The translations under genes were made by a program, and so were the position numbers. From Raja brachyura (lineage: Eukaryota), in the NCBI GenBank assembly GCA_963514005.1, contig OY740791.1, positions 52,390,001 through 52,454,000 on the forward strand: DNA of 64,000 bases. The letters are read 5' to 3'. Numbering within the stretch: the first letter of the stretch is position 1; the number at the start of each line of letters is the position of its first letter. Of the stretch, positions 1 through 64,000 are shown one piece after another. Below the pieces are notes generated by a model. That model had not been told where the DNA came from. It saw nothing but the letters and a program-made list of their open reading frames with translations, and searched no databases.

Positions 1-2473
1 CACATATGCAGTGAACACCGCTCTCAGGGGGACATTACAGTTGGCTGCTGAATCGTCTATTCAGGTAAGACTTTTCCATGGGTGAAACCTGGAGGGCGAA
101 GCACAAGCTATTGGAACAAGCAAGGTTTCATAGTTTCGGCGACAATGCATCCCATGTCTTTATTGGCAGTAGCAGTTCACTGAAGTTGCTGGCAGCATGA
201 AAGCTGGCCAGAGGTTCCACGCACTGTACCTGTGCTACTCTACAATTAAGGGACCACTTGCAGTTTGGTAAGGTGTATACTTAGTTATACATTACAAATG
301 ATTGAGACATTATCAGCTACTTTGAACGGTAAATGTAAATGTACAATATTAGCTTTTCAAGCAGGTTAGAATTGGGCAGGTTGAGTATAAGGACCAAGAT
401 TGTCTTGCAAGACTGGCTCGGAAATCGGGCCACAGTTGCTGTTTAAGGTAGTTATCAAGTAGCTCAAATATCATCTCGAGTTTGGAGATAGAACAGATTT
501 GCATGACTTGCCAAAAAATTTCTGTTATTAGTATCAACTATCTATAGACTCTACGGGCATTGTATGGGTTATAGGGTGATTGGACAAATAAGCATATTGT
601 CATGCTCATATTCAGGTTTATGCATTGTGATGATGGGATATATGTTAGTCACGAGGGTGCAATCAGTTAAAGACCACTGGAATGGTTACATAATCTTGTT
701 GCCACAGGAGAATCATCAAGTGTTGGTAATGGCAACACAGAGTTGGTGTTGAATCGCACTGTATTATGAAATTCTGGTTAAATGGAACACCTAATATATA
801 TATATGTTGGTTTCATGTTTATTTCACTGGTTGCAAAATATTTGGCATAGTAGTGGTGAAAGATACATTCTCACCAAAAGGAGAAGGACGGTCTTTTATG
901 GCTACCTCCATTTTGTCTCATCAAATAAAGTCATTAAGAGGCTTTAAGTTCCTATTGTGTGATTATGCAAATTGATTCCCGATTTGTTGCGAATAATAAT
1001 ATAACCTTATTGGTTATTTTAAACCTAAATTTGCTTGTTCAGCCTGAGGCTTCGGAAATCAGATGTTGCATGATAAACTCAAATTATGTTCTGCAGGTTT
1101 AACAAACTGCCCTAAGATTTGGGTTGTTACATCTATCCTTCTATGTGTTCAAAGTGTTTGCATAGCACCAAATCGCTGAATTTTCTTTTCCAGGAGATGA
1201 AAGAGTTTGTTATGCTTATGTTACATGGAAAATGGTATTGATTGCTAATGTTTCGAATTCATGCTAAATTATTGTCTGTTAATTATGGATTATATGGCCA
1301 TTAATTGGCTCGATGAACTTCCTCATTGAGTTGGCTGTAGCAAACAAGACTCGCTCTGTCGGGTCCACACCGGTTATCAAGGGGTAGGATATCTTCCACA
1401 TAGGTCCCAGGACCAGTATAATGCCATATGCGATGTTGACATTTGTGAACACTATTTCACCAGGAGGCAGCAACTATATCCTTAAATTTGGCTGGAGGTT
1501 TATTAGGTGGTTATCCTTCTGGCACTGGTTTAGTGCAGCAGGTTCAGTCGCTAAATAATTGTGATGGTACAGGATGATAATGTCTGTAAATTATAATATT
1601 ATGTTATAAATACTTGAGCAGATCATAAGGTGGTCAGGTCTCAAAATAGTCACAGGCATACCAGGGGACCTTTGATAAGGTAAGCACACATGTATACAAC
1701 AATATGTCAAGGTCATCAAGAGCCTTGGAGTTCTGGACTAGCAATGTTGTTAGTCACAAAGAATTTGGGAGAACTTATTGTTCAGGCCATTCCAGATAAG
1801 AAAAATTGAGTTGTGTTATGTACTAATGGATTCTGATTCCAGATCTCATTCCACCAGGGCTGCTTCAGCAGCAAGGGTATTTATGTTCTACTGGGTCGCA
1901 TTGTTATGGCTGGAGCATGGTCCATCGAATGAATCTCCAAACATCTGTAATGACCCATTGGTGAACCAGGAGTATTTGTTAACTCTATTTATGTTCTGGT
2001 TATATTTTCCATCTGGGTGAGAGCGTTTTACATCTATGTTATGACTGTATGCATTATGAATGTTTTCCCTTCATTTGTCAATGAAGCAGCTGTGGTTGTG
2101 TATACTCATTTCACACGGCATGAAATCACAGAGCTTTGAAGTCTTCATGTAGTCACTCACGTGACTCTTAAGTAAAATAGTAAGATTAAAGGAGAACTTA
2201 ACAGTTTGAAGTTTGATCTTTATTTTATGAGGAGTCGAGCTGAGGGACTACGTGCCCTCCGCCCCTAGCCCTCATACATTTCATCTGGTAATTCTAGTCT
2301 TTGTTATCTTACCATTATACTTCAGTTACTATTAGCTGTGATTTCACACCGTTGCTTTGAAGATTGACGCACGAACGGCTGTACAGGGTTCTTCACGTAG
2401 TCCCTCAACTCGACTCATCATAAAATAAAGATCAAACTTCAAACTGGTAAGTTCTTGTTTAATCTTACTATTT
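1..2473 (+). mobile_element. DIRS-type (tyrosine recombinase) retrotransposon, copy A, 3' part; coding region decayed
   Basis: YR remnant SHSTRAASAA at about 1844-1875. ICR at about 2142-2254 is complementary to the terminal 2394-2473. The 3' module is homologous to copies B, C and D. The 5' end lies outside the window. Confidence 0.85.
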
Positions 2474-2630
2474 TATAGAAGTGTATAAAATCATGAAAAG
2501 CATTGATAGGGTTGATGCACGCAGCATTTTTCCCATCATTGGTAATCAACAACCAAAGGGCATTTAAGATGAGAGGAGATAAATTGAACAGGAACCTGAG
2601 TGGCATCATTTTCCAGAGAGTAGACTGTTG
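2474..2630 (+). mobile_element. CR1 LINE 3' fragment (host of DIRS copy A)
   Basis: ttatagaagtgtataaaatcatg...tttaagatgagagga...ttccagagagtag resembles the CR1 ORF2 C-terminus seen elsewhere in the window. Confidence 0.6.
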
Positions 2631-2641
2631 TACACAAGATA

Positions 2642-2705
2642 CAGTGCATTCAGAAAGTATTCGGACCCCTTCATTTTTTCCACATTTTTTGTGCCGTTAC
2701 ACCCT
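2642..2705 (+). mobile_element. Solitary Tc1/mariner-like terminal inverted repeat
   Basis: TA|cagtgcattcagaaagtattcggaccccttcattttttccacatttt resembles fish Tc1-like TIRs as I recall them, and is preceded by TA. No partner TIR was found. Confidence 0.6.
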
Positions 2706-3774
2706 TATTGCTCTGAACTGCACAGACTCTTACCATTGTGTGGTAATCAATGCTCGTGCAAACTGCATGACTTCATATATACTATGTACATTGCTCTAAA
2801 TTCTGTCATCAAAGTTATTTTGTATAACTGCATGAAATAAAATTCAAAGTAAATGCAAAAACAGAAGCTGCTCGTAGAATCAAAATCTACACAATACTGA
2901 GTTTATTTTATGTTTTAGTTTAGTTTATTATTGTCACATGCATCAAGGTAGAGTGAAAAGCTTTAGTTTGCATGATAAGCAGAAGAAAAGGCTGCATTTA
3001 ATAACAATTAAGTTATCCACAGAGCGCTGTTAAAGGATAAAGTGCAAGATAAAGTCCAATAATGTCCGAGTAAAGATAATTTAAAACTCTTGAGAGGTAA
3101 ATGGGAGGTCAGGACCGCACTCCAGCTAGTCAGAGGACTGTGCAGTTGCCTGATACCATCTATGCATTTTGAAACTTGTGTAACTCTTTTCTGATGATCA
3201 TATTATTCACTCTGAACCCAGTGCTGGTTGAGTGAGAGATGGGGGGATTGTTGTCAGGTGTATAAGCACTTGCCGTCTAATACTGTAATGGGTGTTCGGT
3301 GGCCAGCATAGACATGAGCATGGTCGGCCAAAGGGCATGTTTCTCTTTTGTCTAAGAGCCTGTTTCTATTTTCTTTGACCAGATGACCAATTCCGTAAAT
3401 CGGCCTAAATGTATCTTGTTGTGGTAAAACTGGTCAAGACTCACAAGCATTACAACCCAATGCAGCAATTGTGCCAAGATGATGGTGAGTCAAAGGGGCC
3501 ACATTTTGTATCATTATATTCATTTGTAGGAAAAATTAGAATCAATTTTAAACTGTAACATTTTGATTCAATTATGTTTTATTGTCTTCTCAATGGATTC
3601 AGATGTAATACTACTGCTTTACGAGCATATTCCTGATCCAATTTAACTGACTTAATTCAAGAAGCCTGACGTCCATAATTATCCTCGGTATCCTTCATTC
3701 TGAGACAAATAAGTAAACCAAACTGAGATGGATTTCCTGATTTCAAATTGGCAGGCCCTTCTACCAGGAGACAG

Positions 3775-4150
3775 AGTCATAGAGTCATGTGGTAGAGAAA
3801 GGGACCCTTTGGACCAACTCATCCATGGTGACCAAGGTGAATCATCTGAGCTTGCATTGGCAGGATCCCTCTAAACCTTTTCTATCCTTGTACCTGTCCA
3901 AATGTCTTTTAAATGCTGATATAGTACTTACATCGACTAGCTCCTCTGGCAACTCATTACATACACCTATCACTCTCTGAGTAAAAAAAGATGTTCCTCA
4001 GGCTCCTTTTCAATCTTTTCCCTTTTACCTTAAACCTACGTTCTCTAGTTCTTGCTTCCCCCACCTTGGGTAAAATACTTTGTGTATTCACTCCATCTAT
4101 TCCTCCCATTATTTTATACACTTCAATAAGAGCACTAGTCAGCTTCTTGC
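3775..4150 (-). mobile_element. CR1 LINE 3' end, degenerate
   Basis: Reverse complement resembles the CR1 ORF2 C-terminus and 3' UTR, ending in a short tandem tail (agagtcatagagtcat). Confidence 0.6.
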
Positions 4151-4289
4151 ACCCGGTGATGATGCCATCAAACCAATGAAGAGAATAAAGTTGTTGTTTG
4201 AGCTGGACATCCAGGATTCATAATGTCAGAGGCAATCAGTCACTCACTCCTCTGTACTAGGAATCCAATAAATTCCTAGAACTGGGAAC

Positions 4290-5560
4290 CTGCATCCCGT
4301 TTTTGAAACGGATGTAGTCAAAAATATTGCTTGCTCTGTCGGCCATCTTCCAACAGATTCCAGAACTGCATCTGCAGATTGGAAAGTAGCGGAGAGCGGG
4401 AGGGTGGAAGTATAGTGCAGTTAATCTGACATCACTTTAACGGAGCAATGTAAGAATCTTGCATTAATGAATTGGATTCAGGGCACTTAGTAAATATTAA
4501 TATCGTTAGGCAGAGTTAATATAGATCTATGAAATAAGCTTCTGAGATTGTAATGAACAGGATGGATAAGAGTGAACCTGTTGACCTGCCATATTTAGAC
4601 TTTCAGAAGCCTTTAATTAAAATACCACACAGGTTATTAAATAAAATGAGATCACGTGTGATTGGGGGGGAATATTCTGACACAGCGTAAGTACTGGTTA
4701 ATGATCAGAAATCAGGGAGTTGGCAATAAAGGGGTTAGCAGTGAGAAGGGCTGTCAAAGAGATCTATTCCAGGTCCATTTTTCAAAATGTGGAGACCAAG
4801 GTTTGCTAATGATACAAATGTAGGTAGCAATTTAGTGAGTCAGACACAAAATAAAACATGGAAAACTATGATAATCCTATTTGATGGGAAAACATCAGCT
4901 GCTGGAATCTTGAGCAAAATGCAAAGTGCTTGGGGAAACTCAGTGGGTCAGGCAGCATCTGTGGAGAGAATGGGCAGACAGAGATTTGGGTCAGGACCCT
5001 TTTTAAGAATGGGATGTAGATTTTTTTTAAAGTGGATTTATCACTAAAATTATATCAGGCCTGTTGAAACCGTACCTGGAATACTGTGTACATGTTTGCT
5101 CACTCTATCTAAGTAATTATCTTCCTGCTTGGACACCAGATAACAAAGATTGATTCTCAGAATAAAGGATTGGTCTATGAGATTAAGCAGACTGGATTCA
5201 TGCTCTCTTGAGTTTAAAAAAATAAAATACTATCTCATTGAATGAAGAATTAATTTTCAGCTGACTGAGGTGTCTCGATGTTTCAAGCTTCAGAATTAAG
5301 GCATGACCATTTATGACCAAGCTTAGTAGAAATGTATTCATCCAGAGGGAAGTGAATCTTTGCAATTTTCTACCTGAGAAGATTGTAGAGGTTGATTTGC
5401 TGTGTATATTCAAGACAGAGATTGAGAGAATATTAGATATGAAGGGAAACAGGAAATATGAGGCTTGTGCACAAAAATGACATCGAGGTAAAACTCAGTC
5501 ATGTTCTTATTGAATGGTGGATGATGCACAGGTAGCTAAATGGCTATCTCCTCTATATTT
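4290..5560 (+). mobile_element. Old CR1 LINE, heavily degenerate, with a short Penelope-like tail insertion at about 4880-5010
   Basis: Remnants of YLDFQKAF (atatttagactttcagaagcc), FANDT and a CR1 3' tail (ggctatctcctctatatttcttatg). Confidence 0.6.
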
Positions 5561-5707
5561 CTTATGTTTTATATCCTCCATTCCTGGTTGTTTATAAAGA
5601 TGACCTTGAGTCAAGGTGTTGCATGTACAAGTGTAAATTCCAACTTGAAAAATTACTCAACAGTCAAACCAAGAATCAGTCAGCATGACCATATCTGGGA
5701 CTTTCTC

Positions 5708-6606
5708 CCAGCAAATGTTATCCCACTTTTTAAGAAAGGTGGGAGAGAGAAAACAGGGAATTATAGACCAGTTAGCCTGACATCGGTGGTGAGGAAGATG
5801 CTGGAGTCAATTATAAAAGATGAAATAGCCGAACATTTGGATAGCAGTAACAGGATGGGACCGAGTCATCAAGGAGTTACGAAGGGGAAATCATGCTTGA
5901 CTAATCTTCTGGAATTTCTTAAAGATGTAACTAGGAAAATGGACAAGGGAGAGCCAGTGGATGTAGTGTACCTGGACTTTCAGAAAGGATTTGATAAGGT
6001 CCCACATGGGAGATTAGTAGGCAAAATTAGGTATTGGGGTAGAGTGCTGACATGGATAGAAGTGGTTGGCAGACAGGAAACAAAGAGTAGGGATTAACCA
6101 GTCCCTTTCAGAATGGCAGGCAGTGACTAGTGGGGTACCGCAAGGCTCGGTGCTGGGACCGCTGCTATTTACAATATACATCAATGATTTGGATGAAGGG
6201 ATTCAAAGTAATATTAGCAAATCTGCAGATGACACAAAGCTGGGTGGCAGTGTGAATTGTGGGGAGGATGCTATGAGAATGCAGGGTGACTTGGACAGGT
6301 TGGGGGAGTGGGCAGATGCATGGCAGACGCAGTTTAATGCGGATAAATGTAAGGTTATCCACTTTAGTAGTAAAAACAGGAAGGCAGATTACTATCTAAA
6401 TGGAATCAAGTTGGGAAAAGGGGAAGTACAGCTGGATCTGAGGGTTCCGTGTTTATCAGTCTATGAAAGTTAGCGTGCAGGTACAGCAGGAAGTAAAGAA
6501 AACGAATGGCATGTTGGCCTTTATAACAAGAGGAATCGAATATAGGAGTAAAGAGGTCCTTCTGCAGTTGTACAGTGCCCTAGTGAGACCACACCTGGAG
6601 TAATTT
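5708..6606 (+). mobile_element. CR1 (HER1-like) LINE RT fragment
   Basis: ORFs 5540..6097 and 6066..6473 contain NYRPVSLTS, YLDFQKGFDKVPH, GVPQGSVLGP and SADDTKL; frameshifted. Confidence 0.92.
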
Positions 6607-6899
6607 GTGACACTTTGGTATACACAAGCCATTGGAGGAGAATGTGGAAGATGGACAAGAGGAAAAATTGAGTCACAATGCTGGGAATTTCTCAGAGGAT
6701 CACTCTGCATCTATGAAATACTGATCATTTATATTGAAGATTTTACCCTTGAAGAGCAAAGATTTGCATCCACTCTGATATTTCTGCAATTTTAGTTTGA
6801 TTTGCATAATTATGGAAGCAGAAGTACTCAACTTTGAGGTATTGTTGTAGATATTATTAGGAAACATTATTATTGCACTATAAATTCCGGTTCTAGTCT

Positions 6900-9328
6900 T
6901 ATCCCCCTTAGTCTGGTTTAGTCAAACACTGGCAAACTCTGGTTCCAAAACCATATTTATTGAAGAACAAACTGCAGGGACGGTTGCCGATCCACTCATG
7001 CAGGACAGCAATATCTCGTGCAAACAGAACAGAAGTCACAATCAACCGACACACCCCAAAAAATGACCACCCTCTTATACCCTTCCAAACTAAGGGCATG
7101 ACATTACTTGGGGGAGGCAACCCCTACAAACCAATCACACATATTGATCACATTATACAGTTTTTGACCGTTCTCTAACCCAATTACAAAGTACCCCATT
7201 GCAATGCTTCTACAGAAGCTTCTGGAAAGAAGTCACTTAACCAAGTAATGCAACATTTTCCCAGGTTGGATAAACAATTCAAACAAGGCTTCACACTTCA
7301 GCCAATCATCAAGCAATGGTACAAACACTTTGCAACATTATTAACAATACCTTTTCACACCCCCTTCTATAACCAATCCCCACTACGCATTTGCAGACCT
7401 CCTTATCTCTTTCTGCAAACCCTCATACATTTTAACAAATTAAGAACATCTGGACCTCTCCTTATCATCAACTTCCATCTGGGGTCTAGACTCCTTGGAG
7501 CCATGATTCTTAGCTTGCAACTTTCACAGAAAGTGACCAAGCAGGCCCTGCAAATGCAAACATCCTCCATTTTATGATCTCCCTAATTTAGCCAATATTA
7601 ACATTCCCCCATTTTAACATTTGTGATAACCCTCATCATTAATGATAACCAAAACACAATAATGATTATTTTACTATACAGATATTCTAACAAGAAGATG
7701 ATGTGTTTTCCCAGAATTTCATCAAGCTTCTCCAGTTTACTTGGGTGTAACATAATAATCTCCGTCTGAGGAGCCTTCACCTCCCGAGTTTTTGTGTGCA
7801 TGAAGCCCCTCCATCTATCTTGATAAGTCCATCTGTTGCTGACTCGTTGCAGAGTTTAAAATTCCTAAGAGCATCTGGAGTAAACCCAGTTAACAGCCTA
7901 CAACCCCACTGATGCTCTTACAGTGGTGGAGATGCACCCATGCATTCTTGCCCTCTAACTTCACTGCCTTTGGGGTTGTTAGGACTACCTGGTAAGGTCC
8001 TTCCAAGCGAACCTTTCCTTACCCAGTTCTTTAGAAGAACATAGTCTCGAGGCTCCACTTTAGTTGAAACTGTCAACAAAGCCATTTCATTACATGCTGC
8101 TCTTACTCTACAATGGGATTCTTTTAACGCTCGAGTCAAAGCTAGAATATAGTCGGTAATCTCCACAGTCACGTGATGGAAATTTATAACTTTCAATGCA
8201 TTCTGGTTCCAAGGTGTTCTTGGGGGTCTATCATAAACAATTTCAGCTGAGCTCAGTTTCGATTTCCCTGCAGACACAACTCCCATCTGAAATAAAGCTA
8301 TGGAAAGTAATTTAATCCAACCAATTCCAGTCTCGCCTTCAATTTAGCCAGTTTAGTTTTAAGGGTCTGATTTGCTATTTGTACAATCCAGCAGCCTGTG
8401 GCCGATAAGCACAGTGCAATTTCTGCAGGATCTCCAACTGTTCACATAATTTTTATTAATTTGTTCCATTAAGATGTGGACGATTATCTAAACTAATTCG
8501 AATAAGGATGCCAAATCTAGGGATAATTTTTATTTAACTCCTTGATAACAGTAGCTGCTTTATTATCAAGGATTGGGTAAGTTTTGATCCACCGGCCAAA
8601 TGCATTGACTTTGACAAACATGTACATACAACCCTGGCACCTCCTCTAATTTGATGTAATCCTTCTATAATATTTTTAACAGACCCATAGGTAATAGTGG
8701 TTCTTTCTTTTCACTAGCCTACTCCTGCAACTAAATAACCTTTAGACAGTGGTGCTGGCTCGAAGGGCCAAAGGCCCTATTCATGCACCTATTGTCTATT
8801 GTCCAACCTCCTGGGTGGATAGTAGCAACTTCTCCGAGGGGGAACTGTTATCCAAACTTTTAGTCTGCTTCATCATTCTATTTTGTACCACCATCCTACA
8901 TTCCCAGGGCATTTCTCTCATTGTCAGATCAGCACTGCAATTCCTAATATCTGTTAGAGTATGTCCTCTTGTGTGCATTTACATCTCATAACAGAAATTT
9001 GTTTGGGTAGCATTAAGGCCTTCAATAAATCTGTCACCAATTGTTTGTTTGATATTGGAGTTCCTGCTGAAGCCAGAAATGTCTTATTTTCATATAATTG
9101 TATAAATTCATGCACTATTCGAAATGCGCATCTAGAATTTGTGTAAACACTTATCTTCACTTTTTACAACAATGCAATCCCAAATTAAAACAAATAATTC
9201 AGCCTATTCTGCTGAATAAGGTGACAAAGGTGAATTATTTTACATTTTTCCCATCCTAATTAATAATTGCATACCAAGACAATTTCTCTTAAGGTTAGAT
9301 AGATGAACTTCCACCTACATATAAAGTC
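6900..9328 (-). mobile_element. Endogenous retrovirus (class I/epsilon-like) pol 3' part: RNase H and integrase, plus a possible env remnant downstream
   Basis: 8954..9160 reads VYTNSRCAFRIVHEF...LASAGTPISN..LVTDLLKALMLPKQISV (retroviral RNase H). About 8300-8700 holds an IIPRFGI..ISLDN integrase core remnant. 7918..8286 reads [14 protein letters not shown] (integrase C-terminus). The env assignment for 6900-7900 is weak. Confidence 0.8.
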
Positions 9329-9333
9329 ATGTC

Positions 9334-9538
9334 TGTCACATCCTGGCCTCAGATGTGGAATAATAATGATACTGGCACAATATTTATAGGTTACATTCTT
9401 GGTCTCCGTGTTTATTATCTCACTCAGCCATGGCCTCCTGCCTAGGCTTACACGGTGCACATGCGATCTGACCTCCCAGTCAGCTGATGGAAAGGTCATG
9501 ATATTTGCATATCATCATCATGACTCATCGTCATGATA
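9334..9538 (-). repeat. 3' LTR of the Gypsy element
   Basis: Direct repeat of 18068-18272, with about 16 differences in 205 bp by hand count. A purine tract abuts it on the minus strand. Confidence 0.95.
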
Positions 9539-9769
9539 TCTCTCATTTACCAGAATTGAAACTTTAAATTAATACATGTTCTTTCTAATATACTTTCCAA
9601 TTAAATTCTTTCAAAACATATTTGTATTTTCATTTGTGTTCCAATAACTCACGAAACAGATGCATTACAACTACAAAACAAATGCGACTTTTACACTCCA
9701 GTAACCTTAATAAACTCCTTGCTCATAATAAACAGTATCATAATAAACAGTATCATAATCTATAACACA

Positions 9770-12700
9770 AATTAGTAAGATTAAACGCAGACTTACCAGT
9801 TTGAAGTTTGATCTTGATTTTATGAGGAGTTATGTTGGTGAGTACGTGAAGAACCCCGTCTAGGCCACATGCGTGTCAATCTTCAAAGCAGCGGTATGAA
9901 ATCACAAATAACAATCACCGGTGACATAGTAAGATGTGTGACTTGAGAACTACCAGATGATCTTTATGAGAGAGGGTTGAGCGTGGCGGGCACGTAATCA
10001 CCAACGTCACTCCTCATAAAATCAAGATCAAACTTCAAACTGGTAAATTCTCATTTAATCTTACTATTTTACTTCGGAGTCACATGAGTGATCCCGTAAA
10101 GACTTCGAAGCTTTGTGATTTCATGCCACAGATCGAAATCTCAGCGTCTCACTGTATCGATTGACTCGGGTTGAGTGAATAATCAAAATGCATTAGCATG
10201 ATATTGATTCACATATATTAATGGTTTACGTTAATAAAGAAATCAATAGCAACCCCTGTAACTCAGGGGAGGCTAAAGTGGACACAAACAGAATGGGCAA
10301 ACCCCCAGGTCAGTAACCGGCCTATGGGGAAAAAAAAATTAAAAACAATTTAGTTGACCATCCTGCGGTCGCGAGGATATGGTCGCTGGGCATATCCATT
10401 GCCCTGGCCGCTGACGTTGACGCTGACCTGGTGGAATGAGATATACAATCGTCAGTGTTAATACCTGCAAAACCCAGAACCTGCTGCAGCCACCTTGAAG
10501 TAGTCTGTACCGACCTTCCTTTGTGCAGTTGTTTGGTGATTAATAAACAATGCTGAGTCCACACTTCTTGGGATTCTGGTGGCCTTGATAACATAACCGT
10601 GAGACCGTGGGATATCCGAAAAATGATCTTAAATCATGCTACCCCTGGTCTGCTCTGCTTGTGTAGACCAGAATGTAAAATGTAATGGCACCTGCAGCCA
10701 ATTTCATCTTATCGAGCCACAGCGTTTGCAATGTTTCCCGTCGTTGTGCTGATATTAGTGTCATAACTAAGGATGTAGCTGGAACATCCAGCTACATGTA
10801 GCTGGAACCCCTTGGTGAAGTAATGTTCACATATTTTCAATAACCAACAGCATAATCTTGTAGTGGGAGAACTTGTGTCAAGATCTTTTTAACAACTCGA
10901 TATCCGGGTTGAACCCGACAGAGTAGTTCCCTTTTGTTGCAGCTGTAGTGTCTCTATAACTGCATTATTGTCAAATACCATTTAAGAATGAACTGGAAAT
11001 TGTCAGTAATCTGTACCGTATTAAAAGTAACATTAACATTTAAACAAAATCACTTCTGATCCTCCTCAATAGGAATGTACTGATTTTTTGTGTGCTAATG
11101 CTGCACTCTGCATTGAGCACATTCAAGGCTTGATGTGATAACGTGAGGCATAAGTCAATCCATTCAAAATGTGTAAGTTAATAATTGTTTTATTGTGCAA
11201 AGGCCAGTCTCCTGAACCACAGTTTGACCCAAGTGAGGTCTTGCTGACTGTTTTAAGACCCGGCTAATGAGGCAAAAAATGGAGGAAAACATAAAAGAAC
11301 ATTCCTCCTTTTGTAGCGAGAATGTATTTCTCCGCACTGTTGTGCCACATATTTTTGCAATCGGTGAATAAACATGCACCAAAATGTTGATATGACTGGA
11401 TGATACACCAGTGGCAAAGGAGATTAGGTAATTATTACAGGATACTTTTACTTGATTGCCATGTGACTAACATATGTCACCATCGTAGAGTAGCAACTTG
11501 AATTTGAGCATGTAGAATAAGTATATTTGCGCAATAACCCCTTACCCATGGGGTGCATCTAGTGTATATATTTAGTTGATACCAACAATTGAAGAATTGG
11601 TAACTCGTGCAAATCTTCAATACCTCCAACTAGAGATGGTATTCAGAACTTCTCACCTTGGAGTCCTTAGCATCAGTTTGTAATAACTGAATTCAACCGA
11701 CCACACTACTGTAGCGAGGTTCAAGTTGAAGTTCAAATGAGGTTATTGTCATGTTCAGCAATGCTGAATACTGTTTTTTCATCATTGTGACTGAGGTATC
11801 TTCAGCTGACAATAGCATAAGGTTGTTAACAATGGTCTAATTGTCCTTTGAGAGGTTGCTACTTACACGATATCAGTTCTTTGATTTGCTCAGCTGAACC
11901 ACATCTGCTATATTGCCAATTACTCTTGATGAAAATAAAACTCAGTTTTATAACCGGTTGCTATAAACTCCAATCTCTTGCCACAGTGCGGAGTCAAAGC
12001 TAATCATAATTAAAGGTAAATCCCAATGACCAACGAACAGTTTATCCCATTCCGCAAAGCTTTACTGTTATTAGTACAATTATATTGTCTTTGATAACCT
12101 CTGTAATGGGATTTGCATAGCATGGATCTTTGACCCTTATGAATCTGTTGGTCAGGAAAAATAAGTTTTCATATTCGGAAAGTTCATATTCCAGACACTC
12201 TCCATTCTTCATAATAACATGCCACTCCTGCCTTATTCCATGGGTGGTTTGCATGAGAACTTTTGCCCAATTTCCGAACCTTAACTTTAAATAATAACCC
12301 TGGCCATAATCCAAACTTGCTTGGAATGCTACGATTGTGCCTCAACAAGATGTTTTTATCCTTTGTGTGTTGTACAAAACAAATGTAAATATTACAACTT
12401 GTGAATGGTGCACTACCCATATTTTGGAAGTGCTAGACCCATTTTGTTGAGTAGGGTTGGTAAGGTGCATGGAATTTCTGAGCTATCATGGTGCCCCCGG
12501 CTCCAGTGAACCGCTTACTGCCGATGAGCGCCTGGGGTGCATTCTGAAACGATGACTTTTGCCTGCCATTGGCCTAATTGATTTGTCTGCCAGGTTTTCT
12601 TCCCCTGTTGAATAGGCCTACCTGAATAACAGATTCAGCGGCTGGCTCTCACATCCCCCTGTTGGCGCTGTTCACTGCCGGCACATATGTGCTTTAGTAT

Positions 12701-14341
12701 GGTCTATTGACTTCTTTAGAGCCTGGAGTCAGTTATATCTTGACCTTTTGCTCTTCCCTCCTCAGAGAGGGCAATTCATAGGCAGCCCTTAACAGGTGCT
12801 GCCGCAGGATACCTATACTCATAAGAACCCATTGGAACTATACCCAAATAAAATATTCTGCTGGGATGGCAACTTTGTTGTCAGGAAAAGGTACCTCTGA
12901 CATGTGCCCTTCATCCCTTGGTGTATGCCCCATGGCCATACCCTGAGACTTAGTGGCAGCAGGATACTGACCCGTCTTGGTCTCTGCCTCCAAGAGCGAG
13001 ACCTGTAGCTGCTCTGTAACTGGAGCTGCTGGTGCAGCCTGTGGAGGTGGAACTTCTGTCTCACCCTACCATCAGAGTCATTGTCCGAACTAATCCTCAT
13101 CTATGAAGGTATTATCAAACAGTTCTCTACTAGATACTGCTGGTACCTTTTTTGTTCAGGATGGCGCTGACACTCCTCCTGTTGGCGTGTGCCCTGCTGT
13201 AGCACTGTATGCAACAGTTGCTGTATTTGGGATAGTCATTTCAAACGCACTATCCAGCCCCTGTGGGGAATCATCCCCCGATTTTGTGGGCCTTGCTATC
13301 CAGCCCCGGTGGAGAATCATCTCCCAAATCCGTGGGCATAGATTATGTGTGAACTTGAGCAACCCTGTCCCAGGCATTGCTGGCGCCACCTTTCGTAAAG
13401 GCCGGTGCTTTTTGACCTGAAACAGCCCTGTACCAGATGCAGCTAGCATGGCTCTCCCGTAGGCTGGTAATGTCACAAATGAAACAGCACTGTATCAGGC
13501 GCTGCTGGCACAGCTCTCCTGTAGGTTGGCACTTTCATACATGAAGCAGCCCTGTCAAGCGCTGCTGTAATGGCCTGTCCCATAGGCCCGCAATATTACA
13601 CATGAAACAGCCCTATCCCAGGCACTGCTGGCACGGCTGGTCCCATAGGCCCACGCTATTACAGTGTAAGCTCACTAAATCAACATTTTTAGTGTACAGC
13701 TTTACCTGTGAAGGGTTAAAACAATTCACATTAACTTGTGGTAAACAACAAATATTACATTGTCAGAGACATATGACAATAACTTTTTATGACTTTAACT
13801 TTGCCTTTAGCTTTTAACTTTAAGAAAAACACTAACACATAAATTTTATTATTAAGAGAAACCCTTTGTAGCCGACTAACCTGAGTCCAAATAGGGCTGA
13901 ATGAGTCCCATTTTATTCCTTGCCTGGGGACCAATGTCTGTGAGCCACTAACTGCACTGTCAGTGACTCTGGCATTATTTCCTTGCCGTTCCACGGCATC
14001 CCCGCAGGCTGGGAGCCGCTGATTGCCTTGTTAGTGGCCCCTTATCTCGCAACCCGATCTTTTTACCGGTTATCCGCTTCTGCGGTCGGACTGGGTTACC
14101 CCACAGTCCATAACCGGTACACCCGTCGGGCTGCGAAACTGGCAGGAAACCTCTGTGAAGAGAGGCTCCTGCCTGAAAAAACCTGGTAAGTAAAAACGAA
14201 CTTACCTCTACGTTTAACTTACCGCTGGCAGGAGCTCTGACCTGCCAGTCTGGTGTTTGCGCCAGTGCGGCTGACGTACTGACGCGCATGCGGCCTAGAC
14301 GGGGTTCTTCATAGAATCACTCACGTGACTCTGAAGTAAAA
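9770..14341 (-). mobile_element. DIRS-type retrotransposon, copy B, both termini intact, ORFs decayed
   Basis: ITR gaagaaccccgtctaggcc(a/g)catgcg at about 9848 and inverted at about 14285. ICR at 9991-10102. YR remnant SRWLQQVL..AGI..SHSTRSASTSAA..ILATAGWS (10322..10594). Methyltransferase remnant FCLISRVLKQ. No TSD. Confidence 0.92.
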
Positions 14342-17300
14342 TCGCTTGGGGACTCTCCTTTCACAGTTTGGCACAGAAGCATCAGATCCTGTTGAATCTG
14401 CCAAAGTGTTGTCACCCAGACACCTTGCCTGCTCACCACCTGCGTTGCAGCGTGCTGCCTCTGGAACTGGTCACCACCTCGGAAATGTCGTCTGGCCCTC
14501 CTGAATCAGTAGCTCTGGGTGGATTTTGGGCTACATCGTTTTGTGTGTCCGTGGACATGTACTTTTTGACACTCAATACATTTCTCTTGTAGATAACACC
14601 TTCAGGAGACTTGACTGTCACCATGCTGCCACTCCTCAATACAACATTGTATGGCTGGCAATGGTAAGGAGTGTCCATCTTATCGCCATCATCTTGCCTC
14701 ACAAGCACATCATCCCCAGGAATTATTTCAGAGTGCCTGGCTCATCGTTTCAAGTCAGCATATCATTTTGCCACACCTTTTTTTTTCGGCATCACAGTCT
14801 CTCAGCTCCTGGTATTCCTTGATCTCTCGTACTTGTGGCATTTTAGTGCAAATATTCCTTCCAAACAAAGCTTCTGCTGGATTTTTCCCTGTCGTTGAGT
14901 GAGTGACTGCCCTATATGCAGCTACGTATGCTAACAGTGACTCCTTCCAGTTTCTCCCTTCGGCTTGGGCGATTTGTATCCTCTTCCCTATGGACTTGTT
15001 TTGTCTCTCTACTTCTCCGTTAGTTTGTGGCTATTTCATAGTCACCTTCTGATGATGGATGCCTGTGATTCTCATGTATTCAGCAAACGTCTCAGAAGCA
15101 AACCGTGGTCCATTGTCCGAATACAATGTAACAGAAACCTGTGTCTGGAGAAGATCTCTGCTAATGCCTGTACAGTCTTTTCTGCTGTAGTTGACTTCAT
15201 CACTGCATACTCATAGCACCTACTATAGTAGTCTACCTGTTGGAAGTGGTCCAAGAAAGTCAACATTTATGTCAACCCATGGTCCTGTTGGCAACTTTGT
15301 ACTTCTAATTGATTATGGTCAGTTGCTCCTGCTCGTGATTTGACATCCGTGACAGGTCTTGACAAATTTTCCGGCCACCAACCTGGCCACCACATTTTGC
15401 TCCGCAAATTCTGTTTAGTATCGATGATGCCTAAATGTCCTTCATGAGCTAATGACACGATCCTTGGTTGTACTTCCTGCGGGATCACCAATCTACTACC
15501 TCTCAGCACAAACTGATCAATTACACAAAATTCATCTTTTATGGGAACATATGCTTTGTAAGGGCATTGATCCCATTGCCCACTCTGTATACACTCTCTG
15601 ATACCTTTGAGTTCAGGATCATTTCTGATTCCCTTTCAACATCCTTCGTTGTCACAGCTCCTGGTGTTGACTGAATTGCAACAAACCTTGTCGAATAAAT
15701 CACTTCCAGCGGTTTGTGATCTGTAACAAGGTCAAATTCAATGCGGTACAAGTATGCATGGAACCTTTCACAGGCCCACACTAGTCCCAGTGCTTCTTTC
15801 TCCATTTGAGAATACCTTCTCTCCACGCTGGTTAATGATTGACTGGCATGTGCTATGATTCCGAGTCCATCTGCATGTGTCTGTACCAACACTGCTCCTA
15901 ACCCGACTGGACTAGCATCTGCTATGACTTTTGTTGGTGCAGCTGGATCATGCTATCCAAGGGTTTCTGCACTCATTAGACTCAGTTTCAGTGATTTGAA
16001 TGCTTGTCTCTGTTCACTACCAAACAGGAACAGTACGACTTTCCTGGTCAACTTACTCAATGGATCTGCCAGTGTAGAAAAAATGTGAATACATTTTGCA
16101 GAATAATTGACCAGTCCTAGAAAACTCCTCATCTAGGTTGTATTCTGAGATTCACGTGCAACTGCAACAGCTTTCACTTTAGCTTTGGCTGGGTTCAGCC
16201 CTTCACTTGTGAGTCTGTGTCCCATGAAATCCATCTCAGAGACGCCAAACTTGAACTTGTCTTCATTCACAGTGAGACCCCCTTGACGTTTAGTCAACAC
16301 TAGCTTCAACCTCCTGTCATGCTCCTCACGACTTGATGCATGGACAATGATGTCGTCTGATATGTTTGCTACTCCTGGTGCACCTTGAATCACTCTGTGG
16401 ATTTTGTACTGATAGATCTCGGGGGCAGCATTGATTCCGAACATCAGTCTATTGTACCAGTACAATCCGCAGTGAGTGACAAATTTTGTCACCTCTCTTG
16501 ACTCTGGATGTAATTCCAACTGATGATATCCCCACTTGAGATCAATTTTGGAAACACTTTACTGGTTTACTGGAGTCTTGTAGCTCCTCATCAACTGTAA
16601 AAATTGTGTGTCTTTCTCTAATTATTGCCTCATTGGCTCTCCTCATGTCAGCACACAGTCTAATGCCATCATTGGGTTTCGGCACAATCACAACTTTTCC
16701 AACCCCTTGGAATATTGAATGAAATGCCTGCCTCATGTCATCATATGACTGCAATGAATTGACATGCACTCCTATGTGAAGCACTCCCAACTCTCGAGCT
16801 GTATTTCTACTCAGCAGAGGTTCTCCCTTCTCCTCTATCACCACAAATTCTGCTTCAGTTTCTCTATCTCCGACTTCTAATTTAGCCATGAAACATCCAA
16901 TGGTCTGTAATGGTTTAGTTGAGGTGTATGGATATAACTTCCTACTACACCCACTTGACGTGCACTTGATTTTCTGCTGCTTCAAGCATTCTCAAAGTGA
17001 TGTCAATTACGTTGCTGTCGCTACCAGAATCTACAATCACTGGCACTGTAACACCTCCGATGGTCACTGCAACTTTCTCGTGATGGCTATCATTCAATGC
17101 AAACTGATAATTCCTTTTAACAGCGTGCTCACCAGCTTCATCACTGTCTTCATCACCTTCTACATGACGGATAGGACCCTTTTTCTGCCAAGGTCTGTCT
17201 TTCTTTTCACTGGACTTCCCTTTCTTGTTGTAATCACTTGCCTTGTCCCTGGCCTTTTACATTTCTTTGCAAAATGATCTTCATCTCCACATTTCCTACA

Positions 17301-18067
17301 TGTTCAACCTTTTGCTGGACAACATGCATCGTTTCTTATGTGACCCTTGTTGCCACACTGTAACACTCAATCTCACTTTCAGGCATACTTCTTGGTCTAC
17401 CGTAGAACAGCTGGTTAACTTGCCTAGGCTTGCAATCTTTCAATTTCATGCTGTGAAATTATCCCTCAACAGCTTCCAGTGCTGCTGCAATCGACAAAGC
17501 ATCATTAAGGTTTAACTCAGCCGCTTTTTCTAGCAGCCTTTTCCTGAGCTTGTCTGACCTGCAATGCTGGACAAACTGATCCAATATCTAGATCTCCACA
17601 TCAGCAGCCACATTTTTGCATCCTGTCTGAATCTCGTCACAAATTGAGCAACAGTCTCTCCCTCTTCCTGCATTGTGTTATGGAATAAATTGTTGTAATG
17701 TAGCATTTGGCACCACCACATAATGACTGTTCAAAGCATCAATGGCTTTCTTATCGTCTTCCTTCATTCCGATATTAGGGAGTATTTTAAACGTTTCTCG
17801 AATTGCTGGCCCTGCAGTGAAAAGAAGCAATGCTCTCCGCTGCTTCTTCTGCCCTGAGCTAGGCTTCTCAAGAAAGAGCCCTCGACTGTTGGTGTGAGCT
17901 TCGAATTGCTCCAACGAAGCATTCCACCTCACGGTGACAGTACTGCATCACCCATCGAATCGAAGTGTGGAACTCGGTGAAGTGCTAAGAAATCAGCTCC
18001 ATTTAAAAATACTTTTTTTTCCAGCTCATAGCCATGGATTCAGAATCCAAAATATCCTCTTCGCCAA

Positions 18068-18272
18068 TGTCACATCCTGGCCTCAGATGTGGAATAATAA
18101 TGATACTGACACAATATTTATAGGTTACATTTCTTGGTCTCTGAGTTTATTATCTCACTCAGCCATGGCCTCCTCCCTAGGCTTACACAGTGGACATGCA
18201 TTCTGGCCTCCAAGTCAGCTGATACAAAGATCAGATATTTGCATATCATCATCATGACTCATCGTCATGACA
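18068..18272 (-). repeat. 5' LTR of the Gypsy element
   Basis: TG...CA ends, flanked by the PBS and the TSD ATGTC. Confidence 0.95.
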
Positions 18273-18277
18273 ATGTC

Positions 18278-18414
18278 CATGTTCTCTATGGGTGTGTCTC
18301 TTAAGTCCTCTCGTTGATGATCACTAAACAGTCCTGTCCGGCTTCTGACTGCCCCTCTGGGGGTGAGACAAGAAAAGATACTAGGTCAATTTATGTACAG
18401 TACCTAAATCCAAA
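18278..18414 (-). mobile_element. ERV pol segment (tether to RNase H junction)
   Basis: Joined across the Gypsy insertion it reads DLRDTPIENMDM|TLYVGGSS, matching the retroviral DLxDxP..xYxDGSS motif. Confidence 0.75.
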
Positions 18415-18729
18415 TTTCACTTCTGAGTCGCGTCAGTGATTCCGTGAAGAAGACCCGCCAGGCCGCATGCGCACCAGTACGTCAGCCGCATTGGCACAAG
18501 CACCAGACTGGCAGGACAGAGCTCCTGCCGGTGGCAATTTAAACCTAAAAGGTAAGTTCGTTTTTTTACTTACCAGGGGTTTTCAGGCAGGAGCCTCTTT
18601 TTACAGAGGTTTTTCCTGCCAGTTTTGCAGCCTGACGAGTTGCCGGTTATGGACTGCGGGGAAACCCCATTCCGACCGCAAATGCGGATAACCAGCAAAA
18701 TTGATCGGGTTGCGAGATAAGGAGCTGCT

Positions 18730-19030
18730 AACAGTGCAGTCAGCGGCTCCCAGCCTGCATGAATGCCGCAAAAATGGCAAGAAATTCGAGCAGAGTCGCT
18801 GACGGGGGGGGTCAGCGGCCCCCAGCATGCAGGAATGCAGTAAAAACGGCAAAAAATTTAAACAGAGTCGCTGACAGGTGGGTCAGCAGCTCCAAGCTTG
18901 TGAGGATGCCGTAGGAATGGCAAGAAATTCAAACAGTCGCTGACAGTGGAGTCAGCGGCTCCCAGCCTGTGGGGATGCCGTTGGAACAGCAAGGAAGCAA
19001 CGCTGGAGTCACTGACAGTGGGGTCAGTGG
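18730..19030 (+). repeat. Tandem repeat, about 66-68 bp unit x about 4.5, in the 5' region of DIRS copy C
   Basis: Repeated gtcgctgacag..gtcagcggctcccagcctg..gaatgccg...aatggcaagaaatt. Copy B carries only about one unit. Confidence 0.85.
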
Positions 19031-19309
19031 CTCAAACTGTTGGTCCCCAGGGAAGAAATTAAATGGGACTCATTCAGCCCTATTTGGACTCGGGTGAGTC
19101 GGGCTACAAAGGGTTTCTCCTTATTATAAAATGTATGTATTTTATAGTGTTTTTCTTGAAGTTAAAAGCTAAAGGCCAATTTAAAATCATAATGTTCTGA
19201 CAATATAATCCTTGTTGTTTAAGCACAAGTTGCTATCAATTATTTTTACCCTTCACAGGTAAAGCTGTACACTAAAAATGTTGATTTAGTGAGCTTACAC
19301 TGCAATAAC

Positions 19310-19600
19310 GCGGTCCTATGGGGCAGACCACGCAGCAGCGCCTGACAAGGCTGCTTCATGTATGAAAGTGCCGGCCTACGGGAGAGCCGTGCCAGCAGCA
19401 CCTGATACAGGGCTGTTTCATTTGTGACATTTCAGGCCTACGGGAGAGCCGTGCCAGCAGCGCCTGACAGGGCTGCTTCATGTGTGAAGTGCCGGCCTAT
19501 GGGAGAGCCATGCCCGCAGCGCCTGATGCAGGGCTGTTTGATGTCAAAAAGCACTGGCCTTTATGAAAGGCGGTGCCAGCAATGCCTGGGACAGGGTTGC
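19310..19600 (+). repeat. Tandem repeat, about 58-60 bp unit x about 5, in the DIRS gag region (also at 13370-13660 in copy B)
   Basis: Repeated ggcctacgggagagccgtgccagcagcgcctga..cagggctg.ttcat. Confidence 0.85.
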
Positions 19601-22600
19601 TCAAGTTCATACATAATCTGCTCACCCCCGGAGTCGGGAAATGATTCTCCATCGGGGCTGGAGAGCAAGGCCCACTGAGTTGGGGGATGAATTCCTCACC
19701 GGGGCTGGATAGTGCATTTGAAAAGACTATCCCAAATACAGCAACTGTTTCATTCAGTGCTGCAGTGGTCTCCCTCACGGAGGCAGAGACCAAGATGGGT
19801 CGGTATCCTGCTGACACTGAGTCTCAGGGTATGGCCATGGGGCATACCCCAAGGGATGAAGGGCACGTGTCAGAGGTACCTTTTCCTGACAACAAAGTTG
19901 CCATCCCAGTAGAATATTCTATTGGGTCAATGGGTTCGTATCAGTATTGGTATCCTGCGGCCTGCGGCAGCGCCTGTTAGGGTTGCCTACGAATCGCCCC
20001 ATCTGAGGAGGGAAGAGCAAAAGGTCAAGATGACTCCAGGCTCTAAAGATGTCAATAGAACATACTCAAGCACATATGTGCCGGCAGTGAACAACGCCAA
20101 CAGGGGGATGTGAGAGCCAACCGCTGAATCTGTTATTCAGGTAGTTCTATTCTACAGGTGAAGAAAGCCTGGCAGATGATTCAATTAGGCCAATGGCGGG
20201 CAAAAGTCATAGTTCAGAATGCACCCCAGGCACTCATCAGCTGTAGTGGTTCACTGGAGCTGGGGGCAGCATGATAGCTCAGAAATTCCATGCACCTTCC
20301 AATCATACTCAACTAAATGGGTCCAGCACTTCCACAATTTGGGTAGTGCACCATTCACAGGTTGTAATATTTACATTTGTTTTGTACAACACACAAAGTG
20401 TAAAAATATTTGGTTGAGGCACAGCCGGAACTTTCCAAGTAAGTTTGGATTATGGCCAGGGTTTGGAAATTGGGCAAAAGTTCTCATGCAAACCATCCAT
20501 GGAATAAGGCAGGAGTGGCATATGGAGAGTATCGGGCATATGAACTTTCCGAATATGAAAAGTTATTTTCCTGACTACAACAGATTCATAAGGTAAGAGA
20601 TACATGCTATACAAATCCCATTACAGAGGTTATCAAAGACAATATAACTGTACTATAACAGTAAAGCTTTGCAGTATGGGATAAACTGTTTGTTGGTCAT
20701 TGGGATTTACCTTCAATTATTATTAGCCTTGTCTCCGCCTTGTGGTAAGAGATTGGAGTTATAGCAATCTATTACAAAACTGAGTTATTTTCATCAAGAG
20801 TAATTAACAATATAGCGGCTGTTTCAGCCGAGCAAATCAAGGAACTGATATTGTGTAAGTAGCAATTAGATTATTCTTAACAACCTTATGCTATTGTCAG
20901 CTGAAGCTACCTCTGCCACAATGATGAAGTAACAGGATTCAGCATTGTTGAACATGACAATAACTCATTGAACATGAACTTGAAACTCGCTACAGTAGTG
21001 TGGTCGGTTGAATTCAGTTATTACAAACTGATGCTTAGGATGCTAAGATGAGAAGTTCCTTATACCATCACCTACTCGGAGGTATTGGAGATTGCATGAG
21101 TCACCAATTCTTCAGTTGTTGGTATCAACTAAATATATACACTAAATTCACCCATGAGTAAGGGGTTTTTGAGCAAATATACATATTCTACATGCTCAAA
21201 TTGAAGTTGCTACTCTACGATGGTGACATATGTTAGTCACATGGTAATCAAGTAAAAATATCCTGTAATTAATCTCCTTGCCACTGGTGTATCATCCAGT
21301 TCCGATCGATAGTAACACAGAATAAGTGTTGGATCTCAAAGTATGGTTGAATACTACATCGAATATCAACATGTTGGTGCATGTTTATTCACTGATTGCA
21401 AAAATATGTGGCACAACAGTGCGGAGAAATGCATTCTTGCTTCAATAGGAGGAATGGTCTTTTTTGTCTTCCTCATTTTTGCCTCATTAGCCGGGTCTTA
21501 AAACAGTCAGCAAGAGCTCGCTTGGGTTCGTACTATTGGACTGGCCAAGCGTCCATGTTGCCTGTTTCATCTGGCATTATGGCACAATGATATACGGTTA
21601 TGCCAAAAAACAAGAACTTGTTGTTCAAACTGTGGTTCAGGAGAGCAGCCTTTGCACAGTAAAACAATTATTGACACACATTTTGAATGGATTGACATGC
21701 CTCAGGTTGTCACATGAAGCCATGAAGGTGCTCACTGCAGTGTGCAGGGATAGCACCCAAAAAACCAGTACATTTCTATTGAGAGTATTAGAAGTGTCTT
21801 TTGTTAAGTCTTAATGTTACATTTAATACAGTGCAGATTACTGACGTTTTCCAGTTCATTTTAAATGGTATTTGACAATAATTCAGTTATAGAGACACCA
21901 CAGTGGCAAAATAAGGGAACTACGCTGTCGGGTTCAACCCGGATATTGAGTTGTTAAAAGATCTTGACACAAGTTCTCCCACTACAAGATTATGCAGTTG
22001 GTTATTGTAAATGTGTAAACATTACTTCACCAAGGTGTTCCAGCTACATCCTTAGTTATGACACTAATATCAGCACAGCGACGGCAAGCATTGCAAATGC
22101 TGTGGCTAGATAGGATGGAGTTGGCTGCAGGTGCCATTATATTTTACATTCTGGTCTACACAAGCAGAGTAGACTACGGGTGGCATGATTTAAGATCCTT
22201 TTGGATACCCCACGGTCTGACGTCTATGTTATCAAGGACACAGAATCCTAAGAAGTATGGAATCAGCATTGTTTATTAGTAAACAAACAACTACACTAAG
22301 GTAGGTCGCAGACTATTTCAAGGTGGCTGCAGCAGGTTCTGGATTATACTGGTATTAACACTGATGATTGTATGTCTTATTCCACCAGGTGAGCATCAAC
22401 GTCAGCATATCATTTAGATAGTGTGTTTACATCTCTTTCCACTAGGGCAGCAGCTATGTTGGTGGCCAAGGCAAGGGACATGCCCGTCGATCATATTTTG
22501 CTATTTTAAGTTCTGTTTAAAGTGCCCACGATAGAGGGGTACTGTTGTTTGTTATATATTTAAAATAAACTTTATTACTGCATTAAATGCAATGTTACTA

Positions 22601-23043
22601 CTAATGCATTAATTTCTTTTTCGAGTCGATCACTGCAATGGGATGCCGAGATTTGTAATCTGCGGCATGAAATCACAAAGCTTTGAAACCTTCACGGAAT
22701 CACTCACGTGACTCCGAAGTAAAATAGTGAGATTAAATGAGAACTTACCAGTTTGAAGTTTGATCTTGATTTTATGAGGAGCTAGATCCTTAGTTATGAG
22801 TTATGTTGGTGATTACGTGCCCGCCACGCCCAACCCTCTCTCATAAAGGATCATCTGGTAGTTCTCAAGTCACGCATCTTACTATGTCACTTCGGTGTTG
22901 TTATTTGTGATTTCATACCGCTGCTTTGAAGATTTAGTGCGCATGCGGCCTGGCGGGTCGTCTTCATGTAATCACCAACGTAAATCCTCATAAAATCAAG
23001 ATCAAACTTCAAACTGGTAAGTTCTTGTTTAATCTTACTATTT

Positions 23044-23233
23044 TCAATTATTTCTGAAATAGATCCCATGCTAATCTGATTGGCTATTGTTAAGTGGAAG
23101 GTTTTAAAGGCATTCCAATAACACTACCATGGACATGAATCATATCCTACAATTTCCTGATAGAGAGTCAAATTTGACATTGGTTATAAACTGTTATATA
23201 TGGTTGCAGAATTTAGCTGCAGAGTGGGTGTTG
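23044..23233 (-). mobile_element. ERV pol segment (connection/tether)
   Basis: Lies between two insertions and is colinear with the flanking ERV pieces. Only weak motif similarity (LTLY, KTFHLT). Confidence 0.5.
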
Positions 23234-26200
23234 AATAGAATAGAATAGAATAGTTTCATTATTGTCATTGTAACATGAACCATGTACAACAAAATTTAAA
23301 AATGTCAACCAGTCAGTGCAACATTCAAACATAAAAGCTAACGATACATACAAGGTAAAATATTAAAAAAGATAAACAACTAAAATAAATATGAAATTAG
23401 CACACATAAACACCCAACCCTACATCCTTCTGTCGATTTCACAGTGTACCAACCACAGTCCCTTAGTCCCCGCGTTCCTTGGCGGCTACATTTAATGCCT
23501 TTATAGCAGTGGGGTAAAAACTGTTTTTAAGTCTGCTTGTCCTTGTAGATCTGTACCGTCTGCCTGACGGCAACAGTTCAAACAGGGAGTGTCCGGGGTG
23601 GGAAATATCCTTTATAATATTCTGGGATTTTTTGATGCAGCGGGAGCTGTGTAAGTCTTCCAAGGTAAGGAGAGGGCAGCCGACAATCCTCTGGGCGTTG
23701 TCAATGGCCCTCTGGAGCGCTTTCCTCTGAGCTGCTGTGCAGCTGGTGTACCACACGCATACACAGTATGTTAGGATGCTCTCAATGGAGCACCGATAAA
23801 AGGACAGCAGCAGTCTCTGTGTGATGTTATTCTTCCTGAGCACCCTCAGGAAGTGCAGTCTCTGCTGGACCTTTTTCAGCAGCGCAGAGGTGTTCACGCT
23901 CCACGTCAGGTCCTCCTCAATATGGATTCCCAGGAAGCGGAAATCAGCCACCCTCTCCACACAGTCCCCTCTGATGATTAGTGGTATGAGTTCTGTTTTG
24001 TTCTTCCTGAAGTCTATTATTATCTCCTTGGTCTTTAAGGTGTTCAGGAGCAGGTTATTTTCTCCACACCACACTGTCAGCTGCTCCACCTCATCCCGAT
24101 AGGCGTACTCGTCCACCCCGGAGATGAGCCGCACCACCGTAGTGTCATCTGCAAATTTGACAATGGTGTTGCTGTGATGGGCAGAGGTGCAGTCATGTGT
24201 GTAGATGGTGTAGAGCAGGGGGCTCAGCACGCAGCCATGTGGAGAGCCGGTACTGAGGCTGAGGGCCGTGGATGTGTGATGGCCCATTCTGACTCTCTGG
24301 CTGCGGCCCGACAGGAAGCTATTTATCCACATGCAGGTGGATTGTGGAAGTCCCAAGTCCCCCAGTTTGTCCACCAGTTTTTGGGGAAGGATAGTATTAA
24401 AAGCAGAGCTGTAGTCCACAAAGAGCATTCGCACATAGCTTCCCCGCTGCTCCAGGTGGGACAGTGCAGCATGGAGAGCTGTGGCTACAGCGTCCTCTGT
24501 AGATCTATTCGCTCTGTACGCAAACTGGTGGGGGTCAAAGCTTCGGGGCAGGAGTGATGTGATATGACCCCGGACCAGTTTTTCAAAGCACTTCATCACC
24601 ACTGGTGTGAGTGCGACTGGCCGGTAGTCGTTGAGGCTGGAAATGTGGGGGTTTTTGGGCAAGGGGACTATGGTGGAGGACTTCAGACAGGGTGGGACAG
24701 TTGACTGGGCCAGAGACTGGTTAAATATCGTCGTGAAGACTCCCGCCAGCTGGTCTGCGCAGTCCTTCAGCACGCGTCTAGAGACGCCGTCGGGTCCAGT
24801 AGCCTTCCTTGGATTGATGGCCCGCAGCGAGCGCCTCACCTCATGCTCCTCTATCGTGAGGGTTAGGCTACTGTGGACCATATGGTGTGTTGTGGCTGTC
24901 TCAGGTGGCTCCACTTCAAAGCGAGCAAAGAAGAGGTTCAGCTCCTCTGCCAACGAGGCGTCACCCTCAGCAGCTCCAAGGTTTGTCTTATAATTGGTGA
25001 GATACTGGATCCCCTGCCACACCTGCCTGCTGTTGTTACTGTCCAGGTGGTCCTCTATCTTCCTCCTGTAGTCTGACTTGGCATCTCTGATGCCTCTCTT
25101 CAGGTTAGCTCGGGCCGTGCTGTATAAAGCCCTATCACCAGACCTAAAAGCAGTGTTCCTCTCTTTTAACAGCCGCTGGACCTCCCGGGTCATCCAGGGC
25201 TTCTGGTTGGGGTAGACCCGGATTTGTTTGTCCACTGTGACCGTGTCCATGCAATTTTTAATGTAACACAGTACTCTGTCTGTGAACAACTCCAGGTCCC
25301 GGTGTTCAAACACATCCCAGTTGGTCCTGTCGAGGCAGTCCTGCAGCTGCTGAGATGCACCATCAGGCCAAGTTGTGATGGTCTTTGTGATGGGAGGAGC
25401 GGTTTTCCTGAGGGGGGCATATGCAGGAATTAAAAGCAGGGACATATGGTCTGACTGACCCAGGTGTGGTAGTGGTCTAGCCCTGTAGCCCAGCTTGATG
25501 TTGGAGTAGACCTTGTCTAGTGTGTTAGCTCCTCTTGTAGCACATTTAGCATGCTGGTAGAATTTTGGGAGCATTTTCTTCAATTCCGCGTGATTAAAGT
25601 CCCCTGCTATGATGTGAACACCGTCCGGATATATGCTCTGTTGACTGCTAGTGCTACCGTACAAATGTCCGATAGCCGATTTAGCATTAGCATCCGGTGG
25701 TATGTACACAGCAGTTATCATGACAACAGTAAACTCTCTAGGGAGATAAATGGGCCTGCATTTAACAGTCACATACTCCAGGTCTGGGGAGCAGTTACTG
25801 TCTACAATCACTGTGTTTGTGCACCAGGTGTTGTTCACGTACACACAGAGCCCTCCACCTCTGCTCTTACCAGAGTCTCTTGTCCTGTCATGACGCTGTG
25901 CTGTGTAGCCTGCTAGCTCGATTGCAGAGTCCGGAATGGATGAATTAAGCCAGGTCTCCGTGATCAACAGGATACAGCTGTCCTTCACGGCGTTGTTAGC
26001 TGCGGTCTGTAGCCTCAGTTCGTCCATCTTGTTAGCCAGGGATCTGGCGTTCGTGAGAAACAGGCTGGGAAGCGGTGGTTTCAGTGGCTGCCTCTGTAGC
26101 CTGGCCAACGCGCCGGCCCTGCAGCCTCGCTTTTTCCTTTTCTCTCTACGCCGTCTTCACATCCTCCCCGCGGGGATGGTAATCCACGGAGAGTCGGGGC

Positions 26201-26437
26201 TCCTCGCTATGTCCGCCGGGATCTTATGTGCGCGGACAAACTCGGCGGTAACCCCCCGTTCGCGATCGGCTCCAATTCTAAGAAGGTCTTGATGGTCGTA
26301 GATCCTGTCCGCCCGACAGTAAGTACACAGGGCACAAAACAACACGCACACATATACAAAAAACACAAAGCACTGACCAGGAGAACATCGAGCTGCTGCA
26401 ACTGTGTGCACCGCCATCTTTACTCTGGTTCCCTGGT
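23234..26437 (-). mobile_element. Rex1/Babar non-LTR retrotransposon, apparently full length
   Basis: Single EN-RT ORF, (CTATT)n 3' tail at 23234-23252, and clearly higher GC than the flanks. Confidence 0.93.
23463..26417 (-). pseudogene. Rex1/Babar APE-endonuclease plus RT ORF (985 codons, one in-frame TGA at 26157-26159)
   Basis: ORFs 26157..26447 and 23463..26108 are in the same frame. EN motifs ITETWL, AGDFNH, TLDKVY, SDH; RT motifs DYRPVALT, DYSSAFNT, GSPHGCVLSP, KFADD; C-terminal QQRLHFLRVL. Confidence 0.9.
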
Positions 26438-26664
26438 TATAGAGCAATGTCTATTCCCATGCTTCTGTGTCAGAACTGAGATTGCCCATTCAGACAAAAA
26501 TAGTGCAGTAGAGCTAGAAGGGACTGTTGTGCAATGATCTTTCCAAAGTTTGAGCCCGCCTCAATGATCTCTTTTAATCGCTGGAGGCATCCTGCAGCTT
26601 CTTAATTCACTGAGACTCAATTCATCTTCTTCGCTGGTTTGAAGTATTAGGTTCTTAATTTTTC
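26438..26664 (-). mobile_element. ERV pol segment (RT connection domain)
   Basis: Reverse strand reads ..QRLKE..PF.LY..AISVLTQKHGNRH, resembling the retroviral GVLTQ..G...RP motif. Confidence 0.6.
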
Positions 26665-29600
26665 TTTTTTTTTAATATATATTTTTATTAGAGGCCATAC
26701 GTATTACAAATAATATGATAATTTTTTCAGATATACATATTACATCTTTCCAAAATTATATAAATATTACCAAGCCATATATAGGCCTCAATTTTTTTAA
26801 TAGTGTGAAAAATTAAAAAATAAAGAAAGAATAGAGAATAATTTAAAGAGTGTGATTATAATTTTGATTAAAAGAGAAAAAGAGAAAGAGAGAAAAAAAA
26901 AGGAAAAACATATAACTAATAAACAATTATTATACTTAAAGATAAAAAAAAACAGTATACATCTTAACAATGAATGGAACAATTTCTAATTATAATATAT
27001 GGAGACAAGTATATAAATCTCAGATTAAACATTTTCGTTTGATCTTACCACCGGGTACTTATTGAGTTTCAATGCTGAGCCCAGCTACCCCTTCATATAA
27101 TCAGTGAATGGAGACCATATTTGTTCAAAAAACTCGTGTTTATCCATTAGGATAAACCTAATTCTCTCCAATTGCAACGTCTCCAACATTTCCACTGTCC
27201 ACATTTTAATTGTAGGGGATAATTGTCCCTTCCAAAATTTTAATATTAATTTTTTTCCAATTATTAAACAATAATCCAGAAAGTTTCTTTGATTTGCTGT
27301 TAATGTTTGATTTGAATCTGAAACACCAAATATTATTAATTTTGAGTCAGGAATTAATGTGATCTTAAGAACTATGGAAATAATTTTGAAAATCTCAGTC
27401 CAATAACTATTAAGTTTTGTACATATTACAAAACTATGAGTTAAATCAGCTTCTATGTGCTGACATTTATCACACAATGGTGATATATTAGGAAAAATTC
27501 TATTTAATTTCTTTTTTGAGTAATGTAATCTATGTAATACTTTGAATTGTATCAAAGTATGTCTGGCATTTAACAAACAGCGATGAATTCGTTGTAAGCT
27601 TTCTTCCCAAAAATCTTCTGATATCAGTAAACCAGTTTCATTTTCCCATTTTTGTCGAAATGATTCAGTTGTTGGTATTTCCCCGTCCAAAAGAATGTTT
27701 TATTTATTTATATATAATATGTGATATATAGATATATATATATATTCACAGAAAAATTAATAGCGTATATATGTAAATGTATGCTATTAATTTTTCTGTG
27801 TTTGGATGCTTATTAAGTACGTCATCCAGTAAACATGGATCTCTATTTCTGTAATCTTGCGTATTTGATTTGACATAATCTCTGATTTGTAAATATCTAA
27901 ATAAATTATTTGCTTGCAATCCATAAATCTCTTTCAACTCCTGAAATGAGAGAAATTTCCCATTCCTATAAAGATGTTCTATCCTTATTATTCCTAAATT
28001 TTTCCAATGTCTAAACCCCACATCCAATGTCGAGGGCTTAAACAGAGGTTTATTCATAATTGGTAAACAAAGCGGCATAGTTTCTAAATGTAAAGTCTTA
28101 ACGATTTGCTTCCAAATACGTATATTATTTAAAATTATAGGATTTTCCTTATATGTTTTTTTTCTACCACCCTTGGGGCAAGGAGTATTGTACTTATATC
28201 GAAGGGTAAACAATCTTCCTTTTCTATTCTTAACCAAACTGGGTCCTGTTCCATATGTACCAGCCAAAAATTAAAGTTCTTAATCTGAACCGCCCAAAAA
28301 TAATATAAAAAATTAGTTAGAGCTAGGCTACCATTTATCTTAGATTTACATAAGTGTATTTTACTTATTCTGTGATTTTTATAATCCCAAATAAAGCTGT
28401 TGACAATGGAATCAATTTTAAAAAAAAAATAAAAAAATTTAGGAAGATATAGCGGGATGGCTTGAAATAAATATAGTAATTGTGGCAAAAAAATCATTTT
28501 AATGGCATTTATTCTACCAATCATTGATATCGGTAATGTTTTCCAATATAAGATATTATTTTTAAATTTATTTAGTAATTGGGGGAAATTTGATTTAAAT
28601 AGAGAATTATAAGATTTTGATACATTAATTCCAAGATATTTAATTTGATTATTAACTATTTTAAATGGAAATGTTTGTACTTTATTCAATTTTATTCCTG
28701 TTATAGGCATAATTTCACTTTTATTCCAATTAATTCTATATCCTGAGAACATACTAAATTCAGTTATAACATCAAGTAATTTAGGAATACTAATCTCAGG
28801 TTTTGTTATGTATATCAAAACATCGTCTGCATATAAAGATATTTTGTTAATTGTGGTTTTAGTATTGTATCCATAAATTTCTGGTTCTGATCTAATCCTT
28901 TCGGCTAATAATTCTGTAGCGAGTGCAAATAATAAGGGTGATAACGGACAACCTTGTTTACAACCCCTAGAAAGATTAAATTTTGCTGATAACATTTGAT
29001 TTGTTAGGATTCTTGCTGTTGGGCCAGAGTATAAAATTCTAACCCATTTGCAAAATCCTTCTCCCAGTTGAAATTTCTGCATTATCCTAAATAAGTAAGG
29101 CCATTCGACCTGGTCAAATGCCTTTTCTGCATCCAGGGATATAACTGCTAATTCAATATCATTCACTCTTTTCGAATAAATGATATTAAATAGACGTCTT
29201 AAATTATAAGTGGAATATCGTTTAGGAATACAACCTGTTTGATCATGATGTATTCATTTATTGATCACTAAACTTAACCTTTGAGATAAAATTTTTGTTA
29301 ATATTTTTTGATCTGTATTTAAAAGAGCTATTGCTCTATATGATCCTGGGTCTTCTAGATCTTTATCTGCTTTAGGAATAAGTGTAATTGTGGATTATTT
29401 TAGGGTTTCTGGAAGCTGTTCTTGCTCATAGGCATCTTTATATATGTATGTATGTGTGTGTGTGTGTATGTGTGTATATATATGTATATATATGTATAGT
29501 TTGTAGCCGTGGGGCGATCAAATCATGAAACTTCTTATAAAATTCAACACCTAAACCGTCGGGGCCAGCAGCTTTACCGTTCTTCAATGATCTAATTGAT

Positions 29601-30810
29601 TCCTCAATATCTTTTGCTGATATTTCAGCATGTAATAATTCTCTACCTTCCTGATCTAATCCGTTAATATGACATTCCTGGAGAAATACTTCCATTCCAT
29701 CGGATTGATCCATCACCTTTGATGTGTAAAGTTTTTGATAGTATTGTTGGAATCTATCATTAATGTCTTTTGGTAAAGTTAATATTTCTCCTTGTTCAGA
29801 TCTGACCTTATATATCATTTTTTCTTCATCTGATTTTTTTTTTTAGTTGACAAGCTAACAATTTATGTGGTTTGTCCCCGAATTCAAAATATACTTGTTT
29901 GGTCTGTTGAAAAAGTTTAATAACATACTTTGATTATATCTCATTTAACTTATATTTTAATGTTGCAATTTTGTTATGTATAACCCTAGATGGAGACACA
30001 GCATTTTCCATGTCCAACTGCCTTATTTCATTTTCCAAATTCTGTTGAATCTTTCGGTTTTCCTTATTAAGATGTGCCTGTGCAGATATTATAGCACCAC
30101 GTATAAAAGCTTTAAATGTGTCCCATAAAAGAGACGATGAAATTCCAGGTTTATCATTAGTCTCAAAGAATAATTCAATCTGTTTAACCAGATAATCATA
30201 ACAAGCCTTATCATTTAATATTTGAGGATTAAGTCTCCATTGCGAATATCTATTAGTTATACCCTTTAAATTAATCTTGAATGTTAATGGAGCATGATCT
30301 GAGATAATAAGATTATGATATTTTGAGTCATACGTAAATGGGACAAGCTTTGAATCTATTAGAAAATAATCTATCCTAGAATAAGTTCCAAATACCGGAG
30401 AGTAAAATGAGTATTCTCGACCATTGGGATTATCATTTCTCCAAATATCCTTGACATTAGCTGAACTAATAAATGAATTTATGAATTCACTTGATTTAGA
30501 TATAGCCTTCCTTTTAGTTGATGATCTATCTAAATAATTATCCAAAGTGCAATTTAAGTCACCCCCAATTATTAAATTGTGCTGTGTTACCATAGGAATA
30601 GTGTTGAATATTTTCTTAACAAACAACGGATTATCAAAATTAGGTCCATATATATTCATAAGTACAACCTTCTTTGAATATAATTCACCGGTAACTATTA
30701 TGTATCTACCTTCAGGATCTTCTATTATTGAACTATGTTTAAATTGAATACCCTTACAAATAAGTATAGCAACTCCTCGAGATTTATGGGTAAATGATGA
30801 ATGGTACACG
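26665..30810 (-). mobile_element. L1-clade LINE, 5'-truncated within the ORF2 endonuclease, frameshifted
   Basis: EN SRGVAILI, IGGDLN, YSRIDYFL, SDHAP (29934..30821); RT SLDAEKAFD, GCKQGCPLSP, LYADD (28135..29166); C-terminal CDKC..H (27085..27690). Poly(A) at about 26665. 16-bp TSD aggttctt(a/c)atttttc at 26649-26664 and 30811-30826. Confidence 0.93.
29438..29497. repeat. (TA)n/(TG)n compound microsatellite inside L1 ORF2
   Basis: tatatatgtatgtatgtgtgtgtgtgtgtatg... interrupts the reading frame. Confidence 0.9.
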
Positions 30811-30826
30811 AGGTTCTTCATTTTTC

Positions 30827-31380
30827 TGAGTTAAATTGCTGATAGATTTTGTACCAGTTTATATTGATCTTCTTCTTCTTTCAGTTTCGGAACTGCAAGA
30901 GTAGGGATGTTATGTGAGGACAACCTTTATAGTTCTTGTAGATTGGGTAGTAGTTTTATTCTGGCATTTCCCGAATCAATCTATCAATGCTATTGGTGGC
31001 TGATGATGTTCTTGGATATTAAAGGAAAAGTGTTATCACTTTCTTGGGAGCTAATTGGATGGGATTGATGTTCACGCATGCTACCTGAGCTGTGTCATCT
31101 GCCCACACTTGAGGGTCCACATACTCGAATACCTCACTCCCCAGGTGATGACGTAGGTAGGTAACATTGTCCTGGAGGCCTAATAAAACTCACCATTTTA
31201 GTTACATACATTTACTTTAATTGTTCGAGTCTGCCATAGTAATTGCTCCTTTCCACTATTGTTCTGGAATCTCTTGCACTTGCTCAACAATTTCGTTAAT
31301 CTTACTGGTATCTCAGTGTATTCTATAGCTCCATTCTCTCCTTCCAACTAGTGCCAAAGCTTTTACTCCAATTACCTTAA
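30827..31380 (-). mobile_element. ERV pol segment (RT N-terminus)
   Basis: Reverse strand reads VDPQVWADDTAQVACVNINPIQLAPK and HNIPTLAVPKLKEEEDQYKLVQNLSAI, matching the retroviral NTPILPVxK..YRLVQDLRAVN motif. Confidence 0.8.
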
Positions 31381-31381
31381 T

Positions 31382-32018
31382 TGGGGGTCTACCGTCTACT
31401 CCACAGTCAAAAAGGCACAACAGAGGATGTACTTTCTCCGGCAGCTGAGGAAGCACAATCTGCCACAGGCAATGATGGTCCAATTTTACACGGCCATCAT
31501 AGAGTCTGTTCTCACCTTCTCCATCATGGTCTGGTTTGGTTCAGCCACCAAGCACAACACCTGGAGGCTGCAGTGAATCATCCGATCAGCAGAGAAGGTT
31601 ATTGGCTGCAACCTTCCCTCCATTGATGAACTGTACACTGCAAGGATCAGGAAGCGAGCGGGCAAGATCATGTCTGACCCCTCTCACCCTGGCAACAAAC
31701 TCTTTGAATCACTTCCCTCTGGAGGGCGAATCCGGACTGTCAAAGCTGCCACAGCCAGACATAAAAACAGTTTTTATCCACGAGTAGTTGCTTTACTCAA
31801 CAGCCAAAAATCTGCAGCCTCCCTTTGATCTGATATTTTGTTGGTTCACATGCTTGATCAATGGTGTTTTATCATTAATATTTTATTATTATTATTAGTG
31901 TTTAGTGTTTTCTGAGTCATTCGTAACTGTCACTTGTTTCAAGTTGTTTCTTGTTGGGCAGAGGACCAAGACAAATTCCTTGTATGTGACTACTTGGCCA
32001 ATAAACTTACTTACTTAC
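31382..32018 (+). mobile_element. Rex1/Babar LINE 3' fragment (second family)
   Basis: KKAQQRMYFLRQLRKHNL..FYTAIIESVLT..VWFG; (CTTA)n tail after aataaa. Confidence 0.88.
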
Positions 32019-32260
32019 ATCCCAGTCCTTCATGCGGTTTAAAGAAGGCCTCCAGCTCTTTATTCTACCCACTGCTGTTGTAAGCCAGTGTAATATGGCG
32101 TGGCGGTTCTTCATCCAAATCTAAGGACCACCATTGAGGGGTCACTATGGAGTAACACTGCTGTAAGGAAGCCCAGGGGCTCGATGCTAAATCTGAATGA
32201 CTTTGTAAATTATATGGAACACAATGTGGAGCACAGGTTGTCTTTTCAATATAGACATTA
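32019..32260 (-). mobile_element. ERV pol segment upstream of RT (protease-RT spacer)
   Basis: PQWWSLDLDEEPPRHITLAY in ORF 32065..32379; colinear with the RT N-terminal piece once the Rex1 fragment is removed. Confidence 0.5.
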
Positions 32261-32649
32261 AGCTGCCATCTTAATGTCTTTATTGAAAAGCCAAGGCATA
32301 AAGAAGACAAGACAAGGCATAAAGAAGCCAAGATTGAAAAAAATAGCTGACGCGCCCGAGATAAGTAATAACTTGTCATTGGATGAGCTTGATTTGGACC
32401 CAGCCTTCCTATCTTCTGAAAGGCTACAGAAACATTCAGTCATGCCATATTCAGACTTGGTAGGAGTGTTTTACTGATAAGAAAAATGAATAATTGTGCT
32501 AACTCTCCATTGTTCTGTGAGTGGGGGCCCGGGAAGCACTGAGCAATGTTTGTGCTCATTGTAGATATTTTGCCACTCCCGTCTGACGAATCAATTAAAG
32601 ATTGCCATGGTCTACCTTTAACATTTTTTGTTGCTATCTGCTTTTAAGA

Positions 32650-32990
32650 AACAAACTTTCACAATGGAGGAGGCCAAGACCAGACAGGCCAATGTGGGAA
32701 TGGGGAGATGAATTAACCTGGAACTCCAGATGTCTGCAAAGGACAGTGTGCAGATGCTTGGCAAAACAGTCACCTAGTCTGCGCTTGGTCTCACTTATGT
32801 AGAGGAGATCAAAATGAGAGCTCCTAATGCAATAGGTAAGGTTAGAGGAGGTGGTTGTAAATCTCTACCTCGCCTAGAAGGGCTGTTTGGGTCTCTGGAT
32901 GGTGGTGAGGATGGAAATATAGGGATCAGTGTGGCTCAGTTGCAGGGTAAGTGCCCGGGGAAGGGAAGGAATTGGTGATGTGTGAGATAT
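32650..32990 (-). mobile_element. Penelope-like element GIY-YIG fragment
   Basis: Reverse strand reads LYISETKRRLGDCFAKHLHTV. Confidence 0.75.
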
Positions 32991-33471
32991 TACCATTTGG
33001 TAAGAAAAATATGAAATTGATTGAAAAATAAGAACCATTGTAGCAGTAAGGGCATTGAATATATTGTTTTGCAGAACTGAATACTTTCCAAATGTTAATT
33101 TGATGTTATTCACTTATTGTTTTAGAAAAGGATATGGAGTAAATATGAACACGAGAATGATACCAAACCCATGGTATTTATTTTAAATGATGCATTGTTT
33201 TTTTTTAATCAATTTGTAATAGAGAAAGTGTCTGAAATTGAACTTGAACTTGTGCTTGTGGAAACGAACAAAGCGGGAGGCTTTCTATATCCAAAATTAC
33301 AAAACTCATGACACTAAAGATTGTACGGAATTCATCATTAACAAATAATTTGGGGTCCAAGCTAAACTGTTTGAAAACGTTTAGCTCCATGACATCTGAA
33401 TGTGCCTTTGTTAACAACATGTTTACTGAGAGATGTAGAAAGTGATTTGTCTCCTTACGTTCCTGCTTTTC

Positions 33472-33533
33472 CTATCTATCGACATGCATATATTCAGCAG
33501 GATTACTGGTCTCAGGTGCTGGTGCCTCATTTC
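33472..33533 (-). CDS. CD4/LAG-3-like Ig receptor, coding exon 8 (cytoplasmic, GNEAPAPETSNPAEYMHVDR*)
   Basis: Acceptor ccccttttcag, phase 1, open to TAG at 33472-33474. An in-phase GTAAGG donor follows at 33458. Confidence 0.6.
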
Positions 33534-34407
33534 CTGAAAAGGGGATTTTTTTCTGATTAAAACATGAAAGCTACTTCAGATGTTTCAACAAAAAATGCTC
33601 GATTGTTACAGAGAGCTACGAGAATATTTGGGAACATGTGCTCAGTCCATTAGAGAAAACAATCCTGTCTAAAGACAAGGTAGACAAAAATGCTGGAGAA
33701 AATCCAGGGGTGAGGCAGCATCTATGGAGCGAAGGAAATAGGCAACGTTTAAAGCCAAGCTCATTGGAGACTGAATCTTTGGCTTCACTTGTGATGAGTA
33801 GTAATGACATTGTTATTTTTATATAGTTCAAGAGATTACTCCCACTAGCCGCTAAATGGACAGCATGGTTAGGGGGAATGTCTTTATACACATGTGAGCT
33901 CACCATCCGAGACCTTCAGAGCTTCTTCACAGATAAATCTTCAAAACACAGTCCTTTGAATAATAAATTCTTTATTGGTGATGAAAAACAATAAGGTACA
34001 TCCAAACTTCTTCCGACTCATTACTATAATCTTCTTTGAACTCCAGCTTATCGCTTTAAACATTAGAAAATTCCTCGTATCTCCGTTACAGTTCCCATGG
34101 TCAAAGAGTAAACCTTCTCCATGCTGGTCCGAAACTAAAACTAACAACTAAGCTTCCACACAAGAAACGTAGCCCCAAACATGCCCAAAAATACTTCATA
34201 AATCCCACCCACAATATAACGGGCAGTCTAAAATTTAAAGACACATGCCATCTTCAATGAAACACAAAACAAGCCAAATGGCCAATGCATACCGCCCCCT
34301 AATTGTTCCGACTATATAACGAGGCAATTATTAATAAACATCAAAAAAGTAGCCATGAAGGCTTAACATATATCAAAAACAAAGAGTCAGGGAATTTAAC
34401 CCCTTGG

Positions 34408-34479
34408 CTCCGCGTCGGCGAATTGAACACCGGTCTACCGTGTGACAGGCGAGGATACTAACCGCTATACTAAAGAGAG
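34408..34479 (-). tRNA. tRNA-Asp(GTC)-like sequence, probably degenerate, inside the BEL 3' region
   Basis: Minus strand ..TTAGTATAGCGGTTAGTATCCTCGCCTGTCACACGGTAGACCGGTGTTCAATTCGCCGACGCGGAG matches vertebrate tRNA-Asp. A and B boxes and the GTC anticodon are kept; stems are imperfect. Confidence 0.75.
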
Positions 34480-34574
34480 AAAAAAGCATGCACTATATAT
34501 CCGCAATCAAAATTCTTCATCGACTCTTCCATCTTCAATTTCGCCTTCTAGAAGAAAATATAACTTGATTATTA

Positions 34575-36644
34575 ATAGAAACATAGAAACTTAGAAATTA
34601 GGTGCAGGAGTAGGCCATTCGGCCCTTCGAGCCTGCACCGCCATTCAATATGATCATGGCTGATCATCCAACTCAGTATCCCGTACCTGCCTTCTCTCCA
34701 TACCCTCTGATCCCCTTAGCCACAAGGGCCACATCTAACTCCCTCTTAAATATAGCCAATGAACTGGCCTCAACTACCCTCTGTGGCAGAGAGTTCCAGA
34801 GACCCACCACTCTCTGTGTGAAAAAAGTCCTCATCTCGGTCCTAGAGGATTTCCCCCTTATCCTTAAGCTGTGACCCCTTGTCCTGGACCTCCCCAACAT
34901 CAGGAACAATCTTCCTGCATCTAGCCTGTCCAACCCCTTAAGAATTTTGTAAGTTTCTATAAGATCACCTCTCAATCTCCTAAATTCTAGAGAGTATAAA
35001 CCGAGTCTATGCAGTCTTTGTTCATAAGACAGTCCTGACATCCCAGGAATCAGTCTGGTGAACCTTCTCTGCACTCCCTCTATGGCAATAATGTCCTTCC
35101 TCAGATTTGGAGACCAGAACTGTACGCAATACTCCAGGTGTGGTCTCACCAAGACCCTATACAACTGAAGTAGAACCTCCCTGCTCCTATACTCAAATCC
35201 TTTTGCTATGAAAGCTAACATACCATTCGCTTTCTTCACAGCCTGCTGCACCTGCATGCCTACTTTCAATGACTGGTGTACCATGACACCCAGGTCGCGC
35301 TGCATCTCCCCTTTTCCTAATTGGCCTCCATTTAGATAATAGTCTGTTTTCCTATTTCTGCCACCAAAGTGGATAACCTCACATTTATCCACATTATACT
35401 GCATCTGCCAAACATTTGCCCACTCACCCAGCCTATCCAAGTCACCTTGCAGTCTCCTAGCATCCTCCTCACAGCTAACACTGCCCCCCAGCTTAGTGTC
35501 ATCTGCAAACGTGGAGATATTGCCTTCAATTCCCTCATCCAGATCATTAATGTATATTGTAAATAGCTGGGGTCCCAGCACTGAGCCTTGCGGTACCCCA
35601 CTCATCTGCCTGCCATTGTGAAAACAACCCGTTTACTCCTACTCTTTGCTTCCTGTTTGCCAGCCAGTTCTCTATCCACATCAATACTGAACCCCCAATG
35701 CCGTATGCTTCAAGTTTATATACTAATCTCTTATGGGGGACCTTGTCAAAGAGCCTTCTGGAAGTCCAGATACACCACATCCACTGGTTCTCCCCTATCC
35801 ACGCTATTAGTTACATCCTCGAAAAATTCCACAAGATTCGTCAGACATGATTTACCTTTCGTAAATCCATGCTGACTTTGTCCAATGATTTCACTACTTT
35901 CCAAATGTGCTGCTATCCTATCTTTAATAACTGACTCTAGCAGTTTCCCCACTACCGATGTTAGACTAACTGGTCTGTATTTTCCCGTTTACTCTCTCCC
36001 CCCTTCTTAAAAAGAGGGGTTACGTTTGCTACCCGCCAATCCTCAGGAACTACTCCAGAATCTAAAGAGTTTTGAAAGATTATCACTAATGCATCCACTA
36101 TTTCCAGAGCTACTTCCTTAAGTACTCTGGGATGCCGCCTATCTGGCCCTGGGGATTTATCGGCCATTAATCCATTCAATTTACCCAACACCACTTCCCG
36201 ACTAACCTGGATTTCACTCAAGTCCTCCTTTGACCCGCGGTCCCCTGCTATTTCCGGCAGATTATTTATGTCTTCCTTAGTGAAGACGGAACCAAAGTAG
36301 TTATTCAATTGGTCCGCCATATCCTTGTTCCCCATGATCAACTCGCCTGTTTCTGACTGCAAGGGACCTACATTTGTTTTAACTAATCTCTTTCTCTTCA
36401 CGTATCTATAAAAACTTTTGCAGTCAGTTTTTATGTTCCCTGACAGTTTTCTTTCATAATCTATTTTTCCTTTCCTAATCAAGCCCTTTGTCCTCCTCTG
36501 CTGGTCTCTGAATTTCTCCCAGTCTTCTGGTATGCTGCTTTTTCTGGCTACTTTGTACGCATCATCCTTTGCTTTGATACTATCCCTGATTTCCCTTGTT
36601 ATCCACGGATGCACTACCTTCCCTGATCTATTCTTTTGCCAAAC
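34575..36644 (-). mobile_element. Young CR1 (HER1-like) LINE, 5'-truncated, inserted in the BEL element
   Basis: ORFs 35961..36614, 35746..35952 and 34673..35605 give near-continuous ORF2 (PWITREI, KSPGPD, GVPQGSVLGP, FADDTKL). (TTTCTATG)n tail. Confidence 0.95.
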
Positions 36645-39600
36645 GTTGCCAAATTTTAATCTTATTAAAACACTGGTTTTAGTTTAAAGTCGTACCGTGC
36701 GCATCAAACCCTTAAAATTAGGCATGATACCCAGTATATAGTCCAAAATATAACAGTCCAAAGCTTTGAAAGCATGAAACGTCGTCCTCCATGTCTGATC
36801 AATTCATGAATGTGTTGTAACAGCAATGTTGAAGTGTGAAAACCCTTTGAGAGAATAACAGGATTTTTAGCAATAAAGTTCACCGTTAGGTTTGGTTTAG
36901 TTTCCAGATCATTAACAGAGATTGCAAATCCCAGCTCAAGCTTAGGCCATTCTCTGTCTAGCTTACTGAGAGACTTCATCCGCAGGATTTTCTTTTGTGT
37001 TAACATAATTTAGTTGTACAACATTAGTAATGGCCAATGCTCTTTCCATTCGCAGATCGTCTTTGTCCAAATCCAGCTCTTTGGTTTCTTTGGCTCTATC
37101 ATCTAGTGAATGCTTTCACAATTATCGCTGTTCCACTTGGAAAGTGTCAATCCACCCTTATTGCAAAGAGATGTAAGATGTTCTACTGGTAGAATTCCTT
37201 CCTGCTCAGTAGACATGAATCTCAAGCAATCATCCATGTTGTTATTATTCTTCAAAGAGATACTTACTTCATGAAACGTAGTATTCTCGTCAAACTTGCA
37301 TTTCAAAGTCTGGGTATGTTGCTCTGCCATACGATGATCAAATATTGAAATCATGATGGTATTGCTTCATCACGGCTTTTCTAATTTATCAGTAGATATT
37401 TGATTAAAAGCAATGGTAGGATAGTTCCTCTGATTCTCGTTTTCATTGTTCCTTTTCAAAGAGCCATAGATAACCCATCCAAGTCAGATGTTCGTAGCAT
37501 ACAGTCCATCGCCTTGGCTCCTAACAATCTGTATAGGTTCCAATGCCTTCAAAACATTCGTTCCGATAAGTAGATCAACATTAGAATTTATTTTAGATAT
37601 CTTGACATCCTTCAGGTAAGGCCATTGTTTTGACTTTTCATGTCTTGATATATTTTGACGACCAGCAGGCATGCTTCCTTGTGTAAACACTTCAGATATT
37701 GGTATAAAATTATCTTCATCCAGACTGGATATCTCCATACTCGTAATGTAATGATTCCTGCTCTCTTTATCTTTAGTCATGGTACGTAATCGAATCTTAG
37801 TCTCTTCTCCTGTGATGTTCAGCCTTCTCATCAGGTTTTCTGTGCAAAAGGTAGTCGAACTTTCGTGATCCAGAAAAGCATATGTTTGCATCACTGTGTT
37901 CGTCTTGCTGTTCCTTACCTGTACTGGTAAACTAGAAACATTACAAGCTTCAACCCTGGCCCCTATATGAGCAGTTACTTGAGGCGTGGTGATAGCATCT
38001 CTAGTAGTTGGCTTCTTTTTCTATTCTGTTTGCTCTGGTTCATCCTCTTCTATTTGCTCTGGTAGCTCATCATCCGTTTGTTTCATATCTTCTTCTTCCC
38101 AATACCCTGGTAGCTCTTCTTCAGTGCGAAGTGCTTCAGGATGATATTGCCTGCACTTATAACAAATCATAGGACTCTTACAGTCTCTCACCATATGTCC
38201 TTTTTGTCAAACATCCAAAACAGATTCCCTTCTCTTTCAAGAAATCCATCTTATCTTGAATCTTCAACATAAGATGGTGTGACCAACTTCATCACATAAC
38301 AAACAAAATACTATTTGCTTGCTAGTAGATACATTTCCTTTCATTCCATCGGTCATTTTCACAGGTATGGTTGTGTTAGCAAATCTACTTCCCTTAGGTT
38401 CTGATCTTTCTTCAGTTTTGGTAAAGGCAGAACCTTTGTTAGTTGCAATTGGTTTGTGATCTTCAATAATCCCGTAGTGTGGCTCTAACATGTACCCTAC
38501 TTCCCTGTCCAAGAATTCAACCAGGTCTGGCAGCCTGGCTATTTGGTTCCTTTTATCCATTATTCTGCCTGCTTCGTATCTCCACCTTTCTCTCAGTCTT
38601 CTGGGCAACTTGCTAATGATGATTCTAGTATTACTTGCAATATTAATTTCCTCTACGTGGCCGAGATTTCTCATCATGCTGCAACAACCTCTCAGAAATA
38701 TTGCATTATCACTCAATGCCTCCCCATCTTCCAGCTTGATTTCTTTCCAAGCACGGGCCTAATCCATGTATGCGTTAGCAATTCTCTGTTCATTACCAAA
38801 ACGTTCTTTAAGTAATCTTCTAGCCTTTTATAGCCATAGCTGTCTGGCTCAATTTGACAACTTTCTACAAGTATGTGAACACTTCCACATGTGTACTTCA
38901 CCAGAAATCGTAAGCGCTCCTTTTCCTCCCTAACCTTCGTTTCTAATACTTCTACTAATGCCCTTACAAAAGCTTCATACCGCAAAGGATCTCCATCATA
39001 CATAGGAATTTCTGCTGGTGGTAGAGTGAAAGAGGTATTTTGTCAAGCTATGATCTGGTTGAATTCAGTTTGCCTTTTCACCAATGCCAATAATCCATCC
39101 TGATAATCTTGGCTTGGCTCCACCTGTTGATAAACAGGCCTCAGAAAGCGTATTCCGATGTTTGTTTGTCCTGGGCCTCTCCAATGCCCTCATAAGTACC
39201 TTGCTTCGATTCAGCATCCATTTGCTGAGATGAAGTTTCACCCATGTTCTTCTGTTCCAATGGGTTTTCAAAGCCATGAAATCTGGTGGACCTCGATTGT
39301 GGAATAGGTCCAACTGCTAATTCACCTCGAGCAATATTTCTTCCCAAATCGGAGTTCATCACCTTCGATGTTCTAGAACTGCATCTTGACCCCTCACTTT
39401 CCAGTAGCACCTCCTTTGCTTTGGCCACCGTCATCTTTGTGTCTAGTTTCAGTTGTTCCTTTCGTTGCCTCAGCTCTTCTTCCTCTCGCTCAATCTCATG
39501 TTTCATCCTCAAGGCATCCGCTTTTATCGAGAGAGCAGATAGATCAGCTTTAACTCCCAATCGAGCAGAAGCCCTTGATACCGAACTGGCTGTAGAACCA

Positions 39601-41771
39601 GATTTATGTCCTGATCCTCGTGGAGACACTTTTGAGATATTATTTTGTCGTGTAATTTCATCTTCCATTCTGGCACCTTGTTGCTTCGCACTTTCAACTG
39701 CTAAGCTCGTATGTTGTGGTATAATTTCAGATAACCACTCCTCTGCCTCCTTCATGAAACCATTAAATATCTTCACCCTGTCTTCCTCCCACTGGGTGTG
39801 TCTTATGCATTCTTCCCGAGATGGCTGTGAACACAGCAGTACATCTTGTTTCTTTCCAACCTCCTGGCAGAGGTTCAATAGTTGGCTCACATTAGATTTC
39901 ACCTTGATCACGTTCTGTTCTGATTCCATTAATTTATTCTGTTTCTCAATTATCCGGTAACCTGTTTCCATAATTTGTTTCTCTCTTTCTCGGTTTCTTT
40001 CAAATAGGCAGCTTGTAGCCTATCAATCAACTTGTTAACTTGTTCCCATATCGAGTTTTCCTCTTTCTTAGTTGACAGGTAGGCAGGTTGTCTCATTGGT
40101 CTTTCATCGCCACCTTGTGGTTCCTCTGGCATGGTTCTTTCGTCATCTTCTGGCTCCATGATTTTAAAAAGGTCTTGGCACTTCGCCAAGTCTTCTAATT
40201 AAACAAACAGAGTCTTCTCTGAATTTTGCTCCAACTTTATGTAAAGATCGAGTGGCTATTTTGAAAACAATTTCCTCAGAACCATAACAAACTGAGATTG
40301 TTGCCAACATCTCTCCAACATCCATGGGCTTACGAATGACAATAATTTCAAAGAAATGAGTGTTATCAAAAGTTCAAAACAATCTCCAAAGTCGGTCTCC
40401 TTTCTCCTAAAAAAACACTTTTAGGCTCTTCTACAGAAGCCGTTTAAATTTAAAGCTTGCAGCCTCAAAATTCAAAGAAATATAATCGGTTTTTACTCAC
40501 AATCCCTGTGATATTTTCTTCAGATAAGTCTCGATGCTGTTGATAGACCTCAAGACCTTCTCTGGTCAAGATCTAGTTTCTTCGGTTCCTCGGCTGGAAC
40601 CGGATTTCTGGTCAAAATCTCTCAGAGATCTTAGCCAAATCTTCTGTCCCACTCTCTGGTACTGGTATTCACCACTTGCCGGAGGTCTCCTTTGACTTAA
40701 TGTAGCGGCAGATTTATATATCGTTCAAGAGGTTACTCCCTCTAGCCGCTAAATGGACAGCATGGTTAAGGGGAATGTCTTTATACGCATGCAAGTTCAC
40801 CATCAGGGGCCTCCAGAGCTTCTTCACAGATAAGTCTTCAATACCCAGTCTTTTGATTAAAAAATTCTTTATTGTTGATGAAAAACAATAAGGTACATCC
40901 AAACTTCTTCTGACTCGTTACTATAATCTTCATCGAACTCCAGCTTATCGCTTTAAACGTTAGAAAACTCCTTGTGACTCTGTTACACTTCACATGGTCA
41001 AAGAGTGAACCTTCTCCATGCTGGTCCGAAACTAAAACTAACAACTAAGCTTCTGCGCAAACACACCCAAAAATACGTCATAAATCCCACCCACAATATA
41101 ACGGGTAGTCTAAAATTTAAAGACGCATGACATCATCAATGACGCACAAAACAAGCCAAATGGCCACTACAGACATATGTTAGAGACTATTAATATTAGG
41201 ATGATTTTACAATAAATATGTTATCTAGTCAGTATGGTGCTACAATTCTCATGTTTCATTATGAAACAGCAAACCATCAAAGTGCTGAAGTAACTCAGTG
41301 AATAAGGGAGCATCTCTGGAGAACATGGATAAGTGACATTTTGGGTCAGCACCCTTCTTTAGATGATCAGTGAGATTTTACCTATTGCTGCATGTCGTGG
41401 TTCCCCAATGTTGCCTAAGAATAAGATTGGAATATGGCACTTTGACAATTATTGAAATCCCCATCACATCAAAAATTAGTATGAACACAATTCAAAATGT
41501 TGATGATCAATTCTGCTGATCAGAATACATCAGTCTCCATTTGTTTTATATGGTTAACTAGAAGCAGGCTCGTGAACAGAAGTCTTACTCTGAGCTAATA
41601 TTTAGGAACTATGTGACTTTGAAGAACAATTAAAAGAATAAGTTAAATTATTATGTAGTTCACTCTGCCTTTGCCACTTGCTACTTTTATTTGACAGAGT
41701 GTTTAATGATTCATGTTTACTTGAACAACACTTGTAAAATCTCTGTTACATTTTAATTGTTTCCATGATAC

Positions 41772-41870
41772 CTGGCATTTTCTGGATTTCCATAGCATTT
41801 GAATAAAGATGTGATGCTTCTTCTGTATGTCCCTCTATTTGTTGAGGTTTCTGCCTTTGATTTCCCAAAC
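41772..41870 (-). CDS. CD4/LAG-3-like Ig receptor, coding exon 7 (cytoplasmic, LGNQRQKPQQIEGHTEEASHLYSNAMEIQKMP)
   Basis: 99 nt, acceptor catgaacag, donor G|GTATCA, phase 1-1, open frame with a Tyr motif. Confidence 0.7.
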
Positions 41871-42617
41871 CTGTTCATGTAGAGGACACCCATTAAAATG
41901 AATTCATTGATCCTTATGAATTTATTGTATTCAACAAGGCACACTCTAAAATGGTTTGCTTAGAGATTTTACTTTGTCTGAAATGCATTGTAATAAAAGA
42001 TAATTAATATTTCCGATGAAACTTGACACAGATTTGTTTGTTTGTTTTCAAACATTTTGAGGTCAGGCCGATTTCTTAATAATGTTCACATAATCTGGTT
42101 TGGTCCATTCATATAGTACTAAGGAAGGTGCATTATTGTTTTAATTATCTCATGTTCAAATGGTTACCCATAATCACAACTTCCAAATTTAAGAATGGAA
42201 GAAACAGGAGCAAAGATAAGACCTTTGGTCACTTGAGATAGCTCTGCCATTCACTTTGACCATGGCTGAACCATCTAGGCTTCAACAGCACTTAAGTACT
42301 GTCTCACCATACCCTTTGACCAAATTGTAGTTCAAATGAGTTTCTATCACCACCTTGTACATGTTGATTGATTTCACCACATTGCTCTGGGGTAGATAAT
42401 TACAAAGCATCAAAGCCTTTTGAGAGAAGAAATGTCATCTGAATTTTGTCTTAAATGAACAACCACGAATTCCGAAACACTCCTGCACAAAACCACTCTC
42501 CAGTTCTGGATAGCTCACGAGGGGAAATAACCACCTTATCACATCTCTTCAGAATTAACCCCTGCATCATTAGAGTCAATCCTGAGAACTTCCTCTGTAT
42601 TCCTTCCATTCATAATG

Positions 42618-43684
42618 TAGCTATGTTACAAAACGTACCTTCAGCGGCGCTGTAGTTCTGCCACTGGCCGTGTGCGCGGCCTTGGCGCCTTTGAAGGGAG
42701 GGGAGGGGGGGGGGGGCGGGGTTAAATGCAGTGTTTCTCCTACCTGTCCTAAATATATTTTCTCGGAGTGCAAGCTTTTGCTGAAGAATTGCTCCGACTG
42801 CCGTTCAGTGAATTTTTTTTTTATAATCGCCCGACAAGTTCAGCGCTGGAGTAATTTAAAAATCAGTTTCTAAAGCCGTCAACGCCGACAACGGGGACGG
42901 ATTTCACGTACAGGGCAGGTAAAGGATAGCCGTTTATTCTATGTATAAAAGTGCTTCTTAAGATGCCTTTAATCCACATTTTACGTTGCGAAATGGTGAT
43001 TTATTCTCCATACGAACCGGCAGTGTTTTTCCTGCCGATATGGGGTTCAGATTCACAGCAACCGCAACGTTCCAATTGATCGCGTTCCACAAAATCCCAC
43101 TCGCAAGATGATTTAAATGCCCATTAATTTACGGGAATTAAACATTAAATTCCTTCCATTTGGCCTATAAATGCATGACAATGAGATTTAAAAATCATGT
43201 TCTATTGTGAATTCTTGTGTGAATGTTATTTGAACACTTAGGCTATTTAAAAATGTTAATTTTTTCTTAATAAATAAATAGGTGTTTAGATCTAGTAATT
43301 GAATTTTGTAATTAGCTACAATTAGGTAACTAACTAATTATATGCTTTAATTTCAAGTCATCCAAGCAAGATTGTTTCATATTTGTTTCAGAATGTTTCA
43401 ATCTATAATAACTGAAAATGTCTTTCAGTTCTCTTAATTTTTAAGAAATGTATGGGCTTTTGACTGTCCTTGATCACAGCTTTTGTGTTAAGTCAATGGA
43501 AAAGCAATAGGGTACAAGATGCTAATTTCCGAGTCTGAAAATGGCCATAACTTTTTTAATACTGAAGATATGAAAGTGTCACTGAAGATATGAAGGTGTC
43601 AAATTAAACTTCTTTTTTTGCTTTATCTGATGGGATAAATTACAGACTTGATTTTTTAAATCTCAAAATTTTGTAACATTGCTA
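42618..43684. mobile_element. Non-autonomous DNA transposon (MITE-like), about 1.07 kb
   Basis: TIRs tagctatgttacaaaa and ttttgtaacattgcta (15/16 match). Flanks cataatg and caaaatg. No ORF. Confidence 0.75.
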
Positions 43685-44611
43685 CAAAATGAGACCAAAA
43701 CTGACCGGACTTTGAACTTTGAATAATGCCGCCAAAAATGGCGGCTCCTGCATATGTAATATATGAAAATTAAATTTCACAGTGCAGTTGCATATCTGAC
43801 AAATAAAGCACCAATTAATCTTAAAACAAATAGACGTAACGTTAAGGTACAAATAAAGCAGCATTGAACGTGAAAATAATAAAATAATGAAACTGAACTA
43901 AAACTAAACTTATATTATATAATTCTACATCCTTAATATTCAAATATGTTCCCTGATTTGAGAAATAACGAGTAATTAACAAGCATACATTAAAACTTGC
44001 AACCTTTATAACACCTATTCTGCCAATAACTTATTTTTAAATGATCATTGATTTCAAATCATTTTGTCTCTATAATCTCTTCAAGACCTTTGAGATCTCT
44101 GGATTTATCATTGGGAAATTAGCCTTCAATGTACGCTATTTTTTAAATGGAATTCTATTTCCTAGTCTCTCTGCCTTACTTCCTGTCCATGCATTTAAAT
44201 CTGAACATTTGAATAAGTTTTCATAATTATCCAAATCTTCTCATCTTTCAAGATAGAGTTTGTTAGATTTAGATCTTAAGGCTGAAGGAATTAAGGGATA
44301 TGGGGGAAAAAGCATGAATGGGGTACTGATTTTGCATGATCAGCCATGATCATATTAAATGGCATTGCTGGCTTGAAGGGCTGAATGGTACTCCTGCACC
44401 TATTTTCTATGTTTCTATCTCTTTTTGTCAAATTTAGTTGATAACTTTCCTGCCAGCACCCTTAGTAGATGCAATCACTTAAAATATGCCGCAGCAAACA
44501 ATTGTCTGCAGACGATATTTGACATAGTGGAACATAAATGAGTGTAAGATATAGTTATGATTGGCAATTTTTAGAATTGTGCTTCATTAATATTTCTGGT
44601 ATGCATCTTAC

Positions 44612-44707
44612 CTTTATTCTTACACTTTTTAAAACACACCACCACTCCCACGATAATGATGAGCAGAACAGCCAAACATCTAATAATAAGAATATAGGTG
44701 TAGGTAT
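44612..44707 (-). CDS. CD4/LAG-3-like Ig receptor, coding exon 6 (TM, TYTYILIIRCLAVLLIIIVGVVVCFKKCKNK)
   Basis: 96 nt, acceptor ctcttttatcag, donor G|GTAAGA, phase 1-1; hydrophobic helix followed by a basic stop-transfer sequence. Confidence 0.85.
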
Positions 44708-45079
44708 CTGATAAAAGAGTAAGCACAGATTTCATCTTTACATGGTTTGTAATTAAAATATTTTTAAAGATTCGTCAATGACCAAATGGATAATGTTGCT
44801 GTGTCAGATTTGAATTCAACATTCAATGAAACTGAAGTGTTGCAACTATCAATTCAGGTAGGCACATAGAAGCAATCACACAGGGATTCCATTCCTCAAA
44901 TCAATGCGTTGATTCCATCTGGCAGATGGGTGCAGATGGATCATCTGCAAAAGCATCTGATTCAGCTGTAAACTTTTTGCCGTACAACAAGCAAATGTTG
45001 CTCATTGTTTGGCTTCAAATGAAATAATCACTGTTTCACTGAGAACTTGTGAGATTGAACTTGCGAACAACTTGAGGCT

Positions 45080-45330
45080 TCATCCCGAGAACAAATGTAG
45101 TGAGGACAGAAAAACTAAGAGAAAGGGATGGTCCTTGCAAGCGACCAAATTGGAAAAGGTATTGTCTACATAGCCATGGGAGTCAGTGGGTTGTTTGTCT
45201 CCTGAGATGGAGATACGCAGATCAAGAAAGGGGAGAAAGGTGCTGAAAATGGTCCAAGTGTATTTAAAGACAGGATGGAAGTTAGTGGCAAAGTTGAACA
45301 GATTGACACATTGGTTGCAGGCAGCACTAC
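45080..45330 (-). mobile_element. Penelope-like RT C-terminal fragment
   Basis: FHPVFKYTWTI..LPFLDLRISISG..PTDSHGY. Confidence 0.75.
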
Positions 45331-46169
45331 CAATGCAGATGTTGAAAGAGTGGTTCTTGTGTCTGGAACAAAGAATTATGTTTTCCATTGTAGAAAACTC
45401 AAGAACTGGGAAGTCTCATTGAAAAATAACAGGCGCCTAGTTAAGGCCAACATGACATGAAATTATTTCAGAGAATTGCAAGTCTTACACAAAGCAGAAT
45501 GATAGCAGGGCCTTTGCAAGTTGTAAACCTGGGGTACATAGATTCTTGACATGTGATAAGTTAAAAAAAATAACTTGGTTAGAGAGAAATGTGGAAATCA
45601 ACTTCCTGCCATAAGTTGTGGTTTTATTGAGGACAGAGATTACTCAGTGTGTTGAGTGGCCAACGTCTATGTTTTTACTGTCTTTGTGCAAAAACAACTT
45701 CCATTTCTCGCCTCTAATCCTGCGACCAATCATTTTAAAACTATTACCCTCCCCATTTTTAACGCGGATCTTCGACGTGAAATGTTTCTCTTTCTGCACA
45801 AATGCTGCGTGACATATTTTAATTCACGAGTTCTGAGCCTGAAGGGCAGAGAGTTGCACTTGCAATGTGTGCAGCTGGAAATGTTATTTTGCTGAGATTC
45901 CTTCAGAGTTCTGCTGCTATTTTCAAATTAATTCTAGATCAGAAAGTTAATGAGAATTATTCAATTTTCCTGATGCATACAAATGCTCAATTTGACTAAA
46001 TGAGTCTGCAAATAGCATGATAATAATGTGCAAGGTTAGTTTGCATGCAATACTGCAGGAAATTTATACACACAATTGCTTTTGCAACACGCAAAATAAT
46101 ATTTGGTTTGTGGAACAAAGTCAAAAGGATTGCAGGCAAGCAATACCAGTAATTGGAAACTTTTAGTAT

Positions 46170-46480
46170 AGTTTAGTTTACAGATACAGCATGGAAACAG
46201 GCCCAGCTAGTCCACACTGACCATTGATCGCCCATTCACACTACTTCTATGTTATCCTACTTTCTCATTTACTCCCCTACTCACATAAGGAGTAATTTTA
46301 CAGAGGTCAGTTAACTTACAAACCTGGACGTCTTTGGGGTGTGGGAGGAAACCGCAACACCCAGAGGAATCCTATATGGTCACAGGAAAAACATGCAAAT
46401 GCCACACATACAGCACCCAAGGTTAGAATCAAACCTAGGTCTTTTGCCCTGTATGGCAGCAATTCTACTAGCTACACCAC
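46170..46480 (-). mobile_element. tRNA-derived V-SINE (HE1-like) with CR1-derived tail
   Basis: V-domain-like gtgggaggaaaccg..cacccagagg..cac, tRNA-like head near 46420-46480, and an agttt tail. Confidence 0.75.
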
Positions 46481-47564
46481 TTGCTCTTACTGATAAACTA
46501 TCATCATGAGAGGTCATGTGATTACCGAAATCGTAATAACTTCTAATTGTAGTTAGGGATCTAGGCTTAGTACATTTAGTAAATCGCAGATGACTACCTG
46601 ACTAACATATTTATAATCAATAATATGGAAACATAGAAATTAGGTGCAGGAGTAGGCCATTCGGCCCTTCGAGCCTACACTGCCATTCAATATGATCATG
46701 GCTGATCACCCAACTCAGTATCCCAATGTCATGTTTGTTCAGACTACACAGGCTTTGAGTTAATAAAATGGTTCCAGGAAAGAAGATGCCTAAGAGAATG
46801 TGAAAATTATTAAATAGACCAGTGGGGATAATAAAGAGGACATAGGCATGTTTCCGATGACAATTCATCTGTGTAGCAATGCACAAAGATCACAAATGTG
46901 TAAAAGCAGATAGTCCGCAGAGGTGGCAAGGAATAATAGCTGATGAAAACAAATGATAGCTGAAGAGAGTGGTTAATATTCAGGTATTGACTGAATATCT
47001 TTTTATGAGACTCCTTCGACAGTGACCAAGACACGTACTCCATGCTTCATTAGTGCGATGGAAGGAATGCAATGTCAGAAGTACCCAATCGTGTTTCTTA
47101 TTTTGATACGGTTAAGGAATAGCCCATATTCCACACAACAGAAATGAGGCCATTCAGTCCCAGAGGTCTATGTTATAGCAAATCCCACTTGTTCCCCTGT
47201 AACATATTCTACCTCACATACCCATTAATCATGTCATCAGTGCTCCCAGCAGCCACGTATACCAATAGTAATTTACAGCAGCCAATCATCTAAATAACCA
47301 GCATAACTTTGGGATGTTGGAAACATACGCTGACATGGAGTCCTGTGATTTGGTCATGCACACAGACAAGGGGAGAACATTGGATTGATAGATCGATCTT
47401 GCTTTGCTGGTGCTCTGGAACATCTTCTCCACATGCAGCACATTTAATACAAAACATGAATTGAGTTTAAATTACATAGCTTCCACAAAGGGTTTTGAAG
47501 AAGTGACTTTAGACCATTGAACAAGGTATTTTGATTACAATGTTGATAGCAAATACTGTAAGAG

Positions 47565-48025
47565 TGCAAAGATAATTTACAAGGATATTGCCAGGACACA
47601 AGGGACTGAGCTATAGGGAAAAGTTGGGGAGACTAGGATTTTATTCCTTGGAGTGCAGGGAGCTGAGGGGTGAAATTGCAAAGGTGTATAAAATCATGAG
47701 GGGAATAGATAGGGTGAATGCACTGATATGGAAATTACCCAGGATATGGAAATCAAGAATCAGGCCATAATTGAGAGGGTTGATATTTAATAGGAACTTG
47801 AGGGGAAACTTTGGCACTCAAGTGTTTGGTGGATATATAGAACAAACTGCCATTGGATGTAGATGAAGCAGGTACTATACCAGCATATCAAAGTCACTTG
47901 AACAGGTACATGGATAGGAAAGGTTTGGAGGGATGTAGTCAAAATGCAGGAAAATGGGACTAGCTTAGATGGGCTATCTTTGTCGGCATGGATGAATTGG
48001 ACCAAAGGCCTGTTACATGGTGTAC
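47565..48025 (+). mobile_element. CR1 LINE 3' fragment
   Basis: GLSYREKLGRLGFYSLECRELRG..VYKIMRGIDRV plus the CR1 3' UTR. Confidence 0.8.
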
Positions 48026-48241
48026 GACCCTCTGACTCAAATATGATTAACGACATTTGAATAAATACTGATGCTATCATGCCCACAACAACCCAGGCTC
48101 GATTGTAACTAATTCTAAGTTTCTGCCCTGTAGAGTCTACCACACAGGATTGAAAGAGTCACTGCTGCCAAAAAGGACAATGATTGTCAAATTGCCTTAA
48201 CATGAACATAAATATAAAGAGAAAATATTTGCTTCACTTAC

Positions 48242-48502
48242 TACTGAATTCCAGATTGTAAGGGACTAAAATCTGGAGCCTTTCTTGTTGGAACAAACCA
48301 CATCTCCAGTTCCCTTTGCCTCTCTCAGCTTTCTGAATAACCAGACTCAGTGATTTATCTTCTCCATTGAGTGTCTTTTCTTCAACAGTTTTGCTGTCAA
48401 CATTGATCCAAACCAGTCTCACCAGTTCAGTGACGTGGGACACGGAGCAGGTCAAGATAACCTTGCCTCCCTCAGTCACTGTATCATTTGGCTCGGCTGT
48501 GA
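48242..48502 (-). CDS. CD4/LAG-3-like Ig receptor, coding exon 5 (D4, C2-type Ig)
   Basis: 261 nt, acceptor tttcttgttcccag, donor A|GTAAGT. VILTC..LVW..LSLVI..GNWRC carries the WxC F-strand typical of CD4-family C2 domains. Confidence 0.9.
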
Positions 48503-48630
48503 CTGGGAACAAGAAAAACATTTAGATTTTAAATATTATCTTTTAATTAATAACACAAGCAATGTTTTATCCAATAGCAAAATGCTGCTGGTGCTGGAAA
48601 TCGGTTGTTACACGACATTCTGTCTCCTAC

Positions 48631-48972
48631 CTTTTACTGTGATTAGTTTCATAGTTAAAAACTTATTTATGCCCAGAGTACAGGTGTAAACTCCTGCATC
48701 CTCGAACACCAAAGGGGAAATCCTCATCGTCAAATTATTGCCGTTAAATTCTGTCACTGAGGGCTCCAGTCGATTCGCAATGTGACTACTGGTGACAGTG
48801 ACGGGCTGAAACCTTACTGCCGTTGCTATTTCTTCGGTCAAACGTGGATGAAGATGTGATGTCCAGGACCAGGCAGCTTTGTTGTAATCTGTTGTAATAC
48901 TGTAACAAAGGAGGTTGAGTTCACTGCCATCTGTGCCTGTGCGATAAAGTGTGTAACTTTCTCTATATAAAG
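48631..48972 (-). CDS. CD4/LAG-3-like Ig receptor, coding exon 4 (D3, V-type Ig)
   Basis: 342 nt, acceptor tctcctgatgcag, donor G|GTAGGA. LNLLC..AAWSW..LTMRIS..EDAGVYTC. Confidence 0.9.
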
Positions 48973-51726
48973 CTGCATCAGGAGACAGAGAAGAAGACAT
49001 TTCACAGTTATTATTTAGGGGAAGGGCAGGTCAGGTCATGAGGACCTGATGTTGTTGTTGTTCCCCACAGCCATCAGGCTATTAAACACTACAACCTCCT
49101 AAATTATGAACTACAATAGACTATTATTATTATTATTATTGCACTGTTTTTGGTTTATTTTTGAGTTTTTACATTATTTATTATGATTACATATTCTGCT
49201 GTGCTGCAAATAAGAATTTCATTGTTCTATCTGGGACAAATGACAATAAAACACTTGACTCTTTACTTTTGATTTTGTGTGCCTCGACTCTTATCAGTCC
49301 AATCTGCAGCAACTGCAATCACTTCAAACAGCTGCAGGACTTGGTGATAAGGGTCACTGAGGGGAGAAGGGACGGATTGTTGTTCAGTGCTGATGTGAGC
49401 ACCGGGACCCCCAGTGTCTGTGTGAGCAGGAAGTGCTGATGACATGCTGACCCCTCTGTTTATGTAACACTTTGACATGGGTAACACTTTAATATTGATC
49501 TGAGGAGATGAAAGATTAGAGTAAGGAATCGTGTATATCCACAGTTTCAATTTCCTGTTAAAAGTCAATGCACAATTATATTTGAATGACCTGACAGAGT
49601 GGTCTGAATATTACCAGGACGGGAGGGTTTTAGTTGTACAGAGAGACAGGATAAGCTGAGCCTGTTCTCACTGGAGTAGGAGTTTGAGGGGTGTCCTCAC
49701 AGAGGTACTGTCAAGTCCAGTTTATTGTCATTAACTCTAGTACGGAGAGATATAGTTACAATGTCACCTTCTGAGGTAGCCTCCCACGAAGATATTTTCA
49801 CTGGTGGAGAGGGCTGTTCCTGTGATGGATTACACTGTCATGGGGGGCATAAATAAGGTGAATAGTCACATTATTTTTCTCAAGATAGCAGAGTCCAAAC
49901 CTAGATGCCTTAAGCTGCGAGGGGAAAGCATTAAAGGGGATCTGAACGACAGGTTTTTCCACTCAGAAAATGATGGGTATGTGGAATAAGATCACAGTGG
50001 AGGTATAGGGGTGAATAGGATTACCACATTAAAACATTTGTGTGATTATGGGTAGGAGAGGTTTGGAGGTATAAGCACCTTCTCCATGGGCTCTTATTTC
50101 CAGCATTGCTTTTACAATGGCTTTTAGTCACAGCCGAATGCACACTTTTTTTCAACCACATCTATTTTTGAATCAAATCATGTTACAGGGGCGGAGGGAA
50201 GAACAAGGTTGCGGAGCACAGAACCGCACTGGGTCGATGTCTCCATTGCTCCCACTTCTTCCCAGCCTCCCCCTCTGGATGTGAAATCAGTTTCAGGGTA
50301 ATTAGAAGGACAAGTTTCAGCTGTAGATTATTGGGTGAAGCAAACCTATTCTCAGGTTCCAGTTCAAGAGATTTAAAACAATCCAGAGTATATTTACCAT
50401 ATGCACCAGATATAATCCAGAACAATGATATAATTACTTGCTGCAGATTTACAGGCACGTTAGATGTAACAACAACAATAAATATATCATAAATTATCAG
50501 TTACTCTTAGTAAACAAGACCATGATAGTGCAAAGACTAAGGTATGTTGAGGAACCATTGTCATGCAGAGTCCACAGTAGTTAGCTGCTGTGGTTCGGTT
50601 ATGGTTGGGGTTGTGCGATGAGGTTCAAGAACCTGATGAGTGATGAGAAGAAAGTAAAAACATCTTTAGATATGTAAAAACATGATGGGTGATGAGAAGA
50701 AAGTAAAAGCTTCTTTACATATGTAAAAAGCAAAAGATTAGTGAAGGCAAATGTACGTCCCTTACAATCAGCCACAGGTGAATTTATAATGGGAAACAAG
50801 GAAATGGCAGATCAGTTAAATGAGTACCTTGGTTCTGTCTTCACAAAGGAAGACACAAACATTCCCCCAGAAATACTTGGGGACCGGGAATCTAGTGGGA
50901 GGGAGGAACTGAGGGAATCCACATTAGTTCTGAAATCGTGTTTGGTAAACTGTTGGGACTGAAGGCAGATAAATCCCCAGGGCCTGATGGTCTGCATCCC
51001 AGAGTACTCAAGGATGTGGCCCTGGAAATCATCAATGTATTGTTGATCATTTTTCAATGTTCTCTCCACTCTGGATCTGTCCCTGTGGACTGGAGTGTAG
51101 CCAAAGTAACTCCACTTTTTAAGAAAGGAGCGAGAGAGAAACCTGGGAATTCTAGACCAGTTACATCGGTAGTGGGGAAGATGCTAGAGTCAATTATTAA
51201 AGATATTATAACAGCGCATTTGGAAAGCAGTGACAGGGTCGGTCAAAGTTAGCATGGATTTATGAAGGGGAAATCATGCTTGACTAATCTTCTGGAATTT
51301 TTTGAGGATCTAACAAGTTGAATGGATAAGGGAGAGCCTGTGGACGTGATGTATCTGGACTTTCAGAAAAGCCTTTGACAATGTCCCACACAAGACATTA
51401 GTATGCAAACTTAGAGTACATGGTATTGGGGGTAGGGTATTGATATGGATAGAAAACTGGTTGGCAGACAGGAAGCAAATAGTAGGAATTAACGGGTCCT
51501 TTTTCAGAATGGCAGGCAGTGACTAGTGGGGGTGCCACAAGGCTCGGTGCTAGGACCCCAGTTATTTACAATATATATTAACGATTTAGACAAGGGAATT
51601 AAATGTAACATATCCAGGTTTGCAGATGACACAAAGCTGCGTGGCATTGTGAGCTGCAAGGATGCTATGAGGCTGCAGGGTGACTTTGATAGGTTGGGTG
51701 AGTGGGCAGATTGGCAGATGCAGTAT

Positions 51727-54700
51727 AATAGTAAGATTAAACAAGAACTTAACAGTTTGAAGTTTGATCGTTATTTTATGAGGAGTTACGATGAGGGATT
51801 ACGTGAAGAAGGCCGTCCCCACACATGCGCGTCAATCTTCAAAGTAGCGGTGTGAAATCACAGATAACAGTTGTTGAACTAACATAGTAAGATTATAGAT
51901 GACTAGAACTACCAGATGATCGTTAAGTTACGAGGGTAGGGAGCGGAGGGCACGTAATCCCTCATCGTAACTCCTCATAAAATAACGATCAAACTTCAAA
52001 CTGGTAAGTTCTCGTTTAATCTTACTATTTTACTTCGGAGTCATGTGAGTGACTACGTGAAGACTTTGAAGGTCTGTGATTTCATGCCGTGGAAAAACGA
52101 GTCCACACAATCACGACTGCATCAGTTGACCATAAATGTGGGAAACATCATAATGCATACATACATGACATAGGTTTAAAAAACATGCTGATGCTCATAA
52201 AGAACAAACAATAATAACAGTAACACCTCTCAACCGAGGGGAACTATAAATTGAACCTAAATATATTTGGCACACATCCCTGGTCTGGCAATGGGTTAAA
52301 ATAAATGTTGGATACCTCGTTTGTTAGACCATCCTGCAGTAGACAGTATGCTACTTGCTGCTTGTGTTGTAGCAGCGCTGGTGGAGTGAGAATAGAAATC
52401 AGTATCTACTCCTGTATAAGCCAATCCTCGCACCAGGGAATAACCTACCTATGAGAGCTGAACCAAAGATAGAGGTATAGCTGGAGCCCCAGAGTGAATA
52501 AATGTTAACACGATGTCAATATCCAATACTTCCATGTACTTGGGTCTGGAAGAACTTGTGTTAATGATATCCTAAATACTGGACACCAGATGGTGAAACC
52601 CAAGAGAGCGGGTCCCACTTGATGCAGCAACTATAGGGAGAAGCACGTTGGGTACAGTTAATGAGACTATAACTTAATTTATTGTCAACAACCCATAGAA
52701 AAGAACTCTAAGACGTCAGTGTCCGTGCCGTACTATATGTAACATAACATTTAACAGAAAAACACTTTCCATCTTCTGAAGAGGCAAAGTACTGCTTTTT
52801 TGGTTGCTATCCCTGCATACTGCAGTGAGACGTACATGGATCAGTCTGACAGCCTGCTCCGCAGGAGTGGTCTTCTCAGATTCTGTAAAGCAATTAATTG
52901 ATTAATCATGTAGAGGCTGGTTCCCCGAATCCCAGGCTGAACCAGCAAAGTTTTATGTTTAGAACCCCATAGAAGGTTCTATATTATTCCCAACATTTGC
53001 GGGAAACCATGGCTGTGTAGGCCAGTCAGACAGTCCGAGAAACCTGAATGCAGGATCTTGCTGAATATTGTAAGCCCCGACTGATGAGACAAAATGGAGA
53101 ACCACATAAAGGAACATTCCTCCCCTGTGTAGCGAGAATGAGACTGCATGCAAACATAACAATAGTGGGTGCCACAGAGCCATAGTTCCTAAAATGCTTC
53201 GTGATCCACCATCCATACTGTGTTATCATTGACTTTGCATGATGATACACCAACGCCAAAAAAGGTTGGGTAAATTATGACAGGATACTTTGACTTTATT
53301 GCATTCATGTGACTAACATATGCCACCACCACAGTGTATCAACTTGGAACTAAGCATGCAGGATTTGCATATTCGCACAATAACCCTTTAACCCATAGTA
53401 TACACCTCGTGTCTATAGGTAGTTAATACCAATAACTGAAGAATTGGTGATTCAGGCAAATTCCATCCGCCTTCGTTACTAGAGATGGCATTCGTGATTG
53501 TCCATCTTAGTTCTAGCATGTGTAAGTAATATAACTGAAGATAATATGACCAAACTACTGGAGCAATACAGAATGTAGTTTGACCATCATAGTGACCATA
53601 GTAGCTTCACCTGATAATAGCATAGGTTTGTTAACAATGACCTTTATGGCACTTGAGAGGTTAATACTTGCACGTTGAAAGTTCTAATGGTGCAAGACCC
53701 AATTGCACAGCTGCTGTAGCCAATTACCCTTAATAACTAGAAGCCAAGGTTGTTACAGGCTTCAATTAATTCCAATCTGTTGCCCCAGGGCGGAATCACA
53801 GGTAATTAATAGTTAAAGGTAAACCCGATAAACCACAACTACCAGTTGGTATCAACTTAAATTAGACTGGATGCCTAAGCAAAACACAGCATAAGAAATA
53901 TCCTCCAGACCAAATTGAAATGTCTCTGGTGACCTCCTGTGAATGGGTCCTAAACAGTATGCATCTATGAAACCGATGCATGCCATAAAAATCCTAAGTA
54001 AATAAGTAATTAGACAGTAGAGAAATTCCATATACTGAAAGCTATGTTGCACATGGGAGTAAATGAAATATGAACCGGCATCTCTCCATCTTTCACAAGG
54101 AACAAGCCACACCATAATTCCGTGCCTGCCTAGAATGCAGCTCTGGCCATACTACTGGCCTGCCTTAAAGCTGCTCCGTCATTCTGAGTCTGCCTCGAGG
54201 GAGAACTCTGGCCATATTACAGACTCTGGCCCCAATTTCAAGGCATGCTTTGTACCCTAGTATACTGTGTAATAATTACCCATCACATGTCAACATTTTC
54301 ATTTGTACCAAACAAGTATAAATATTACGAACTTGTAAATGGTGCACTTACCCCATGTTTCGAACGACCCAGACCCACCTACCTCCATGGCTACCGGTGG
54401 TCTAATGTTAAGCCCAAAGGACCGTGATGTGGGTTCCATTCCCATCCTTGATTTCCTTCCTGAGACCAGCTTGGCCCAGCTTTCAAGCGCCCATCAACTT
54501 CAGCGAACTGCTACTGCTGTTGATGGTTTCATTTGATCGCTCTGTGCACTGCCTGCACTTGTAGCATCAGGGAATCTGGCCCCTGCTGGGTTTTTTGCCT
54601 CTTCCCTTGTGAGTATGTCCTCGCACTCCCCTCCACTGAGAGGGGGAATCGTAGACAGCCCTGACAGGTGCTGCCGCAGGCCCCTGAGGATACCTGCGCT

Positions 54701-56016
54701 GACATGGCCCCTCGGCCCTATATCAGACAATATCAGAGTATGAGTCTGGGCCAGAGCGAAACTAACCCCTGGTGCTCCCCTCCTCAGAGAGGGAGACATT
54801 GTGCAGCCCTAACAGGTGCCGCTGCCTGCAGGTTATTCATAATACCCGGGCTCAGATAGCTCTCTACTGGAGCATATCTCTCTGGAGCAACCTCATTAGG
54901 TGCCTATTCCAGGTGGGTTTTTGACGTTTACAGAGGCTACCCATAGAAGGAGGGAGGAGGGGGGGGGGGGGGGCTCCTGGCCTGACTCGACCGAGTCCAA
55001 GGCCTGACCGGCTTCCTCGTGGTTTAACCCCTTTCCCTGGGGAACCATAGCGGTCTGTGAGTTGCTGACCCCATAGGTAATTATTTGGTCTTGAGTCCAG
55101 CTTACTGCCAGCTTTCCCCTTATTTAGAAAGACCTAAACGGTCTGGGAGCTGCTGACCCCCATTGTCAGCGACTGCAGTAGCATGACCAGCTTACTGCCA
55201 GTCTGACCGCTTTCTCTAGGAGGTCCTAAGCGATCTGGGGGTTGTTGACCCCAATGTCTGAGACTGGGGTAGTTAGACCTGCTTGCTGCCAGTCTAACCC
55301 CTATTTCTGGGGACCATAATGGTGTAGAAGCTACAGACCCCATAGTGAATGGCTGGGGTTGCAAGACCGACTTGGTGCCATTCTAACCCCTACTGCTAAC
55401 CCCCTTAACAGTGACTGGGGTAGTAAGACCGGCTGACTGCCAGTCTAACCCCTTCTCTGGGGAACCATTGTGATGTGGGAGCTGCAGACCCCATAATGAA
55501 TGGCTGGGGTTGCAAGACCGGCTGACTGCCAGTCCAACCCCAACTCTAGGGGACCCATGCGATGTGGGAGCACTAACCCCATTTAACAGTGCTGGGGTAG
55601 GAAGACCGGCAAACTGCCAGTCTAACCCCGTTCTCTGGGGGACCATAGCGGTCTGGGACCCATACTGGGAGAAACCCACTCGCATTTCCCTTCCGGGTGT
55701 CGCTGACCTCCTTGCCAGCAACTTGGGAGCGAACCCGACGGCCGCCGGCTATGTGCGATACCGCGGTCCGGACCGGGATTTACCGGTCCATAACCGGTTT
55801 CCCGCGGCCCGTCCAACTTCGCCCCGAATTCAGCAGGCAATCCTGCAAAACAAAACACATCCCTAGAAATAAGTGAAAACTTACCTACCAGGTTTAAAAC
55901 TTACCGCTAGCAGGAGCCGCACACCCACCAGTCAGTCCGTGGGCAACGCATCAGATGTAATGATGTGCGTGGGGGCAGCCTTCTTCACGGAGTCACTCAC
56001 GTGACTCCGAAGAAAA
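51727..56016 (-). mobile_element. DIRS-type retrotransposon, copy D (divergent subfamily), termini intact, ORFs decayed
   Basis: Terminal arm 51727-51805 is complementary to the ICR at 51951-52062. ITR gaagaagg..ccccacaca is inverted at about 55965-55989. Methyltransferase remnant FCLISRG..DWPTQPWFP (52959..53259). Confidence 0.9.
55030..55665. repeat. Tandem repeat, about 90-95 bp unit x about 6, in the 5' region of DIRS copy D
   Basis: Repeated actgccagtctaacccc..ggggaccat..gggagctgc.gacccca..gactggggt. Confidence 0.8.
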
Positions 56017-57028
56017 ATATCAATAAATGTGAAGTTATCTACTTTGCTGTCAAGGACAGGATGGCAGATTATTATCTAAATGCTGTCTGATTAGGAAAAG
56101 GGGAGGTCCAACGAAACCTGGCCGTGCTTGTACATCAGTCACTGGAAGTAAGCTTGCAGGTACAGCAGGCAGTGAAGAAGCATAATGGCATGCTGGCCTT
56201 CATTGTGAGAGGATTTTAGTTTAGGAGCAAGGAGGTCCTACTGCAGTTGTACAGGGCCCTGGTGAGGCCGAACCTGGAGTATTGTGTGCAATTTTGGTCT
56301 CCTAATTTGAAGAAGGACATTATTGCTATTGAGGGAATGCAACGTAGGTTCACGAGGTTAATTCCTGGGATGGCGGGACAGACATATGATGAAAGAATGG
56401 GTCGACTGGGCTTGTATTCACTGGAATTTAGAAGGATGAGAGGAGATCTTATAGAAACATATAACATTCTTAAGGGATTGGACAGGCTATCAATGTGGTG
56501 GTCCCAGTACAGATGAGAGTTGTGCACGACCAGGATCTTGAAGAGGCCGACTGTCTCCATGTAGAACCATTGAAAATAGGTGCATAGTCCCTTGGCTTTC
56601 CATTCCTGTCAGAGCTTTGATTAGGTGTCTAATGCAGATATTCAACCAGGGATGCGCATAATTAATACACCAATCATGTGTGTTAATGGCAATTGACTGA
56701 TAACTCTAAATACATAGATAACAGTAGATTTACTTTTAAAGAGACAGGTGAAAGACATTGAACTTTGCAATGAAGGAGTTGAGAATCACACCAAAGCTAA
56801 AACATTAATGTTATTCCATGGAATCTAGCACCAGATCAATCCATTGGATGCACGCAGTGACTCTTGACCAAGGGGAAGGTGAGTTTTGTATTTGGACTAA
56901 ATGTATGTATTATTTTCATGTGAATGGGCATGATTAATATATTTTATTCAAATTTTTTTTGCTTATCATGTTAGTTAATTGTGATTAAGTGGCAAACTTA
57001 ATATCTAAGGTAAGATAGCAGCACTTAC

Positions 57029-57298
57029 AGTTGCTTACAGCAAATTCTGCGTTCCCTTTGCCAACAACCTTTGCATTTTGCTGCACTTCACATTCATACA
57101 TCATCCCATCCTCCACTGCAACATGTCGGATCATCAGATAGACCGTGTTATTCAGGCGGATCTGATCAGTGTTGCTCGTGTTCTGCTGGGATGAGTCCAA
57201 TGGTCTCCAGTGAAGACTGACTGTATCTGAGAGTCTGGAGATGGTGCAGCTGAGTGTGACGTCACTGCCCATCACAGGCTTGCGTGGACTTGCCTCGA
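57029..57298 (-). CDS. CD4/LAG-3-like Ig receptor, coding exon 3 (D2, C2-type Ig)
   Basis: 270 nt, acceptor tatttttcacag, donor T|GTAAGT. DVTLSC..SLHW..YLMIR..EDGMMYEC. Confidence 0.9.
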
Positions 57299-57569
57299 CT
57301 GTGAAAAATAATGAGACTCAGAGTGAGTAGTGGCTTGTACAGTACAATGATTGAGTTTAATCTGACCTAAAGGTGTGCCCATTAGCAGCATTTCTATTTT
57401 TAGAGTCAGTCTAGATATAGTTGGATCTTAGACATAAAATAATACAGAGAGTGCACCGACTCACAGTCTAGCTACGCTAAATCAGTGATGCAGAGCTGAG
57501 GTAATGATTGGATGCCATGGTTCAGATCAGAGTTCCATGGTTTGGACACCATTTGCCAATGCCAACAAT

Positions 57570-57760
57570 GGGGTGGCTGAGTGATGCAGCTGGTAGTATG
57601 ACAGCTCCAGTCACATGGGTTCCATCCCAACCTCCAGTGCTTCGTGGGATACTTGCACTATCTCCCCATGGGCACAAGGGTTTACTCAAAGTCCTCCTAT
57701 TTCATATCCTAAAAAAGTATGACCACTATAGATTTTCCATGGCGTGCAGGTGAGCAAATT
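57570..57760 (+). mobile_element. Degenerate V-SINE
   Basis: tRNA-like head (gggttccatccc) followed by a V-domain-like segment. Confidence 0.45.
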
Positions 57761-57824
57761 AGTTTGAGCGAGTTGTGGAGAATAAAAAGGAATTAGTATT
57801 GTGAAATTAGTAAAATCAGTGTTC

Positions 57825-58205
57825 GACCCTTCGAGCTAGCAACACCATTCAATGTGATCATGGCTGATCATCCACAATCAGTATCCCGTTCCTTCCATCT
57901 CCCCATATCCTCTGAATTCGCTATCTTTAAGTGCCATATCTAGATCTCTCTTGAAAGTATCCAGAGAACTGGCCTCCACCGCCCTCTGAGGTAGAGAATT
58001 CCACAGACTTACAACTCTCTGTGTGAAAGAATGGTTCCTCATCTCCGTCCTAAATGCCTTACCCCTTATTCTTAAACTGTGGCCCCTGGTTCTGGACTCC
58101 CTCAACATCGGGAACATGTTTCCTGCCTCTAGCTTGTCCAAACCCTTAATAATCTTATACCTTTCAATAAGATCCCTCTCATCCTTCTAATTTCCAGAGT
58201 ATAGA
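57825..58205 (-). mobile_element. CR1 LINE 3' fragment
   Basis: ESRTRGHSLRIRGK.FRTEMR..FTQRVVSLWNSLPQ. Confidence 0.9.
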
Positions 58206-58214
58206 AAGTGTGCA

Positions 58215-59680
58215 CTTTAGAAAAATCAAGAGGGGGAAAAAGAGGCATGAAATAGATCTGATGTATGATGCCAATGGAGATGAACTATAATATTTAAGAA
58301 TATTTCTCATGAGTTTGCTCGGAGATGCACGTAGAAGGTAAAGAAATGTGGGGAATGAGTTGTGATCTTGGAATATAAATGAATTACCAGAGAGGATGTA
58401 TTTGTAGTCTTAAAGTGCATTAATTTGGATAAAACCCCATCACCTGACTAAATGCAATCTCAGACATTACGGGGAAGAAATTGCAGAGATTTGCATCACC
58501 TTTAGGCACAAATGAAGTTCCCAAACACTAGAGTGAGAGTGACTGAAGTTATGTTGTGCTGTTATATAAGAGGGACATCAAGGACAAAACGGGGACCTAA
58601 AGCTTGACATCAGCAGTGGGTTAACTACTGAAGGGGATTCTGAGGGACAGGATCTAATTGCATTTGGATAGACGGACTGATTAGGGATAGTCAGCATGGC
58701 TTTGTTTGTGGCAAATCATGTCTCAAAAATCTGAACGTTTTTTTCAAATGGTAACAAAGTGGATTCATGAGGCAGAGTAGTGGAAGTAGATGAGGTGGCC
58801 ATTTGCAAGGCCTTTGATATGTTGCACATGGTTGACTAGCATGAAAGGTTAGATCACATAGAATTCAGGAAGAGCCAGCTAAATCAGTACTGTAACACAG
58901 GCCCTTCCCTCTACTGAGAGGGAGTGAGGGAGATAAGCCTGAGACCGCCAGCGCCTTCCCTCGAGGCAAAGGTGAACTATGGCGAGAAGCCTGAGATCGC
59001 TATGCATCCTCCTTCAAATCCGGGACTGTACTGAGGGATAAGTCTGAGATTGGCAGCGCCACACGATGTGTGTACTGATAACGAGTGACAGTGCCCCAAT
59101 GTGGTCCTGGACTTCTTGTGAATAAAAATATCACATGAGTTCACCCTCCTGCAAATGTCACTGTGGTCACTGCCAACCTAGCATAATCGGCAATGCCACT
59201 ACACATAATTGGTTTGATGTAGGAAACGGAGGGTGATGGTGGAAGGTCGCTTTTCAGAGTGGAGACCAGTGTCTCGTGATGTGCCTCAGGAATTAATGCT
59301 GGGACCAATGTTGTTTGTAATTTTTTTAAATAATTGGCATGAGAATGTAAAAGGCATGGTCAGTAATTTTACAAATGGCATTAATAGAAGAGTTTTCACA
59401 GACAGTGAAGAAAGTTGTCAAAAATTACAATTGGATTTTGACCGACTTGGTATGTGGGCTGAGGAATTGCAAATGGCATCTAAATCTGACAAGTGCAAGG
59501 AGATGGGATCTTATTTTGCATTGTACAAGGCGTTGTAGTATTGTGTAAAGTTTTGGTTCTCTGTTTTCGTAAAGATGTCATTAAGTTGGAATGAATGGAA
59601 TAAAATAATGAGAATATTGCAGGTTATGGGATACAGAGAGAAATTGAACATGTTAAGTCTTTATTCCTTGGAAGGTTGGA
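58215..59680 (+). mobile_element. Old CR1 LINE, degenerate, interrupted by a solo-LTR-like insert
   Basis: SQHGFVCGKSCL and DVPQELMLGP remnants. Confidence 0.7.
58891..59203 (+). mobile_element. Solo LTR candidate (about 310 bp)
   Basis: TGTAA...TACA ends, internal AATAAA and internal gcctgaga repeats; interrupts a CR1 frame. TSD is ambiguous. Confidence 0.5.
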
Positions 59681-59899
59681 GGCTGGGGGGGGGGGTGATG
59701 TTTTTGACCACAGAACATAAAATAGTACAGCACAGGATTAGATGCTGCAGCCCAAATGTCGTCCTCTTCTTGCGTATGGTGTGCACAGCCTAAAGTTGTA
59801 GGACAACTTGTTCTGTTTGATCTTATTTGATTGGCTCTAATATCTGTGCAGCACAATAAACTAATCATGGAGCTCATGATGCTCTGTATGTTAATACTG

Positions 59900-61130
59900 T
59901 CATTAACTATATATTTTCCCCTTGCATTTAACCCCCCCCCCCAAAGTGCAACACCTCACACATGTACAGATTAAACTCCATCTGCCATTTATCTGCCCAT
60001 ATCTGTGTCTGACCTCTAACTGCTGCATCATTAGCCAGACTTCGTCACTGCCTGCCACTCCAATTTTTGTGACTCCAAATTTTTGCATCAATAATCCATT
60101 TACATTTCCATCTAGGCCAATTATATATTACAAACAATAGAGGTTACAACACTTTTCCTTGCGGAACACCATTGGTCAAAGACTTCGACCCAGCATGACA
60201 CCTTTCCACCACTACCCTCTGTCTTTATGGGATGCTAGATCTGAATCGAAGCTGCTAAGTCACCATTGATCCCAGATATCTTAACCCTCTGGATCAGTCT
60301 ACCATGAGGGACCTTGTCATTTTCCTAATGTCAACAACATCCCTTCAATTATCTACAGCAACTCACAAAAATGTTAATCAAATTTGTAAAATTTGACATG
60401 CCCCACAGGGACCCTCAGCATGGTTTCGTAATTTGTCCATTCCCTTCCAAATACAAGTAAGTTTTATCTCTGAATCCCATCTTATAGCTTCCCTACCACT
60501 GATGTGAAGCTCACTGGCCTACATTTTCCCGATTAATTTTTATAACATTGGCCTATCCGTGTTCTCCACAGGTGCATAACCTGCTGAGTTACTCCAGCAC
60601 TTTGTGTATTTTTCTATGTAAACCAGCATCTGGTGTTCCCTGGTTCTTAGAAAATCACTGGCTGCTATCCATTCCTCTGGGACCTCGCTTGTGAATAGAA
60701 AAGATACAGGGATCATTGTCTAGGACTGGCAGTCTTCTCTCTTGCCTCGCTCATTAATTTGGGTCAGATCCTATCAAGTCCTGGCGATTTATCCTTTTTG
60801 CTTTTGCTCTTTTGCTAAGGATCTATCCATAATGCTTTTCAAGAGCACCATAACTAACTGTTCTTGCATATTAGTATTCTCCATCCTGATCTCAATGTCT
60901 TCCATGTCCTCCTCTTTCATACATACTGTTGTAAAGTATTTATTTAGTACCGTACCTACATCCACTGGCTCTCGGCAAGAATTCCTTCCTTTTTCGTTGA
61001 ATAGTCCTGCATCTTCCTAGTGGGTTTTTTTAAATGTATGTATAAAAGGTTTCAGATTCTCTTTAATACAACTTGCCAATGACATTTCAGGACCCCTCCT
61101 GACTCCTTGCATCATTCTTTACGGTTTTCC
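59900..61130 (-). mobile_element. Old CR1 LINE, degenerate
   Basis: Reverse-strand remnants of the KF.DDTKIG and WQM.FN motifs. Confidence 0.55.
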
Positions 61131-61447
61131 TCCACCTTACTGGACCATGCTGGTATTGAACTCTGATCAACTGGTCTTTGAATGACTCCCAAATGTGGAC
61201 TTATCCAATGACAGCTCCAGTTTAAACTCCATTTTAACTATCTAAACTAAATTCCAGTTTAAACCTCCAGTTTAAATTCCATTTGGAATATTTTGGAGGA
61301 CCAAGAAACCAAGAGCTGTTTCCTATGCTGAATATGATGCACCATCTCAATTCAGTGCTTTACCCCAAGGTCCATACTCAATGGATCAATTAACTTTTCT
61401 GTGCTAGGCATTGAATTGTTCATGGAGAACTCTTATTCAATACTCAC

Positions 61448-61789
61448 TTTTAATGCCAAATATTTCGTACCGTTTCAGGATTTTATAACTCGGCGACGTT
61501 TGTGCCAAGATGAGGGATCCAGCAAATTTAAATGTGGGATAGCTTATCCTCAGATGTACAGTACCATAATCGCATTTCATGTCATGGAACAAGTCAAAGT
61601 TTCTGAGGTTAGGGTTCAAATATTGCATCCACTGGCCATAATTATCTCTCCGTAATTCTATCAGCTGTTGCACTCCTTGCCCGGAATGTAATGTCCAGCA
61701 CCAGGCAGCAGGGCCATTTCCAGGATTGATTGGTTCATGGAACACAATGCCATCTCTTTTATTGAAAATATATATGTCATTGGGGTTAT
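61448..61789 (-). CDS. CD4/LAG-3-like Ig receptor, coding exon 2 (D1, atypical V-like Ig)
   Basis: 342 nt, acceptor cttcttaaacag, donor A|GTGAGT, open frame. AAWCWTLH and HLRISYPTFKFAG align with D3 AAWSWTSH and TMRISPLVFEDAG. Confidence 0.85.
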
Positions 61790-62974
61790 CTGTTTAAGAA
61801 GAGGAACAGTGGAAGTATTTTAATATAATCATGCATGTTTTATTCCATAGTAATTATTTATCTTGGTTTTCCATAGAAACAATATTATTATTTTTATCAA
61901 TTCATCATCGTATCTAAATGCCACACTGTTACTCAAGCAAATGAACAACTCTTGCACATTTGGTGCAGTTGTCAATATATACATCAATGATGATATGTTG
62001 AATTTACTGCAATTAGGGGTCTCAGGGAAAGTGTAGTGGATATGAGGGTGAAAGAGAATCTCAATAGATATGGAGGAGTCAGTCTGCATTTGTTTCCCAT
62101 TTCCTTTTACTAAAGTAGAGATTGCAACTCTTTTGACTGAAGTGTAAATTTCACTGGCTCAAAATAACTGCAAAAATTCCAAATTTTACAGACACTAATA
62201 TTCTTATTTTTCAAATTCTATCCATGATTCAGCCTTTTAAAAATTGAATGGTAAACTTTATGGAAATCAGTGATTACTCAAGTTTGTAAAATAAATGGAA
62301 ATCAATGGGGAATTTTGGATGACTTGGGATGGTACAGCATTGTTACTGGAAGCTGAAAGCAAATGTACACAGATTTTAAGGAGCAGGGATGTGGAAATGT
62401 GTTTCAAGGTCAGTTTATTATCACATGTACCAATTAAGGTACAGTGAAATTCAAATTGCCATACTAAAAAAAAAGCAACAAGTCACACAACTACGCAAAA
62501 ATTAACATAAACATCCACCACAGTGGATTCTCCACATTCCTCACTGAGATGTAAGGCAATAAAGTCAAATCTTCTTCCTCTTTACTCTTCTGCGGTCGGG
62601 GCAGTCGAACCATCCGCATCGAATCCCCTGCGGCTTGGAACTTCCGAAGTCGTTCTGTGACCAGAGACTGCGAGCTCCACGATGTTAAAGTCTGCAGGCT
62701 CCCGCGGTTGAGCTCAGAGGTCGATCACTGGCAAAGGGATCGCAGGCTCCACGATGGTAAGTCCGCTGGCACCCGCGGTGGAACTCCAGAAGTTGGTCTC
62801 CAGCAAAGGCTGTTAATTTCTCGAAGTTAGGCCGCAGTGTGGACGAAGATACGATATGGAAAAAAAAAAATTGCTTCTCCGTCAAGATGAGAGCTCTCAT
62901 GATGTAACATGCTTTGTACACATTCAGAAAAAGTAGAAACAAATTGATAATGATTGGTGAACCAATGCACTTAC

Positions 62975-63050
62975 TCTGGGAGAAAACAGACTGAATTAAA
63001 GCAACCAAGACTCCGAACACCAGCCCAGGAGGCATTTTGCTGTGGACCAT
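62975..63050 (-). CDS. CD4/LAG-3-like Ig receptor, coding exon 1 (signal peptide MVHSKMPPGLVFGVLVALIQSVFSQ)
   Basis: ATG at 63050, hydrophobic leader, phase-1 donor A|GTAAGT. An acceptor (ttacag) at 63085 implies an upstream non-coding exon. Confidence 0.8.
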
Positions 63051-63254
63051 TCATAGCCTCATTCCACAGATTCCTTCTCTTTCCCTGTAATAGTGAAACA
63101 AATAGCTTTACATGACATACAAAAAATATCAAGGACGCATTCTCAGCCCCTTAATATAATCCTTATGCACTCACGCCTGCATAACCAAATTCTGGTTTAA
63201 GTCCACTTACAAGATTTCCAATGGCGTCAGCATAGTATGCAGAACCTCAAAAAA

Positions 63255-63412
63255 TTATGAGACAAGTGTGCAGGAAGGAGATAGAGAGCATAGTAGTATG
63301 GTGTCAAAATAACAACTCTATCTCAATGCCAGCAAGCCAAAGGAGCAGGTCATCAATTTCAGAAAGCAATGGAGAGTACACACCCCAGTCTACATCATTG
63401 GTGCTAAAGTGG
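63255..63412 (+). mobile_element. Rex1-like RT fragment
   Basis: RKEIESIVVWCQNNN..NASKPKEQVINFRK. Confidence 0.6.
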
Positions 63413-63435
63413 ACACAAAGTGCTGGAGTAACTCT

Positions 63436-64000
63436 GGACATGGATTTCAGTAAGGCCTTATGGATTGCAGTAAGGCCTTTGACAAGGTTCCCCATGGAAG
63501 GTTGGTTAAGAAGGTTCAATCTTTGGGTGTTAATGGCGGAGTAGCAAGATGGATTCAACAGTGGCTGAATGGGAGATGCCAGAGAGTAATGGTGGATGGC
63601 TGTTTGTCAGGGTGGAAGCCGGTGACCAGTGGGGTGCCTCAGGGATCTGTGTTGTGTCCACTGTTGTTTGCCATGTACATCAATGATCTAGATGATGGGG
63701 TGGAAAATTGGATAAGTAAGTATGCAGATGATACTAAGATAGAGGGTGCTGTGGATAATGCAGTAGATTTTCACAGTCTACCGAGGGATTTGGGCCATTT
63801 GGAAGAGTGGGCTGAAAGATGGCAGATGGAGTTTAATGCTGATAAGTGTGAGGTGCCACATCTTGGCAGGACAAATCAAAATAGGACGTACATGGTAAAT
63901 GGTAGGTAATTGAGGAATGCTGTGGAACAGAGGGATCTAGGAATAACTGCATAATTCCCTGAAGGTGGTAAAGAAAGGTTTTGGTGTGCTGGCCTTTATA
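63436..64000 (+). mobile_element. CR1 LINE RT fragment (runs off the window)
   Basis: KAFDKVPHGRL, GVPQGSVLCP, YADDTKI, WQMEFNADKC. Confidence 0.92.

What the first reader, a model, noticed from the sequence alone, without database searches (positions are those of the whole stretch)
9770..56016. Non-autonomous DIRS lineage that apparently kept transposing after its ORFs died
Seen: four DIRS-type elements (A 1-2473, B 9770-14341, C 18415-23043, D 51727-56016; the complete ones are 4.3-4.6 kb) whose RT, RNase H, methyltransferase and YR survive only as scattered peptide remnants. B sits inside a Gypsy whose LTRs differ by only about 8% and whose pol is still readable. D sits inside a CR1 with near-continuous ORF2. 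B and C closely match each other across the scrambled RT region. Inference: an insert is younger than its host, so it should not be more decayed unless it was already non-coding when it moved. This points to long, coding-dead DIRS templates mobilised in trans, in about three subfamilies.
Basis: partly seen in the sequence, partly recalled or inferred. Interest (0 to 1): 0.8.

Follow-up and report, generated by a model that had tools for sequence, protein, structure and literature searches.

The report
Gene-dead retrotransposon lineage swapping its ends
A family of full-size jumping elements lost its genes once, long ago, yet kept copying itself to over a thousand places by borrowing enzymes from intact relatives, and at least twice took over those relatives' end sequences.

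Summary
Confirmed and extended. A, B, C and D are full-size (4.3-4.7 kb) DIRS1-like elements with short ITRs, an ICR and ATT ends. Their genome-wide copies share stop codons in all three frames: the longest frame free of shared stops is 108-138 codons, against 1050 + 333 in an equally diverged control DIRS family. All four carry one identical 65-nt frameshifting deletion, found exactly 1,057 times in the genome. The dead families form one clade and differ by 30-40% without codon bias. So coding was lost once, and the lineage transposed long afterwards. Coding families with the same termini exist.

C-type copies switch at a 57-nt duplicated seam to the 3' end of coding family F3, and A switches to that of F2. 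In both, the 5' ITR changed to match, as the Cappello model of DIRS replication predicts. The concept is known from plant LTR retrotransposons (wheat RLC_Angela); my 8 searches found no such report for DIRS1-like elements. Trans-mobilisation is inferred, not shown here. B and C are separate subfamilies; the LINE host's ORF is broken, not near-continuous.

The parts
1..2472 (+). 3' part of element A (dead family A). The element starts upstream at G000:C11:52385031 and carries later inserts.
2116..2472 (+). 3' end of A (ICR, right ITR, extension), 92.7% identical to coding family F2 although the body is not: captured end
700..720 (+). junction of the lineage-wide 65-nt deletion in A
9770..14342 (-). 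element B (B-type subfamily), full-size coding-dead DIRS1-like element
9991..10102 (-). ICR of B, complementary to both termini
11396..11416 (-). junction of the 65-nt deletion in B
14280..14342 (-). left terminus / left ITR of B
9334..18270 (-). Gypsy host of B: LTRs 9334-9536 and 18068-18270, pol remnants 15270-17256
18414..23042 (+). element C (C-type subfamily): B-type body with F3-like 3' end and F3-like left ITR
18414..18477 (+). left terminus of C; nt 36-64 of C-type copies match F3 (0.91), not B-type (0.69)
21279..21299 (+). junction of the 65-nt deletion in C
22405..22465 (+). recombination seam (approximate bounds): 57-nt block that repeats the YR HSTR-motif region in its F3 version
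22690..22780 (+). ICR of C
51727..56018 (-). element D (dead family D)
51951..52063 (-). ICR of D
53238..53258 (-). junction of the 65-nt deletion in D
50703..56489 (+). 5'-truncated LINE host of D (50703-51729 and 56023-56489), split at an AAT/ATT trinucleotide

Best explanation
One DIRS1-like element lost its reading frames once but kept its cis parts (termini, ITRs, ICR, ATT junction). Its descendants kept being transcribed, reverse-transcribed and integrated by RT and tyrosine recombinase from coding DIRS families of the same genome. Through successive master copies they drifted 30-40% apart with no coding constraint and produced several bursts (D, B-type, C-type, A and others). At least twice a dead template acquired the 3' end of a coding family active at about the same time (C-type from an F3-like donor, A from an F2-like donor), most likely by template switching in reverse transcription. 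The left ITR was then rewritten from the new right ITR. SHOWN: shared closed frames, single origin, dispersed insertions at ATT, neutral divergence, mosaic ends, seam. INFERRED: supply in trans, which family was helper, template switching, ITR rewriting.
For: Shared stops in all frames: longest run free of them 124 (BC, 49 rows), 108 (D, 20), 138 (A, 21) codons, with 22-32 frame changes needed over 820-950 codons. B-type (19) and C-type (23) alone give 113 and 117; the antisense strand gives at most 119. Control family F4 (21 rows, same 91% pairwise identity): 1050 + 333 codons. 65-nt deletion at identical breakpoints, plus 18 smaller indels common to A, BC and D. Junction within 2 substitutions in 44/49, 20/20 and 20/21 dead rows, 0/21 F4 rows and 0/19 YR loci. 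1,057 exact genome matches, 0 for the reversed control. Dead clade 100/100 in RT-RH and MT-YR trees. Dead-dead differences are even over codon positions (p 0.41-0.61), coding-coding differences third-position biased (p < 1e-17), and dead-coding comparisons keep the bias. AU tests reject dead monophyly for the 3' end (p 0.0007) and reject A+F2 (1e-8) and BC+F3 (5e-98) for the body. C-type: 116 of 119 informative sites B-like before the seam, 62 of 84 F3-like after; seam block in 23/23 C-type and 0/19 B-type rows. A: 67 of 99 D-like before, 31 of 39 F2-like after. 5' nt 36-64: C-type/F3 0.91 vs C-type/B-type 0.69, reversing to 0.60 vs 0.88 after nt 64; A/F2 0.87 vs A/D 0.57. ATT at 59/62 5' ends and 48/52 3' ends. 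DIRS-1 RT acts in trans and the ICR is essential in Dictyostelium (PMC7192593, passages).
Against: No direct evidence of trans activity, RNA or cDNA here. No very young dead copy was seen: the highest within-family identity is 96.6% apart from one probable segmental pair, so the lineage may now be inactive. Donor sampling is thin (F3 2 copies, F2 3, F5 1). C-type matches F3 at only 0.78-0.91 per bin after the seam, below the within-family level, and 15 of 84 post-seam sites are B-like, so the donor is a relative of the sampled F3. D shows no end swap. Copies were the best hits to window copies (30 of 40 scored for B, 20 of 40 for C, D, A and F4), not a random sample. Only 95 of 5,354 YR candidates were scored, so an unsampled coding family nested in the dead clade is not excluded outright, though the shared deletion argues against it. 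Some of the 18 small shared indels may be alignment artefacts.
Confidence: 0.85

Rival explanations
1. Ordinary decay: the copies were intact when they inserted and degraded afterwards.
For: F4 shows that old coding families leave copies with broken ORFs (longest 220-502 aa). The hosts are broken too.
Against: Stops are shared by the copies (160, 125 and 202 triplets are stops in at least 90% of rows). Copies lie only 4.5-6.8% apart within subfamilies but carry 57-79 family-fixed indels, mostly not multiples of three. The same method recovers open frames in F4.
Confidence: 0.01
2. Dead body confirmed, but the end similarity to F2/F3 comes from selection on cis signals or from DNA-level gene conversion between genomic copies, not from a swap during replication.
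For: The termini are conserved among all families (0.75-0.95 in the last 370 nt). Ectopic conversion could move a patch into a later master.
Against: The F3-like tract includes the YR C-terminal stretch and the untranslated 3' region and begins at a sharp duplicated seam, which convergence cannot make. The 5' ITR changed with the 3' end although the two lie 4.5 kb apart in genomic DNA. That needs templating from the right ITR or a joined (circular) intermediate.
Confidence: 0.1
3. The dead elements move as DNA only: YR from coding families excises and reinserts or amplifies circles (Crypton-like), with no RNA step.
For: YR integration needs only the junction trinucleotide and ends (PMC3266345, passages). 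No RNA intermediate was shown here.
Against: High copy number (at least 1,057), retention of an ICR complementary to both ends, ITR co-replacement and the long master branch of A (0.36 substitutions/site against about 0.08 for its sister copies) all fit repeated reverse transcription better (inference).
Confidence: 0.04

Closest known systems
DIRS1-like retrotransposons (DIRS-1; vertebrate DIRS-like families) - PMC3266345 passages; PMC9210276 first fifth plus passages; PMC7192593 passages
   Same: ITRs, an ICR complementary to both termini, NTT (here ATT) ends with no other target duplication, order gag-RT/RH-MT-YR.
   Different: The window elements encode nothing, and their templates encoded nothing. 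The ITRs are short (about 50 nt). In the coding relatives here gag-RT-RH-MT lie in one frame of 1028-1078 aa, followed by a 332-aa YR.
Non-autonomous RLC_Angela subfamilies of wheat (Copia) - PMC9744471, section 2.6 and passages
   Same: Near full-size elements with degenerate CDS, monophyletic internal domain, terminal-repeat tree discordant with the body tree, switch to new autonomous partners.
   Different: Angela is an LTR/integrase element of plants, over 85% identical to its partners. Here it is a YR element of an animal, the body is only about 45-65% identical to any sampled coding family, and a base-level seam and 5' ITR co-replacement are visible.
LTR swapping in soybean (Du et al. 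2010; title seen only in the reference list of PMC5491270) and non-autonomous rice pararetrovirus fossils (PMC5491270, passages)
   Same: Non-autonomous partners keep regulatory ends matched to autonomous partners by recombination.
   Different: Different element orders. DIRS ends are inverted and ICR-templated, so the swap has a different geometry.
TOC1 of Chlamydomonas, called a non-autonomous DIRS retrotransposon (PMC9940879, passage)
   Same: Non-autonomous member of the DIRS order.
   Different: From recall (no call): TOC1 has split direct repeats (PAT-like), not ITR/ICR ends, and is not a frameshift-riddled full-size copy of its partner. The passage reports no end swapping.

Membership tests
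DIRS1-like superfamily | inverted terminal repeats | tested here: met
   B 52 nt 81%, C 44 nt 89%, D 34 nt 82%
DIRS1-like superfamily | ICR complementary to both termini, overlapping at a 3-nt junction | tested here: met
   B, C, D: 60-84 nt to the 3' end, 36-38 nt to the 5' end
DIRS1-like superfamily | NTT trinucleotide ends, no further target-site duplication | tested here: met
   ATT at 59/62 and 48/52 ends; D splits its host at AAT; B at AAT with 8 host bases lost
DIRS1-like superfamily | descent from gag-RT/RH-MT and YR genes in this order | tested here: met
   remnants by tblastn and alignment to coding relatives; relatives hit RVT_1, Phage_integrase and, weakly, Dam
Autonomous DIRS1-like element | open RT and YR frames in the source template | tested here: not met
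   shared stops in all frames; control met
Non-autonomous retrotransposon | amplified after loss of coding capacity | tested here: met
   shared lesions, 62 distinct flanks, 1,057 junction matches
Non-autonomous retrotransposon | an autonomous partner with matching ends exists | tested here: met
   F1 and F2 copies with open frames and the same termini
Non-autonomous retrotransposon | mobilised by the partner's proteins through an RNA intermediate | not testable with these tools
   inferred; in-trans action reported for Dictyostelium DIRS-1 (PMC7192593)
Ngaro/PAT-like (split direct repeats) | split direct repeats | tested here: not met
   terminal repeats are inverted; no A1/A2-B1/B2 direct pairs among the repeats listed
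CR1 clade (host of D) | RT phylogeny within CR1 | not tested

The most novel reading that the evidence does not exclude
A single gene-dead DIRS lineage has survived across several related species and through the turnover of many coding families by repeatedly capturing the 3' cis module of whichever family was active. Its natural recombinants record in genomic DNA the step of the Cappello model in which the left ITR is rebuilt from the right ITR, and its master lineage gives an unselected readout of DIRS reverse-transcription error.
Probability: 0.55. Interest if true: 0.72.

Novelty: new variant of a known kind. Interest (0 to 1): 0.57.

Why it matters
It extends the parasite-of-a-parasite pattern known from plant LTR elements to tyrosine-recombinase retrotransposons in an animal, at a scale of over a thousand 4.5-kb copies that protein-based annotation would miss or misdate as ancient. 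It defines what DIRS needs in cis. It also offers natural recombinants for a replication step (restoring the left ITR) that PMC7192593 presents as part of a proposed model. It also warns that ORF decay is not a measure of insertion age.

Tried and rejected
Pfam on 113 ORF fragments of the four elements: no relevant hit. Dam family search of the genome: 0 matches among 150 scored of 8,154 candidates; uninformative, since the intact ORF itself scores under the cut-off.

Segmental duplication of B/C: rejected (different flanks). D does have a true segmental duplicate, which was dropped from the D alignment. Open frame on the antisense strand or within B-type or C-type alone: rejected. Long-branch attraction as the cause of the dead clade: made unlikely by shared indels. 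An end swap in D: not found.

Expression: no RNA holder listed on record. Contigs of runs X1, X5, X6 and X7 (four studies, four organism codes) cover 30 of 30 bins of B; this shows presence in other organisms only and nothing on expression. Earlier-findings look-ups returned nothing. The atlas search only confirmed the YR family.

Paper searches listed no title or abstract start on full-size coding-dead DIRS1-like lineages or DIRS end swapping. Subscription journals and Repbase are not covered; from recall, Repbase may hold non-autonomous DIRS entries. No supplement was opened; those of PMC9210276 (families with degenerate ORFs) may bear on novelty.
Full report
Setting. The window is G000:C11:52390001-52454000 of a 2.7-Gb genome in 1,647 contigs. 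It is CpG-depleted and dense in repeats, with LINE, Gypsy and Ig-domain Pfam hits.

Observation. B (about 9770-14342, minus), C (18414-23042, plus) and D (51727-56018, minus) have DIRS1-type ends: short inverted repeats and an ICR complementary to both termini. A ends at 2472 and begins upstream of the window; it is complete but interrupted by about 3.2 kb of inserts. None of 113 ORF fragments hit a relevant Pfam family. A genome search with the YR family scored 95 of 5,354 candidates and found many open 332-aa frames. Nineteen of those loci were fetched with flanks. They fall into eight families, F1-F8, and whole copies are mostly 4.7-4.9 kb. F1 and F2 have copies with a 1028-1078-aa ORF plus YR and are 97-99% alike within family. 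Their proteins find MT and YR remnants in B, C and D and a weak trace in A. Dead and coding families share the same terminal sequences.

Nesting. B lies in a Gypsy whose LTRs differ by 6.4% substitutions; 9 of 9 other copies are empty at that site. B's nearest relatives differ from it by 5.0-5.1%, which fits insertion about as late as, or later than, the host. D splits a LINE at an AAT; 18 of 18 other copies lack DIRS there. The host differs from its best relatives by 8.8-12.1%, D from its own by 5.2% and more. The host is readable but has 5 stops and at least 3 frame changes in about 500 codons, so 'near-continuous' is too strong.

Were the templates dead? I aligned best-hit copies: 47 loci plus B and C (L001 is B itself; L026 and L027 dropped as duplicates of L084 and L081), 19 loci plus D (L086 dropped as a segmental duplicate), and 20 loci plus A. 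I then counted triplets that are stops in at least 60% of rows. All three frames are closed. The longest runs free of shared stops are 124, 108 and 138 codons, and 25, 22 and 32 frame changes are needed over 947, 821 and 916 codons. B-type and C-type alone, and the antisense strand, give the same picture. The control F4 (20 loci plus L062; 91% pairwise, as in BC) gives runs of 1050 and 333 codons although no single copy exceeds 502 aa. Flanks are all different (62 of 62) and the ends are ATT in 59 of 62 and 48 of 52 cases. The templates were therefore non-coding when they moved.

One origin, long life. In an alignment of 26 representatives the three dead families form one clade (100/100) in both RT-RH and MT-YR. 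They share a 65-nt deletion with identical breakpoints and 18 smaller indels, some possibly alignment artefacts. Each family has 57-79 fixed indels against the coding families, 12-14 of them multiples of three. All four window elements carry the deletion junction. A 21-letter junction pattern matches 1,057 places exactly, against 0 for the reversed control. This is a lower bound: only 34/49, 13/20 and 1/21 of held rows match exactly. Eight further matches all fall in the dead clade and reveal more subfamilies. Differences between dead families (30-40%) are spread evenly over codon positions (p 0.41-0.61). Differences between coding families are strongly third-position biased, and dead-versus-coding comparisons retain the bias, so the alignment preserves the signal. 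Within subfamilies copies differ by only 4.5-6.8%. Most of the divergence thus arose in successive non-coding masters. Contigs from four runs with four organism codes cover all 30 bins of B, so relatives hold the family too.

Swapped ends. The 3'-end tree disagrees with the body tree: A joins F2 and BC joins F3 (100/99 each). AU tests reject dead monophyly for the end (p 0.0007) and reject A+F2 and BC+F3 for the body; these groups were named after I had seen the trees. All 23 C-type rows and none of 19 B-type rows carry a 51-57-nt block that repeats the HSTR region of YR in its F3 version. Before it 116 of 119 informative sites are B-like; after it 62 of 84 are F3-like and 15 B-like. Seven BC rows lacked this region and were left out. 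Because C-type has both versions of the motif and F3 only one, F3 or a close relative was the donor. A changes from D-like (67 of 99 sites) to F2-like (31 of 39) just upstream of the ICR; its direction is less certain, as there is no seam. An older capture from an F5-like family is suggested for B-type and L179-L181 (80-84% over about 1 kb), on one F5 copy only. D shows no swap. The far end changed too: nt 36-64, the part of the left ITR not covered by the ICR, is 0.91 identical between C-type and F3 but 0.69 between C-type and B-type, and after nt 64 this reverses (0.60 and 0.88). For A the values are 0.87 to F2 and 0.57 to D.

Mechanism. In the Cappello model as summarised in PMC7192593 (passages), the transcript lacks most of the left repeat, which is rebuilt from the right repeat, and the ICR then restores the extreme ends. 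That paper shows that the ICR is essential and that RT acts in trans. A template switch that brings in a new 3' end would then convert the left ITR automatically, which is what C-type and A show. Exchange between circular intermediates, where the two ends are contiguous, would give the same pattern and is not excluded. Integration at a matching trinucleotide (PMC3266345, passages) fits the ATT ends. The two sampled F3 copies (92.5% alike) are about as diverged as C-type (6.6%). The three F2 copies (96.6-98.7%) are somewhat younger than A (4.5%), but were chosen for open frames. Trans-mobilisation itself is inferred.

Comparison and novelty. The closest parallel is the non-autonomous RLC_Angela of wheat: full-size, degenerate, monophyletic, with a discordant LTR tree and partner switches (PMC9744471 section 2.6). 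LTR swapping in soybean is cited in PMC5491270 (reference title). A non-autonomous DIRS-order element, TOC1, is known (PMC9940879). Xenopus DIRS families with degenerate ORFs are listed in PMC9210276, and the passages I saw do not treat them as non-autonomous lineages. PMC8498967 (passages) has no such case in what was shown. Eight searches listed no report of this for DIRS1-like elements; the library omits subscription journals and Repbase.

Verdict: real, well supported, a new variant of a known kind, interest 0.57.

Noticed in passing
window 49205-56796 vs G000:C11:52364795-52372390 (L147, L086): D, its LINE host and flanks are duplicated 74.4 kb upstream at 99.7-99.9% identity: a recent tandem duplication or an uncollapsed haplotype.
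   Followed up: partly
window 48237-48521, 48611-49030, 56988-57317 (minus): Ig-domain exons (V-set, Ig_3) flank the D/LINE insertion; probably an immunoglobulin-superfamily gene whose intron holds D.
   Followed up: no
window 33815-34292 and 40712-41174: An 87% direct repeat pair, LTR-like, encloses minus-strand ORFs of 164-292 aa (37487-40019) with no Pfam hit and a LINE insert at 34575-36644.
   Followed up: partly
window 23466-26156 and 27088-30830 (minus): Two LINE copies with endonuclease and RT domains, one with an open 897-aa frame.
   Followed up: no
window 13418-13663, 18727-19033, 19333-19560, 55097-55658: Family-specific minisatellites (62, 72, about 90 nt) occupy the former 5' gag region of the dead families; A has similar repeats.
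   Followed up: no
about nt 120-150 of all families (e.g. window 14195-14225, minus): Two GGTAAG splice-donor-like motifs are kept in dead and coding families alike where the surrounding sequence diverges; possibly a cis requirement.
   Followed up: no
L046, L048, L050, L065 and one search list: Family F1 has many 98-99% identical copies with a 332-aa YR frame, i.e. recent activity; gag-RT-RH-MT lie in one long frame.
   Followed up: partly
family A (L106-L125): A has the youngest copies but by far the longest master branch (0.36 substitutions/site), and its YR-end region groups with D while its MT region groups with BC: probably a further recombinant.
   Followed up: partly
window 15685 and 16695: The Gypsy host lacks two stretches of about 170 nt present in its relatives, and 8 bases at the B junction.
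   Followed up: no
L018 and L025 (G000:C12, 148 kb apart): 99.6% identical BC copies, probably a segmental duplicate; both stayed in the 49-row alignment.
   Followed up: no

Follow-up and report, generated by a model that had tools for sequence, protein, structure and literature searches.

What kind of receptor is encoded by an eight-exon gene with the domain order of CD4 and LAG-3, found in a 64,000-nt stretch of the Raja brachyura genome (hereafter the window; contig OY740791.1, positions 52,390,001 to 52,454,000)? The original prediction read it as a distinct elasmobranch receptor with a tyrosine-based tail of its own. With a probability of roughly 0.6, sequence comparisons point instead to an activating or decoy twin of a predicted inhibitory neighbour, both belonging to an unnamed, CD4/LAG-3-like family of paired receptors.

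Exon structure and Ig domains of the window gene

The predicted exon structure was found to be correct: the eight exons, on the minus strand, have the expected lengths, all seven introns are GT-AG and in phase 1, and the 1548 nt of coding sequence specify 515 amino acids and a stop (Table 1). All exons are open and all splice sites intact. According to sequence and fold prediction, the product is a type I receptor with a V-C2-V-C2 ectodomain of CD4/LAG-3-like fold, in which a leader, a cysteine-less V domain, a C2, a V and a C2 domain are followed by the membrane segment and a 57-residue tail. The proposed junctions were recovered from reads in one case: record 9, a contig from run X3 (a run of unrecorded kind), has D3 spliced to D4 at precisely the expected positions and fits the window gene and its twin alike, without telling them apart. 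None of the other six junctions was seen in the reads over 44500-63100, which covers exons 1 to 6.

Table 1. Features of the window gene and its surroundings (positions in the window)
Feature	Position	Strand	Remarks
Exon 1, predicted leader peptide	62975..63050	-	76 nt coding; 76/76 nt identical to twin
Exon 2, D1	61448..61789	-	V-type Ig fold without canonical cysteine pair
Exon 3, D2	57029..57298	-	C2-type Ig domain with YxC
Exon 4, D3	48631..48972	-	V-set Ig domain; spliced to D4 in X3 record 9
Exon 5, D4	48242..48502	-	C2-type Ig domain with WxC
Exon 6, transmembrane segment	44612..44707	-	Arg440 (codon 44681-44679); 80/96 nt as in twin
Exon 7, tail	41772..41870	-	Y485 in family-wide YxN (Grb2-type) motif
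Exon 8, tail	33472..33533	-	Y510; stop (33474-33472)
Two candidate polyadenylation hexamers	33177..33209	-	263 and 290 nt beyond the stop; sequence only
Tract 99.4-100% identical to ITIM-bearing twin	48500..63500		D4 to leader exon; likely gene-conversion tract

Pfam Ig families match D2, D3 and D4. D1 gave no Pfam match, and its model (pLDDT 84) folds as a V-type Ig domain (best Z 13.8; 105 residues aligned at rmsd 2.2). The visible paralogy originally claimed for both domain pairs holds for D2/D4, where it is clear by pairwise alignment (z 7.7), and not for D1/D3, whose pairwise alignment (z 3.6) lies under the best of 500 shuffles and whose relatedness shows only when profile is compared with profile (E 2e-5, probability 77%). 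In addition, the canonical Ig cysteine pair is missing from D1 of the window gene; the F strand of the family D1 is devoid of cysteine, and 31 of 41 family members have no cysteine at all in this domain. D2 carries YxC in 36 of these members, FxC in two and neither in three, while the WxC noted in D4 is present in all 41. The lack of the D1 cysteine pair and the YxC of D2 are points beyond the first reading, as are Arg440 and the exon 8 stop within a 75-nt exon.

Relation to CD4 and LAG-3 and extent of the family

Profile and fold searches agree with an uncharacterised V-C2-V-C2 receptor closest to CD4 and LAG-3, as had been proposed. Specifically, LAG-3 is the top solved-structure match by sequence for the family protein P0004 (E 1.7e-7), the fold search ranks LAG-3 first (E 1e-16) and CD4 second (E 7e-16), and among named proteins outside the family, coelacanth CD4 scores highest in the profile search (E 4.5e-30). 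Judged by sequence and predicted structure, CD4 and LAG-3 are the closest named relatives of the window gene, yet it is neither of them, because their tail motifs are missing: CxC and CxH are absent from its tail, the former as predicted, and from all 48 ITIM-bearing relatives, and the (F/Y)xxL(D/E) motif that LAG-3 has in its single-exon tail is also lacking, a loose version occurring in one of the 48. In a tree containing no shark CD4 or LAG-3, 26 family units lie on one side of a branch and 8 CD4/LAG-3 units apart (90/77; 92% of bootstrap trees), and the join of the family units with the CD4/LAG-3 D3-D4 units is weak (76/75).

With LAG-3, the window gene shares the V-C2-V-C2 ectodomain, the WxC of D4 and a D1 on a single exon, as in shark LAG-3, and the presumed braking role of LAG-3 is also that of the predicted inhibitory twin. 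It differs in having its tail on two exons, with more in the twin, which bears a classic double ITIM, and the family differs in its cysteine-pair-less D1, its D2 YxC, its multigene cluster and its flanks, which are not the expected markers. CD4 has the same domain order and a multi-exon tail; in contrast to it, the window gene lacks the Cx(C/H) Lck clasp and has a charged membrane residue, many paralogues and other flanking genes. The single-exon D1, put forward as a contrast to both proteins, does not separate them, since shark CD4 and LAG-3 also lack a D1 intron, according to the part of PMC10768021 available; the same part gives CxH, not CxC, for shark CD4, and WxC in both D2 and D4 of CD4/LAG-3, which the family has in D4 only.

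Synteny with the CD4-locus markers COPS7A, USP5 and GNB3 was not borne out. Next to the cluster lie an ArfGAP/PH/RhoGAP (ARAP-type) gene and a prolyl-4-hydroxylase (P4HA) gene, and the nearest flanking genes (exon filter applied to about 150 kb and 125 kb on the two sides) are not MHC genes. Searches of the assembly did not locate the genuine CD4/LAG-3 locus: the COPS7 search gave two matches, on other contigs, and the MLF search one gene, while the TIM and C2-set searches gave no match, which says nothing on the absence of the locus.

The search for tandem paralogues that had been suggested was fruitful, and the window gene is not a distinct single receptor. About 17 genes or gene fragments, the window gene among them and several of them broken copies, make up a 0.78-Mb cluster, further copies lie on other contigs, and 55 D2-like matches among 64 scored candidates indicate a large multigene family. 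Nor is the family restricted to elasmobranchs: found in each elasmobranch order sampled, it has relatives in sharks, rays, chimaera, sturgeon, bichir, bowfin, teleosts and frogs, of which almost every one is annotated as 'uncharacterized'. The D1 signature is common to the family from cartilaginous fishes to frogs, and a lysine membrane motif is shared between sharks, bowfin and sturgeon. No description of the family was found in the literature searched, most subscription journals being outside its reach; few paired immune receptor families have been described in cartilaginous fishes, and the present one is large in its own genome.

It is conceivable, with the odds against it, that the CD4/LAG-3 group has a third branch, so far overlooked, in this family, an ancient, expanded set of paired activating and inhibitory receptors reaching from chimaeras to frogs. 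If so, CD4 and LAG-3 would derive from the same V-C2 stock as a single fixed pair of one activating and one inhibitory receptor, and on innate cells the family receptors might recognise MHC class II or pathogen mimics of it. The family offers an outgroup for the origin of CD4 and LAG-3 and a means to test whether that lineage started as a paired-receptor system.

A described family (DICP, G6f-like, MDIR or CEACAM) left unnamed by automatic annotation would be a very improbable identity for these genes. The comparison with DICP, G6f-like and MDIR (skate CD300/pIgR-like) draws on descriptions and names, none of the three names occurring among 120 of the 145 homologues listed or among the 20 of 131 new profile matches that were named. 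An unnamed profile match with a DICP-like pattern reached 22-25 bits per unit, where CD4/LAG-3 reached 30-68. The DICPs of ray-finned fishes include inhibitory, charged and D1-D2-D1-D2 forms (bioRxiv 2021.06.11.448072) and resemble the present family in their clustering, in their inhibitory, charged-membrane and secreted forms and in their duplicated two-domain units; however, their D1 keeps C23/C104 and they are MHC-linked in bowfin, whereas here D1 lacks that pair and the nearest flanks are the ARAP-type and P4HA genes. CEACAM was set aside as a candidate because D3 is a V domain; CEA came top in one profile search by summed repeats, no stretch passing alone.

The ITIM-bearing twin and the probable conversion tract

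A twin gene (G000:C11:52378644-52331852) lies 74 kb downstream of the window gene. From leader to D4, the two agree in all but 2 of 1291 coding nt (99.4-100% identity), and identity is 99.4-100% in each 500-nt bin from 48500 to 63499. The membrane exon is only 83% identical, and in the twin, which has two ITIM exons, it encodes an uncharged segment. Outside the tract, identity decays gradually, through 98, 97, 92 and 77% upstream and from 95 to 81% downstream; further out, the flanks of the two genes are unrelated.

Near-100% identity across 15 kb, on a contig whose depth has no single-copy baseline, might suggest two alleles of one locus set in tandem by the assembly. This is barely credible in view of the gradual decay on both sides, the unrelated farther flanks and the situation in Amblyraja, whose two forms (P0005 with Arg, P0125 with ITIM) fall into a single 90% cluster and are annotated as two separate loci.

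The trees point in two directions. In that of the D2+D3 ectodomain, the window gene groups with its twin (100/100), while in that of the membrane exon, which comprises 33 columns, it groups with Amblyraja P0005 (99/97). Ectodomains that group by species and membrane exons that group by type fit a paired receptor homogenised by gene conversion. The Arg-type membrane exon has 27 of 31 residues in common between the window gene and Amblyraja and, being present in both, arose before the species split. Conversion between the ligand domains of paired receptors has been reported (PMC5112662, in the part available). Near-identical ectodomains with opposite tails, maintained by conversion, are likewise known from LILRA6/LILRB3, the Xenopus CEACAM pairs and Xenopus XFL; these have other Ig architectures, the NxxR context is missing from the window gene, and its likely conversion tract, unlike theirs, covers all four domains and the introns.

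Membrane segment, tail and predicted signalling

Among 121 stored family proteins, counted with isoforms and close paralogues and hence not independent, 29 have a charged membrane residue (Lys in 23, Arg in 6) and 62 an uncharged membrane segment, with at least one ITIM in 55 of the latter and in none of the former; the remaining 30 have no membrane segment. The tails in these counts are automatic models, some probably incomplete (P0005 stops just past the membrane exon). As in paired receptors, the genes are clustered, the ectodomains are similar and homogenised between partners, and the members bear either ITIMs or a charge in the membrane segment. Of the six Arg forms, five, from Mobula and Hemitrygon, sit on another membrane subtype, so the gain of Arg with loss of ITIMs seems, from sequence, to have happened twice.

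The tail motifs HLYSNA (Y485) and AEYMHV (Y510) are present as predicted, 25 residues apart, with no L/I at +3 after either and no ITAM or ITIM. They are not the window gene's own, however, as ITIM-bearing members share both (LYSN-type in 25/48, EYxxV-type in 33/48). Because the stop precedes the ITIM exons, the 'tyrosine tail' is, by sequence comparison, a shortened family tail from which two ITIMs were lost. Specifically, the stop of exon 8, known from one assembly, falls within a homologous 75-nt exon that is open in the twin, the GT donor being kept 13 nt beyond, and ITIM exons are absent from the 44.7 kb between exon 8 and the twin.

We propose that both twins bind one common ligand through D1/D3, that the twin inhibits through its two ITIMs, and that the arginine of the window gene pairs with an FcR-gamma-type ITAM adaptor and thereby signals, Grb2 perhaps docking at the YxN site. 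Repeated gene conversion would keep the two ectodomains matched, as in paired receptors exploited by pathogens. The twins amount to a clean natural experiment, with one ectodomain and two opposed predicted tails. Two zeta-family adaptor exons are present in the genome, one of which (L112) we presume to be FcR-gamma, and two copies only of the exon 6 type were found in it. According to the available parts of the sources, arginine is associated with FcR-gamma, and lysine is with DAP12 (PMC1318474), and an NxxR context is described for the membrane segments of FcR-gamma partners (PMC2413239); Arg440 has no Asn three residues ahead.

The missing NxxR, together with a stop inside an otherwise intact exon, the loss of the 3' exons, the broken copies in the cluster and the lack of any copy-specific transcript in the reads over 44500-63100, would also suit a duplicate of the inhibitory twin that has been truncated and does not signal, whether as an inert decoy or as a copy in decay. 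We consider this unlikely, as the Arg-type membrane exon predates the split from Amblyraja, exons and splice sites are intact, and charge and ITIM loss coincide in 29/29 proteins.

Signalling through the receptor's own tyrosines (YxN recruiting Grb2 and Y510 an SH2 protein), in the manner of G6f/G6f-like, or a role as T-cell co-receptor, is quite improbable. LAG-3 and CD4 do come first in the fold and profile searches, teleost G6f-like also has four Ig domains and YxN (PMC3528668, in the part available), and G6f-like clusters are among the predicted-structure neighbours in the ESM Atlas (TM 0.77, D3-D4). Against this, ITAM, CxC and CxH are all missing from the tail, both tyrosine motifs are leftovers common to inhibitory members, and the YxN tyrosine of G6f-like was itself dispensable in a reporter assay (same partial source). 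The window gene also differs from G6f-like in belonging to a paired multigene family.

Among the database relatives, a nurse shark entry named 'obscurin-like' is a family member, and no mention of it was found in the text and one supplement of the elephant shark paper.

Structure of the receptor gene and its ITIM-bearing twin

The eight-exon receptor gene of the window was borne out, with exons of the predicted lengths on the minus strand, phase 1 GT-AG introns (7/7) and a product of 515 residues. Specifically, it encodes a leader, four Ig domains (D1-D4), a single hydrophobic stretch peaking at 436-454, and a tail of 57 residues. In a Pfam search D3 was recognized as V-set and D2 and D4 as Ig, and D1 gave no Ig match; the predicted structure of the D1 exon (pLDDT 84) shows a V-type fold. 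The canonical cysteine pair is absent from D1, and 31 of 41 family D1 domains carry no Cys at all. As to the domain paralogy originally proposed, D2/D4 was confirmed (profile E 1.9e-6), and D1/D3 was detected between profiles only (E 2e-5). The nearest database matches are skate proteins (77-94% per domain). The D3-D4 junction was found spliced exactly as predicted in one contig of sequencing run X3, a run of unrecorded kind which may derive from the assembly's own sample; this contig is compatible with both the gene and its twin described below.

The two non-canonical cysteines of D1, C56 and C98, are common to the Amblyraja and Leucoraja relatives and could form a replacement disulfide. Both twins have an out-of-frame ATG 4 nt ahead of the start codon, from which an upstream frame overlapping the gene's own could open; the Amblyraja and Leucoraja proteins start with two Met. 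The window also contains four long open frames on the minus strand, which we take to resemble retrotransposon proteins (LINE-type reverse transcriptases, LTR-type pol and gag pieces).

A near-identical twin lies 74.4 kb downstream, differing from leader to D4 in 2 of 1291 coding bases. The window gene has an arginine (Arg440) in its membrane segment; the membrane exon of the twin, 83% identical, encodes no charged residue, and the twin's tail continues into two ITIM exons. In the window gene, a stop lies 13 nt ahead of the intact donor of the exon homologous to the twin's 75-nt exon, and no ITIM exon was found within 44.7 kb downstream of the last exon. Therefore, what had been read as the gene's own tyrosine-based tail is the family tail cut short; among double-ITIM relatives, LYSN-type sites occur in 25/48 and EYxxV-type sites in 33/48. 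Identity to the twin reaches 99.4-100% over one part of the window and decays on both sides.

The same two forms exist in Amblyraja, and a similar pair, one of its members a lysine form, is present in Rhinoraja (D1 89%, D4 95%). In trees of hand-picked sequences, the D2+D3 tree (12 rows) follows the species (own pair 100/100) and that of the membrane exon (10 rows, lysine forms omitted) follows the type (Arg forms 99/97). This pattern matches the concerted evolution reported for paired CEACAMs (PMC5112662).

Table. Locations of the features described (G000, Raja brachyura assembly; C11, contig carrying the window and the cluster; other C-numbers, further contigs)
Feature	Location	Strand
D1 with C56 and C98	window 61789-61448	
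Out-of-frame ATG	window 63054-63052	minus
Segment near-identical to twin	window 48500-63499	
Long open frame	window 26156-23466	minus
Long open frame	window 30830-27088	minus
Long open frame	window 17256-14436	minus
Long open frame	window 40019-37600	minus
ITIM-bearing twin	G000:C11:52378644-52331852	
Duplication of the twin's first two tail exons	G000:C11:52358433-52346815	
Gene cluster	C11, 51.72-52.50 Mb	
Cluster gene with repeated tail exons	G000:C11:52120647-52129764	
Off-cluster copy	C13:68.09-68.13 Mb	
Off-cluster copy	C24:42.86-42.88 Mb	
Off-cluster copy	C29:41.57-41.59 Mb	
Off-cluster copy	C16 end	
Off-cluster copy	C33	
Off-cluster copy	C40	

Relation to CD4, LAG-3 and other families

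Profile and structure searches recovered the expected resemblance to CD4 and LAG-3. LAG-3 was the top solved-structure match both for the database protein P0004 and for a six-sequence profile; a 41-sequence family profile ranked CEA first by summed repeats, LAG-3 next and CD4 ninth. For the predicted model of a Leucoraja relative (pLDDT 73), Foldseek placed LAG-3 and CD4 first over about 420 columns, the global TM being low because domain angles differ. ESM Atlas neighbours of the modelled D3-D4 comprised CD4 (TM 0.78), an unnamed cluster, and contactin-2-labelled and G6f-like clusters (0.72-0.77). Per V-C2 unit, the family profile scored CD4 at 52-68 bits, LAG-3 types at 30-59, and two matches which we presume to be DICP-like and B7-like at 22-25 and up to 27, respectively. 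The unnamed tyrosine-tailed protein P0156 reached 72 bits; P0156 and P0168, both with repeated V-C2 units and several YxxL tail sites, score as high as CD4 and possibly represent a further lineage, either related to CD4/LAG-3 or G6f-like. In a tree of 38 V-C2 units (four rows omitted; shark CD4 and LAG-3 not included) the family forms one clade (90/77), placed weakly beside the CD4/LAG-3 D3-D4 units (76/75), where long branches meet.

By the features given in PMC10768021, the window gene lacks the CD4 tail motif Cx(C/H) and the LAG-3 tail motif (F/Y)xxL(D/E), and the family's D2 lacks the WxC of CD4/LAG-3. Likewise, its D1 does not show the DICP cysteines (bioRxiv 2021.06.11.448072) and the window gene has no ITAM of the G6f-like type (PMC3528668); MDIRs have been characterized as CD300/pIgR-like (PMC3031540). 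The family is paired-receptor-like in working and CD4/LAG-3-like in build, and is assigned to none of CD4/LAG-3, DICP, G6f-like or MDIR.

Among the matches listed by the alignment search (120 of 145), every one came from a shark or a ray, and almost all carried the label 'uncharacterized'. Searching 1.84 billion proteins with the 41-sequence profile added full-length relatives among 131 new matches. Of the 20 named here, two are coelacanth proteins and the other 18, without a name or only loosely named, come from Heptranchias, Callorhinchus, Acipenser, Huso, Polypterus, Amia, eels, tarpon, a mormyrid, cyprinids, characins and two frogs. With this profile, coelacanth CD4 gave E 4.5e-30 and coelacanth LAG-3 E 1.2e-22. 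The D1 signature WxWxx(H) was present in 14/14 distant four-domain relatives checked (one a variant) versus 0/4 CD4/LAG-3 sequences, and the GYLxxK membrane motif of shark members recurs in bowfin and sturgeon. The frog relatives lack D1 and retain ITIM-like sites. The nurse shark 'obscurin-like protein' (P0020, AGQ17915.1) is an eight-domain member.

No description of the family was found in the open literature, subscription journals, a frequent venue of comparative immunology, being mostly outside the coverage. In conclusion, the window gene is real and belongs to an ancient, apparently undescribed paired-receptor family nearest to CD4/LAG-3. The original prediction of an uncharacterised CD4-related receptor holds in these respects, but neither as a single gene, given 55 D2 matches and a cluster, nor as restricted to elasmobranchs, the range extending from chimaera to frogs.

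Proposed signalling of the two forms

Among 121 stored family proteins (128 minus 7 isoforms and extras; automatic models that are not independent of one another), none of the 29 with a charge in the membrane segment has an ITIM, and 55/62 with an uncharged segment do. In mammals, arginine pairs with FcR-gamma and lysine with DAP12 (PMC1318474). The Raja brachyura genome contains two zeta-family adaptor exons. We infer, with a probability of about 0.6, that the window gene would be an activating or decoy twin signalling via a zeta-family-type adaptor. Against this reading, the NxxR context described for FcR-gamma-associating segments (PMC2413239) is absent around the membrane arginine, the stop was seen in one assembly only, and no transcript specific to this copy was seen in run X3. 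The missing context and transcript would suit an inert truncated copy, the main rival, which we consider unlikely.

Five Mobula and Hemitrygon members with eight or two domains (P0014, P0030, P0033, P0034, P0114) carry Arg at the same position in a different membrane subtype and have no ITIMs; judged from sequence, this is likely a second, independent gain.

A multigene cluster

Tandem paralogues were found. A D2 exon search of the genome gave 55 matches among 64 scored candidates, and domain searches of 1.06 Mb of C11 gave 26 (D1), 23 (D2), 23 (D3) and 23 (D4). By our own tally, the cluster comprises about 13 models of gene size plus at least 4 fragments; the number of Ig domains is four or eight, and a lysine-type membrane exon is present in five. 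On one side lies a gene with ArfGAP, PH and RhoGAP exons (ArfGAP and PH matches under the Pfam cut-off), on the other a prolyl-4-hydroxylase alpha gene, presumably ARAP3 and P4HA2 of the human 5q31 region.

Further copies are scattered over many other contigs. Those at the six off-cluster loci examined are 90-96% alike across stretches of several kb, frequently close to contig ends and in part broken, which suggests recent subtelomeric spreading; 3/6 have eight domains and are lysine forms, and frame breaks occur in some. Within the cluster, the first two tail exons of the twin are duplicated, and in another gene the two tail exons, one of them the first ITIM exon, form a unit that is repeated three times with a spacing of 3720 nt.
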